Part shown: one piece after another, positions 1 to 32,000 of the stretch | Layout of the letters: the number at the start of each line of letters is the position of its first letter | Position numbering within the stretch: the stretch's first letter is position 1 | Assembly: GCA_963675515.1 (NCBI GenBank) | Contig: OY776328.1 | Coordinates: forward strand, 1,230,001-1,262,000 | Direction of reading: 5' to 3' | From: Coprobacillaceae bacterium | GTDB taxonomy: Bacteria; Bacillota_I; Bacilli_A; Erysipelotrichales; Coprobacillaceae | Length of the DNA: 32,000 nt | Notes under the pieces: model-generated | What the model was told of the DNA's origin: nothing | The model's database searches: none | What the model saw: only the letters and a program-made list of their open reading frames with translations | Position numbers and translations under genes: made by a program

Positions 1-2
1 AA

Positions 3-271
3 AAACCAATAGTAATTACTGAAGCTAACATAGAACCAAGTATAAATCTATTACATAAGGTATTAGTTGAGGGTGTCGACATCCCAGAGCTGAGGAAGTT
101 ATATGAAATATCGGTTGAGAGTACTTCAAAGGGATATACGGACTGGAAGTCAATTAAGTTGTATCAGGGGATATTAGAGCCATATGTTTCTGAAGATGAG
201 TTGCGAAAGATCATCTCCCCAATGTTTCTACTAAATGATTTTCGTCAGTATTTCGATCATCTTTTGCCGAA
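3..271 (+). pseudogene. 5' portion of a CDS that enters the window truncated and is disrupted by the IS3-family insertion; unknown function, contains an Rx4H (RQYFDH) motif
   Basis: Frame 3 is open from the window edge (KPIVITEANIEPS...FLLNDFRQYFDHLLP). With the IS present it ends at TAA 315-317 inside the IS end. With 272-1599 removed, the frame continues at 1600 to TGA 1748-1750. Confidence 0.5.
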
Positions 272-327
272 TGATAAAAGACAAAGTGGTACTATGTCAA
301 TATTTAGGACAAATTAAATGTAAGAAT

Positions 328-1149
328 TTAACTTGCCTTGCTTAGGTTAATGTAATTCTTTTCAAATTGATTTGGTGATAAATATCCACAGTGTGAATGT
401 ATTCGCACCGTGTTATAGAACCCTTCAATATATTCAAATATTATGCGATAAGCATGGTGATAATCTTGTATTATAAAACGATTTGTCCATTCTCGCTTGA
501 TTAGTGCGTGAAAAGATTCGATACAAGCGTTATCCCAAGGGTTACCTTTGTCGGAGTAGCTGGTAACCATATCTTCAGTCATTTCCTTGAATAGTTTCGA
601 AGTAAATTGCACACCTCGGTCAGAATGTATGACAATAGGGTCATCTGTGTTACGTCTCTGTTTGGCTTCCGCCAGGCATTTAAGCACTGCCTCGGAACTT
701 AAGGTGTCGCTCAATGTCCAGGCAATTATCCGCCTAGAATAAAGATCCATTATGCTGGTCAGGTATACAAATCCGTCATCCTGAGTCCACACATAAGTAA
801 TATCGGTACACCAGGCACCATTAGGTTTTTCGGGGTTAAAATCACGTTTAAGGATATTTCTAAGTTTATTTGAAAAGTCACAATCTTTGGTGGTCACTGT
901 ATAAGGTCGGATATAGTGGGCTCTCATGTTGTTTTCTCTCATAATATTGCCCACATATTTTTCACTGATTTTATGGCCTGATTTTCGAAGCAATTCAGTT
1001 ATTTTAGGGGCGCCGTAGATCTGCTTGGAATCGTCATGTATTTCCTTGATTTCCTTTGCTAGAATGGCTTTTCTGACCTTTTGCTTTGATGGTGTTCTTT
1101 TCAAATAATTGTAATATCCTGATTTGCTTACTCCTAGTTTGTTTAGCAC
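328..1149 (-). CDS. IS3-family transposase OrfB (DDE / rve integrase core), normally made as an OrfAB fusion
   Basis: 273 aa with WCTDITYV...HSDRGVQFTS...NACIESFH, the DDE catalytic core. The -1 frame is open from the slippery site at 1239-1245 into this ORF (KKGYWHTGEITKQEIY...VLNKLGVSKSGYYNYLKR). Confidence 0.9.
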   Translation of the reverse strand: MLNKLGVSKSGYYNYLKRTPSKQKVRKAILAKEIKEIHDDSKQIYGAPKITELLRKSGHKISEKYVGNIMRENNMRAHYIRPYTVTTKDCDFSNKLRNILKRDFNPEKPNGAWCTDITYVWTQDDGFVYLTSIMDLYSRRIIAWTLSDTLSSEAVLKCLAEAKQRRNTDDPIVIHSDRGVQFTSKLFKEMTEDMVTSYSDKGNPWDNACIESFHALIKREWTNRFIIQDYHHAYRIIFEYIEGFYNTVRIHSHCGYLSPNQFEKNYINLSKAS

Positions 1150-1214
1150 ACTGGAAACAGAAATTTTGGCTGTTTTGCCTTGTTCTTCTACTGCGGCGTA
1201 GATTTCCTGTTTTG

Positions 1215-1505
1215 TTATTTCCCCAGTATGCCAATAGCCTTTTTTAGGACATCTAGCGCATCCTTGGTATCCTTGAGTTCTTTCTTCAGTCTCGCAATTT
1301 CTTTTGCTTCATCGCTGGAAAAATTCCCGCTACCTCTTGAAGCAACAACCCCATTATTTGCACCAGCGTCTTTGAGCCATTTGTGAATCGTGGCATCCGA
1401 AATTCCAAAACGCTTGGAAACAGCTATTTTGGATTCTTCAGGGTGATCAGCAACATACTGAACAACGCCTTGTTTGAATTCATCTGTATAAATTGGTCTA
1501 CTCAT
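1215..1505 (-). CDS. IS3-family transposase OrfA (HTH DNA-binding part)
   Basis: 96 aa, MSRPIYTDEFKQGVVQYV...ISDATIHKWLK, an IS3/IS911-type OrfA with a leucine-zipper-like C-terminus. It ends just after the A6G slippery site. Confidence 0.9.
   Translation of the reverse strand: MSRPIYTDEFKQGVVQYVADHPEESKIAVSKRFGISDATIHKWLKDAGANNGVVASRGSGNFSSDEAKEIARLKKELKDTKDALDVLKKAIGILGK
1239..1245 (-). promoter_or_regulatory. Programmed -1 ribosomal frameshift heptamer A AAA AAG of the IS3 element
   Basis: The minus strand reads CTA AAA AAG GCT near the end of orfA. A6G is the canonical IS3-family slippery sequence, and the -1 frame continues into orfB. Confidence 0.75.
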
Positions 1506-1599
1506 ATCTCGATCTCCATCATAATTTTTAGTTTATGACATTCTACCACATTGATGGAAATTCTTCCATTTCACTAGTACAGTTTCTATTCTAGCATCA

Positions 1600-1750
1600 A
1601 AGTGTTAAGACGAATATATTGGAGTCGTTAGATGTAGATTCTTTTGAACAAATTAGTGAGATATATGATCTTATGTTAAAGCGGTTGGCTGTATTATATG
1701 AGTACTTAAGTATTGCTGTAGAGAAAACTAAAACTTTAGGTAAGACATGA
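1600..1750 (+). pseudogene. 3' portion of the IS-disrupted CDS
   Basis: Open frame KSVKTNILESLDVDSFEQISEIYDLMLKRLAVLYEYLSIAVEKTKTLGKT*, contiguous in phase with 3-271 when the IS is removed. Confidence 0.5.
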
Positions 1751-1833
1751 GAAAATAGGCATCAGCTCGAGAAGATTTGAGGAAGATTATGGGGTAATTA
1801 TCCTTATAAATCTTAAAGCGTGAGGCATGGAAA

Positions 1834-1855
1834 TAGTACGATAAATTTTAATTTT
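1834..1855 (+). repeat. Island repeat copy 1 (TAGTACGATAAATTTTAATTTT)
   Basis: Near-identical to the copies at 9130, 10444, 12281 and 15991. Intergenic, 164 nt upstream of the 2019 ATG. Confidence 0.9.
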
Positions 1856-2018
1856 ACTTTCAGGTTACCTAAGTACTGAATACAGCAATTACCCGAAAGA
1901 TAAGGATGTTATTTTGGCTGTTACGGAGCGTAACGGCTTCGTTATGGATCGTTTCTTGCATTCAATCAATTCCGTTGATATAGTGAAGTTGCCAATAAAA
2001 AATTAAAGGAGGCAGGAA

Positions 2019-2642
2019 ATGAGTTTTGGAGGAAAAATTAAAAAAGCAAGAATTGAAGCCGGAATGACACAGGAAGAACTTTCAGAAGTGATGATGGTAT
2101 CCCGTGCGGCAATTGCGAAATGGGAAAGTGATCGAGGAATGCCAGATGTACCCAATCTGAAAACAATTGCCGGTGTTCTGAATGTCAGCGTTGATTATCT
2201 GCTTGATGAGGAAGGAACGATAGACCTTTCCGTAACCAGGAAACCAATTGATTTAGGTAAGTATGGTGATTCGGGAAAACTTAGCAGGCTGAAAAAAATC
2301 GAAATTAAGGAAAAGATTATCCGTGAGGAATATCCTGAAGCTGAAATTGTCCGGCTCACCGTAACCAAAATTGAAAATACAAAAGGTGAGAAGATTGCTG
2401 ATGGCTTGGTTGGTTCGCTGGCTCTGGCTCTGGGAGGAATACCACTGTTCGGAACGCAGGAATTTGGTAAAACGATTGGTTCCCTTGATCAGCAGTATTA
2501 TCTGGTTAATTACGGAGACAGACAGAAATTTGTTTTGATTACGGATGAACACCTCATTGCAAGAGAGATGAACAGTACAATCACGGATAAGAAATTTCGC
2601 GTCGGGGACAAAGAATTTTTGACGGTAGGTTTAGTGGATTAA
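2019..2642 (+). CDS. XRE-family helix-turn-helix transcriptional regulator with an uncharacterised C-terminal domain
   Basis: The N-terminus (GKIKKARIEAGMTQEELSEVMMVSRAAIAKWESDRGMPDVPNLKTIAGVLNVSVDYLL) is a typical Cro/C1 HTH. RBS AAAGGAGG lies upstream. Confidence 0.85.
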   Translation: MSFGGKIKKARIEAGMTQEELSEVMMVSRAAIAKWESDRGMPDVPNLKTIAGVLNVSVDYLLDEEGTIDLSVTRKPIDLGKYGDSGKLSRLKKIEIKEKIIREEYPEAEIVRLTVTKIENTKGEKIADGLVGSLALALGGIPLFGTQEFGKTIGSLDQQYYLVNYGDRQKFVLITDEHLIAREMNSTITDKKFRVGDKEFLTVGLVD

Positions 2643-2666
2643 ATAGGAATTTTAAAGGGGACTGTT

Positions 2667-2822
2667 ATGAAAAAAATTTCATTACTATTTAGCATTGTTT
2701 TTTCAATTATGACGTTTATTGGTGTAGGATCCGTTTTTATCAGTAATGTAAGCGCTGGATATGCTGTTATCCCTATGATTTTTGCACTAGTCTGTATAAA
2801 TTCATATCGTAATAGTCAATAA
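2667..2822 (+). CDS. Small hydrophobic protein (51 aa, two predicted membrane spans); not in the ORF track
   Basis: ATG 2667 is preceded by AAAGGGG. Product MKKISLLFSIVFSIMTFIGVGSVFISNVSAGYAVIPMIFALVCINSYRNSQ*. It lies 25 nt after the XRE gene. Confidence 0.55.
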   Translation: MKKISLLFSIVFSIMTFIGVGSVFISNVSAGYAVIPMIFALVCINSYRNSQ

Positions 2823-2847
2823 GTGTTAAGAAGATAAATTTTAATTT
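2822..2847 (+). repeat. Island repeat copy split by a 7-nt insertion (AGTG-ttaagaa-GATAAATTTTAATTT)
   Basis: The 15-nt core GATAAATTTTAATTT is identical to the consensus, and AGTG is present 7 nt upstream. It lies about 150 nt upstream of the STAND gene start. Confidence 0.7.
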
Positions 2848-2996
2848 GTGGCTAAGATAAATAGTTTAAGACCTTTTTGCAATAATGTGCAAAAAATATG
2901 ATCTATTGTTTGGGTCTTAACGAAGAATTGAATAATTATAAATAATGTTATATAAGTCTAGTTTCGTTTTTTACGAATATGAAAGGAGGAGATCGT

Positions 2997-5900
2997 ATGG
3001 GGCTATCAGATGCACATAAGGGGTATGAATACCAAGACTTACTAACCTCATATTTTATTATTGATGATCTTCTCAAATGCAATTCTTCAGAGTTTAAGGT
3101 TGATGTCAAGGAATACAATGATGATAAATTTGACGATCTTACCGTGATAAATAAAAACGGGGTAGTCAAACGACAGATCAAGTATAGTGATAATAAAACG
3201 GTAGCAAAAGATGACTTCTCATCAACAGATTATGACCTTGCACTAGATGTGTTATACAATTCGTGGGAAAAAGCAAAATTGGAACATGAAAGAGATGTAT
3301 CAATAAAAATACTTCTTGCATGGGATTACAATGATGATATTGATTTTTTAGAAGACCTTGGAACAAGCGATGATTTTACTTCCCCAAACGTGAAACAATA
3401 CATGATTAATATTGATAAAATATGGTTTGTGGATGAAGAAAGGCCCATAAGTTCTTGGAGACGGTTAAGAAAAAATGTGGAAAATATATCCAGGGAAAAG
3501 TTTAAAGAATTTCTCCAAGACTTGAAAGTAGAGCTATGTTTACCAAAAGCAAGTTTGGATATTGTAAATCAAGGTGAAATGGAAAGGATTACGGTTGAGT
3601 GTCTAAAGGATTTTGGTGTAGGTACGTATCCGAACAATGAAATATCCCCAGAAGGCGTCCTTCTGAAGTTGATGAACATAGTTAAGAATGCAAGGGCTAA
3701 CCAGAGAATACTAAAAACGGAACAAGTAGTTAGTAGCTTAGGGTTAGTTGTTGGCTATGGAAACATAGAGCAGCTATTTCCTATTGATTCAAGCTGTAAC
3801 ATTTATGACGAAAATATTTTTGATGATTTTTACTCAAATATTCGCGATAACAACAAGACTATATTAATTGGTGAGCCGGGATCAGGGAAATCTTGGTTTG
3901 TTACTAATTTTATCGAATATTTAAAATCAAAAAATATTCTATTTGCTAGGCATTATTGCTATACAAGTTTGGATGATATATTTTATTCTGGTAGAATCAC
4001 GTCCAATATTTTTATGGCAAATTTGATTAACGATATTATACTCGTCTGCCCTGAATTAAAGGACGTAAAGACATCGAGGTTTGGTGTTGACGAAAAGGAA
4101 CTTCAATCACTTATTGATGGAATTGATAAAGAGGTTATTTTGATAATAGACGGGCTTGATCATATCGAGCGAATCAAGTCATTAAATGAATCGGATGTGG
4201 TGGCAAATAAGACTGATATCATAGAGATAATAAAAAGAATAAATGTACCTTCAAAAGTGAAAATTGTTGTTGTATCACAGCCAGTTTCAGAAGTTTTAGA
4301 ATTGCGTAAGCATAATTATAAGCTCACTGAAATTGAAAACTGGGATGAGAAAATAATTGGTAAATACCTCGATAGTAGAAGTATAAGTGCTAATGTGGAA
4401 GTAAATGAAGTGTCATTAAGTAGTTATTTGTTTTCTAAGAGCAACGGGAATCCTTTGTACGTTGCATACTTGGTCAATGAGCTTTCAAAGTCGAGTGCTT
4501 TAGATTCATATGTGGATATCCTTGATTCAATTCCTAATTATAATGCTGGTTTAAAGGGTTACTATAACTATTTGTTGGAACAGATTGATGAAGATCATAA
4601 AGTCGTATATGCATTATCGGGAGCATCTTTTTATTTGAATATTGAAGAACTGATGGTGATAACAGGTTCATCGTATTATTATGTCGAAAAGAGGATAAAG
4701 ATACTTAGAAGCATACTTAGGCTTAGTACCGTAAACGGTGGATTCATCATTTATCATGAAAGTTTCCGACGATATATTCTAGAATTACTAAATTATAATG
4801 GACTGCCAATATTTGACAACGTATATAAAGACCTTATCGTGTGGCTTCAAGATACAGGTGTGTATAATAATATAAAGGCCTACAACAATTTGTTCCGACT
4901 GCTATACGAATCATGTCAGTATGACAGTCTATTGGAATATGCCAACATTGAGTTTTTAAGCGAAAGTTTATTTAGAGGATATGCTTTTGATGTAATAAAG
5001 AAAAATTCAGATTATATTGTGAAAGCTGCGACAAAGAAAAAGTCATTTTCTAAATTAGTAGAGCTTTCAGAGTTGTCCAATATTGTATTGAATGCAGAGT
5101 TTGACTTTGAGATATACGAGGAAAAGTTTTCAACGTGCATTGGTCAGCTACATGGTTTTCAGTGGTTAAGTGAAATGCTTATCTACGAAGGAAAAATGAG
5201 TATGTCCTTAGAGGAAGGACTAAGGGTTTGCTATTCCTGTTCACGTAATTCTGTCACTCCACCATGGAAAAATTATATACATGGTATGCTTGAGAGGAAT
5301 AAAACCTCAGATAATCACCACTATGATGAAATAAAAGAGCATCTAAGATATTATGTAGCATCCGCCATTGATATGGATAACAACCAGAATAGTGTTGTTC
5401 GTTATGTAACAGATAGTGGATACATAGAATACATGAAAATTGTAATGAACGAGTATGTCCATCGAGGCAGACTAGAGGAACTCCTTTCACTTCTTACAGA
5501 AATGGAATTAACTGATCAATGGAGTGGGGTTCTAGAGGGCAATGATAATGAGGGATTAAACGAAGAGTATATAAAAGATGTTTTAAAAACAATTAAAACT
5601 GCTGATAGTATTTATGGTGATACAGAAAGTAAAGTTAAATACTTGATTGCAAATGCTAATAAGATCTATGAAGCATATTCTTTTGATGTAGATGCACTGG
5701 TTGAAGAAATTACTAATTTAAGTTGGTTCCACAACTGGATAGTCTTTGTTTTTCAAAGTTGTGTGCTCGAGAAAAAAAGCAAAATCAAGGGTGATGATTT
5801 AGTAGAACTTTACTCGAATCTAAATCGAGTAACAGCGGTAGCTAACCATAGTATACGTACCATGGATTTATATGGACTAAGACAAGAAATTTATGATACT

Positions 5901-8801
5901 ATTCGAAAACCATTGAGAAATATCATTTTATACAAGTCAGAATGGGAGAAAATTCTTAATATAATTGTTGAATCTTCAAGTAACACAATGGTAACTTTTC
6001 AAAATGCAATGATGGGCCCACTAACGACTGACATGTTATTTAAACTGTTCATAGAAATATCCAATGATGAAAACTTCGACTGTGTGCTAAAGCAATTTGG
6101 TGAGGTGACTGAAGAACAGAAGGCGAGAAGAGTACATGTGGACTTAGCCGATTATTATATGCAAAAGTCTATTTTTCTACATAAGAATGGAAAAGAACAA
6201 CAAGGAATCTGTGAGTTTCGTAATGCTATACAAATGATAATGTCATACGGCCAACATAAAGATAGAACACTTAGTAGGTTAATTGATACAGTTGAAGATA
6301 TTTATGGCATTGATTCAGAAAAAGGTAGAAAGTGTATAAAGCAATTAGGTGCAATGTCCATAGCGGTAACAAGACAAACCGATGGAAAAGAAACAAGTGA
6401 TTATGAGAATGAGTGGTCACAGTTGTTGTGCAAATATGAACCAGAATTGGCATTGAAGAAATTCATTGTTGATTCTGAGATTTATAAACGTTCTTGGATT
6501 TGTGAGAACACACTTAAGAATATACTTACTAATTGTTTCACGCCAAATTACTCAAGAATTGTAAATGCATTGTTTAAGTCCATGCCTAATAAAAGCAATA
6601 GTAATTTTATACAGGCTTATCTAAATAATATTGCTTTGATAGACAAGGAAGAAGAGGTGCTTATGGCAAGGACTTCCGTTATTGATTTGATAAGCAAGTT
6701 TAAATATAACGATTATGCATACGAAATAGAAGAACAATTTATGGAAGCTATAGAATGTTTGTGTGAAAAGTATGATATTGATTGTAATTTGGTTGAAGCG
6801 AAATGTTATCCGGTCGCATCTCATTTTCCTGAAGATAATCGCACCGAAATAATAGAAATGTTTGACGGTAAAGGTATAGATGCGAATAACATATTTGAAG
6901 TCTTGGAATTTATGAAATCATTTGGATATTCTGAAGAGGTTAATAGTGTTATTAAGTCATATCTCGTAAAGACGGAAGAGTTGTCGCAAGAGGTTGTATT
7001 AGTTATTAATCAACTTGTTGATTTTGCTTTTGAAAGTCCGGTATCTAGAAAGTATTCAAACATTCAAGAGAAAGTAATTTGTCTAGGGGAAATTGATGAA
7101 ATTATAGATAGTGTAAGAGCATATCTCAATTTACGAATCTATCTTAGCCATAAGGATGGTTGGTATCGTAAATATGGTAATTATGAGTTTTTCAGGAAGG
7201 CGTACGCTCTAGATAAAAGGTTGGCTATTGATTCTTACTTTAAGTATTTCGAGAACATGTATAAGCCTTTTGAAGGCGTTAACGCTCTATCAGATAACAT
7301 AATAAAAATGCTTTCAGACCTTGATGATTGGCATGGAGAAGCGCTATCTTCATGGGATCTAGTTTATGAAATTATTAATTTTAGATTGAGCTGTAGAGCA
7401 GAAATCGATTGGGGAAAAATTGAAAAGGAATTTGAAGGATACTGTACAGGTGAGTTGTTATATCAAGTGTTATTAACGAGATTGAGATATGGAACAGCAG
7501 ATATACACAGGTCGGTTATTGCCTCTCTTGGAGTATTACTTTCGAAAGATGTGGACCGTAGTATGTTTATAAGACCATTTAAGCGGGTTTTGGTGAATCA
7601 TTCTAAATACATTAATCTGAGCATTGTTATGCTGATTCAGTTGGTTGAAGAAATGTATCCCCATGAAGAAAGGGAGGAATGTCAGCTAGTAGATCTTGAT
7701 GATTACATTTGCATCAATGCAAATGTAAACGAAGGATTCTTATTAAAGTACTTGTTGAATAGCGAGATGGAGGAAATATTGAAACCAAATTTGCAGCCTA
7801 CAGACCAAGTATTCAATGATTTAATTCTTCATGACTTCAAAAATATAGACCAAAGATACAAGTCGCTTGAAGATCGTGGTGTATCGGTTGATGATTATAT
7901 TCTGGGATTTTTCAGTGAAATTTACAGTGAAAGCAACGCGGAAAGTTTAACTGAAACATATTTGGACAAAGTATCTAGTCTATTGATGGATAATATCCAG
8001 ATTCATAGTGATTACCTAAGGGCTATTGGGAATGCCGCTATAAATTATTTATGTAGTGGAAAAGAAAGTGGGAGCGTATTTGCAAAGTTACAAAATCTTG
8101 AAGATAAAGATTATTTTTACCACAGTATTAGAGAAGATGTATTAATGCTAAATGCAATTAATAATTCGGCAATAGCAAGGCCCAATGTAATACCTCGCCC
8201 GACAGCTGTAACGAATGGCATGTCAAATGTGGATAAAGGGGATTGGATTAGGTTAGCATATATTGAGCGAGAATATTTGTATTCGGAAGATTTATGGCGA
8301 GTAAAACGAATTGGTGATAACTGCAAGATTTATCAGACTTGCTCTGCTGTGGGTTTCGGGAAGAGCAACAAGTTGCCTTTATATCATAATTCCTATAGAG
8401 GTTCAGTCCTTGATCATATCTATCCTAAATACATGTGTAATAGAATGGGACTTAAGGATAGAGAAATAGTTACTTTTACGAATGCAATAATGGGATACAA
8501 CCAATTTTTGACATATTATCGATATGATTATGTAGCGCTTACTATTGAAGTTCTAAGTCTATTAGAAATTACAATGAGAAGTACTAAGACAGGTTTGATT
8601 GGAATGGATTCAACAGGTAAATGCGTTCTCAAGTATCAAAATTGGTGTACTTATAAACATTTGACTGGTGAAGAGGAAAGAACGCCTGTATTAAGAGGGA
8701 GTCAACTTCTTGTATCAAAAGAGACCTTCGATAAGTTAATTAGAGAAGTTGGACACAAGCCATATTGTCATACCAAAAGTACATTAATTTTTGGTGAATA
8801 A
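2997..8801 (+). CDS. Giant STAND (NACHT-like) P-loop NTPase with N-terminal Cap4/DUF4297-like PD-(D/E)xK nuclease domain and ~1,400-aa helical C-terminal region; Avs/bNACHT-like antiphage candidate
   Basis: The likely start is ATG 2997, 7 nt after AAAGGAGGA; the track start 2979 lies in the RBS. N-terminus: HKGYEYQD...FDDLTVINKNG.VKRQIKY (GxxYQ, D, QxK). Walker A: LIGEPGSGKSWF. Walker B: VILIIDGLDHIE, the NACHT-type hhhhDGLDE. The remainder is long and helix-rich. Confidence 0.8.
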   Translation: MGLSDAHKGYEYQDLLTSYFIIDDLLKCNSSEFKVDVKEYNDDKFDDLTVINKNGVVKRQIKYSDNKTVAKDDFSSTDYDLALDVLYNSWEKAKLEHERDVSIKILLAWDYNDDIDFLEDLGTSDDFTSPNVKQYMINIDKIWFVDEERPISSWRRLRKNVENISREKFKEFLQDLKVELCLPKASLDIVNQGEMERITVECLKDFGVGTYPNNEISPEGVLLKLMNIVKNARANQRILKTEQVVSSLGLVVGYGNIEQLFPIDSSCNIYDENIFDDFYSNIRDNNKTILIGEPGSGKSWFVTNFIEYLKSKNILFARHYCYTSLDDIFYSGRITSNIFMANLINDIILVCPELKDVKTSRFGVDEKELQSLIDGIDKEVILIIDGLDHIERIKSLNESDVVANKTDIIEIIKRINVPSKVKIVVVSQPVSEVLELRKHNYKLTEIENWDEKIIGKYLDSRSISANVEVNEVSLSSYLFSKSNGNPLYVAYLVNELSKSSALDSYVDILDSIPNYNAGLKGYYNYLLEQIDEDHKVVYALSGASFYLNIEELMVITGSSYYYVEKRIKILRSILRLSTVNGGFIIYHESFRRYILELLNYNGLPIFDNVYKDLIVWLQDTGVYNNIKAYNNLFRLLYESCQYDSLLEYANIEFLSESLFRGYAFDVIKKNSDYIVKAATKKKSFSKLVELSELSNIVLNAEFDFEIYEEKFSTCIGQLHGFQWLSEMLIYEGKMSMSLEEGLRVCYSCSRNSVTPPWKNYIHGMLERNKTSDNHHYDEIKEHLRYYVASAIDMDNNQNSVVRYVTDSGYIEYMKIVMNEYVHRGRLEELLSLLTEMELTDQWSGVLEGNDNEGLNEEYIKDVLKTIKTADSIYGDTESKVKYLIANANKIYEAYSFDVDALVEEITNLSWFHNWIVFVFQSCVLEKKSKIKGDDLVELYSNLNRVTAVANHSIRTMDLYGLRQEIYDTIRKPLRNIILYKSEWEKILNIIVESSSNTMVTFQNAMMGPLTTDMLFKLFIEISNDENFDCVLKQFGEVTEEQKARRVHVDLADYYMQKSIFLHKNGKEQQGICEFRNAIQMIMSYGQHKDRTLSRLIDTVEDIYGIDSEKGRKCIKQLGAMSIAVTRQTDGKETSDYENEWSQLLCKYEPELALKKFIVDSEIYKRSWICENTLKNILTNCFTPNYSRIVNALFKSMPNKSNSNFIQAYLNNIALIDKEEEVLMARTSVIDLISKFKYNDYAYEIEEQFMEAIECLCEKYDIDCNLVEAKCYPVASHFPEDNRTEIIEMFDGKGIDANNIFEVLEFMKSFGYSEEVNSVIKSYLVKTEELSQEVVLVINQLVDFAFESPVSRKYSNIQEKVICLGEIDEIIDSVRAYLNLRIYLSHKDGWYRKYGNYEFFRKAYALDKRLAIDSYFKYFENMYKPFEGVNALSDNIIKMLSDLDDWHGEALSSWDLVYEIINFRLSCRAEIDWGKIEKEFEGYCTGELLYQVLLTRLRYGTADIHRSVIASLGVLLSKDVDRSMFIRPFKRVLVNHSKYINLSIVMLIQLVEEMYPHEEREECQLVDLDDYICINANVNEGFLLKYLLNSEMEEILKPNLQPTDQVFNDLILHDFKNIDQRYKSLEDRGVSVDDYILGFFSEIYSESNAESLTETYLDKVSSLLMDNIQIHSDYLRAIGNAAINYLCSGKESGSVFAKLQNLEDKDYFYHSIREDVLMLNAINNSAIARPNVIPRPTAVTNGMSNVDKGDWIRLAYIEREYLYSEDLWRVKRIGDNCKIYQTCSAVGFGKSNKLPLYHNSYRGSVLDHIYPKYMCNRMGLKDREIVTFTNAIMGYNQFLTYYRYDYVALTIEVLSLLEITMRSTKTGLIGMDSTGKCVLKYQNWCTYKHLTGEEERTPVLRGSQLLVSKETFDKLIREVGHKPYCHTKSTLIFGE

Positions 8802-8896
8802 GTCTATGTATATTGGTATAAAAACTGTTTATAACGGGTGCATGTATTGTTACACTCTTATCTTCGATTGGATGTATATTTTCATGATAATAGTTT

Positions 8897-8916
8897 GTGA
8901 CGATATGTTTTTAATT
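8897..8916 (+). repeat. Degenerate island repeat copy (GTGaCGATATgTTTTTAATT)
   Basis: Aligns to the consensus with two single-nt insertions or substitutions. It lies about 95 nt downstream of the STAND gene stop. Confidence 0.45.
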
Positions 8917-9129
8917 GTTAAGCCATAGAACGTTTACACTTTTTTACCACCAAAACGCTGGCTAACGTATCAACATAAATATGGGTTTAGGTGAGAGTGG
9001 AGAGAAAATACCCGTTATGAAAATTGACAATCAAGCTTAGTATGATACATCAGGCAAATAATTCATCTATAGGGATAGGCAAAGTTGAAATGGGCACATT
9101 TTATAAGTAAACATTGAAGCGATTTAATT

Positions 9130-9150
9130 TAGTGCGATAAATTTTAATTT
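9130..9150 (+). repeat. Island repeat copy 2 (TAGTGCGATAAATTTTAATTT), fused in frame to the hsdS remnant
   Basis: The repeat translates as SAINFNL and runs directly into LEQAASIF..., the central conserved region of HsdS. Confidence 0.9.
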
Positions 9151-9801
9151 ATTGGAACAAGCCGCTTCTATTTTTGGAGATATGATACGGTCTAAAGAAA
9201 AGAACGGAACTATCGGTTACTATTGTAAAATTAAATCAGGGTTTGCATTCAAAAGTTCTTAGTGGACTGACGAGGGAGTAAAAGTAATAAAAATCGGTGA
9301 TATTAATCAAGATTATCTTGATTTGAACTCTTGTTCACATGTTGATGAGGATAAGCTTGAAAAGGCTAGAGATTTTCTAGTTGGAGCAGGAGATTTAGTA
9401 TTAGCTATGACCGGTGCAACAATTGGCAAATTTGCAATGATTCCTAAAAAAAATGAAGTGATGGTCGTCAATCAACGTGTTGGTAAATTCTTTTTAGGAG
9501 ACACTCCACTGAAAAGAACTCCTTTTATTTACTGCACTTTAAAACAAGATGAAGTTTACAATGAAGTTATTTCCAGGGGACAAGGGAGTGCACAACCTAA
9601 TGTAAGTGCAAAGATATTATGACTATTCCTTGTGTAATTCCTGAGCAAGATGAGATTGATCAGTTTAATGGTATCGCACAGCCGATGTTTACAACAATTT
9701 CACAGAATCAAAATGAGAATGAACAACCAGCAAATTTAAGAGATAGTATTTTGCCAAAACTAATGAGCGGTGATTTAGATATTTCAGATTTAGAAATTTA
9801 G
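9131..9801 (+). pseudogene. hsdS: Type I restriction-modification specificity subunit, half-gene remnant (central conserved region + one target recognition domain + C-terminal conserved region) with one in-frame stop and one frameshift
   Basis: LEQAASIFGDMI...SGFAFKSS, then in-frame TAG 9260-9262. The TRD follows (GVKVIKIGDI...GDLVLAMTGATIGKFAMI...VNQRVGKF...RGQGSAQPNVS). There is a 1-nt frameshift near 9609-9620. After it comes IPCVIPEQDEI...LRDSILPKLMSGDLDISDLEI*, the typical HsdS C-terminus. Confidence 0.85.
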
Positions 9802-9830
9802 TAAGATGAATCTTAATAAGGGGTGAGATA

Positions 9831-10424
9831 ATGATTTTTAATATGCCGAATATTGATTTAGAGGATGAAGAGTGGATTTACATATTGATAAAAATATTAA
9901 AAAGTTGGACTGAAATTCCACTGAATATTACTAGTGGATACGACACTGATAATTTGAAATTTTATGATGGAATAATAGGATCATTAATAAGGCAAACAGA
10001 AGAGCTCTATAAAGATTTTCCAGAACATTTAGATATGAACTTTGTGAATTCTTGGAAATATCAAGGTAAAATATATAGGGTATTACATTCTAGAGGTGTA
10101 GCTGATGATACAAATGATGATGGGTATTCTCTCTCGCTTCCTGACGTAGAATATCATGGTATGGTTTCTCATTGGACAACAGATTATACATTTGATGCAT
10201 TATTATATAAGTTGAGTAGCAAGGCTGAATATATTATTTTGGAAGCTGATACCAAGGAGCATTTTGCATTTGATGTGAATTGTTTTAGAGAAAGATATAA
10301 ATGTTCAGAAATGTATACTCAAAATGAAGAAGAAATTATTTTTCCTATGTATAAAGACTGCATAACAGAATACCGTATGACAATAGAAGAATTCATTAAG
10401 ATCAAAAACAACGAAAATAATTAA
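9831..10424 (+). CDS. Hypothetical protein with R-S-E-type ADP-ribosyltransferase-like motifs (candidate toxin/effector)
   Basis: 197 aa, RBS AAGGGGTGAG. Ordered motifs are KIYRVLHSRG (R83), MVSHWTTD (S113/T116-T117) and QNEEEIIFP (E166-x-E168 followed by I-I-F-P). Their spacing of 30 and 53 aa is compatible with C3/VIP2-type ART folds. Confidence 0.35.
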   Translation: MIFNMPNIDLEDEEWIYILIKILKSWTEIPLNITSGYDTDNLKFYDGIIGSLIRQTEELYKDFPEHLDMNFVNSWKYQGKIYRVLHSRGVADDTNDDGYSLSLPDVEYHGMVSHWTTDYTFDALLYKLSSKAEYIILEADTKEHFAFDVNCFRERYKCSEMYTQNEEEIIFPMYKDCITEYRMTIEEFIKIKNNENN

Positions 10425-10443
10425 TAAGATCATACGAATAAAA

Positions 10444-10465
10444 TAGTGCGATATATTTTAATTTT
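10444..10465 (+). repeat. Island repeat copy 3 (TAGTGCGATATATTTTAATTTT)
   Basis: One mismatch to the consensus. It ends 14 nt before ATG 10479. Confidence 0.9.
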
Positions 10466-10478
10466 GAAAAGGTACAGT

Positions 10479-10910
10479 ATGGCAGAAATAAAAAAAATAA
10501 TGATAAAAGGTGCATCTGGATATTGTCACATTGATGAATCCTTCGAGGATAAGGTGAGTATTACACCAACGTCTATTGAATATGAGTATGTTCCTCATAC
10601 AGAAACAGAGATAAATACTAAGAGGAAATGGAGCTATAGAACTGATAGCCCGATTTTTAAGAAGTTGTATAGTGATATAGTGGAAATGATTCCAGAGATT
10701 ATTGTTAGAGAAGTCACGGATACTTGCTTGGATATTGGTGGGATTGAATTTTATATTACATATTCAGACAATTAAAAATTCAAGGAGATCTATTGGGTAC
10801 CCGGCGATTACTTTAAAGAACTATTTAAAACTATCAAACGATTAGTTCCTGAATGTGAATATACGCCAACGGTACTTTTAACCTCTGAAGATTATAATGA
10901 TGAGGAGTGA
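10479..10910 (+). pseudogene. Hypothetical gene with an in-frame TAA (10773-10775); unknown function
   Basis: MAEIKKIMIKGASGYCHIDE...FYITYSDN* continues in the same frame as KFKEIYWVPGDYFKELFKTIKRLVPECEYTPTVLLTSEDYNDEE* to TGA 10908-10910. Confidence 0.5.
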
Positions 10911-10924
10911 TAGAATAGATAAAA

Positions 10925-10939
10925 GCGAAATTTTCAATT
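10925..10939 (+). repeat. Degenerate island repeat fragment (GCGA--AATTTTcAATT)
   Basis: Partial match to the GCGATAAATTTTAATT core, about 50 nt upstream of ATG 10992. Confidence 0.3.
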
Positions 10940-10991
10940 AGTATACTGATATGCTTAATATCCACGTCAAATCTTATTTTGGAGGAATAAC

Positions 10992-12206
10992 ATGGGAGAA
11001 ATAATAAATAATAATGATTCTAGTGCGGTTGAGATCGTTAGAAGAGAAAACGATTTAATAGAACTTACAGAGGGGATTCTGCACGATGTTCGTGCAAATA
11101 TAAATAGTAAGAAAACTTTAAGCGTACCAATTTCAGAGATGTCGACTTTAGGTGCGGGGGTGTCATCACTTATTCCAGCATTGAACACTGTCACACAGAC
11201 AACCACTTTTGCCACAGATGGATTATATCAATTAGCTAATGCGGATGTCGGTGATGTTCTGAAGGTTGCGAAAAACGGTAACTTCTGGGGAGCTTTTAAG
11301 ACGGCTGATGGCGCATCAAAATTCACACAGCTTCAATCCGTGGACGCGTTGTCTGCGACAACTACAACAACGGCTGCTATTAACCCTGCTATAATGTTAA
11401 TGTCAGTAGCACTTTTCTCAATTGAAAAAGAGCTTGGTAATATTGCAGAAATGGAGAAGCAAATTATATCATTCCTGGAAGTTGAAAAGGAGTCAGAAAT
11501 CGAAGCTGATGTAGAAACATTGATGAATATTGTCACGAAATATAAGCTCAACTGGGATAATGAACATTTCGCTGCTAGTAATCATAAGCTGATATTGGAT
11601 ATTCAAAGAACCGCCAGAAAAAACATGAATGCATATCAGAAGAAGGTTAATGAGGCTCTTAAAGCGAAACAATTCATTATCGTTCGGAATAAGGTGAATT
11701 CAACATTATCTGACTTTGAGAAGAAATTCAAATATTATAGATTATCACTTTACACGTTCTCTTTGGCATCACTGATGGAAATAATGTTGAGTGGTAATTT
11801 TAAAGAAGAATATATCTTAGGGATAAAGAATGAGATAAGACAAATGTCACAAACCTATAGGAACTTATTTGGAGAGTGTTCGATTCGTCTTGAAAAGATG
11901 GGTAACTCCGCACTGGAAGCAAATTTGGTAAAAGGATTGGGTACTGCGGGCACAGCTGCTGGAAAGTTCATCGGTAATATCCCTCTTGTTAAGGAGGGAC
12001 CGGTTGATGAGTTTCTTCAAGATAAAGGCGCTAATTTAAAAAACAATGCTATAGGGATGGAAAAAAAATCTGTCGGGGTATTTGCGGCAATAGGCAATCC
12101 GGGTACAGGCATGCTTATTGAAAAATTGGAGAATATGATTCAGATTTATAACCATACTTCGCAGATATACTTTGATAAGGAAAAAATATATTTAATGGCA
12201 AATTAG
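10992..12206 (+). CDS. Hypothetical 404-aa protein, Gly/Ala/Thr-rich N-terminal third, one hydrophobic segment, coiled-coil-like centre
   Basis: Strong RBS GGAGGA 7 nt upstream. The long ORF has coding-like composition. I recognise no family motif. Confidence 0.6.
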   Translation: MGEIINNNDSSAVEIVRRENDLIELTEGILHDVRANINSKKTLSVPISEMSTLGAGVSSLIPALNTVTQTTTFATDGLYQLANADVGDVLKVAKNGNFWGAFKTADGASKFTQLQSVDALSATTTTTAAINPAIMLMSVALFSIEKELGNIAEMEKQIISFLEVEKESEIEADVETLMNIVTKYKLNWDNEHFAASNHKLILDIQRTARKNMNAYQKKVNEALKAKQFIIVRNKVNSTLSDFEKKFKYYRLSLYTFSLASLMEIMLSGNFKEEYILGIKNEIRQMSQTYRNLFGECSIRLEKMGNSALEANLVKGLGTAGTAAGKFIGNIPLVKEGPVDEFLQDKGANLKNNAIGMEKKSVGVFAAIGNPGTGMLIEKLENMIQIYNHTSQIYFDKEKIYLMAN

Positions 12207-12280
12207 GGTAAAGGTGGAATGGATACATATTTTGGTCAGGTTTATATAGTATACATTTGGACATAAGGACACAATCAAAG

Positions 12281-12302
12281 TAGTACGATAAATTTTAATT
12301 TT
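12281..12302 (+). repeat. Island repeat copy 4 (TAGTACGATAAATTTTAATTTT)
   Basis: Identical to copy 1. It lies about 70 nt before the left end of the IS1595-family element. Confidence 0.9.
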
Positions 12303-12372
12303 TAAGAATAAATGGGAAATTCTTACTTGCAACAGGCTGTAATGATAATATGAGGATAACAGAAGGAATAAA

Positions 12373-13538
12373 ATCCGAAAATTTGGCTATGTTAGCCCAA
12401 AGCAATGCTTTCATAGATGAAGCCTGTTCCAATATAATTTTCTCGCCTAAAATCACAATGGCATTGATAAATATCCACAAAATAATCATGGACGTCTCTA
12501 GCTCTTGTTTCAATCATGTATGCTATGTACGCCAGATATTCATTAAGGTATTTAGAAGATATCCCATTGTGTTTTTTCATATACTTTTCAATTTGAGAAT
12601 GCACGTAATTGACGTGATTTATGTGGTAGATTCCTCGCTTTGCCTTGCTTTTTGCTGGAAACGCATAATGGTCGATTTTCAGACTCTCACTTAATCTTCG
12701 ATATACGAATAATCCATCCGTACAAAGCGTTGTTGCTTTTTGAAGGTGTTTCAGATATACAGCGGTTGTCGTTTCGTTATCAAGCGTTGTCGATCCGATC
12801 TTAGCGACCTTGAGTAATATATGGCCGTTCCTGTCAACCGCGCTTGCTATTTGTACGGCATCGGTTATATTTTGATCTTTCTTGTCTCTACGGTTACCTT
12901 TTCGTCCTCTTTTATAGGGCTTCCTGGGTAATGGTTTTGCCGCCTGTTTACTGTGATTCCCGGAATAACTGATGTTTACGCTCATTTCATCTAATTCCAC
13001 AATCCCGCTAAGCTCAACGTTTTCCATCCTGTGAGCTAGCGCGTTCAATATTTTATGGCGCATGAAAAAACTGCATTTTAACGACACTCCTGCATATTTG
13101 GCACAGTCCCTCAAATCTTCGTCATGGCTCATTATTATCAGATACTTAAGCCAGGTTATATAAGAAAGTTTGGTATTCTCCAAAATTGTACCAACATACG
13201 GAGTAAAAGTTTTACCGCAATCAATGCATCTAAAACGTTGTGTTTTGTTTTTGTAGTGGCCATCTCGTTTAATATGATGGTGACCGCAACGAGGGCACGA
13301 AATTGAATCGTTGTGTTTGGCTTCTAATGCATCCACAAGGATCTTGGTGTAATCATTTAGAAGTTGACGGTCCTGAATGAAAACAATTAGGGCGTTTAAA
13401 TCATCGCTGTTTAAAGTATCCAGTTCATTCTTAATTTTTTCTAATTCCATGGTTATCCCACCTCTTCTCTATTATACACCTAATTCTACAGGAAAAGTCG
13501 ATAAACATCTTTATGGGCTAACATAGCCGAAAATTTGG
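12373..13538 (-). mobile_element. IS1595-family insertion sequence
   Basis: Single transposase ORF flanked by inverted repeats: ccgaaaatttGGCTATGTTAGCCCA (12373-12397) and TGGGCTAACATAGCCgaaaatttgg (13514-13538). The inner 15 nt are perfect. The outer limits are approximate. Confidence 0.75.
12392..13450 (-). CDS. IS1595-family (ISXO2-like) DDE transposase with N-terminal zinc ribbon
   Basis: CPRCGHHHIKRDGHYKNKTQRFRCIDCGKTF zinc ribbon; VELDEMSV, CTDGLFVYRRL and HINHVNYVHSQIEKYM match the IS1595 DDE/HxxVNH pattern. Confidence 0.85.
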   Translation of the reverse strand: MELEKIKNELDTLNSDDLNALIVFIQDRQLLNDYTKILVDALEAKHNDSISCPRCGHHHIKRDGHYKNKTQRFRCIDCGKTFTPYVGTILENTKLSYITWLKYLIIMSHDEDLRDCAKYAGVSLKCSFFMRHKILNALAHRMENVELSGIVELDEMSVNISYSGNHSKQAAKPLPRKPYKRGRKGNRRDKKDQNITDAVQIASAVDRNGHILLKVAKIGSTTLDNETTTAVYLKHLQKATTLCTDGLFVYRRLSESLKIDHYAFPAKSKAKRGIYHINHVNYVHSQIEKYMKKHNGISSKYLNEYLAYIAYMIETRARDVHDYFVDIYQCHCDFRRENYIGTGFIYESIALG

Positions 13539-13716
13539 TTCAAATATTAGAGATAGCACTAGGTGACAATTTATAGAAAGCCATTGTAGTTGTGTGTTAC
13601 CGTTCATTTATAAAATTGAAACAGTTAATTGGATTTACTATCAACCAATTGAACTTCTGTTTAATGATGAAAACTTGTCTATAATTACTAATGAAATTAA
13701 TTTAAGGGGCAAAAAT

Positions 13717-14874
13717 ATGAGTAAATTCTGGAGAAAATTTTTTATGGCATCAGCTATGGCTGCCAACGAATTTTTTAATGAAATAGATAGCAGTACATCT
13801 AGGAAAAAAAGTAAACAAGAGTGCTTTGAAGCAATTGGCGAGAGTTCACAAAATATGTTCAAAGTTCTATCTGATAGACTAGGGCTCAATAATGCCCCTT
13901 CAATATCTGAAAATCTTATTAATGGTATAACCCAAATGCCATTATACTGTGTAAGGTTAATCTTAGAAAAACAAAAAAATGATATGAGTATAGAACAAAG
14001 TCAGGCATTAAATCTGTACTTTGATAATTTTAGTTACCCATACACAATAAGTGATTTTTCAAAATCAATCAAGTATGAGAATCAGGTCGCAAAAGAGTGC
14101 TACGAATTATTAGCCATTGACAATGATTGCGCAGGTCTGTTCTGGAAAGATTTTTTTAGAGAGATCCAAAACAGGGGTGATTGTTACGAAATTATTGACG
14201 AATTTATTCAAGAGTTCTCTAACTGTGCTATAAATTTTTCATTACTCGGAAATAATAGCAATGATTTAGCTATTGGGATATTAACTAATCTAATAAATTC
14301 CATATACGATCAGTTTGTGATATTCGAGGATAAATTGGAAAAAAACATTGAAATAGTAGCAGATGCAAATTATTTTGACCATCTCAATAATATGGACAGT
14401 GAAATCCATATTATTGAGGCATTAAGTAATTGTCAAGAAGAAGGACTAGATCTTCTTGAATTATATGAATATTTCTGTATGGGGATATTTTATTTAGTAA
14501 TAAATGAGGGCATCTGTGCACAAGCAGAAAAATATGATATTTTTGATCAAACTGTTTCCTTTTGCAATAAGGAATTTGGATTTAATGGTAAAGAAATATT
14601 TGACAGCTTTAAATATGCTGAGGGGTTGGGACCACTTATTTTAAATATGGTTAGTACGGAATTTGACAATAACTTTTGGGTACTATTGGCAACAGTAATC
14701 AATAAGTGTACCTTGCTATGTGGATATGAGTCTGGAATGATAAAGGAATGTATTGATTTTGTTATCGGATTAGATCAAACATTATGTATTGAATATCCAA
14801 ATTCAGGTTATGGCAATTTTGCCAGAAAATACGCACAAAACTGTTTGGAGCAAATTCTAGAAGTTTGTAACTAA
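13717..14874 (+). CDS. Hypothetical 385-aa protein, helix-rich and Cys-rich, unknown function
   Basis: The likely start is ATG 13717, preceded by AAGGGGC. The track start 13594 is a TTG/GTG-type extension reaching toward the IS end. Confidence 0.6.
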   Translation: MSKFWRKFFMASAMAANEFFNEIDSSTSRKKSKQECFEAIGESSQNMFKVLSDRLGLNNAPSISENLINGITQMPLYCVRLILEKQKNDMSIEQSQALNLYFDNFSYPYTISDFSKSIKYENQVAKECYELLAIDNDCAGLFWKDFFREIQNRGDCYEIIDEFIQEFSNCAINFSLLGNNSNDLAIGILTNLINSIYDQFVIFEDKLEKNIEIVADANYFDHLNNMDSEIHIIEALSNCQEEGLDLLELYEYFCMGIFYLVINEGICAQAEKYDIFDQTVSFCNKEFGFNGKEIFDSFKYAEGLGPLILNMVSTEFDNNFWVLLATVINKCTLLCGYESGMIKECIDFVIGLDQTLCIEYPNSGYGNFARKYAQNCLEQILEVCN

Positions 14875-14910
14875 ATAATCTAATCTATAAATGCGAAGTT
14901 TGGAAAGTGG

Positions 14911-14930
14911 AGTGTGATATAATAATTTTG
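14911..14930 (+). repeat. Degenerate island repeat copy (AGTGtGATAtaatAATTTTg)
   Basis: 8 of the first 9 nt and the terminal AATTTT match the consensus. It lies 13 nt upstream of ATG 14943. Confidence 0.35.
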
Positions 14931-14942
14931 ATGAGGGGCAAT

Positions 14943-15404
14943 ATGGATATTAGTTTTAGAAAAATAGATAAATCAAATTATAACGAATGCGTGACTTTAA
15001 AGGTAGGAAATCACCAAACCAACTATGTTGCAAGTAATGCTTTCTCACTAGTACAGGCGTTTTATGAAAATGAATTGTATCCGTTGGGAATATATGCCGC
15101 TGATGAGATGGTGGGATTCCTATTATATGATTATGATCAAGAGCTTAAGGGATGGTCTTTTTCAAGATTTATGATCGATACCAAGTTTCAAAACAAGGGA
15201 TTTGGATCAAAAGCTTTGAGTGATTTTTTAGAATTTTTTCATATTAAATTTCCTGATGAAGATCTATATACAAGTGTGGAAATAGACAATGAAATTGCCA
15301 TTAAGCTGTATGAAAAACATGGGTTTACTAAAATAAATTCCTTTGAATATACAATTGGAGATACTTGTTATAAAGAATTTAGGATGCAGAAAAAATTTGT
15401 GTAG
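14943..15404 (+). CDS. GNAT-family N-acetyltransferase
   Basis: MDISFRKIDKSNYNEC...RFMIDTKFQNKGFGSKALSDF...AIKLYEKHGFTK, i.e. GNAT motif A (Q/RxxGxG/A) and motif B. The start was chosen at the internal ATG after GAGGGG. Confidence 0.8.
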   Translation: MDISFRKIDKSNYNECVTLKVGNHQTNYVASNAFSLVQAFYENELYPLGIYAADEMVGFLLYDYDQELKGWSFSRFMIDTKFQNKGFGSKALSDFLEFFHIKFPDEDLYTSVEIDNEIAIKLYEKHGFTKINSFEYTIGDTCYKEFRMQKKFV

Positions 15405-15427
15405 TATACATATAAAATTTTAATAAA
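15402..15427 (+). repeat. Degenerate island repeat copy (TAGTAtaCATATAAAATTTTAATaaa)
   Basis: Aligns to the consensus with small indels. Its TAG is the stop codon of the GNAT gene. It lies 25 nt upstream of ATG 15453. Confidence 0.35.
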
Positions 15428-15452
15428 TGAAACAAGAAGGGAAATATAGAAT

Positions 15453-15926
15453 ATGAGTGACCTAGCTAGAATGACATTTAAGCAAAAAATTGAGAAAGCA
15501 AAAGATAAGAATATTTGCCTTCCTTATGATTTATTAAACGGAGATACAGTAGGTATTTATAAATTCTTTAGAATTAAAGATAATGAGGAATACTGCTTTT
15601 ATATTGGTAAATCCACAGATATTGTATCTAGACTGTTGGGCGCCAGTAGTGGTCATATCTATATGTTTCTAAAAAATGACTTATCAAAAGTGGTGCCGTT
15701 AAAAATAAATGAATACCTTAATGAAGGGTTTAATATAAAAGTGGAAGTGGTCAAAATTGATTATTCGGATATTTCTTTTTGTAATGCAGCACATAGGCTA
15801 GCTTTAGCTGAACTTCAAGAGATAGTTAAATATCAAGAAAAAGGGCAATGTCAATTTCAAGTACCAGAAGGTACGGGAGCATATGAAGAAAAATTTTGGC
15901 AAGAAAACTATAAAAAACTGTGTTGA
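15453..15926 (+). CDS. GIY-YIG nuclease-superfamily protein (stand-alone, 157 aa)
   Basis: VGIYKFFRIKDNEEYCFYIGKSTDIVSRLLGASSGH contains GIY, an ~11-aa spacer, YIG, then R and H as in GIY-YIG catalytic cores. Confidence 0.6.
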   Translation: MSDLARMTFKQKIEKAKDKNICLPYDLLNGDTVGIYKFFRIKDNEEYCFYIGKSTDIVSRLLGASSGHIYMFLKNDLSKVVPLKINEYLNEGFNIKVEVVKIDYSDISFCNAAHRLALAELQEIVKYQEKGQCQFQVPEGTGAYEEKFWQENYKKLC

Positions 15927-15990
15927 ATTATAGCATTATAAGGGGGTAATTGATTTTAAGTATTATACAAGTTCGATAAATATATAATTC

Positions 15991-16011
15991 TAGTACGGTA
16001 AATTTTAATTT
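15991..16011 (+). repeat. Island repeat copy 5 (TAGTACGGTAAATTTTAATTT)
   Basis: One mismatch to the consensus. It is preceded by a related degenerate unit, GTTCGATAAATATATAATT (15971-15989), and lies 80 nt upstream of ATG 16091. Confidence 0.9.
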
Positions 16012-16090
16012 ATAAATGATGTTTAGATCTAATAATTGGACTCGTTAGTTTTGGTAATATTGATAATGTATTTTGAGGTGGAGTGATTAG

Positions 16091-16336
16091 ATGAGAGACG
16101 TTGCAGAAATAGTAAAAGAAATTATTGACTATTGTGAGAGGGAACAAAACTATTCTTATGTTGAATTAAGAAAGTTTGCAAATAATAATGAGCCTGAATG
16201 GGCCTCTGTTCTTAGAAAAAAGTATCCACGGATGGCTGTCTCTGAGTATCTGAAAAGCAAGCGAAAAAAACTGAAGGAAAACGGAATTAAACAGCCTACT
16301 CTCAAAGAGTCATTGAATAAAGTATATGAACATTGA
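16091..16336 (+). CDS. Hypothetical small basic protein (81 aa)
   Basis: RBS GAGGTGGAG upstream. No recognisable motif. Confidence 0.5.
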   Translation: MRDVAEIVKEIIDYCEREQNYSYVELRKFANNNEPEWASVLRKKYPRMAVSEYLKSKRKKLKENGIKQPTLKESLNKVYEH

Positions 16337-16409
16337 TGCTACAATATTTTGTACATACTTTGTAATTATGATAAGTCTTATCACCGAGAACTTCTTTAGG
16401 GGGTGAAGT

Positions 16410-16889
16410 GTGATTTTTTACAATGTGGCTGTAAATAATATTAAAATCGCCATTAATACACTAGATAAATTGTCAGACAATGAAAAGTTTGATGAAATGG
16501 ATATAGATATTTCGATGGTAATTATTAACGCGATTAGTAGTATTAGCAATTATTATGAACGTATTGATAAGAGTGTACTTTCCCCAAATCAGGATTTATG
16601 GTTTAGAGCATATGCGTATGTTAACAATCAGGTAAAACATGATATAGCACTTGAAATAATACACTACCCGGTGTTTGGGAGTGCCTACCCAATGGGCTAT
16701 CCAATGATTTTTGATTCACCAGGAGTTTGTTGGAATGATTTTGTTGATAACGGTAGTATTAAGGCTAGAGGGAAACGAAACCATTATGATGCATGTCTAT
16801 GTGATGAAGATATCGCGTATACTTTCTCAAGAATATTAGAAATTATAGAGAGAGTTGAGTGTATAAAGCGGAGATCTTATATTGAGTGA
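16410..16889 (+). CDS. Hypothetical protein (159 aa) immediately upstream of hsdR
   Basis: GTG start after AGGGGGTGA. The stop lies 54 nt before the probable hsdR start, or overlaps the longest hsdR ORF by 4 nt. Confidence 0.5.
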   Translation: MIFYNVAVNNIKIAINTLDKLSDNEKFDEMDIDISMVIINAISSISNYYERIDKSVLSPNQDLWFRAYAYVNNQVKHDIALEIIHYPVFGSAYPMGYPMIFDSPGVCWNDFVDNGSIKARGKRNHYDACLCDEDIAYTFSRILEIIERVECIKRRSYIE

Positions 16890-16942
16890 ATTTGCCTTTT
16901 CTGTTCGAGTCGGCAACAGAGAAATTTAAGGGGGTGGGCGAA

Positions 16943-19900
16943 GTGAAAATTAATGAAGATACTTTAGAACAAGCGATCATTTCAGAACTTCAGGAAAAGG
17001 GTTATGAATATGTATATGGCCCAGATATCGCCCGAGATTATCATGAGGTAATTTTGGAGGATTGCTTTCTGGCTTCTATGTTAAATATAAATCCAGGTAT
17101 TACCCAAGAAATAATTTCTGAAACCTATAAAGAAATAATGAACCTAGGATTATTGAGGGTTGAGGATCTGAATGCATCATTTCATAAATATATTGTCGAA
17201 GGGGTGCCAATATCTTATCAGAAAGATGGAGAAAATCGTACATTCACTGTAAGGTTGATCGATTTTGAGAATGCGTCCGCAAATGATTTTAAAGTCATAA
17301 ATCAATTTACCGTCATCGAGTATAAGAATAAACGTCCGGATATTTTGGTGTTTATCAACGGGATTCCGATGGTTGTTTTTGAACTAAAAAATATGGGCAA
17401 CGACAGCACCACTGTTGAGCAGGCGTACAAGCAAGTCAAGAATTATCAGCTGGATATCCCATCCTTATTTCAATACAATGCTTTTAATGTCATCAGTGAT
17501 GGCATTGATACTAGGGTGGGGACCATTACGTCCGACTATACTAGATACATGGCGTGGAAGTCTGAAGACGGCGAGAAGCCAAATGAAAATGCAAGTGACT
17601 TCTTTACTGTGATGTTAAATGGTATGTTTTCAAAGGGACGGCTTCTTGACATTGTTCGAAACTTCATTGTGTTTCAGGATATCCAAGGGAAAACTGTAAA
17701 AATATTGGCGGGCTACCACCAGTATTTTGCGGTTCGCAAGGCTGTTGAAAGTACCAGAACGGCATTGAAAGAAAAAAGTCGTAAGGTTGGTGTTGTTTGG
17801 CATACTCAAGGGAGTGGGAAGAGTTTGTCAATGGTGTTCTATTCGGGTATTATTGTAAGTGATCCCGAATTTGAGAATCCGACTATCGTGGTGCTGACTG
17901 ATCGTAACGATCTTGATAATCAGCTTTTTGGAACTTTCAGTGCAAGTTCAAAATTGCTCTTGCGTCAAACGCCAAAACAAGCAGAGAGCCGAGATAACCT
18001 GAAGGAGCTTCTTAAAGTAAAAGCTGGAGGAATTGTTTTCACGACCATTCAGAAGTTTGAGGAAGCTGACGATATTATCAATGATCGTAGCAATATTATC
18101 TTCATGGCTGATGAGGCGCATCGCTCTCAGTATGGTACTGAAGCTAAATTTGATCGAGAAACTGGTGAATGGAAATACGGTATGGCAAAACATATGCGTG
18201 ATGCCCTTCCGAATGCGACATTCATTGGCTTTACCGGTACACCGATTGATATGAAAGATAAATCAACAATAGAGGTCTTTGGGAAATATATCGATATTTA
18301 CGATATGACTCAAGCTGTAGATGATGGTGCAACCGTACCGATTTACTATGAAAACAGAACGGCAAAGCTTAAACTGAATGATAATGTACTAAAGCAAATT
18401 GATCAAGAATACTCTGAGTTGGCTGGCGAGTCTACTGAAATTGAAATTGAGAAGTCAAAAATGGATCTATCAAGCATTGAGGCCGTTGTTGGCTCTTCTG
18501 AACGATTGAATATGTTGGCTGACGATATAATTGCCCATTATGAGGACCGTCAATATGTGTTGACTGGAAAAGCAATGATCGTCTGTATGACTCGTAAAAT
18601 TGCAATCAATTTGTACAAGACATTGTTGGTTAAACGCCCTGAATGGAAAGAAAAGGTCAAGGTCGTTCTCACATCGAGCAATCAAGACCCGGAAGATTGG
18701 CACGATATTATTGGAAACAAAGCCTATCGGGATGGGTTAATGATTGAGTTCAAGGATAACAGTAGTGAATTCAAAATCGCTATCGTTGTGGATATGTGGC
18801 TAACCGGATTCGATGTCCCGTCTATGGCGACAATGTACATTGATAAGCCGATGAAAGGACATAACCTGATGCAGGCAATCGCTCGTGTAAACAGGGTGTA
18901 CAAGGACAAAGAAGCGGGACTTATTGTAGAGTATATTGGTATGGCTGCGGAGCTGAAGTCGGCCTTGAATCAATATACAAAGCGTGATCAGGATAAGGTA
19001 CCTGATATTGGTATTGCATACTCTATCGCAATGGCGAAACTTGAAGTTATGCGCGATATGTTCTATGGTTTTAATTACGGTGACTTTTTTGGTGAATCTA
19101 ATGTTCAAAGGCTGAAAGTGATTGCGGAAGGCGTGGATTTCGCTCTTGCGTTTGAAGAAGATGAGTCTAAGGAATATATCAAGGAGGCAACGGCGTTGAG
19201 CCAAGCGGAGACACTTTGCCGAAGCTTAATGAGTGCTCACGATAAGAAAGAGATTGAGTTTTTCAAATGTGTAAAGGCTGGGATCTGTAAAATAGGGGGC
19301 AAAGGCAAGATAACTTCTAATGAAATTAATGCTCGTATTATGAAGATGCTTGAACAGGCCATTCAACAGGATGGCGTGGTAAATGTTTTTGAACAGTCTG
19401 GTCAGATAAATCCAGAAATCTCCCTATTGTCGGACGAATATATGGCACAAGTGCGTAAGATGAAGCACAAAAATATTGCAGCAGAACTATTACGAAGTCT
19501 ATTGGAAGATCATATCCGTTTTTTTTCAAGAACTGGTGTAGTAAAAGCTCAGCTATTTTCTGAAAAAATGCAAGATGTACTTAAACGGTACAATAATCGA
19601 ATGATAACCAGTGCGGAGGTCATTGAAGAACTATTGAACCTCTCAAAAGAGATTTCAGATGCTTATGCAGCAGGTGATGAAAAAGGATTATCCCACGAAG
19701 AATTAGCGTTTTATGATGCGCTTGTTGCTGATCCGGCAGTACTTCAAAATATGGAAGATGCCACATTGGTAGAAATGGCGCACGAGTTGACAACTCTAAT
19801 TCAGAAAAGTAGAACTGTGGATTGGGATAAGAAGCAGTCAGCACGAGCGTATATGAGGACTCAGATTAAACATTTGCTAAGAAAATACAAATATCCACCA

Positions 19901-19972
19901 GAACAAGCAAGCAATGCAATTGATACAGTTATAAAACAGGCTGAGTTAATGAGTGGAAATATGAAAATGTAA
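16943..19972 (+). CDS. hsdR: Type I restriction endonuclease R subunit, apparently intact
   Basis: The probable start is GTG 16943 after AAGGGGGTGG; the ORF is open from 16886. N-terminal PD-(D/E)xK: RPDILVFINGIPMVVFELKN. Helicase motif I: HTQGSGKSLSMVF. DEAH box: FMADEAHRSQYG. Motifs FIGFTGTP and QAIARVNR plus a C-terminal helical domain are present. Confidence 0.93.
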   Translation: MKINEDTLEQAIISELQEKGYEYVYGPDIARDYHEVILEDCFLASMLNINPGITQEIISETYKEIMNLGLLRVEDLNASFHKYIVEGVPISYQKDGENRTFTVRLIDFENASANDFKVINQFTVIEYKNKRPDILVFINGIPMVVFELKNMGNDSTTVEQAYKQVKNYQLDIPSLFQYNAFNVISDGIDTRVGTITSDYTRYMAWKSEDGEKPNENASDFFTVMLNGMFSKGRLLDIVRNFIVFQDIQGKTVKILAGYHQYFAVRKAVESTRTALKEKSRKVGVVWHTQGSGKSLSMVFYSGIIVSDPEFENPTIVVLTDRNDLDNQLFGTFSASSKLLLRQTPKQAESRDNLKELLKVKAGGIVFTTIQKFEEADDIINDRSNIIFMADEAHRSQYGTEAKFDRETGEWKYGMAKHMRDALPNATFIGFTGTPIDMKDKSTIEVFGKYIDIYDMTQAVDDGATVPIYYENRTAKLKLNDNVLKQIDQEYSELAGESTEIEIEKSKMDLSSIEAVVGSSERLNMLADDIIAHYEDRQYVLTGKAMIVCMTRKIAINLYKTLLVKRPEWKEKVKVVLTSSNQDPEDWHDIIGNKAYRDGLMIEFKDNSSEFKIAIVVDMWLTGFDVPSMATMYIDKPMKGHNLMQAIARVNRVYKDKEAGLIVEYIGMAAELKSALNQYTKRDQDKVPDIGIAYSIAMAKLEVMRDMFYGFNYGDFFGESNVQRLKVIAEGVDFALAFEEDESKEYIKEATALSQAETLCRSLMSAHDKKEIEFFKCVKAGICKIGGKGKITSNEINARIMKMLEQAIQQDGVVNVFEQSGQINPEISLLSDEYMAQVRKMKHKNIAAELLRSLLEDHIRFFSRTGVVKAQLFSEKMQDVLKRYNNRMITSAEVIEELLNLSKEISDAYAAGDEKGLSHEELAFYDALVADPAVLQNMEDATLVEMAHELTTLIQKSRTVDWDKKQSARAYMRTQIKHLLRKYKYPPEQASNAIDTVIKQAELMSGNMKM

Positions 19973-20212
19973 GAATGGATTTAAGTACTAGAATACAAAA
20001 GTTCAGGTGATTTTTTGACGTCGAATGTGATATACGATTAAAACAATCCTAATGGGAAAAAACCCCGTGTGTAGTTTGATGTTATAGAAGAACTTTATAT
20101 TGAAATCAAATGCTCCAAAGTTCGATAAGAGATTAACGATTTAGAATTCATCACTGATAATATTTTTTATTATCTGAGATTACTTTTTTAAAATCGAAAG
20201 GAATTTATAGAT

Positions 20213-20881
20213 ATGTACAAGATAATGATAGTCGAAGATGACAATGTAATTTCTTTGATACTAGAAAATCATCTGGAAAAATGGGGGTATCAAGTTGAGT
20301 GTATCACGGATTTTAGCGAGGTTCTAAGTAATGTTACCGATTTTGCTCCGGATTTGGTTCTACTGGATATCCACTTGCCTTTATTCGATGGTTATCACTG
20401 GTGCCGGGAGATAAGGAATATATCCCGGATTCCGATAATCTTCATTTCATCAGCCAATGAAAATATGAATATCGTTATGGCAATGAATATGGGTGGTGAT
20501 GATTTTATCAGTAAGCCGTTCAATTTGAATGTGATAACTGCAAAAATTCAGGCAGTCTTAAGGAGAACTTACAGTTTTGCTCCGGATTTCCATTTACTTA
20601 CATATAATGATGTCATATTGGATGTTTCTTCTGCCACTATTTCTTTTAAGAATGCGGTCTTGGATCTTACTAAAAATGAAGTCAAAATTCTCGAGTTGAT
20701 GTTCCAGAAACCTGAAACGATTATGTCTCGCGAGGAAATTATGAACTTTCTTTGGGATGACCATCAGTTTGTCGACGATAATACTCTAAGCGTCAATGTT
20801 AATCGGTTACGAAAGAAACTTGAGACAATCGGTTTGGTTGATTTCATCAAGACAAAAAAAGGAATGGGGTATCTGATTTGA
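20213..20881 (+). CDS. OmpR-family response regulator, BceR-like
   Basis: Receiver domain (MIVEDD...LLDIHLP...SKPF) plus a winged-helix C-terminus (LTKNEVKILELM...VNVNRLRKKLE...GMGYLI). It is linked to an intramembrane-sensing kinase and a BceAB-type transporter. Confidence 0.9.
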   Translation: MYKIMIVEDDNVISLILENHLEKWGYQVECITDFSEVLSNVTDFAPDLVLLDIHLPLFDGYHWCREIRNISRIPIIFISSANENMNIVMAMNMGGDDFISKPFNLNVITAKIQAVLRRTYSFAPDFHLLTYNDVILDVSSATISFKNAVLDLTKNEVKILELMFQKPETIMSREEIMNFLWDDHQFVDDNTLSVNVNRLRKKLETIGLVDFIKTKKGMGYLI

Positions 20882-21852
20882 TTTTTAAATATCTCAACTA
20901 TCGAAAAGCTATTTACCTGATATTCATAAGTTTCATTGTTTTTGAAGTATTGGTACTCTCTCTCGTGCATATTGAGGCTTCGGTGATTGAGTACCTAGCT
21001 TTAATTTGGCTTTCCTTGGTAGTTGGTTTTGGAATCTTCGATTTCATGATTTTTAATAACCATTACCGAAATGTCATCAATTTAAAGAATTCAATCGAAG
21101 ATTCTATGGGATCAATGTTTAAAGCTAATAATGTCTTGGAACGGGAATATCATGATTTGATTAAGCAATTATACACTCTGAATTTAGAAATCAAACATAT
21201 CAATCTGGAAAAATATCAATCGATGATTAATTATTATACTATCTGGGTTCATCAGACTAAGACACCGATTTCAGCATTGAAGCTGTTGGTCCAGTCGGAG
21301 GGCAACAATCAGGAAATGGCGATGGAACTGTTAAAGATTGAACAATATGTTAATATGGTACTTCAGTATCTCAGACTTGATGATATAAATAATGACTTTT
21401 TATTTGAACATGTGTCACTAGACAAACTTGTCAGTGATGTGCTGAAAAAACAGGTGACCTTTTTTGCCCATGATAAAATCAACCTCGAATACAAAATTGA
21501 TGATACCAAAGTGTTGACTGATGAAAAATGGAGTTCTTTTGTGATTGAACAAGTCCTTTCCAATGCGATCAAGTATACCAAGCAAGGAACTATTTCGATT
21601 TACAATGATGCCACTAAACTCTATATACAGGATACCGGGGTAGGAATAAAGGCAGAGGATCTCCCGCGTGTCTTTGAACGGGGCTTTACCGGTTTTCAGG
21701 GTCGCAAAGACAAGAAAGCCAGCGGCATTGGATTATATCTAGTCAAACTGATTTTAGACAAACTGAATCAAGGCATTACGATTGAATCAATTGTAGGGAC
21801 TGGAACTACTGTCTGTATTGATTTCTACAAAAGAAACATCTTTATCGAGTAA
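20878..21852 (+). CDS. Intramembrane-sensing histidine kinase, BceS-like
   Basis: TTG start overlapping the regulator's stop. It has two N-terminal TM helices and no extracellular domain. H-box: WVHQTKTPISAL. N box: SNAIKYT. G boxes: DTGVGI and GIGLYLV. Confidence 0.88.
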   Translation: MIFKYLNYRKAIYLIFISFIVFEVLVLSLVHIEASVIEYLALIWLSLVVGFGIFDFMIFNNHYRNVINLKNSIEDSMGSMFKANNVLEREYHDLIKQLYTLNLEIKHINLEKYQSMINYYTIWVHQTKTPISALKLLVQSEGNNQEMAMELLKIEQYVNMVLQYLRLDDINNDFLFEHVSLDKLVSDVLKKQVTFFAHDKINLEYKIDDTKVLTDEKWSSFVIEQVLSNAIKYTKQGTISIYNDATKLYIQDTGVGIKAEDLPRVFERGFTGFQGRKDKKASGIGLYLVKLILDKLNQGITIESIVGTGTTVCIDFYKRNIFIE

Positions 21853-21872
21853 TCTTACAAAATTGTAAGATT
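21851..21872 (+). promoter_or_regulatory. Perfect inverted repeat AATCTTACAAAATTGTAAGATT; candidate BceR-type regulator binding site
   Basis: The core TTACA-AAAT-TGTAA fits, as I recall it, the TNACA-N4-TGTAA consensus described for BceR-like regulators. It lies about 85 nt upstream of the transporter ATG. Confidence 0.65.
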
Positions 21873-21879
21873 GGAAAGG

Positions 21880-21921
21880 GGAAATGTAAGGGGCATCTAT
21901 GGATGGACATTTCCTTTTTTT
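21880..21921 (+). terminator. Hairpin + T-run after the two-component genes
   Basis: GGAAATGT (21880-21887) pairs with ACATTTCC (21907-21914), followed by TTTTTTT. The 19-nt loop is long for a terminator. Confidence 0.45.
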
Positions 21922-21956
21922 GGTAAACTGATAGAGAAGGGAAGGTACTAATTATT

Positions 21957-22730
21957 ATGATATTATTAAAAGTAAACCAATTAAAGAAAGTTTATACAAC
22001 CCGTTTTTCAAAACAAAAAGTCGAGGCTTTGAAAAACGTTAATTTTGAAATTGAAGAAGGCGAATATGTCGCCATCATGGGCGAATCTGGCAGTGGAAAA
22101 ACAACCTTACTTAATATTCTGGCATCACTTGACAGGCCAACAAATGGTGAAGTACTTCTGGCTGGCCAAGATATCACCAAAATCAAGGATAAGGAAATTT
22201 CTTCATTTAGGAGACAGAACCTCGGATTTGTGTTCCAGGATTTCAATCTCCTTGATAATCTGTCGGTAGAAGATAATATCTATTTACCGTTAGTTCTCTC
22301 CAAAGAGAAATATCACTCTATGAATGAAAAATTGCTAGCTTTAGCACCAAAACTTGGAATTGCAGACTTGCTGGAAAAATATCCTTATGAGATCTCCGGT
22401 GGCCAGAAACAAAGGGTAGCTGTGGCAAGGGCATTGATCACTAGTCCCAAGCTTGTATTAGCAGATGAGCCAACTGGTGCCTTGGATTCCAAATCAACCG
22501 ACAATCTACTAGAAATCTTTGATGAAATCCATAAATCAAACCAGACAATTTTGATGGTTACACATTCAACCAAAGCCGCCAGCTATGCCAGCCGGGTATT
22601 GTTCATCAAGGATGGGGAAATCTATCATCAGCTCTATAAAGGAAATCTTTCAAACAATCAGATGTATCAGAAAATTTCGGATACCCTCAATATGATTGCT
22701 ACTGGAGGACGTCAAGATGGGATTCTTTAA
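21957..22730 (+). CDS. ABC transporter ATP-binding protein, BceA/MacB-type
   Basis: Walker A GESGSGKTT, Q-loop, signature SGGQKQRVAVARAL, Walker B LVLADEPTGALD, H-loop MVTHS. Confidence 0.93.
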   Translation: MILLKVNQLKKVYTTRFSKQKVEALKNVNFEIEEGEYVAIMGESGSGKTTLLNILASLDRPTNGEVLLAGQDITKIKDKEISSFRRQNLGFVFQDFNLLDNLSVEDNIYLPLVLSKEKYHSMNEKLLALAPKLGIADLLEKYPYEISGGQKQRVAVARALITSPKLVLADEPTGALDSKSTDNLLEIFDEIHKSNQTILMVTHSTKAASYASRVLFIKDGEIYHQLYKGNLSNNQMYQKISDTLNMIATGGRQDGIL

Positions 22731-24641
22731 TAAATTGGCCCGAACCAATATCTATAAGAATCGCAAGTTTTACTATCCTTATATTTTTTCAGCGATCTTT
22801 ACTAGCTGTCTTTTCTATATAGTTAGATCACTTTATTACAGTGAATCTCTAGCGCAGAGGCCTACAATAAGTACCTTCATGTCAATGGAGACTTATATAA
22901 TCATGATCTTCGCAACAATTTATCTGCTTTATGCTAATAGCTTTGTCCTAAAAAACCGAAAAAAAGAAATCAGTCTCTACAATATATTGGGAATGGAAAA
23001 AAGGCATGTAATGGTGATGATGTTGGTGGAAACAATGATTGTAGCCACGCTTTCAATTATCGCAGGAGTAATCATGGGAATCCTGTTTGGCCAGTTGATG
23101 GATCTGTTGATTACCAATCTGATCCATGCCCCGATTCAGTTTTCATTAACTATCTCATTTGAAGGTATTGGGGAAACAATACTTTTCTATTTGGCAATCT
23201 TTTTGGCCTCGATGGTTGTCAATCTATTAAGCGTCCAATTAACTAACCCGATTGAACTGCTAAAAGGCGGCAATATGGGAGAAAAAGAACCGAAGACCAA
23301 ATTAGTTACGACGATTTTCGGGCTACTTGCCCTTGGAACTGGATATTTCATCGCCCTAACCATAACTGATCCCGTTCTGGCTATCACCTTGTTTTTTGTA
23401 GCGGTGATTCTGGTGATGATCGGAACCTATTGTCTTTTCACAGCTGGTTCGATTACCCTGTTAAAACTGCTTCGGAAAAACAAACACTACTATTATCAGA
23501 CCCGTCATTTCACTGCGATTTCTGGATTGATTTATCGGATGAAGCAAAACGCAATCGGTCTTGCTAATATTTGCATTCTTTGTACCTGTGTTCTGGTAAC
23601 TTTTTCCTCGACTTTCTGTATGTATATCGGTATACAGGAAACCGTAGATGGCCAATGCCCGGCAGATCAAATCATGGTCGGTTATACTTCGGGCATAGAA
23701 AATAACTTTAAAGAAATCGCTTCAGCACATCTTAAAGACCTTGATTATCATGATTACTTCGCCTTTGATCTTTTGGATACTGTAGGTGTCTATAACGACG
23801 GTCATGTAATGTTGGAAACGACATCCAGCAATAGTTTCAATGATGTCGTCAATATCAATGCCCTTAGTCAGGATACTTTCAATCGGGGATTCAATCAGAA
23901 TATTGTATTGACCGCCAACCAGGTCTGGCTTTACACCAGTTTCGACTATGAAGAAAGCGACATCTGGATTGATGGGGTTGATTATCAGGTCACTGGAATG
24001 TTTAATGATCCTCGGATCATGGTCAACAATTACTATGCACCCCGAAGAATGGCAATAATTTTCGCCAATGACAAGATTGAGACAATCCCGGCCTTGACAG
24101 AGCTGGTTCCTGGTTATGCCATTGGCTTTGACAGCGATGATCCTAACCTCGAGACAACTGTTGATGCTATTGAGACTGAATTCTTCAACCAAGAAGGTTC
24201 ACGCTCGATTTTTCTTTAAATCATGAAGCTCAGTTGCAAGACAGTTATGAGGTGCTGGGCGGTTTGCTTTTCATCGGTATCTTCATGTCGGTGATGTTTT
24301 TGATGGCTGCGATATTGATTATCTACAACAAGCAACTCTCCGAAGGGTATGAGGATCAAAATAAATTTGAAATACTTCAGAACGTTGGAATGAGCCATAA
24401 GGAGGTCAAACAAGCAATAAGGAGCCAGGTATTGGTATTTTTCTTTTTGCCGCTAATAGTGGCGATTATCCATCTAGTCTTTGCCTTCCCGCTGATACTA
24501 AGGGTTCTAAAATTATTTCTACTTGCCAATATCAAAACCTACTTTACCGTCACTATTATCTCGGTAGTTATTTTGTCTGCAGTCTACTCATTTGTCTATC
24601 TTTTCACTGCCAAAACATATTATCAGATTGTCAAAAAATAA
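22717..24641 (+). pseudogene. BceB-type FtsX-family ABC permease, split by a frameshift near 24190-24235
   Basis: ATG 22717 after GGAGGA; product MGFFNKLARTNIYKNRKFYYPYI... The first frame stops at TAA 24217-24219. The final TM bundle continues in another frame, open from about 24180 (SLNHEAQLQDSYEVLGGLLFIGIFMSVMFLMAAILIIYNKQLSEGYEDQNKFEILQNVGM...). The combined length of about 640 aa is typical of BceB. Confidence 0.8.
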
Positions 24642-24679
24642 CTTTGTATAGACAGGGAATGTTTAAAACAACGGAAATA

Positions 24680-24705
24680 GAGAGGGGTTGTCCTCTCCTT
24701 TTTTT
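24680..24705 (+). terminator. Rho-independent terminator candidate after the permease
   Basis: GAGAGG (24680-24685) pairs with CCTCTC (24692-24697) around a 6-nt loop, followed by C and seven T. Confidence 0.55.
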
Positions 24706-24974
24706 ATGATACTAAAGTACCGTTTTGCATATTTGCGCTGATATTGCACATGCTATAGATTATTCTAAGCAGGTATGAGGCACATGCAATTATGGCGGCT
24801 GTCGAATTCATCGGATTCACTTGCTGCCTTTTCTTTTATAGTAATCTTTGACTTTGCTATCACTCAATCTTATCGAACATTTTACCGCCAATTATAGTGG
24901 AGTCCGCAGCCGTTTATTCTCTTTTTTGGATATTTTCATATGCCGTCCATTCTTTTTACCTGATTGATAAACCT

Positions 24975-25549
24975 GAGTATTCCACAGAGCCACTCTGTCC
25001 GGAGTTGAGAGCCACTATGTCCGCCCCATAGAGCCATAAGTATAGTTTAATAATTGCAACTCATGGAATTCACACCTCTTCAGTAGTAAAATTGAAGCAT
25101 AGGCATTGTTCTACCTTGAACTACCAAGTAGGTGGTTTTTATGCAAGAAATCAAGATAATTCTTAAGAAACGTTTTAATAATGAAAGTCATCGATCCACC
25201 GCTTCATCGTTACAGGTATCAATAAATGCTGTCAGATATCCTTGAAATAATGGAGTCTAGGTGAAAAGGCACCCAACTATACTGTGCGGTCAATGTTCAC
25301 CAGAGTGGTGGTATCAACGCTTGGGTGAAGATACCGTTGCAGATGCGATATTTAATAGGATTATTAACGGTTCATTCAACATCTTGTTAGAAGGTTCATC
25401 GATGAGGTAAGAATATTCAAAAATCAAATGATTATCAATGAGCCAGTCATTGACTGGATCTCGTTAATGGACACCCCGGCTCTATAAAGAGGACAAAGGT
25501 GGATCTAAACGAATGGACAGGGAGGGGCTCCGCCACACCGGAATATTCA
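24975..25549 (+). mobile_element. IS21-family remnant with both ends but an internal deletion (istA N-terminal stub fused near the istB C-terminal stub)
   Basis: Ends are TGAGTATTCC... (24975) and ...GGAATATTCA (25549), with reiterated GAGCC/TGTCC subrepeats. The IstA-like stub is MQEIKIILKKRFNNESHRSTASSLQVSINAVRY (25141-). The IstB-like C-terminus is PEWWYQRLGEDTVADAIFNRIINGSFNILLEGSSMR* (about 25298-25410). Confidence 0.6.
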
Positions 25550-26129
25550 TTTTTCATGACTGACCAATTTTTATTATGTATACAGGTTCAACACCATAGT
25601 GTCGTCCTACCTAGACTTAAAGGGATTCATAACCATGAAATTGAAGAAAGATATTTTTTGCGAAGAACTTGTAGTTCAAAAAAACCGACATCCTTACTTT
25701 CCTTGACCCTATTATTTGTATGCCTACAAAAAAACAAAGCCGGGAGCAGTTAGCTTACCACCGGCCTCATATGTTCATATAGTGAAGAGATGACTACAAA
25801 CAGTAGTCAAAGCTACAGCAGTCTTTGCGAGTTTCCTCAAAGGAATCTCATATCTTGAACATCTCTTCAAAGTCATTATAACACAATCTATAGAAACGTA
25901 TTATGAAAGCAGGTAACATATCTCCTACTTTCATCAATACAAAAAATCATAGAAATATGATCTTTTAGCACATAAATATAATATCCAACTTGAGCCCATT
26001 ATACTACGGGCTCTTTTCAATTATATGCGTCGTATATTTTACGTTTACAATAATCTCATCAACATTATACTACTTGAATAGCGCCACCGTGCTATTTGAC
26101 ACATACCCTATTTTGCACGTATCTGTAGC

Positions 26130-26539
26130 ATGTGGTCATTCAAAACGCTTTTTGAATTTGATGTACTACAAACCACCTGGCACGAGTATCCCGGGGCACT
26201 CGACGTGTGGAAACGCAATTTCAAATTTGTGGAGCAACTCTTTGATTACGGCAGTGATGTACGCAAAATCATGTACACCACAAATGCAATCGAAGCTATC
26301 AATTCAAGCTTCAGGAAGGTCACTAAAAAAGGCACCTTCCCAAACGAAAACGCCTTATTCAAACTTTTATATTTGCGATGTGTTGAATTGGAAAATAAGT
26401 GGGACGGTGGAGTCATCCGTGGTTGGTCACAAGTGCTGAACCAACTGACTATAAATGGCTCGTTTTCGTCAAGACTGCAAAAATATTTGGCGCTAATAGT
26501 TCTTTGAAAAAATACTTACACACTTTTCTTGACAAACCC
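26130..26539 (+). pseudogene. IS256-family (mutator-type) transposase C-terminal fragment plus its terminal repeat
   Basis: ...YPGALDVWKRNFKFVEQLFDYGSDVRKIMYTTNAIEAINSSFRKVTKKGTFPNENALFKLLYL...KW... is the conserved IS256 C-terminal block. The N-terminal two thirds are missing. The element end ...CTTGACAAACCC abuts the IS21 end copy. Confidence 0.7.
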
Positions 26540-26648
26540 GAGCCAGTCAATTGACTGGCTCCCATTAACGAACAACCTGGCTCTATCGAGTGAAAATGGG
26601 TGGCTCTAAATTAGCGAACAAGGTGGCTCCGCAACACCGGAATATACA
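26540..26648 (+). repeat. Second copy of the ~110-bp IS21-family right end (solo end)
   Basis: GAGCCAGTCAATTGACTGG...GGCTCCGCAACACCGGAATATACA is a divergent copy (multiple substitutions and small indels) of 25440-25549, with the same block order. It ends 20 nt from the agrB-like stop codon. Confidence 0.65.
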
Positions 26649-26667
26649 CAAAATGATCCGTATTATT

Positions 26668-27213
26668 TTACATTAGTATTGAATTCAATATTATTGCCAA
26701 TATAGATAAGCACGAACCGGTGGCAGCATATGCGAAATAGCTACTCTGTAAAGCAAACAATATGAAGATAGTTGAAGTGTTTATTGAATACAGAAACACA
26801 ATATTTCGAAGATCTTTTCTCTTAAAAGTCCTCTTATGAGAGTTAACATTTATGAGGACAAATAGAGAAAGAGCCAGTAAGTAGGCCAAGACATACATAA
26901 AACTTGAAGAGGTAATTGAACTTAGTATCATCCCAATCATCCAAATACCAACACCTAACAAATAACATTTTAACGGAGTTTTAGCATGATATCCTTCATT
27001 GTAGGTCCTGAAGACTAGAAAACATGCCAGCATTACAAGTGACTCGAAAAATCTACCGCTAATTACTGAAATAATTAAATAATTAACTGAATTTAAAAAA
27101 AATATTACTATGGCGGATAGAGCATATTCTATCTGCTGCTTTTTGTAATCGTCTTCAATACAATTTTTTTGGCATATCAATTTGGAAATAATGGATACAA
27201 ATTTGGTTAACAT
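26668..27213 (-). CDS. agrB: AgrB-family autoinducing-peptide processing membrane peptidase
   Basis: 181 aa polytopic membrane protein. FRTYNEGYHAKTPLKCYLLG aligns with the S. aureus AgrB catalytic segment RRHAHGAHAPSSFWCY, with R, G, H, A, C and Y conserved. Confidence 0.8.
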   Translation of the reverse strand: MLTKFVSIISKLICQKNCIEDDYKKQQIEYALSAIVIFFLNSVNYLIISVISGRFFESLVMLACFLVFRTYNEGYHAKTPLKCYLLGVGIWMIGMILSSITSSSFMYVLAYLLALSLFVLINVNSHKRTFKRKDLRNIVFLYSINTSTIFILFALQSSYFAYAATGSCLSILAIILNSILM

Positions 27214-27214
27214 G

Positions 27215-28552
27215 CTACACCTCGTTGTTATAAATATAGATCTTTTTGTCTTGAGGGTTTACCGTTGGAATCAAAATGGTTATTCTAAATGCCATGTCTG
27301 TATAGTTAACATTCATCAGTCCATCATATTTATTAACGATTTTCTTAATGTTTTTCAAACCGTAACCGTGATTAGTACCACCTTTTCTTGAAAGGATATT
27401 TGTGTTATCCAGCTTGATTTCACCATCGAATGTATTCTCACATATAATCCTAATCATTTTATTTGGTAGTAAGGTTATTGATAAGCTGATTCTTTTATCA
27501 TCAGTCTTCTGAACAGCCTCTAAGGCATTAGAAGTAATATTTCCAAATAAAGAGCATAGATCAAAGTTCTCGATATATGATATATCTGGAACTTCTAATT
27601 CAATGTTAACTGGAACGTTCAAGGAATTACTTTTGCTGATAAAGTCACTGATTGTTGAGTCGAGGTAAATGTTTCCTGTATTTACAATGATAATTTTATT
27701 ATCCAGATCATAACCGATATTCTTAATATAGTCACCCAATTGAGTATATGACTTATTTGAGACGAGGTGGCCAAGTGTGTTGAGATGGAATTTTATGTCA
27801 TGTTTCCAGCCTTTAAGGTGATTATATGACCTAATGGTTCTGTCATAGAGTTCAGTTTTTAGTTCATTTTCTTTTAATAAAATGTCATATTGGTATTTTC
27901 TTGTTAGCGTGGATATTAAAATTCTTGTTTGAATAAAAGATATTATATTTATTGAAAAAAGTGTTATTGCAACTACTAGCATATAAATATTGCTTGATCC
28001 TACTATAAGATAATGCCTTAAGATAAATATCATCGATATTATTGACGATAACGGAATAAGTATGTATACGTATATGTGTTTACTATTGTTTTCAAAACTA
28101 TCTTTGCTTAATTTTTTATTATATATAAATGAAGTTGAAAAAATTAATAGAAATATCAATATTCTAGTTACAAACATTAATGTAATTCTAATGTTGTTGT
28201 CGGAAACTAAGTGATCAACTTTGATATTTAGATAGGATGTGACGATTGATATGGTAAATAATTCAGATAGGTTAAAAATGAAAAATACCAGTAAGGGAAT
28301 TAATAATTTCAAGACATAATTATCTTTAAAAAATAAGAAACTGTATAAAATGTAAATCAAAAATATAACAATAGTTATATTAGAATTGTAGTTCCCTATT
28401 GTAAATATCGTTAGTATGAAAAATGCAACAGTAAAAGTCATCGCACTTATTATCTTTATGTTTATATCCTTGGTTATCAATGTTGAATTTATAGCATAGA
28501 GTGCAATAATTACATCTATACAATTAATAAATAATTCAAAAGCCAAATACAT
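27215..28552 (-). CDS. AgrC-like (HPK10) sensor histidine kinase
   Basis: About 200 aa of multiple TM helices. H-box: GWKHDIKFHLNTLGHL. N box: GNITSNALEA. G box: GYGLKNIKKIVNKYDG. It sits between a LytTR regulator gene and agrB. Confidence 0.85.
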   Translation of the reverse strand: MYLAFELFINCIDVIIALYAINSTLITKDINIKIISAMTFTVAFFILTIFTIGNYNSNITIVIFLIYILYSFLFFKDNYVLKLLIPLLVFFIFNLSELFTISIVTSYLNIKVDHLVSDNNIRITLMFVTRILIFLLIFSTSFIYNKKLSKDSFENNSKHIYVYILIPLSSIISMIFILRHYLIVGSSNIYMLVVAITLFSINIISFIQTRILISTLTRKYQYDILLKENELKTELYDRTIRSYNHLKGWKHDIKFHLNTLGHLVSNKSYTQLGDYIKNIGYDLDNKIIIVNTGNIYLDSTISDFISKSNSLNVPVNIELEVPDISYIENFDLCSLFGNITSNALEAVQKTDDKRISLSITLLPNKMIRIICENTFDGEIKLDNTNILSRKGGTNHGYGLKNIKKIVNKYDGLMNVNYTDMAFRITILIPTVNPQDKKIYIYNNEV

Positions 28553-28557
28553 GTGTT

Positions 28558-29265
28558 TTATCCTCCAAAAAGTTCTAGAAGTAGAACTTTTACTTCTTTC
28601 ATTTTTGATCTGCTAACCGGAATAAAATCGCCGTTGTTGAGTTGAATATATGGACCGTTAAAAGAACGGATCATATTCAGGTTTATAATATAAGATCTAT
28701 GAACTCTGTACATGTCATGGTTTGAGAGCAATATTTCCATTTGCGATATGGATATATTAATAATTTTTTCTTCACCAACCATGTGGAAAATGCATGAATG
28801 TTTATCGGACTCTATATATATTAAAGATCGGGTGTCAATAATGTAGTAGCCATTATACGCTTTGAAACTAATCATTCTTCCAACATCTTTTTTAATTTGC
28901 TGCTCGATTTTACATAATGTTTGAGTGAATCTGTTCGAATTTACTGGTTTCAATATGTAGTCTAATGCAGAAACTTCATAGCCGTTAATTGCGTATTGAT
29001 TATGCGATGTAATAAAACAAATAATGATATTTTTATTCATTTTTCTAAGTTGCTTTGCAAACTCAATTCCGGAAATTTCAGGGATTTCTATATCTATTAG
29101 CGCTACATCACAAGAAATGATATTTTCGGGAATATCATATGTTACTTTATTTGATATCAGATAATCCACGAAAATGTCAGTTTTTATGGACCAGTTTTTA
29201 ATGATTTTAGTTAATTTGTTAAGATCATTACTTGAATCCTCTGCTATAAAGAATTTTATTTTCAT
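28558..29265 (-). CDS. AgrA-like response regulator with LytTR DNA-binding domain
   Basis: Receiver domain (FIAEDS...ALIDIEIPEISG...LKP) plus LytTR (SFKAYNGYYIIDTRSLIYIESDKHSCIFH...MYRVHRSYIINLNMI). Confidence 0.9.
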   Translation of the reverse strand: MKIKFFIAEDSSNDLNKLTKIIKNWSIKTDIFVDYLISNKVTYDIPENIISCDVALIDIEIPEISGIEFAKQLRKMNKNIIICFITSHNQYAINGYEVSALDYILKPVNSNRFTQTLCKIEQQIKKDVGRMISFKAYNGYYIIDTRSLIYIESDKHSCIFHMVGEEKIINISISQMEILLSNHDMYRVHRSYIINLNMIRSFNGPYIQLNNGDFIPVSRSKMKEVKVLLLELFGG

Positions 29266-29651
29266 AAGTATATTAGCCCCCTCAAAATGCCATAAATATC
29301 ATAATAACAACTTAGATGATAAATACATAACTACATCTTTGATGTAAATATATTAGGTATTATATCACACTGTTGGTTTGAATGTAAGCTTAAGTACACA
29401 ATTGTATAGTGTACGAATAATGATTGTTAATAAATTTACAAAATGTAGTTTGATTTTAGAAAATTCAAATGTCAATTATATGATTAATTCGCTATTCTAT
29501 TAACTCCTAATATTGAAAGTGAGTAACTATTGAGTTTTTTTATGTCTGTGCCTTATTTACAAATCTTGAATTTATCGCATAGTTATTGTTTATGGAATAT
29601 ATTTTTCTTTAAGCGGAATATTGCTTTTGTAGGTCACACTAATACTTATTT

Positions 29652-29690
29652 CAGTTATCTGTGCAAAAATACTGCAGTTGATGCAAAAAG
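29652..29690 (+). promoter_or_regulatory. Imperfect direct repeat CAGTTatcTGTGCAAAAA / CAGTTgaTGCAAAAA; candidate LytTR (AgrA-type) binding boxes
   Basis: Two CAGTT-containing units lie 23 nt apart start to start, 60-95 nt upstream of the agrD-like ATG. AgrA boxes are 9-bp ACAGTTAAG-type direct repeats with 12-13 nt spacers. Confidence 0.45.
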
Positions 29691-29747
29691 ATGGATTAAA
29701 TAAATTAAAATTGTTTTAATTTCATCATAGTATAGAGGAGGGCATAT

Positions 29748-29867
29748 ATGAATTCGAGCAAATTGGTCAAGACGCTAGTAAAGATTTCTGATATTTCAAG
29801 CGGAATCACTTGTTGGGGAGTATTTTATCAGCCTAAATCTCCCAAAAAGATAAAAGTAAGTAGATAA
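29748..29867 (+). CDS. agrD: AgrD-like autoinducing-peptide precursor (39 aa); not in the ORF track
   Basis: ATG is 7 nt after AGAGGAGGG. Product MNSSKLVKTLVKISDISSGITCWGVFYQPKSPKKIKVSR*. It has an amphipathic leader, a single Cys followed by four residues (CWGVF, ring-sized), then YQPKSPK. This resembles the clostridial AgrD tail (C-LWFT-HQPEEPK in C. perfringens, from memory). Confidence 0.6.
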   Translation: MNSSKLVKTLVKISDISSGITCWGVFYQPKSPKKIKVSR

Positions 29868-29927
29868 ACTTGATAATTTCGTTGAATTATTCAGTTAAAT
29901 ATTTAATGTGGAAAGGGGGTGAATTGT

Positions 29928-30062
29928 GTGGAAGAAGCAAAAATGTTTAATGCTAACTTGGGTGTATGTGTTGCTTCACCTGAATTGGCTTTAACAGGTT
30001 ATATTGCTGGGATGGAAGCGTTAACTCTTATTTGTAGCTTTGCGGCTCTATTATTAGGGTAA
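29928..30062 (+). CDS. Small hydrophobic precursor peptide (44 aa), candidate substrate of the downstream radical-SAM enzyme; not in the ORF track
   Basis: GTG 29928 is 8 nt after AAAGGGGG. Product (M)EEAKMFNANLGVCVASPELALTGYIAGMEALTLICSFAALLLG*. It has a short polar leader, a hydrophobic core with 2 Cys and a C-terminal Gly, and lies about 200 nt upstream of the rSAM gene. Confidence 0.55.
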   Translation: MEEAKMFNANLGVCVASPELALTGYIAGMEALTLICSFAALLLG

Positions 30063-30081
30063 TGAAAATCTAGCTTTTCCT

Positions 30082-30127
30082 AAATAACGATAGAGAGTAT
30101 TTAAATAGCTGCTTTCTATCGTTATTT
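30082..30127 (+). terminator. 13-bp perfect hairpin between precursor gene and rSAM gene (attenuator/terminator candidate)
   Basis: AAATAACGATAGA (30082-30094) pairs with TCTATCGTTATTT (30115-30127) around a 20-nt loop. The stem is AT-rich and ends in TTATTT. Confidence 0.45.
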
Positions 30128-30259
30128 CATGTATGCAATAGGATAGTTAAGGGAATAATCAATAGTAACACAAATTTACAGTACGATTGCGAAAATAAAT
30201 ATAAAAATTGGTGAATATGATATTTATTAATATAATATATTAAAATAGAGGGAGTATAT

Positions 30260-31570
30260 ATGGATAATTATATTTGCTTAAGAGACAAAAGCTACCTAAA
30301 AAGAAAACCTATCGGTATGTATTTTTCGGCAGTCAACAATGACGTCAGAGTCGAAGTTGGATTAAACGAGAGTGCGGAATCAATTATAAGCTGTTTAACT
30401 GGGGAAATGAGAATACATGACATAGTGGTCAAATTAGCTGAAAAATTTAACGATAGTCATGAGAAAGTTGATAAAATAGTGCGTGAATTTATTGATGTAC
30501 TTGATGTCAGCAATCAGCTAGAATATTTTAGTTCTCCTATTTTTAGAAAAGTTTTAGTTAAAGGTAGTGAAGAATATTATGTTCCAGAGGTAGCAGTGTT
30601 AGAGTTGACACACAACTGCCCTTTAAAATGCAAACATTGTTATTTGGATGCGGGGATAGGTCCTAGTATGGATAGGTTGAAATTACTTGAGTTAATTAAT
30701 ACTTTTTCTGAATACGGTGTCCAGTGTATTCAATTGACTGGTGGGGAACCCTTCTTATACCCGTTTATTGAAGAAATAATTGACTTGTTGATACTTGAAA
30801 ATATTAAAATACAAATAACTACGAGTGGTTTTATTTTTAACGAAAAAGTGTCTAGAATACTTGATAAAATTTCCAATAGAGGAAGTTTGGTTCAAATTAG
30901 TATTGATGGATTGGAAAATAGTCATAATAAGATACGTGGGAATGACAAGGCGTATGAAAAAGCCCTGTACTTTCTTAATGAGTGCTCCTTAAGGAAAATT
31001 ACAACCGTTGCTGCCACATGTGTTGTCAGTCAGGAATTTGAGGAAATAGAGCTTTTAACTATTAAACTTAAAAAAATGGGGGTATCATTACATAGGATAG
31101 GCCGTATATCGGATCAAGGGAGGGCTAAATCCAATAATATTTCATCGCAAATGTCGGGTGACCTTCTGAACAATTTAATAGATACTTTGAAAAACAAATA
31201 CAATGATGACAGTTATAGAATCGGAGGTTTTGAAGATATTGATTGTGAGAAAGAATACAATTGTGGAGCGGGCTATAATTTAATAAATATTTCCCCGACA
31301 TTTAAAATTTCTCCTTGTCCGATGATGAATATTTGTATAGGTAATCTTGCTGAGGAAGATTTTGAGAGTGTTATCAGGCGAAATAGTTCAGTTTTTGTGA
31401 ACTTAAGACGACCATTCGATGATATATGTAAAGGTTGTGAACGTGAATATGATTGTAAAAATTGTATTGCTGAGGCGTATACTAATAAAGATGGGGTTAA
31501 TCATTGTGGGTGGTATAATGACGAATTTAAAAGTGTAGAAAAAGAATTCAGTTCGAGTTTTAATAATTGA
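30260..31570 (+). CDS. Radical SAM / SPASM-domain peptide maturase with N-terminal PqqD-like RRE (sactisynthase-like)
   Basis: CPLKCKHCY is the CxxxCxxC motif. GGEPFLY is the SAM-binding motif. The N-terminal ~90 aa (SAESIISCLTGEMRIHDIVVKLAEKF...VREFIDVL) are RRE-like. C-terminal Cys clusters (CGAG...CPMM...CKGCEREYDCKNC...HCGW) are typical of SPASM auxiliary Fe-S domains. Confidence 0.85.
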   Translation: MDNYICLRDKSYLKRKPIGMYFSAVNNDVRVEVGLNESAESIISCLTGEMRIHDIVVKLAEKFNDSHEKVDKIVREFIDVLDVSNQLEYFSSPIFRKVLVKGSEEYYVPEVAVLELTHNCPLKCKHCYLDAGIGPSMDRLKLLELINTFSEYGVQCIQLTGGEPFLYPFIEEIIDLLILENIKIQITTSGFIFNEKVSRILDKISNRGSLVQISIDGLENSHNKIRGNDKAYEKALYFLNECSLRKITTVAATCVVSQEFEEIELLTIKLKKMGVSLHRIGRISDQGRAKSNNISSQMSGDLLNNLIDTLKNKYNDDSYRIGGFEDIDCEKEYNCGAGYNLINISPTFKISPCPMMNICIGNLAEEDFESVIRRNSSVFVNLRRPFDDICKGCEREYDCKNCIAEAYTNKDGVNHCGWYNDEFKSVEKEFSSSFNN

Positions 31571-31679
31571 ATTATTTTTTCCTTTTTATGTATTTCTATC
31601 ATTTCAAGAGGCTGTTTTTGTGATCGCTATTAGATTAAATAAGTTTATTTGAAGGGATTGTACAAGTTAGGAGATTATT

Positions 31680-32000
31680 ATGATTAAATTAAATAATATA
31701 GAATTTAGTTACGGTAGGAATGTGGTATTAAGTGATTTTTCTTTGGAAATCCCAAAGAAAAATGTAGTAAGTATTTTGGGACATAATGGTGCGGGTAAGA
31801 CAACAATTGCAAAGTTGATAGCAGGATCACTATTGCCAGGGAAGGGAAGTGTGTATAATGGAATTGAACCTAAAAACATATTCTTTTTCTCGAACAAAGG
31901 AAATGTATACGCCAACATGTCTCTAGAAGAAAACATTAAATTTCTAAGAATGTTGAAAGGAATAAACAGAGATGACACAATAATCAATGAAAGAGTCGGG
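31680..32000 (+). CDS. ABC transporter ATP-binding protein, 5' part (runs off the window)
   Basis: ATG after AGGAGA. Product MIKLNNIEFSYGRNVVLSDFSLEIPKKNVVSILGHNGAGKTTIAKLIAG..., with a Walker A motif. The frame is open to the window end. Confidence 0.8.
   Translation, partial: MIKLNNIEFSYGRNVVLSDFSLEIPKKNVVSILGHNGAGKTTIAKLIAGSLLPGKGSVYNGIEPKNIFFFSNKGNVYANMSLEENIKFLRMLKGINRDDTIINERVG

What the first reader, a model, noticed from the sequence alone, without database searches (positions are those of the whole stretch)
1834..16011. Island-specific 21-nt direct repeat (TAGTRCGATAAATTTTAATTT) at the 5' boundary of almost every gene unit: candidate cassette array inside a type I R-M locus
There are five near-identical copies in the same orientation, at 1834, 9130, 10444, 12281 and 15991, each with at most 1-2 mismatches. 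One further copy is split by a 7-nt insertion (2822-2847). Four degenerate copies lie at 8897, 10925, 14911 and 15402.

Each copy sits in an intergenic gap just 5' of the next gene or gene pair. By eye I found no copy on either strand between 16.1 and 32 kb. The sequences flanking the repeat are unrelated, so these are not pieces of a larger duplication or a MITE.

Distance to the downstream start codon varies: 14 nt (10479), about 80 nt (16091), about 150 nt (2997) and 164 nt (2019). That fits poorly with a fixed promoter geometry.

The copy at 9130 reads in frame (SAINFNL-LEQAAS...) into the central conserved region of the hsdS remnant. This is the position where half-hsdS cassettes are exchanged in phase-variable type I systems.

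The units delimited by the repeat are functionally unrelated: the STAND NTPase, the half hsdS plus ART-like gene, unknowns, the GNAT and the GIY-YIG gene. This pattern would be expected if a short site-specific recombination target, integron-like or shufflon-derived, were accreting defence or toxin cassettes. The alternative is a common operator for one regulator, for example the XRE protein at 2019. No recombinase other than IS transposases is present in the window.
Basis: partly seen in the sequence, partly recalled or inferred. Interest (0 to 1): 0.85.

Follow-up and report, generated by a model that had tools for sequence, protein, structure and literature searches.

The report
Gene-cassette array inside a restriction-modification locus
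A 21-base repeat that separates unrelated genes upstream of a type I restriction gene is most likely the crossover site of a recombinase that belongs to this family of restriction loci. If so, the locus works as an integron-like platform that collects and swaps defence-type genes in Clostridia-type bacteria.

Summary
The repeat is real. There are six copies of TAGTRCGATAAATTTTAATTT, all on the + strand between 1834 and 16011, where 0.02 are expected by chance. A decayed seventh copy lies at 9799.

In 185,579 species genomes the exact motif occurs only in one family of type I R-M loci. These are arranged hsdM, XerA-type tyrosine recombinase, hsdS, motif, hsdR, and the motif's TAG is the hsdS stop codon. 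Some relatives are "empty", with hsdS, motif and hsdR adjacent. Others carry arrays of unrelated genes in one direction, separated by motif copies. These genes include TIR, caspase-like, HEPN, GIY-YIG, GNAT and STAND types.

The same cassette occurs with different neighbours. A sister strain differs from the window exactly from copy 15991. Homology breakpoints fall in a 6-bp spacer (TTTTAA) between inverted arms (GATAAA/TTTAT).

Copy 9130 is fused to the hsdS midpoint, which carries a related, DNA-invariant site.

The closest known system is the pneumococcal tvr locus, where hsdS halves move by excision and reintegration at direct repeats. Non-hsdS cargo is the new feature.

The window shows no recombinase, and recombination itself is inferred. 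Confidence is about 0.65.

The parts
1834..1854 (+). Site copy 1 (TAGTACGATAAA-TTTTAA-TTT), a perfect copy. It lies 164 nt before the XRE gene.
   Evidence: 32.1 bits
1855..2826 (+). Unit 1: XRE/HTH_3 regulator (2019-2642) plus a 51-aa membrane peptide (2667-2822).
2827..2847 (+). Site copy 2. The left arm is diverged (TAAGAA); GATAAA-TTTTAA-TTT is intact.
   Evidence: 19.4 bits; null maximum 14.9
2848..9129 (+). Unit 2: 1934-aa STAND/NACHT-like NTPase (2997-8801).
9130..9150 (+). Site copy 3, a hybrid. It has the tail-type left arm and spacer, fused in frame (AINFNLLEQ) to the central conserved region of hsdS.
9151..9801 (+). C-terminal half of hsdS (second target-recognition domain and tail). 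It is broken by a stop and a frameshift.
9799..9819 (+). Decayed tail-end site (5 mismatches). Its TAG is the hsdS stop codon.
9831..10424 (+). 197-aa gene of unknown function. It shares unit 3 with the hsdS half.
   Evidence: no family match
10444..10464 (+). Site copy 4. It lies 14 nt before the ATG at 10479.
   Evidence: 27.9 bits
10465..12280 (+). Unit 4: 98-aa gene (10479-10775) and 404-aa gene (10992-12206), both without family match.
12281..12301 (+). Site copy 5, a perfect copy.
12375..13538 (-). IS1595-family insertion sequence inside unit 5. Inverted repeats lie at 12375-12410 and 13503-13538.
13594..15926 (+). Rest of unit 5: 426-aa unknown gene, GNAT acetyltransferase (14907-15404), and a 157-aa gene with a GIY...YIG motif seen by eye but no HMM hit.
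15991..16011 (+). Site copy 6. Homology with the sister-strain contig L039 starts here.
16012..16942 (+). Unit 6: 81-aa and 159-aa genes directly upstream of hsdR. The unit is shared with L039.
16943..19972 (+). hsdR, intact. It is the right-hand anchor of the array and is 87-89% identical to HsdR of Pectinatus and Vallitaleaceae loci that carry the motif.
309..1578 (-). IS3-family element that interrupts a further upstream gene. The left end of the array is therefore outside or beyond this point.

Best explanation
**What the repeat is.** The 21-nt repeat is the tail-end recombination site of a family of type I restriction-modification loci. These loci are built hsdM, XerA-type tyrosine recombinase, hsdS, site, hsdR.

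**Site anatomy, read from the sequences.** A strong left arm (TAGTRC)GATAAA is followed by a 6-bp spacer TTTTAA and a weak right arm TTTAT. The arms GATAAA and TTTAT(C) are inverted repeats. The TAG at the start of the site is the hsdS stop codon.

**Proposed action (inferred).** The model follows the pneumococcal tvr locus. The recombinase exchanges strands across the spacer. DNA between two direct copies can then leave as a circle carrying one site and re-enter at any other copy.

**What has happened in this family.** The sites bracket not only hsdS halves but also unrelated, mostly promoter-less cargo genes. All cargo points the same way as the operon. The result is an array of cassettes between hsdS and hsdR.

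**The window's array.** It has at least six units over more than 14 kb and looks partly frozen:
- hsdM, the recombinase and the first half of hsdS are not in view.
- One site is fused to the hsdS midpoint.
- The native hsdS tail site has decayed.
- Two IS elements have inserted.
For: **Shown**
1. *Specificity.* The canonical motif occurs in 10 places in 185,579 species genomes, all in this R-M family. In 8 of them it starts at the hsdS stop codon.
2. *Linked recombinase.* A 312-342-aa tyrosine recombinase lies between hsdM and hsdS, or between two hsdS genes, in L014/L012, L023, L025, L028, L034, L036 and L051. L019 holds a remnant. It passes the NCBIfam XerA model at 248 bits against a cut-off of 220.
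3. *Empty and occupied alleles.* L022, L025, L036 and L051 have hsdS, site and hsdR adjacent. L005, L012, L019, L024, L028, L032, L034, L041 and the window carry cargo there.
4. *Same cassette, different neighbours.* The 232-aa gene is 97% identical between L015 and L032, with unrelated DNA on both sides. L032 and L034 are 95% identical from a site rightwards and unrelated leftwards. Compared with L051, L028 has a 460-bp cassette inserted at the site, flanked by a perfect copy and a degenerate copy. The window and sister-strain contig L039 (HsdR 97% identical) are 95% identical from window position 16000, inside copy 15991. Upstream, L039 has a TIR gene instead.
5. *Breakpoint position.* Informative differences place all breakpoints at motif positions 12-19. 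That is the 6-bp spacer flanked by inverted arms.
6. *Midpoint site.* All intact hsdS genes of the family encode INRNL as (G)ATAAA-TAGGAA-TTT, invariant even at synonymous positions. Copy 9130 is a tail/mid hybrid.
7. *Covariation.* The closest recombinase relative (69% identical, L051) has this motif. The 74 more distant relatives (56-65%) have a different but related sequence after hsdS, TAAGCYGCTAAATTNTYGTTTAT.
8. *No alternative signals.* There is no sigma-70-like promoter at any copy, no terminators between units, and no Rfam family.

**Known.** At the pneumococcal tvr locus, TvrR drives excision and reintegration at direct midpoint and tail-end repeats (PMC6265443).
Against: - No recombinase is visible in the 32-kb window. 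DNA upstream of the window could not be reached.
- No circular intermediate or recombinase activity has been observed. Everything rests on comparative sequence.
- Several cargo blocks are not flanked by two good sites: L005 and L012 have one site each, and L041 has 3 sites for 13 genes. Either sites decay quickly or some cargo entered another way.
- The midpoint (TAGGAA), tail (TTTTAA) and hsdM-proximal (TTGTGA) sites have different spacers. That would normally hinder a tyrosine recombinase from crossing between the classes, yet copy 9130 is such a hybrid.
- Recombination at a 21-bp patch of identity by the general recombination machinery would leave the same breakpoints.
Confidence: 0.66

Rival explanations
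1. The motif is a shared expression signal: a promoter for an unusual sigma factor, an operator, or a 5'-leader element. It drives hsdR in the basic locus and has been kept in front of each inserted gene. The breakpoints at the motif would then reflect only occasional homologous recombination at the one shared sequence.
For: - Copies lie upstream of genes, often 11-30 nt before a ribosome-binding site and start codon.
- The motif sits directly before hsdR in empty loci.
- It contains an inner dyad (ATAAATT-TT-AATTTAT), as operators do.
- A regulator that binds repeats in a type I R-M promoter with embedded defence genes is known: RptR (PMC12255303).
Against: - No -35/-10 pair is called at any copy, and nothing upstream of position 1 is conserved.
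- When the start codon is 11-14 nt after the motif, the motif would have to contain the transcription start itself.
- The only regulator in the window, the XRE protein, has no homologue in the other arrays.
- RptR's site, TAGCTA, is absent.
- An expression signal explains neither the conserved TAG stop codon nor the DNA-invariant midpoint relative inside hsdS.
- It also does not explain covariation with the recombinase clade.
Confidence: 0.15
2. The copies are passive relics. Repeated duplication of the hsdS-tail/hsdR-leader segment, together with RecA-dependent or illegitimate recombination between type I loci, spread the sequence. It has no dedicated enzyme or present function.
For: - L015 shows a longer duplication: about 110 nt of a HEPN gene's 3' end plus the site.
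- hsdS-tail relics occur beside sites in L028.
- Many sites are decayed.
- At tvr, some excision persists without TvrR.
Against: - The 21-mer is kept at 0-1 mismatches across Negativicutes, Vallitaleaceae and Lachnospiraceae, while the adjacent hsdS codons vary at synonymous positions.
- Conservation stops sharply at both edges.
- Breakpoints cluster in the spacer.
- 21 bp is below the usual minimum for efficient RecA recombination (established knowledge).
Confidence: 0.12
3. The copies are ends of a small non-autonomous transposable element (MITE) or IS-related element, or attachment scars of an unrelated integrase such as the serine recombinase in L035 or the truncated Tn916-type integrase next to the L015 array.
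For: - IS3 and IS1595 elements lie in the island.
- Other recombinase genes lie near two arrays.
Against: - All copies are direct, with no terminal inverted partner and no target-site duplication.
- The IS ends are different sequences.
- The L035 serine recombinase element sits inside hsdS, not at the motif.
- The L015 integrase is a different, truncated family and is absent from the other arrays.
Confidence: 0.03

Closest known systems
[quoted passage not shown] 2018, PMC6265443)
   Same: - A type I locus in which a tyrosine recombinase gene lies between hsdM and hsdR.
- Direct repeats all in one orientation, one kind at the hsdS midpoint and one just after the hsdS tail, sharing a core.
- '2+2' layouts with a full hsdS on each side of the recombinase (L028, L014/L012, L051).
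- Segments between repeats behave as movable units.
   Different: - At tvr, only hsdS halves and the recombinase/toxin-antitoxin module move.
- Here the repeats also bracket unrelated cargo genes, in arrays of up to at least 14 kb.
- The tail repeat here is 21 nt, not about 70 bp.
- Sequence relatedness to TvrR or the TER repeat was not tested.
- No experimental evidence exists for this family.
hsdS 'epigenetic invertons' (type I loci with invertases such as PsrA/CreX, BfiA, EfiA; Huang et al. 2020, PMC7672463)
   Same: - Recombinase relatives that are 56-65% identical sit in such loci.
- Those loci carry a related sequence right after the hsdS stop, TAAGCYGCTAAATTNTYGTTTAT. Its complement encodes the central INxNL of HsdS.
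- The L. salivarius and Lactococcus plasmid loci named in that paper are hits to the recombinase.
   Different: - There the repeats are inverted and switch specificity by inversion.
- Usually there are two copies and no cargo arrays.
- In the window all copies are direct.
Integrons (IntI, attI, attC cassette arrays; defence cassettes in sedentary chromosomal integrons, bioRxiv 10.1101/2024.07.02.601686)
   Same: - Arrays of compact genes in one orientation, largely without promoters, separated by a recombination site.
- The same cassette is found in different arrays.
- The platform sits next to a tyrosine recombinase gene.
- Cargo is rich in defence-type domains.
   Different: - The recombinase fails the integron-integrase models (74.5 bits against a cut-off of 265).
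- The site is a short, sequence-conserved duplex site, not a folded and sequence-variable attC.
- The platform is an R-M operon.
- The hosts are Bacillota, where integrons are essentially unknown (established knowledge).
Defence genes embedded in type I R-M operons (DarTG2 in the EPEC RptR island, PMC12255303; PrrC and rlo genes, from my own knowledge)
   Same: Unrelated defence genes sit between hsd genes and are probably co-transcribed with them.
   Different: Those cases have single fixed insertions. No repeated junction site and no linked recombinase have been described for them.
pdif modules of Acinetobacter plasmids (XerC/XerD sites flanking resistance modules; from my own knowledge, not checked here)
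   Same: Short Xer-type sites (arm, 6-bp spacer, arm) bound discrete gene modules, and the modules recur in different contexts.
   Different: - pdif sites alternate in orientation and use the host XerCD.
- Here the sites are direct and the locus has its own XerA-type enzyme.

Membership tests
tvr-like (excision-reintegration) type I R-M locus | A tyrosine recombinase gene embedded in the hsdM...hsdR locus | tested here: inconclusive
   Present in homologous loci L014/L012, L023, L025, L028, L034, L036 and L051. Absent from the 32-kb window. DNA upstream of the window could not be reached.
tvr-like (excision-reintegration) type I R-M locus | Direct repeats in one orientation at the hsdS tail end and at the hsdS midpoint, sharing a core | tested here: met
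   The tail site is TAGTRCGATAAA-TTTTAA-TTTAT and the midpoint site is (G)ATAAA-TAGGAA-TTT. They have the same arms and the same orientation. Copy 9130 is a tail/mid hybrid.
tvr-like (excision-reintegration) type I R-M locus | Units between repeats change position or content between related loci | tested here: met
   L015/L032, L032/L034, L028/L051 and window/L039.
tvr-like (excision-reintegration) type I R-M locus | Recombinase-dependent circular intermediates | not testable with these tools
   This needs PCR or long reads. No circular contig was seen among the four metagenome hits.
tvr-like (excision-reintegration) type I R-M locus | Recombinase homologous to TvrR (clade 2 of Huang et al.) | not tested
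The paper's repeat sequences are held only as images.
Integron | IntI-type integrase | tested here: not met
   TIGR02249 scores 74.5 bits against a cut-off of 265. NF011946 scores 39 against 435. The best model is XerA-type NF040815.
Integron | attC sites that fold as single-stranded imperfect hairpins | tested here: not met
   Folding the sites with 25-nt flanks as single-stranded DNA on either strand gives z-scores from -1.3 to +1.5. The conserved part is only 21 nt.
Integron | Array of co-oriented, mostly promoter-less cassettes | tested here: met
   All genes except the IS elements are on the + strand. There are no terminators between units and no excess of promoters. Starts lie 11-30 nt after sites in many cassettes.
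hsdS inverton (shufflon) | Inverted repeats in oppositely oriented hsdS genes | tested here: not met
   All window copies are direct, and there is a single hsdS half. An inverted, related site after hsdM exists only in relatives.
Sigma-70-type promoter | -35 and -10 hexamers at 16-18 nt spacing | tested here: not met
   None of the 62 promoter-like calls coincides with a copy, and the total is below the shuffle mean. Nothing is conserved upstream of the motif.
MITE / IS end | Terminal inverted repeats and target-site duplication | tested here: not met
   The copies are direct with unrelated flanks. The IS3 and IS1595 ends are different sequences.

The most novel reading that the evidence does not exclude
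A Gram-positive functional counterpart of the integron.
- The platform is a type I R-M operon.
- Its own XerA-type recombinase plays the integrase.
- A 23-bp duplex site (arm, TTTTAA, arm), derived from the conserved centre of hsdS, plays both attI and attC.
- Promoter-less defence or toxin cassettes (TIR, caspase-like, HEPN, STAND, GIY-YIG, GNAT) are captured, expressed from the hsd promoter, and exchanged between Clostridia and Negativicutes.
- A second insertion point lies after hsdM.
Probability: 0.45. Interest if true: 0.85.

Novelty: new variant of a known kind. Interest (0 to 1): 0.72.

Why it matters
How defence islands are assembled is largely unexplained outside integrons and phage satellites. 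Integrons are essentially absent from Bacillota.

If a recombinase that normally shuffles hsdS halves also files unrelated genes between hsdS and hsdR, several things follow:
- It gives a concrete, testable mechanism for accretion and exchange of defence genes in gut and anaerobe Clostridia.
- It links phase-variable R-M systems to defence-island formation.
- It supplies a simple sequence flag, the 21-mer next to hsdS or hsdR, for finding compact candidate defence genes. Most cassettes seen here have no known family.
- Insertions would separate hsdR from the hsdMS promoter, so array length may tune restriction.

Tried and rejected
**Look-ups that found nothing**
- Exact-protein look-ups of HsdR (with the wrong start), XRE, STAND (both starts) and the 197-aa, 157-aa and 81-aa cassette proteins returned nothing. 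As a result, the DNA upstream of the window and the organism's name stayed out of reach. The cluster look-up gave no accession or name.
- The metagenome scan yielded only 4 loci.
- The viral scan of the motif gave 2 chance hits.

**Readings considered and rejected**
- *ComX/SigH-type -10 box.* TACGATAA resembles TACGAATA, but this was recalled from memory. I dropped it because no upstream T-tract or cognate sigma factor was seen and the breakpoint data point elsewhere.
- *Operator for the XRE protein.* Rejected because that protein is absent from the other arrays.
- *RptR-type control.* Rejected because its TAGCTA site is absent.
- *attC-like folding.* Rejected.
- *Known RNA family.* None found.
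- *Known defence systems among the window cassettes.* None found; only generic HTH hits for XRE.
- *The truncated integrase next to the L015 array as the cognate enzyme.* Rejected because it belongs to a different family.
- *Arrays of the related site in the 74 inverton-type relatives.* Only one locus had 3 copies.

**Not available**
- The pneumococcal MPR/TER sequences could not be compared, because they exist only as figure images.
Full report
**1. The observation**

A search for TAGTRCGATAAATTTTAATTT with up to three mismatches finds six matches, all on the + strand. They lie at 1834, 2827, 9130, 10444, 12281 and 15991, against 0.02 expected from shuffles.

A weight matrix built from 32 distinct copies in 16 loci scores them at 19-32 bits. 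The best score in shuffled windows is 11-15 bits. There is no hit on the - strand and none after 16011.

Alignment of the copies with 80-nt flanks shows no similarity outside the motif. Across all 32 copies, information content falls to background at positions 0 and 22.

Their gapped scores are 10.5 or less, while shuffles give 44-56 hits of at least 9.

The sequence at 9799, TAGTAAGATGAATCTTAATAA, begins with the stop codon of the hsdS remnant.

**2. The setting**

From left to right, the island contains:
- an IS3 element that interrupts a gene running in from the window start;
- an XRE regulator plus a 51-aa membrane peptide;
- a 1934-aa STAND NTPase;
- the C-terminal half of hsdS plus a 197-aa gene;
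- two genes of unknown function;
- an IS1595 element followed by a 426-aa gene, a GNAT gene and a GIY-YIG-like gene;
- two small genes;
- an intact hsdR.

The six sites therefore delimit six units, not single genes. No hsdM, no hsdS first half and no recombinase is in the window. No cassette matches a known defence system, and no Rfam family is present.

**3. Where else the motif occurs**

A scan of one genome for each of 185,579 species gave 25 loci for a slightly relaxed pattern.
- Matches with other bases at the two free positions are scattered through unrelated phyla and look like chance.
- The canonical sequence occurs only in Bacillota: Pectinatus, Vallitalea/Vallitaleaceae, Lachnospiraceae, Acetatifactor and Clostridiales MAGs.
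- In eight of these places the motif's TAG is the stop codon of hsdS (...LMSGELDVSDLDI*).

All-against-all protein comparison shows that these loci are one type I R-M family. The order is hsdM (504 aa), a 312-342-aa protein, hsdS, motif, and hsdR of about 1010 aa. The window's HsdR is 87-89% identical to the Pectinatus and Vallitaleaceae proteins.

The 312-342-aa protein is a tyrosine recombinase (Phage_integrase plus SAM-like N-domain). It passes the NCBIfam XerA-type model and fails the integron-integrase models.

**4. Empty and filled sites**

In L022, L025, L036 and L051, hsdS, the motif and hsdR follow each other within about 30 nt.

In other loci, genes lie between the motif and hsdR, often separated by further motif copies:
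- L015 has five copies in 2 kb.
- L032/L033 has five copies.
- L034 has four copies.
- L024 has three copies.
- L041 has hsdS, a ThsB-like TIR gene, a caspase-like peptidase and eleven more genes before hsdR, with three good copies.

The cargo includes HEPN, SAM methyltransferase, GIY-YIG, GNAT and TIR domains, and many genes with no family match.

All cargo points the same way as the hsd genes. Start codons often follow the motif by 11-30 nt. The window has no terminator-like sites between units and no sigma-70-like promoter at any copy.

**5. Do differences begin and end at the repeat?**

Yes, in every comparison that could be made.
- The 232-aa gene is 97% identical in L015 and L032 with unrelated DNA on both sides. 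Identity starts inside one motif copy and ends inside the next.
- L032 and L034 are 95% identical from a motif copy through hsdR and unrelated to its left.
- Relative to L051, L028 has a 460-bp cassette inserted at the site. A perfect copy lies on its left and a degenerate copy (GGGGATAAAGTTTAATTGTAT) on its right, which is the pattern expected of insertion by site-specific recombination.
- L039 comes from a sister strain of the window's organism. Its HsdR is 97% identical and the same response-regulator and kinase genes lie downstream. It matches the window at 95% from window position 16000, inside copy 15991, to the contig end. Upstream it has a TIR-domain gene where the window has the GIY-YIG-like gene.

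Informative base differences place all these breakpoints between motif positions 12 and 19.

**6. Anatomy of the site**

Positions 7-12 (GATAAA) and 19-23 (TTTAT, often TTTATC-like) are inverted repeats around a 6-bp spacer, TTTTAA (positions 13-18). Positions 1-6 (TAGTRC) extend the left arm. Two arms around a 6-8-bp overlap region is the usual layout of a tyrosine-recombinase core site (established knowledge). The breakpoints fall in that spacer.

Two relatives of the site exist.
- *Midpoint site.* Every intact hsdS of the family encodes its central INRNL as (G)ATAAA-TAGGAA-TTT, identical even at synonymous positions. Window copy 9130 has the tail-type left arm and spacer joined to the midpoint right flank (TTTattgga, as in L005). 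It therefore reads AINFNLLEQ in frame with the hsdS half. In L012 and L028, hsdS is split by a tandem duplication of the midpoint site.
- *hsdM-proximal site.* Just after hsdM, loci L019, L023, L034 and L036 carry GATAAA-TTGTGA-TTTATCGGACTA, which has the strong arm inverted. In L036 a DUF697 gene is inserted within it.

**7. Covariation**

Of 75 viral-contig loci that encode relatives of the recombinase, only the closest (L051, 69% identity) has this motif. There it occurs twice, in an hsdS, site, recombinase, hsdS, site, hsdR layout.

The others (56-65% identity) have a related but different sequence after hsdS, TAAGCYGCTAAATTNTYGTTTAT. It occurs on both strands, and its complement encodes INxNL. 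These are inverton-type loci, and arrays are not seen there.

**8. Comparison with what is known**

*Pneumococcal tvr locus.* It has hsdM, hsdS halves, a recombinase module, further hsdS halves and hsdR. It carries direct midpoint (about 18 bp) and tail-end (about 70 bp) repeats that share a core. TvrR drives excision of circles and their reintegration (PMC6265443). The present family matches that design, including the "2+2" layouts.

*Survey of recombinase-linked type I loci.* A survey (PMC7672463) describes invertons and notes rare direct-repeat cases, but no non-hsdS cargo. My searches found no description of cargo arrays at such loci. The library holds only open-access papers, so this is not proof of absence.

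*Integrons.* The system is not an integron. The integrase models fail and the sites do not fold like attC.

**9. Explanation and limits**

The best reading is that the repeat is the tail-end crossover site of the family's recombinase, and that the window holds a large, partly decayed cassette array between a broken hsdS and hsdR.

What is shown:
- the distribution of the motif;
- its linkage to the recombinase;
- empty and occupied alleles;
- shared cassettes;
- the position of the breakpoints.

What is inferred:
- that the recombinase acts on the site;
- that units move as circles;
- that cargo is transcribed from the hsd promoter.

Points against:
- No recombinase is in view.
- Several cargo blocks lack a second site (L005, L012, L041).
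- The three site classes have different spacers.
- Recombination at a short identical patch by general pathways would leave similar scars.

The rivals are an expression signal, passive relics and a transposon end. I rate them at 0.15, 0.12 and 0.03.

Noticed in passing
L034 (oriented) 5891-5911; L023 5079-5101; L019 and L036 6272-6296; relic in L022: A second conserved site lies directly after the hsdM stop: GATAAA-TTGTGA-TTTATCGGACTA. It has the same arms as the 21-mer but with the long arm inverted, so the recombinase-hsdS module is bounded by inverted 12-nt arms. In L036 a DUF697 GTPase-like gene is inserted within this site, and TGATTT(A/G)T is present at both junctions.
   Followed up: partly
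hsdS midpoints of all family loci, e.g. L005 501-521 and L028 (oriented) 2095-2115; window 9130: INRNL in the central conserved region of HsdS is always encoded as ATAAATAGGAATTT, with no synonymous variation in 17 genes. This suggests a DNA-level constraint. In L012 and L028, hsdS is split by a 23-bp tandem duplication of this sequence.
   Followed up: partly
L042-L111 (viral contigs), directly after hsdS stop codons: Recombinase relatives at 56-65% identity sit in inverton-type loci. Their hsdS genes are followed by TAAGCYGCTAAATT(C/A)TYGTTTAT on both strands, and its reverse complement encodes INxNL. The tail-end sites of the two subfamilies look like diverged versions of one ancestral site.
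   Followed up: partly
window 15966-15990: A site-like sequence (GTTCGATAAATATATAATTC) abuts copy 15991. It could be a decayed tandem site, but its score (12 in the gapped search) is at background level.
   Followed up: no
window 22717-24641: The FtsX-type ABC permease downstream of the two-component system is split by a frameshift (ORFs 22696-24219 and 24234-24641). The same gene is a single 641-aa product in the related contig L001.
   Followed up: no
window 26668-31570: An agr-like quorum-sensing set (AgrB, a GHKL histidine kinase and a LytTR response regulator, on the - strand) lies next to a radical-SAM/PqqD-domain gene. This suggests a peptide-signal or RiPP locus.
   Followed up: no
window 1-315 and 1620-1750: The IS3 element (about 309-1578) appears to interrupt a gene that runs in from the window start. 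The array therefore probably continues upstream of the window.
   Followed up: partly
L039 6582-6611 versus window 13500-13529: The sister-strain contig ends in the terminal 30 nt of the same IS1595 element, here inside the histidine-kinase gene. The IS is therefore active or multi-copy in this species.
   Followed up: no
L040 and L041 (one 2.57-Mb genome, ERZ21878204 ctg9560c): One genome carries two paralogous hsdR loci (91% and 90% identical to the window's HsdR). One has a 9-kb array starting with TIR and caspase-like genes, and a KAP NTPase cut by an IS3 downstream. The other has an OLD-type ATPase and a UvrD-helicase (Gabija-like) region riddled with IS3 copies upstream of hsdR.
   Followed up: no
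L036 13283-23042: The empty-site R-M locus L036 lies beside a prophage-like replication module (ImmA/HTH pair, SNF2 helicase, family A DNA polymerase, primase-polymerase). Many recombinase relatives also come from viral contigs. The R-M family may travel on or next to phages.
   Followed up: no
window 2997-8801: The 1934-aa STAND/NACHT-like NTPase has only weak P-loop matches and no PADLOC or NCBIfam family. It is preceded by its own XRE regulator unit and is a candidate new Avs-like sensor.
   Followed up: no

What the first reader, a model, noticed from the sequence alone, without database searches (positions are those of the whole stretch)
26668..29867. agr-like quorum-sensing locus with non-canonical layout: agrA-agrC-agrB on one strand, agrD-like peptide gene divergent and heading a RiPP operon
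The canonical arrangement is agrBDCA. Here the order on the minus strand is LytTR regulator, then HPK10 kinase, then AgrB. Nothing follows agrB except an IS21 end 20 nt after its stop codon.

The only AgrD-like gene is an unannotated 39-aa ORF on the opposite strand (29748-29867). It has a good RBS, a single Cys in a CWGVF pentapeptide and a YQPKSPK tail resembling the clostridial AgrD recognition tail. The rest of the tail is basic rather than acidic.

Either the pheromone gene has been relocated so that the signal and a peptide antibiotic are co-induced, or the original agrD was lost to the IS and this peptide is something else. Either way the predicted AIP (a short tail plus a CWGVF thiolactone) is testable.
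Basis: partly seen in the sequence, partly recalled or inferred. Interest (0 to 1): 0.65.

Follow-up and report, generated by a model that had tools for sequence, protein, structure and literature searches.

The report
Split agr quorum-sensing locus driving a RiPP operon
This is a real peptide quorum-sensing (agr-type) locus in which the pheromone gene sits apart from its processing enzyme, at the head of an operon for a rare, uncharacterised modified peptide; the layout recurs in relatives, so it is a design and not transposon damage.

Summary
agrA (28558-29265), agrC (27215-28552) and agrB (26668-27213) are packed on the minus strand. The 39-aa ORF at 29748-29867 (+) is a true AgrD: it scores 36.2 bits against NCBIfam TIGR04223 (cut-off 19).

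The layout is not an IS artefact. Two related loci from other assemblies (L001, L002) have the same agrA-agrC-agrB order. Both carry a divergent AgrD with the same ITCWG(A/V)FYQP core, heading other downstream genes.

The downstream "RiPP operon" is real. The 44-aa ORF at 29928-30062 belongs to a very small precursor family: always 44 aa, two invariant Cys, C-terminal Gly. It always lies next to an orthologous radical-SAM/SPASM enzyme (54-57% identity) in the Bacillus cereus group and in a JGI contig.

In that JGI contig the same cassette is joined to an unrelated agr module with the order agrACDB. The RiPP-agr pairing has therefore arisen at least twice.

A conserved pair of TGC half-sites 20 bp apart, followed by an extended -10, lies upstream of agrD. 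I infer AgrA-dependent co-induction of signal and cargo; this has not been shown.

Verdict: a new variant of a known kind, of moderate interest.

The parts
26668..27213 (-). agrB: membrane peptidase that cleaves and cyclises AgrD (181 aa)
   Evidence: Pfam AgrB E = 2.7e-21, covering 4-179 of 185 model positions. R69, G74, H76 and C83 are invariant across distant AgrBs. From memory, this H-x6-C spacing matches catalytic H77/C84 of S. aureus AgrB.
27215..28552 (-). agrC: polytopic HPK10-type sensor histidine kinase (445 aa)
   Evidence: HATPase_c_5 E = 4.2e-21. KHD H-box at His251 and multiple N-terminal hydrophobic segments. 62% identical over its full length to the L002 kinase.
28558..29265 (-). 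agrA: LytTR response regulator (235 aa)
   Evidence: Response_reg plus LytTR. Candidate phospho-acceptor Asp58 in the sequence LIDIEIP (the role is assigned from memory of AgrA Asp59). 62-64% identical to the L001 and L002 regulators.
29266..29747 (.). Divergent intergenic control region
   Evidence: The agrD-proximal ~90 bp align across window, L001 and L002. The agrA-proximal part carries ~165 bp not present in the relatives.
29660..29689 (+). Putative AgrA (LytTR) box: direct repeat TGCAAAAA-N12-TGCAAAAA (29662-29669 and 29682-29689)
   Evidence: The exact repeat occurs once in the window. The (G/A)TGC half-sites and their 20-bp spacing are conserved in register in L001 and L002. Binding is inferred, not shown.
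29712..29720 (+). Putative extended -10 (TGTTTTAAT) of the agrD promoter
   Evidence: A conserved TG(T/C)TT(T/A)AATTT block is present in all three loci. The generic sigma-70 scan did not call it. Inference.
29748..29867 (+). agrD: 39-aa autoinducing-peptide precursor. Leader MNSSKLVKTLVKISDISSGIT, ring CWGVF, tail YQPKSPKKIKVSR.
   Evidence: TIGR04223 at 36.2 bits against a cut-off of 19. Orthologues in L001 and L002 score 41.3 and 30.5 bits. Alignment A3. It is a called gene in the public collection.
29928..30062 (+). 44-aa RiPP precursor (GTG start, RBS GGAAAGGGGG): MEEAKMFNANLGVCVASPELALTGYIAGMEALTLICSFAALLLG
   Evidence: 52-55% identical to 44-aa peptides that lie directly upstream of the orthologous rSAM in B. 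cereus (1-3 tandem copies), B. clarus and JGI contig L009 (2 copies). A profile search of 1.84 billion representatives finds only three cluster representatives at 50% identity, all 44 aa.
30083..30126 (+). 17-bp hairpin after the precursor gene (candidate attenuator or partial terminator)
   Evidence: Minimum free energy -26.4 kcal/mol, z = -3.8. A hairpin at the same position is present in L008, L009 and L010. No significant structure lies between agrD and the precursor.
30260..31570 (+). Radical-SAM/SPASM peptide maturase with an N-terminal PqqD-like (RRE) domain (436 aa)
   Evidence: Radical_SAM, PqqD and Fer4_12. The best-scoring named peptide maturase is AlbA (2.4e-27); NirJ2 scores marginally higher (5.6e-28); both are below cut-off. 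Closest solved structures are SkfB (7e-19), PqqE (1.9e-6) and 5wgg (2.5e-5; CteB from memory). 54% identical to the B. cereus enzyme and 57% to the L009 enzyme.
31680..32000 (+). ABC transporter ATPase, N-terminal 107 aa; runs off the window
   Evidence: ABC_tran. 55% identical to the ABC ATPase of the L009 cassette.
26535..26648 (.). IS21-type terminal repeat region abutting the agrB stop codon (flank, not part of the system)
   Evidence: 71-92% identical to the sequence that follows the IstB remnant at 25440-25549. IstB and IS256 remnants are shown.

Best explanation
This is a complete agr-type peptide quorum-sensing system with a split architecture.

The sensing and processing genes agrA-agrC-agrB form one tightly packed operon. 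The pheromone precursor gene agrD is transcribed divergently and is the first gene of a 'cargo' operon. Here the cargo is a sactisynthase-type RiPP cassette: a 44-aa precursor, a hairpin, an rSAM/SPASM-RRE maturase, an ABC exporter, and further genes beyond the window.

Proposed mechanism, marked as shown or inferred:
1. AgrB (catalytic H76/C83) cleaves AgrD after Phe and forms a CWGVF thiolactone (inferred from family membership).
2. The exported peptide is trimmed. If no N-terminal tail remains, it may rearrange by S-to-N acyl shift to a homodetic cyclopeptide, as reported for clostridial AIPs (PMC8251862).
3. AgrC senses the peptide and phosphorylates AgrA at Asp58 (inferred).
4. AgrA~P binds the conserved pair of TGC half-sites 20 bp apart, just upstream of an extended -10, and activates the agrD-cargo transcript (inferred from conservation).

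Positive feedback would therefore act through the signal gene itself, and cargo output would be locked to signal output. The hairpin after the precursor gene would set a high precursor-to-enzyme ratio.

The architecture belongs to this agr clade. The cargo behind agrD differs between loci.
For: Family assignments:
- AgrB, HATPase_c_5 and LytTR.
- AgrD passes TIGR04223 above its cut-off in the window and in both relatives.
- Catalytic-type R/G/H/C residues are invariant in AgrB.
- H-box His251 and Asp58 are present.

Conservation of the layout:
- L001 (AgrB 78% identical) and L002 (67%) have RR-HK-AgrB with a divergent AgrD 280-300 bp upstream of agrA. Co-oriented genes follow agrD after 44-95 nt.
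- Nothing AgrD-like lies after agrB in L001 or anywhere else in the window.

Promoter:
- The TGC-N17-TGC block and TGnTTnAAT are conserved in register in all three loci.

Operon:
- No structure lies between agrD and the precursor.
- A strong hairpin follows the precursor and is positionally conserved in homologous cassettes.

RiPP cassette:
- Precursor family.
- rSAM at 54-57% identity and ABC ATPase at 55%.

Independent coupling to agr:
- In L009 the same cassette is followed by agrA-agrC-agrD-agrB. Its regulator is only 31% identical to the window's, and its AgrB shows no significant similarity.
- B. clarus keeps an HPK10-kinase remnant beside a decayed cassette.
Against: - There are no expression or binding data. 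Co-transcription and AgrA dependence are inferred.
- The half-site spacing is 20 bp, whereas 21 bp is typical of AgrA, ComE and PlnC boxes (from memory). With mismatches allowed, the repeat pattern is not rarer than chance in the window.
- A sigma-70-like TTGGTG-17-TATAAT sequence lies about 25 nt upstream of the rSAM gene (read from the sequence). The enzymes could have their own promoter.
- The AgrD tail is short (9-13 aa) and basic (net +1 to +5). It lacks the acidic residues that matter for S. aureus AgrB recognition.
- B. cereus carries the cassette with a LysR-type neighbour and no agr, so agr control is not obligatory for this RiPP.
- The locus sits among IS debris. In L001 the kinase is split by an IS, so some members are decaying.
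- Only three loci of this agr clade could be examined. The second AgrB in the source genome (P0003) is an inferred fourth, but its locus could not be read.
Confidence: 0.7

Rival explanations
1. Adjacency without regulatory coupling. agrD is a stand-alone gene, and the RiPP cassette landed next to it in an IS-rich island. The cassette is expressed from its own promoter(s), independently of AgrA.
For: A sigma-70-like promoter sits just upstream of the rSAM gene, and a strong hairpin follows the precursor. The island holds IS3, IS1595, IS21 and IS256 debris. B. cereus runs the same cassette without agr.
Against: Only 60 nt with no significant structure separate agrD from the precursor. In all three loci of the clade agrD is immediately followed by co-oriented genes. 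The same cassette is joined to an unrelated agr module in L009 and to a kinase remnant in B. clarus. This is hard to explain without functional coupling.
Confidence: 0.17
2. A decaying, non-functional agr remnant. The IS insertion next to agrB and the shortened AgrB C-terminus have inactivated signal production.
For: The IS21 end lies 19 nt from the agrB stop. AgrB is 6-7 aa shorter than its relatives at the C-terminus. The L001 kinase is interrupted by an IS.
Against: All four agr ORFs are intact here with good ribosome-binding sites. The AgrB Pfam match covers 4-179 of 185 model positions, and the catalytic-type residues are retained.
Confidence: 0.08
3. The original agrD downstream of agrB was destroyed by the IS, and the 39-aa ORF is an unrelated peptide, such as a bacteriocin or a second RiPP precursor.
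For: An IS end abuts agrB. The peptide tail is basic rather than acidic.
Against: The ORF passes the curated AgrD model. Orthologous AgrDs occupy the same divergent position in L001 and L002. L001 has no agrD after agrB. Homologous rSAM cassettes elsewhere have no such peptide.
Confidence: 0.02
4. The radical-SAM enzyme also modifies AgrD, giving an AIP with new chemistry such as a thioether instead of a thiolactone.
For: The two genes are in the same putative operon, and AgrD has a single Cys.
Against: In L001 and L002 the orthologous AgrDs have no rSAM enzyme next to them, although the L002 contig ends 41 nt after agrB. The rSAM has its own conserved 44-aa substrate family in every cassette.
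Confidence: 0.03

Closest known systems
Staphylococcus aureus agr (P2 agrBDCA / divergent P3 RNAIII-hld)
   Same: The four components are the same: AgrB peptidase, AgrD, an HPK10 kinase and a LytTR regulator. Both have a divergent promoter pair in which one arm makes the QS machinery and the other makes the effector. A direct-repeat LytTR box lies next to the effector promoter.
   Different: The gene order is agrA-agrC-agrB. agrD has moved to the effector arm. The effector is a set of protein or peptide genes, not a regulatory RNA; no Rfam family matched. The AgrD tail is short and basic. The box spacing is 20 bp, not 21 bp.
Clostridioides difficile agr2 (agrACDB; PMC3754575, PMC2768977) and Enterococcus faecalis fsrABDC
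   Same: These are documented non-canonical orders with the regulator and kinase first. The clostridial-type AgrD tail motif (aromatic-Q/E-P-K-x-P-K) is shared.
   Different: In those systems agrD remains next to agrB on the same strand. Here it is on the opposite strand, about 2.5 kb from agrB, and heads another operon. Locus L009 found here does have the agrACDB order.
Three-component pheromone regulation of bacteriocins (PlnABCD, Blp, Com and others: HPK10 kinase plus LytTR regulator with direct-repeat boxes upstream of bacteriocin operons)
   Same: A dedicated peptide pheromone, an HPK10 kinase and a LytTR regulator sit beside an antimicrobial-peptide-like gene cluster with an ABC exporter. 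The logic is autoinduction.
   Different: The pheromone here is an AgrB-cyclised AgrD peptide, not a linear double-glycine-leader peptide. The pheromone gene is co-located with the structural gene rather than with the kinase and regulator genes.
Sactipeptide systems: subtilosin A (AlbA) and sporulation killing factor (SkfB)
   Same: The enzyme is an rSAM with an N-terminal RRE and a C-terminal auxiliary-cluster domain. The best-scoring named peptide maturase is AlbA (NirJ2, a putative haem d1 enzyme, scores marginally higher), and SkfB is the closest solved structure. The precursor is short and hydrophobic, has Cys residues, and ends in Gly. Peptidase and ABC transporter genes lie in the cluster.
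   Different: All scores are far below the family cut-offs (for example AlbA, 95 bits against 850). The precursor family is unrelated in sequence and has only two Cys. A TldD/PmbA-like peptidase pair replaces AlbE/F or SkfC. The product and its cross-link are unknown.
C. acetobutylicum agr with the adjacent LanM-like effector CA_C0082 (PMC10301443)
   Same: This is a precedent for a RiPP-enzyme-type gene physically linked to, and controlled by, a clostridial agr system.
   Different: There the enzyme gene lies downstream of a canonical agrBDCA locus and has no precursor. Here a full RiPP cassette lies behind agrD.

Membership tests
agr-type cyclic-peptide quorum sensing | An AgrB-family integral-membrane peptidase with the catalytic His/Cys pair | tested here: met
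   Pfam AgrB E = 2.7e-21. H76 and C83 (plus R69 and G74) are invariant across AgrBs as distant as 16-28% identity. Equivalence to S. aureus H77/C84 is from memory.
agr-type cyclic-peptide quorum sensing | An AgrD-family precursor: amphipathic leader, a Cys/Ser five residues before the cleavage site, and a C-terminal recognition tail | tested here: met
   TIGR04223 at 36.2 bits against a cut-off of 19. The sequence is a 21-aa leader, the ring CWGVF, then the tail YQPKSPKKIKVSR. The tail is atypically short and basic.
agr-type cyclic-peptide quorum sensing | An HPK10-type polytopic histidine kinase and a LytTR response regulator encoded with AgrB and AgrD | tested here: met
   HATPase_c_5, and Response_reg plus LytTR. 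His251, Asp58 and the hydrophobic N-terminal segments are present.
agr-type cyclic-peptide quorum sensing | AgrB converts AgrD to a thiolactone or lactone peptide that activates the kinase | not testable with these tools
   This needs co-expression and LC-MS or a reporter assay.
Canonical agrBDCA operon layout | agrD immediately downstream of agrB on the same strand, with agrC and agrA following | tested here: not met
   The order is agrA-agrC-agrB on the minus strand, with agrD on the plus strand 482 bp upstream of agrA. The same holds in L001 and L002.
LytTR-regulated promoter | Two imperfect direct repeats of about 9 bp, separated by about 12 bp, adjacent to the -35 region | tested here: inconclusive
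   TGCAAAAA-N12-TGCAAAAA lies at 29662-29689. The half-sites and spacing are conserved in three loci. The periodicity is 20 bp, there are no binding data, and the pattern is not statistically exceptional when mismatches are allowed.
Radical-SAM RiPP cluster (sactipeptide-like) | An rSAM maturase with an RRE (PqqD-like) domain and a C-terminal Cys-rich auxiliary-cluster domain | tested here: met
   Radical_SAM, PqqD and Fer4_12. Matches to SPASM maturases extend to about residue 410. SkfB and PqqE are the closest solved structures, followed by 5wgg (CteB, from memory).
Radical-SAM RiPP cluster (sactipeptide-like) | A short precursor gene adjacent to the maturase and conserved together with it | tested here: met
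   A 44-aa peptide at 52-55% identity sits next to the orthologous rSAM in B. cereus (1-3 tandem copies), B. clarus and L009.
Sactipeptides (AlbA/SkfB equivalogs) | A score above the curated family cut-off, and a Cys-S-to-C-alpha thioether in the product | tested here: not met
   AlbA scores 95.5 bits against a cut-off of 850. SkfB scores 79.9 against 300. The cross-link chemistry cannot be tested here. I therefore call it 'sactisynthase-like' and do not file it as a member.

The most novel reading that the evidence does not exclude
This agr clade may work as a portable 'signal-plus-promoter' cassette. The AgrA-dependent promoter and agrD would form a unit behind which different cargo operons are plugged in. 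Here the cargo is a new, possibly head-to-tail-cyclised, two-Cys rSAM peptide. In the relatives the cargo is secreted-protein and lipoprotein sets. Every cargo transcript would then also make pheromone.

The source genome carries a second such system. Its AgrB (P0003) is 88% identical to the AgrB of L002, and the L002 AgrD ring is CWGAF against CWGVF here. The two intragenomic systems may therefore cross-talk or cross-inhibit, like S. aureus agr specificity groups but within one cell.

The 44-aa precursor, rSAM and TldD-pair cassette would define a new RiPP family that has been recruited by agr modules at least twice.
Probability: 0.3. Interest if true: 0.75.

Novelty: new variant of a known kind. 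Interest (0 to 1): 0.55.

Why it matters
Agr systems are the model for peptide quorum sensing in Firmicutes. Their logic is usually described with agrB and agrD as a fixed production pair inside the autoinduced operon.

A clade in which agrD is detached and used as the leader gene of interchangeable output operons changes the feedback wiring. Only the signal, and not the receptor or processing machinery, would be visibly tied to the output.

It also gives a simple handle for activating a silent gene cluster: add the predicted cyclic CWGVF peptide. The linked cluster encodes a very rare, uncharacterised rSAM-modified peptide family. Only three cluster representatives (at 50% identity) were found among 1.84 billion, so the locus is also an entry point to a possible new RiPP class with a built-in inducer.

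The independent pairing of this cassette with two unrelated agr modules suggests that selection favours density-dependent production of this peptide.

Tried and rejected
- Exact look-ups of the window's rSAM, AgrD and AgrB (P0001) and of the paralogue P0003 in the contig index returned nothing. I could not read the source genome beyond the window or the second agr locus.
The organism remains unidentified.
- The same DNA pattern in the metagenome collection gave one hit (L003). It is a false positive: a phage terminase-like ORF containing TCWGVFYQP by chance.
- A word-indexed search with the AgrD alignment found only the window and L001 peptides.
- The AgrB profile had no PDB match at E <= 1.
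- Rfam and tRNA scans of the window were empty, so there is no RNAIII-like or other known RNA in the intergenic region.
- Pfam and NCBIfam gave no hit for the 44-aa precursor or for the cargo proteins of L001 and L002.
- The generic repeat finder did not report the 8-bp direct repeat. I found it by eye and by alignment.
- Literature searches found non-canonical orders (agrACDB, fsrABDC) and agr-linked LanM-like genes. They found no description of a divergent agrD heading a cargo operon. The library is incomplete, so this is absence of evidence only.
- I rejected the following readings, for the reasons given under the rival explanations: agrD lost to the IS; the rSAM acting on AgrD; the 44-aa ORF as a mere small membrane protein. 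The last is contradicted by its tandem identical copies, the invariant Cys residues and its fixed position before the RRE-rSAM gene.

Full report
**What is in the sequence**

Three tightly packed genes lie on the minus strand.
- A LytTR response regulator at 28558-29265 (235 aa).
- A kinase at 27215-28552 (445 aa) with the AgrC-type GHKL domain.
- An AgrB-family protein at 26668-27213 (181 aa).

The genes are separated by 5 nt and 1 nt.

The kinase has a KHD H-box at His251 and several hydrophobic segments in its first ~213 residues. The regulator has Asp58 in the sequence LIDIEIP. AgrB keeps R69, G74, H76 and C83. These are the only positions, apart from a handful of others, that stay invariant when AgrBs as distant as 16-28% identity are aligned. 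From memory, the H-x6-C spacing is that of catalytic H77/C84 in S. aureus AgrB.

On the plus strand, 482 bp from agrA, lies the 39-aa ORF at 29748-29867. AGAGGAGGG sits 5 nt before its ATG. It encodes MNSSKLVKTLVKISDISSGITCWGVFYQPKSPKKIKVSR.

This ORF scores 36.2 bits (cut-off 19, E = 4.7e-9) against NCBIfam TIGR04223, 'AgrD family cyclic lactone autoinducer peptide'. It is the only ORF in the window with an AgrD-like Cys-x4-aromatic-Q/E-P-x-x-P motif.

The ~100-nt sequence that follows an IstB remnant (25261-25410; repeat at 25440-25549) recurs at 26541-26648, ending 19 nt from the agrB stop. An IS256-family transposase remnant (26130-26507) lies in between.

**Is the layout an accident of the IS?**

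No. A protein search with AgrB found only a handful of relatives. Two of them could be read in their genomic context.

- L001 (ENA contig; AgrB 78% identical) has RR, kinase (split by an IS3-family element) and AgrB in the same order. About 280 bp upstream of the regulator gene, on the other strand, it has a 37-43-aa ORF ending ...VSEIASNITCWGAFYQPKVPKQKYY.
- L002 (Logan contig; AgrB 67%, kinase 62%, regulator 62%) has the same order. Its divergent ORF ends ...ISEIANGITCWGAFYQPDAPKKN.

Both ORFs pass TIGR04223, at 41.3 and 30.5 bits. In L001 nothing AgrD-like lies in the 190 nt between agrB and the next element, an IS66 remnant.

The source genome also holds a second AgrB (P0003, 67% identical). 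It is 88% identical to the L002 protein. The split layout therefore characterises a small clade and probably occurs twice in this genome. The hypothesis that agrD was lost to the IS is not needed and is contradicted.

**What lies behind agrD**

In the window, 60 nt after agrD and with no significant RNA structure in between, a 44-aa ORF starts at GTG 29928 behind GGAAAGGGGG. It encodes MEEAKMFNANLGVCVASPELALTGYIAGMEALTLICSFAALLLG. A 17-bp hairpin follows (30083-30126; -26.4 kcal/mol, z = -3.8). Next come a 436-aa radical-SAM enzyme with an N-terminal PqqD-like RRE (30260-31570) and the start of an ABC ATPase.

A DNA search against plasmids hit a Bacillus cereus plasmid. Its annotated region shows an ABC ATPase, a membrane protein, two TldD-related peptidases, three tandem identical 44-aa 'hypothetical proteins' and a 440-aa 'PqqD family peptide modification chaperone'.

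- That 44-aa peptide, MEEAKLFKANLGVCAFQPELAVIGFTEGLAALTAVCGAIAIVAG, is 55% identical to the window's over its full length.
- The enzymes are 54% identical over 436 residues.

Further members were found.
- Other B. cereus strains carry 1-3 precursor copies.
- B. clarus carries a decayed cassette with a truncated rSAM.
- JGI contig L009 carries two precursor copies, an rSAM at 57% identity and an ABC ATPase at 55% identity.

An exhaustive profile search of 1.84 billion representative proteins found only three short members. All are exactly 44 aa, with two conserved Cys and a C-terminal Gly.

A hairpin between the precursor gene(s) and the rSAM gene is present in every cassette. Its sequence differs but its position is the same. 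This is typical of structural genes in bacteriocin and RiPP operons.

The enzyme's best-scoring named peptide maturase is the subtilosin maturase AlbA; NirJ2, a putative haem d1 enzyme, scores marginally higher. The closest solved structure is SkfB. All scores are far below the family cut-offs. The cassette is therefore a genuine but uncharacterised sactisynthase-like RiPP system. I do not file it as a sactipeptide.

**Is the link between agr and the cassette meaningful?**

Three observations say it is.

1. In every locus of this agr clade, agrD is immediately followed by co-oriented genes.
   - In the window these are the RiPP cassette.
   - In L001 they are a 348-aa protein and a 151-aa lipoprotein-like protein.
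   - In L002 they are a 260-aa and a 198-aa protein, plus a homologue (58%) of the L001 lipoprotein.
   - The first cargo genes of L001 and L002 are unrelated to each other.
2. In L009 the same RiPP cassette is followed directly by a LytTR regulator, an HPK10 kinase, a 48-aa AgrD (TIGR04223 20.5 bits; ring CTFIF) and an AgrB. That is an agrACDB module.
   - Its regulator is only 31% identical to the window's.
   - Its AgrB shows no significant pairwise similarity to the window's.
   - The cassette has therefore been paired with agr modules of two different lineages.
3. B. clarus retains an HPK10-kinase fragment divergent from its decayed cassette.

Against an obligatory link, B. cereus has a LysR-type neighbour and no agr.

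**How it probably works**

Aligning the agrA-agrD intergenic regions of the three loci shows that conservation is concentrated in the ~90 bp before agrD. Two features stand out.
- Two (G/A)TGC half-sites lie exactly 20 bp apart. In the window they form a perfect TGCAAAAA-N12-TGCAAAAA at 29662-29689, which is unique in the window.
- About 22 bp downstream lies a conserved TG(T/C)TT(T/A)AAT, which reads as an extended -10 (29712-29720).

Direct repeats of ~9 bp with a ~12-bp spacer, abutting a weak -35, are the hallmark of LytTR activators (AgrA, ComE, PlnC; from memory). The spacing here is one base shorter, and I have no binding data.

I infer that AgrA~P activates a transcript starting near 29727. 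This transcript would carry agrD and the precursor gene. Part of it would read through the hairpin into the rSAM and ABC genes. Those genes may also have a sigma-70-like promoter of their own: TTGGTG-17-TATAAT about 25 nt before the rSAM start, read.

The agrACB operon has ordinary sigma-70-like candidates upstream and no obvious second box.

The resulting circuit resembles S. aureus P2/P3 with one change: agrD has moved from the machinery arm to the effector arm. Autoinduction would then act through substrate supply, and cargo output would be coupled one-to-one to signal output.

**The predicted signal**

By analogy with characterised systems, AgrB would cleave after Phe and form a five-membered CWGVF thiolactone.

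Clostridial AIPs that lose the whole leader rearrange by S-to-N acyl shift to homodetic cyclopeptides (PMC8251862). Both forms should therefore be sought. Expected [M+H]+ values are 593.254 (tail-less), 694.302 (T-tail) and 807.386 (IT-tail).

The C-terminal tail is unusual. It is 9-13 residues long with a net charge of +1 to +5 across the clade. The staphylococcal tail is longer and acidic. Only the Y-Q-P-x-x-P-K core is conserved.

**Comparison with what is known**

Non-canonical agr orders are documented: C. difficile agr2 is agrACDB, and E. faecalis has fsrABDC (PMC3754575, PMC2768977). I also met an HTH-agrA-agrC module divergent from agrD-agrB on a conjugative element (L004).

In all of these, agrD stays beside agrB. 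A RiPP-type enzyme gene controlled by, and adjacent to, an agr locus is known from C. acetobutylicum (PMC10301443).

My searches of the held literature did not find a description of agrD detached onto the divergent strand as leader of variable cargo operons. The library is incomplete, so I rate this as a new variant of a known kind, not a new kind.

**Limits**

- The organism is unidentified. Both genome-collection scans were empty.
- The window ends inside the ABC gene.
- The second agr locus of the genome could not be read.
- Only three loci of the clade were examined.
- Everything about transcription, AgrA binding, AgrB processing and the RiPP product is inferred.

Noticed in passing
L009 5488-13617: A JGI contig carries the complete orthologous RiPP cassette: ABC ATPase, membrane protein, two TldD/PmbA-like peptidases, two identical 44-aa precursors and the rSAM. 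A co-directional agrA-agrC-agrD-agrB module follows directly. Its AgrD ring is CTFIF, and it belongs to a different agr lineage from the window's.
   Followed up: yes
L008 2700-8025 (B. cereus plasmid NZ_CP095379) and L012-L015: B. cereus-group strains carry the cassette with 1-3 tandem identical precursor copies. A divergent LysR regulator is present instead of agr, and a GntR plus ABC-2 transporter set lies downstream (possibly immunity). The precursors are annotated only as 'hypothetical protein'.
   Followed up: partly
L010 8063-10579 (Bacillus clarus): This is a decayed copy of the cassette. The rSAM is truncated to 366 aa, losing its C-terminal Cys-rich region. A 96-174-aa HPK10-kinase C-terminal remnant lies on the opposite strand upstream of the precursor.
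   Followed up: partly
L001 4124-5790 and L002 1-2139: The cargo behind agrD in the relatives consists of unrelated proteins with hydrophobic, signal-peptide-like N-termini (348 aa and 260+198 aa; no Pfam or NCBIfam hit). A shared lipoprotein-like protein (58% identity) follows. The arrangement recalls a toxin-plus-immunity pair, but this is unsupported.
   Followed up: partly
window 24960-26648: This stretch holds nested IS debris. It includes an IstB (IS21) C-terminal remnant at 25261-25410, two copies of the same IS21-type terminal region (25440-25549 and 26541-26648), and a frameshifted IS256-family transposase C-terminus at 25990-26507.
   Followed up: yes
window 20213-24641: A BceRS/BceAB-like peptide-antibiotic sensing and resistance module lies here: an OmpR-type regulator, a kinase, an ABC ATPase and an FtsX-type permease. 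The permease is split into 507-aa and 135-aa ORFs at about 24219-24234, by a frameshift or stop that could be a pseudogene or a sequencing error.
   Followed up: no
window 2979-8801: A 1940-aa ORF has only an NPHP3_N/STAND-type NTPase match (E = 1.3e-6). It lies in an island with a type I restriction R subunit (16886-19972) and IS3 and IS1595 transposases. It may be a defence-island protein.
   Followed up: no
L004 2387-5823: A further agr layout occurs next to a T4SS coupling protein, probably on a conjugative element. An HTH_3 regulator, agrA and agrC lie on one strand. A 51-aa AgrD (TIGR04223 33.3 bits) overlapping agrB lies on the other strand.
   Followed up: partly
L003 508-533: The nonapeptide TCWGVFYQP occurs by chance inside a phage terminase-like ORF of a freshwater metagenome contig. 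This was the only hit of the degenerate AgrD DNA pattern in the metagenome collection, so it is a false positive.
   Followed up: yes
window 29284-29448: The agrA-proximal part of the intergenic region contains about 165 bp with no counterpart in L001 or L002. Its nature is unknown, and it has no Rfam match.
   Followed up: no

Follow-up and report, generated by a model that had tools for sequence, protein, structure and literature searches.

The window (the whole stretch of 32,000 nucleotides analysed here) was found to carry, from position 26668 to its last base, an agr-type module and a divergently transcribed group of genes which together probably make up the left-hand portion of a gene cluster for the biosynthesis of an uncharacterised family of radical-SAM (rSAM)-modified ribosomal peptides (RiPPs), set under an agr-type quorum-sensing circuit. 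The minus strand encodes an AgrB-like membrane peptidase for AgrD processing (26668–27213, 181 aa; PF04647 score 76 bits, threshold 23), an AgrC-like histidine kinase with a polytopic N-terminus and a GHKL domain (27215–28552, 445 aa; PF14501 HATPase_c_5 at 75 bits) and an AgrA-like LytTR response regulator (28558–29265, 235 aa; Response_reg at 52 bits and LytTR at 65 bits), the last of which reaches only 31 of the 400 bits set for the AgrA equivalog NF046049. The intergenic region that follows (29266–29747) lies between divergent genes and is presumed to hold regulated promoters. On the plus strand are the gene for an AgrD autoinducer precursor of 39 aa (29748–29867; TIGR04223 score 36.2 bits, threshold 19), a RiPP precursor gene of 44 codons (29928–30062), a stem-loop (30082–30127), the gene for an RRE-radical SAM-SPASM peptide maturase (30260–31570, 436 aa) and the first 107 codons of a gene for an ABC transporter ATP-binding protein (31680–32000; PF00005), which is cut by the window end. 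An earlier note on this DNA, made from the letters alone, had listed AgrD, the 44-aa ORF with its ribosome binding site, the hairpin, the RRE-rSAM-SPASM enzyme and the ABC ATPase, and each of these parts was found again in its place.

The precursor gene, with the product (M)EEAKMFNANLGVCVASPELALTGYIAGMEALTLICSFAALLLG, starts at a GTG at 29928 and its stop codon ends at 30062. A Shine-Dalgarno sequence, GGAAAGGGGG, was read at 29910–29919 on the same strand, 8 nt before this GTG. The start at 29928 was preferred over another GTG at 29919 because homologues begin with M/V/L-EEAK. A profile made from three precursor copies matched ORFs upstream of homologous rSAM genes with E-values from 1e-28 to 1e-8, and homologues in which both cysteines are invariant lie directly upstream of such genes in Bacillus cereus and on metagenomic contigs, the rSAM genes adjoining the conserved ORF showing 29–58% identity. 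Conservation of this kind, on which the earlier note had let its reading stand or fall, was found in both B. cereus and the metagenomic contigs. Precursor genes occur in two to three tandem copies in relatives, and paralogous copies within a locus differ at synonymous positions only (dN = 0, dS 0.13–0.43), which shows that the ORF is under purifying selection. With the ORF kept beside homologous rSAM genes and under such selection, the proposal of an rSAM RiPP cluster at this locus is borne out. Judging from these comparisons of sequence, the 44-residue gene is real and conserved and encodes the substrate peptide of a rare family of rSAM-modified peptides, of which 11 representative clusters were found among 1.84 billion proteins. 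The ORF had been taken for unannotated; the exact 44-aa product is already on record as a called protein on the same contig, and the B. cereus homologues carry the annotation 'hypothetical protein'. The peptide itself has no match in NCBIfam or Pfam, neither of which has a model covering the family, and literature searches returned no description of it, in the form of either a publication or an experiment.

Six residues of the precursor (C14, A21, G28, L32, C36, and G44) do not vary across the family alignment, with C14 and C36 kept in 13–14 family members and the Gly at the C-terminus in 13 sequences. The leader presumably comprises residues 1 to about 13, and a short, conserved leader motif, M-[EKQ]-[EK]-[PA]-x-[ML]-F, is shared. 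In the wider enzyme clade each cognate precursor type, including short hydrophilic ones, retains at least one Cys, the first of which stands at a fixed register after the shared leader motif. No Trp/Lys pair is conserved in the family alignment. The core of the 44-aa peptide is extremely hydrophobic, and an AF2 model of low confidence (pLDDT 65) is helical throughout and weakly hints that the helix is interrupted at residues 17 and 28.

On the plus strand, folding and shuffling identified the stem-loop that separates the precursor gene from the enzyme gene. Its arms (30082–30097 and 30112–30127) are 16 nt long and 94% complementary, with a perfect run of 13 bp, and enclose a loop of 10–14 nt; the tail reads UUAUUUCAU. 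The minimum free energy is −26.4 kcal/mol (z = −5.05), and none of 200 shuffles folded equally well. A simple scan for intrinsic terminators gave 0 sites and the hairpin has no canonical U-tract; it is probably a leaky terminator or a stabiliser of mRNA. Counterpart hairpins of differing sequence stand at the same position in loci L016, L017, L018, and L105, with a weaker one in L100. The arrangement of precursor, hairpin and enzyme, which had been pointed out from the window alone, thus recurs in all close relatives with differing hairpin sequences, while distant relatives in which the precursor abuts the enzyme gene have no hairpin. A scan of 29200–30300 against Rfam gave only a sub-threshold sRNA match (E 0.27).

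Assignment of the maturase rests on Pfam and NCBIfam models, alignment, an AF2 model and Foldseek. The radical SAM domain matches PF04055 at 69 bits, and an N-terminal RRE was recognised by the PqqD-like model PF05402 at residues 33–81 (27.1 bits, threshold 23.4). The CxxxCxxC motif (Cys120, Cys124, and Cys127) is invariant across 22 homologues, as are the C-terminal SPASM-like cysteines C335, C353, C390, C393, C399, and C402, with C416 conserved in at least 90%. The Pfam SPASM model PF13186 has no match in the window enzyme itself and is recorded for the homologues P0011–P0015. A scan of genome contigs returned distant rSAM enzymes only (22–47% identity). The AF2 model has a pLDDT of 91, and its top Foldseek matches, with full-length alignment, are SkfB, SuiB and CteB. 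The fold match to SkfB (E 1.4e-23, TM about 0.64–0.71) agrees with the best sequence match among solved structures, SkfB 6EFN (E 7e-19, 18% identity), and the epimerase EpeE is a more distant structural neighbour. AlbA and SkfB are also the best specific NCBIfam matches. The enzyme stays below the equivalog cut-off of every known maturase, with 95.5 of 850 bits for the sactisynthases AlbA (NF012164), 79.9 of 300 for SkfB (TIGR04403) and 50.4 of 625 for StsB (NF045574), and the two Cys of the 44-aa peptide do not fit the ranthipeptide/SCIFF type, in which the precursor is Cys-rich with about six Cys in ~45 aa. The description of the cluster as sactipeptide-like holds as to an rSAM RiPP cluster, and membership of the sactipeptide class is not established by these scores and folds.

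By analogy with the nearest characterised enzymes (SkfB, AlbA, and CteB), the rSAM/SPASM core would cross-link C14 and C36, most likely as thioethers, and the linkage may be a non-alpha one. Since the neighbours of the model include SuiB, which makes a Lys-Trp C-C bond, and the epimerase EpeE, the chemistry is not fixed by homology. The enzyme could instead make no thioethers at all and either epimerise, as YydG/EpeE does, or form C-C or C-O cross-links, the Cys pair then serving as a disulfide or in packing. That no sactisynthase equivalog threshold is reached would suit such an enzyme, and C14, A21, G28, C36, and G44, small invariant residues spaced by 7, 7, 8, and 8, could be a mere helix-packing motif. 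However, the top sequence and fold matches (SkfB, AlbA, and CteB) are thioether synthases, Cys is kept in all precursor types of the wider clade, even in the short hydrophilic ones for which helix packing is irrelevant, and the precursor family has no conserved Trp/Lys pair; other chemistry is therefore considered unlikely.

A peptide with two Cys is less of a departure from described sactipeptides than had been supposed, as suisactin A has two thioaminoketals and enteropeptin one (PMC12395415). A new cross-link topology was also considered, in which a hairpin turns at G28 so that C36 faces A21 and C14 faces residues 43–44, each helix donating one Cys to give bidirectional staples. Such staples would be unlike all described sactipeptides, and we offer this topology tentatively, as one that is more probably wrong than right by some distance. 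The invariant C-terminal Gly might permit a subtilosin-like N-to-C cyclisation.

The ABC fragment of the window shares 55–66% identity with the ABC ATPases encoded in the L016 and L018 clusters, and 44% with the one in B. cereus. In about 20 loci, some from B. cereus and others from metagenomes, the rSAM enzyme and precursor are encoded together with an ABC protein and a TldD/TldE-like protease pair. An ABC-2-type permease is part of the conserved core of the family, and the protease pair is present in every relative with enough flanking sequence. The gene order precursor-rSAM-ABC-permease-TldD-TldE was observed in L023–L027. The first protein of the pair in L016, L018, and L100 carries HETIGH or HEAIGH (HExxxH) and the second has no such motif, as in TldD/TldE. 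The term "minimal" that had been applied to the cluster does not fit, since the family core also has the permease and the TldD/TldE-like pair, none of which is visible before base 32000; from the order in relatives, the permease and TldD/E genes of the Coprobacillaceae locus most likely lie just past that base.

It has been proposed for TldD/E, in a 'pencil-sharpener' model, that the leader is trimmed until the first modification stops the enzyme (PMC10885120, PMC5810440). The family resembles the microcin B17 system in its heterodimer-type pair with HExxxH in one subunit, for which leader removal halting at the first modification is proposed. It differs in that TldD/E acts as a housekeeping enzyme encoded outside the cluster for microcin B17, klebsazolicin, and McC (PMC10885120), whereas here a dedicated pair is encoded in the cluster next to the rSAM enzyme. 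Characterisation of the family would test TldD/E pairs as dedicated RiPP leader peptidases in Firmicutes.

The system of subtilosin A (sboA-albABCDEFG, Bacillus subtilis) is similar in several respects. Its precursor is likewise 43–44 aa long, with a very short leader before a hydrophobic core that ends in Gly; its maturase (AlbA, the best specific NCBIfam match here) is an RRE-rSAM-SPASM enzyme, and the cluster also encodes an ABC ATPase, a permease and two paired proteins resembling metalloproteases. However, subtilosin has three Cys in the N-terminal half which bridge to C-terminal acceptors, whereas there are two here, at 14 and 36, one in each half. The subtilosin proteases AlbE/AlbF are an M16 pair, in contrast to the PmbA_TldD-type (M103) pairs in relatives of the window cluster. 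The threshold for the AlbA equivalog is missed by far, and regulation here would be by agr. SkfB, the RiPP maturase of the sporulation killing factor, carries an N-terminal RRE, forms thioethers and is the closest solved structure by sequence and fold. It differs in its low identity (18%; TIGR04403 80 of 300 bits) and its unrelated precursor, and the enzyme described here has the full seven-Cys SPASM-type pattern.

The streptococcal RaS-RiPPs (streptide, streptosactin, and enteropeptins) are comparable in that a peptide quorum circuit switches on an operon encoding a small precursor, an rSAM enzyme and a transporter, and some of the products belong to the sactipeptides, carrying one or two cross-links (PMC13361665). 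Their regulation is by Rgg/SHP, whereas an agr-type module (AgrBD, kinase, and LytTR regulator) is found here; the precursors are unrelated, and a TldD/E pair is not described there. Rgg was found only beside the sister-clade enzyme P0012 (L108). A link of the Enterococcus silesiacus homologue P0014 to the enteropeptin/KGR group was examined and rejected, as its peptide ends in ...VVNCAQGRK, unlike the enteropeptin core SMKGRCPPS (PMC12395415).

The agr-type module resembles clostridial agr systems in that AgrD, AgrB, the GHKL kinase and the LytTR regulator each score above the threshold of the respective family model. It differs from the clostridial agrBD(CA) operon in that agrD is apart from agrB and heads a RiPP operon on the opposite strand. 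The thiolactone ring of AgrD is predicted to be C-W-G-V-F, followed by YQPKSPKK; this C-x4 ring with a subsequent [YH]QP is a pattern of clostridial AgrD peptides. Within the divergent region, candidate direct repeats TGCAAAAATA/TGCAAAAAGA were found at 29662 and 29682 (two 10-mer pairs, 20-bp spacing), which were equalled by 29 of 300 shuffles, and a promoter scan gave matches not above shuffle expectation.

Control of the cluster by quorum sensing, as had been suggested from the window, is plausible from the gene neighbourhoods. Agr-type modules adjoin the cluster in the window, L016, L017, L018/L019, L028/L029, and L032, where at least four different arrangements are seen; identity between the modules of different loci is only 26–31%. 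L028/L029, with an enzyme of only 31% identity, show the AgrD-precursor-rSAM order again. As such non-orthologous modules recur in several arrangements, quorum control looks functional. The agr module could instead be a mere neighbour, moved in by an IS-mediated rearrangement and without any regulation of the cluster: a remnant of an IS256-type transposase lies beside agrB (26130–26507), no significant LytTR boxes were found, and next to the B. cereus clusters LysR and GntR genes stand in place of agr genes, which means that the family does not inherently depend on quorum control. However, chance association is hard to reconcile with at least four arrangements at such low identity. In the window, agrD precedes the precursor gene on its strand at a distance of 60 nt, and the spacer has no significant structure; an agr module without a regulatory role is therefore judged rather improbable. 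Repeated coupling to non-orthologous agr circuits, in several unrelated bacteria, offers a natural handle on the cluster, as the cognate autoinducer could induce an otherwise silent cluster, and characterisation of the family would test the way in which agr systems drive bacteriocin production in clostridia.

It had also been considered that AgrD might be a second substrate of the rSAM enzyme, acquiring a streptide-like Lys-Trp cross-link, as the window AgrD lies directly upstream of the precursor and has both Trp and Lys. This is unsupported by the comparison of loci. AgrD is a canonical TIGR04223 member with AgrB present; in L016 and L018 it stands beside AgrB, four genes from the rSAM gene, and the B. 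cereus clusters have the rSAM enzyme without AgrD. The window AgrD and the AgrDs of related loci lack the shared leader motif, those of related loci also have no Trp, and the Trp and Lys are not conserved, all of which makes a second substrate exceedingly unlikely.

From the parts list and its conservation, as observed, we infer each step of the following course. AgrB would make from AgrD a cyclic autoinducer (ring CWGVF), which would be sensed by the AgrC-like kinase, leading to phosphorylation of the LytTR regulator and activation of the divergent promoter region (29266–29747). The agrD and precursor genes would be carried on one transcript, and the stem-loop would curb read-through or stabilise the short transcript, giving more mRNA for the peptide than for the enzyme. 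The N-terminal RRE of the rSAM enzyme would bind the short conserved leader, and the rSAM/SPASM core would join C14 and C36 to backbone or side-chain carbons, stapling a hydrophobic helical hairpin. The TldD/TldE-like metalloprotease of the cluster would trim the leader from the N-terminus until blocked by the first cross-link, and the ABC ATPase with the ABC-2-type permease would serve for export of the product, for protection of the producer, or for both.

Most probably the product is a bacteriocin that acts on membranes, and the peptides of the family are probably antimicrobial. A peptide that is not exported as an antimicrobial, and instead resides in the membrane or signals, for example a modified small membrane protein, would be in keeping with the extremely hydrophobic core, predicted at low confidence to be helical throughout, and with the invariant small residues, which suggest helix-helix packing within the membrane. 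However, a dedicated ABC ATPase and permease together with a protease pair that removes the leader typically mark exported RiPP bacteriocins, the precursor genes are in two to three tandem copies, and subtilosin A and thuricin CD are sactibiotics of similar hydrophobicity; a membrane-resident or signalling role is accordingly thought to be fairly improbable.

The whole system is a real, as-yet-uncharacterised variant of an already known type. Peptides modified by rSAM enzymes are a fertile source of new enzyme chemistry and of narrow-spectrum antibiotics, and this family is worth characterising for its very hydrophobic core and unusual two-Cys layout as well as for the lack of a family model or publication; such work would test which cross-link pattern is supported by two distant Cys. 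As minor observations, the IS elements gave no plasmid matches, and a BceA-like ATPase was found to be 72–75% identical to Clostridium proteins.

The right end of the window was found to carry two gene groups in divergent orientation. On the minus strand are genes for an AgrB-like protein (26668–27213; AgrB Pfam threshold passed), a GHKL sensor kinase (27215–28552; HATPase_c_5 threshold passed) and a LytTR response regulator (28558–29265; Response_reg and LytTR thresholds passed). The plus strand carries agrD (29748–29867; 36.2 bits with TIGR04223, cut-off 19), a 44-codon precursor ORF (29928–30062), a stem-loop (30082–30127), a gene for a radical SAM (rSAM) enzyme of 436 amino acids (30260–31570) and the beginning of an ABC ATPase gene (107 codons, 31680–32000). 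The rSAM enzyme possesses a PqqD-type recognition element (residues 33–81), a Radical_SAM domain, a C120/C124/C127 motif and, towards the C-terminus, seven conserved cysteines in a SPASM-like arrangement. Every part listed in the earlier note is present, and its reading of the region as a quorum-linked RiPP cluster with its own precursor and a regulatory hairpin stands, but not its view of the cluster as minimal or of AgrD as a possible substrate; the sactipeptide chemistry it proposed is tentative. The cluster belongs to a known type of system, of which it represents an uncharacterised variant.

The small ORF is, judging from its sequence conservation, a genuine gene. Its ribosome binding site (GGAAAGGGGG) lies 8 nt upstream of the GTG at 29928, which is taken as the start since homologues have the N-terminus M/V/L-EEAK. 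Homologues of the rSAM enzyme are few (~23 clusters at E < 1e-48), and a related small ORF was identified immediately 5′ of the enzyme gene in all homologue loci retrieved with upstream sequence; the association on which the earlier note had made its proposal depend is therefore conserved. Among these loci, L016 has two copies (MEEAKMFKADLGVCAFQPELAVIGFTEGLAALTAICGAVAIVAG), L018 and L019 two apiece, the Bacillus cereus loci two or three, L105 one and L017 one cut copy, with more distant versions in L020–L031, L034, L036, and L038. Tandem copies within a locus differ at 4–10 nt, every difference being synonymous (dN 0, dS 0.13–0.43). Between loci dN is 0.04–0.07 with dS saturated, the window precursor being the most divergent copy (dN 0.31–0.38). 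The exact 44-aa product is already recorded as a called protein on the same 2.88-Mb contig and its B. cereus homologues are annotated as "hypothetical protein," so that the precursor is accurately termed uncharacterised but not, as previously claimed, unannotated.

No match to the peptide was obtained among Pfam and NCBIfam models, and no description of the family was found in the literature searched. Sixteen relatives, all unnamed or "hypothetical," came from a word-indexed search covering 5.8 billion proteins. Profile searching carried out exhaustively over 1.84 billion representatives gave 11 at E ≤ 1e-3, a lower bound because small ORFs are under-called. Residues C14, A21, G28, L32, C36, and G44 are invariant in the 13 members with a C-terminal Gly. 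An N-terminus of the form M-[EKQ]-[EK]-[PA]-x-[ML]-F is also found in precursors of sister enzyme clades, the cores of which differ markedly (locus L107, MENAEIFKLNFRACPIGHPSVKPF; locus L108, ...KRCAQGRV). This shared segment would be the RRE-bound leader, and the first Cys, in fixed register after it, a modified residue.

AF2 modelled the enzyme with confidence (pLDDT 91), and the solved structures nearest to the model are SkfB (E 1.4e-23), SuiB, and CteB, all of them RiPP maturases bearing an RRE and two of them thioether-forming. SkfB is also the top sequence match among solved structures, and the top specific NCBIfam matches are AlbA and SkfB, both far under threshold. As two of the three structural neighbours form thioethers and Cys is kept in every cognate precursor, a thioether is probably the modification and the most likely one. 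Linkage specifically to an alpha-carbon, making the product a true sactipeptide, is a more tentative assignment, at somewhat short of an even chance. Successive spacings between C14, A21, G28, C36, and G44 are 7, 7, 8, and 8, and it may be speculated that a hairpin turn at G28 would set C36 opposite A21 and C14 opposite residues 43–44. A low-confidence peptide model, in which the helix is broken at residues 17 and 28, gives this slight support. Such pairing would obey the constant-sum rule that applies to the bridges of subtilosin and thuricin CD.

The conserved core extends beyond the minimal cluster proposed earlier: enzyme and precursor are always accompanied by an ABC ATPase, a ~215-aa membrane protein (with a weak ABC-2 match in L027) and two PmbA/TldD-family proteins. 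In the protease pairs, annotated by NCBI as "metallopeptidase TldD-related protein," an HExxxH motif (HETIGH or HEAIGH) occurs in the first protein and is absent from the second, which is, by sequence, the arrangement of TldD/TldE. The window ABC fragment shares 55–66% identity with the ATPases encoded in the L016 and L018 clusters, and L023–L027 show the gene order precursor-rSAM-ABC-permease-TldD-TldE; on this basis the permease and protease pair are predicted to lie just past base 32000 in the source genome. An ORF of 57–61 aa with two predicted hydrophobic segments is conserved 3′ of the rSAM gene in most close relatives (L016, 11292–11477; L018, 8612–8785; L105, 8913–9092; L102, 10493–10675) and may encode an immunity protein; it is absent from the 110-bp gap following the window rSAM gene.

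The 13-bp perfect hairpin described previously is present within 16-nt arms (MFE −26.4 kcal/mol, z = −5). It has a big loop and lacks a clean U-tract, and a terminator scan reported nothing. A strong stem-loop separates the last precursor copy from the enzyme gene in all close relatives (enzyme ≥45% identical), with none between their tandem precursor copies. Those of L016, L017, L018, and L105 have 11–17-bp stems (z −4.6 to −5.9) of differing sequence, and that of B. cereus is weaker (9-bp stem). No hairpin occurs in those distant relatives in which precursor and enzyme gene directly adjoin, and the agrD-precursor spacer is unstructured. Retention of structure despite sequence change supports the suggested role in setting the precursor-to-enzyme ratio, which could operate via attenuation or transcript stabilisation.

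The quorum link is plausible, as agr-type modules recur beside the cluster in several layouts: divergent in the window; RR-HK-AgrD-AgrB (response regulator, kinase) downstream of the enzyme gene in L016 and L018/L019; RR-HK alone in L017; RR-HK-AgrD-precursor-rSAM, with the module upstream, in L028/L029; and a kinase fragment in L032. Such recurrence speaks for a functional coupling and against adjacency by chance. All AgrD-like peptides of these clusters pass TIGR04223, the window kinase and regulator are only 26–31% identical to their L016 and L018 counterparts, and the AgrB proteins gave no mutual match at E < 1e-3; repeated recruitment of agr modules or very fast divergence would account for this. 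The B. cereus clusters are without agr, with LysR and GntR neighbours in place, and quorum control is therefore an add-on rather than family-defining. A search for regulator binding sites yielded two candidate repeat pairs, neither above chance. The suggestion that AgrD, by its Trp and Lys residues, might be a second rSAM substrate is unsupported: it is canonical for its family and has an AgrB of its own, sits apart from the enzyme gene in L016 and L018, is missing from the B. cereus clusters, and has neither the shared leader motif nor a conserved Trp or Lys.

The surroundings of the cluster are a mosaic in which IS elements, a type I restriction enzyme gene and a Bce-type resistance module occur. 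A BceA-like ATPase encoded nearby is 72–75% identical to Clostridium proteins, on which basis the host probably belongs to the Clostridiaceae. The Bce-type module (20213–24641), for resistance to peptide antibiotics, combines an OmpR-type regulator and a histidine kinase with an ABC ATPase and an FtsX permease, and could be tied to self-protection against the nearby peptide. Its permease is in two ORFs (507 and 135 aa), each with an FtsX domain, and may be a pseudogene created by a frameshift or nonsense mutation. The C-terminal remnant of an IS256/Mutator-family transposase (26130–26507) adjoins agrB, and IS3-type (rve) and IS1595-type transposases lie at 328–1505 and 12392–13450. The region has the look of a mosaic island shaped by rearrangement, which may explain the unusual agrD-agrB separation. 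An HTH_3 regulator (2019–2642) precedes a protein of 1940 aa (2979–8801) that begins with a P-loop NTPase domain of the NPHP3_N/STAND type; together with the type I restriction R subunit (16886–19972) these probably form a defence island.

One rSAM sister clade (L108, 7732–9284; L103, 8725–10278) is 38–40% identical to the window enzyme and is partnered by short, hydrophilic peptides with one Cys, ending CAQGRV or CAQGRK. Identification of these as enteropeptin was rejected, and the clade looks like another uncharacterised RaS-RiPP type; its L108 locus carries an Rgg regulator and an MFS exporter, and that of Enterococcus silesiacus a methyltransferase. A second sister clade (enzyme homologue P0007, 44% identical; L107, 7700–9317) has two short precursors, the one given above and another ending ...RGCPCPSSPPFKHLYL; TldD/E genes are absent, and the neighbours are genes for an ETX/MTX2 pore-forming toxin and a ricin-lectin. 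In L029, the genes at 1713–4965, upstream of the agr-RiPP cluster, encode a ThiF-family protein, one with a weak match to the JAB domain and one resembling a beta-clamp, and may constitute a defence system unrelated to the RiPP cluster.
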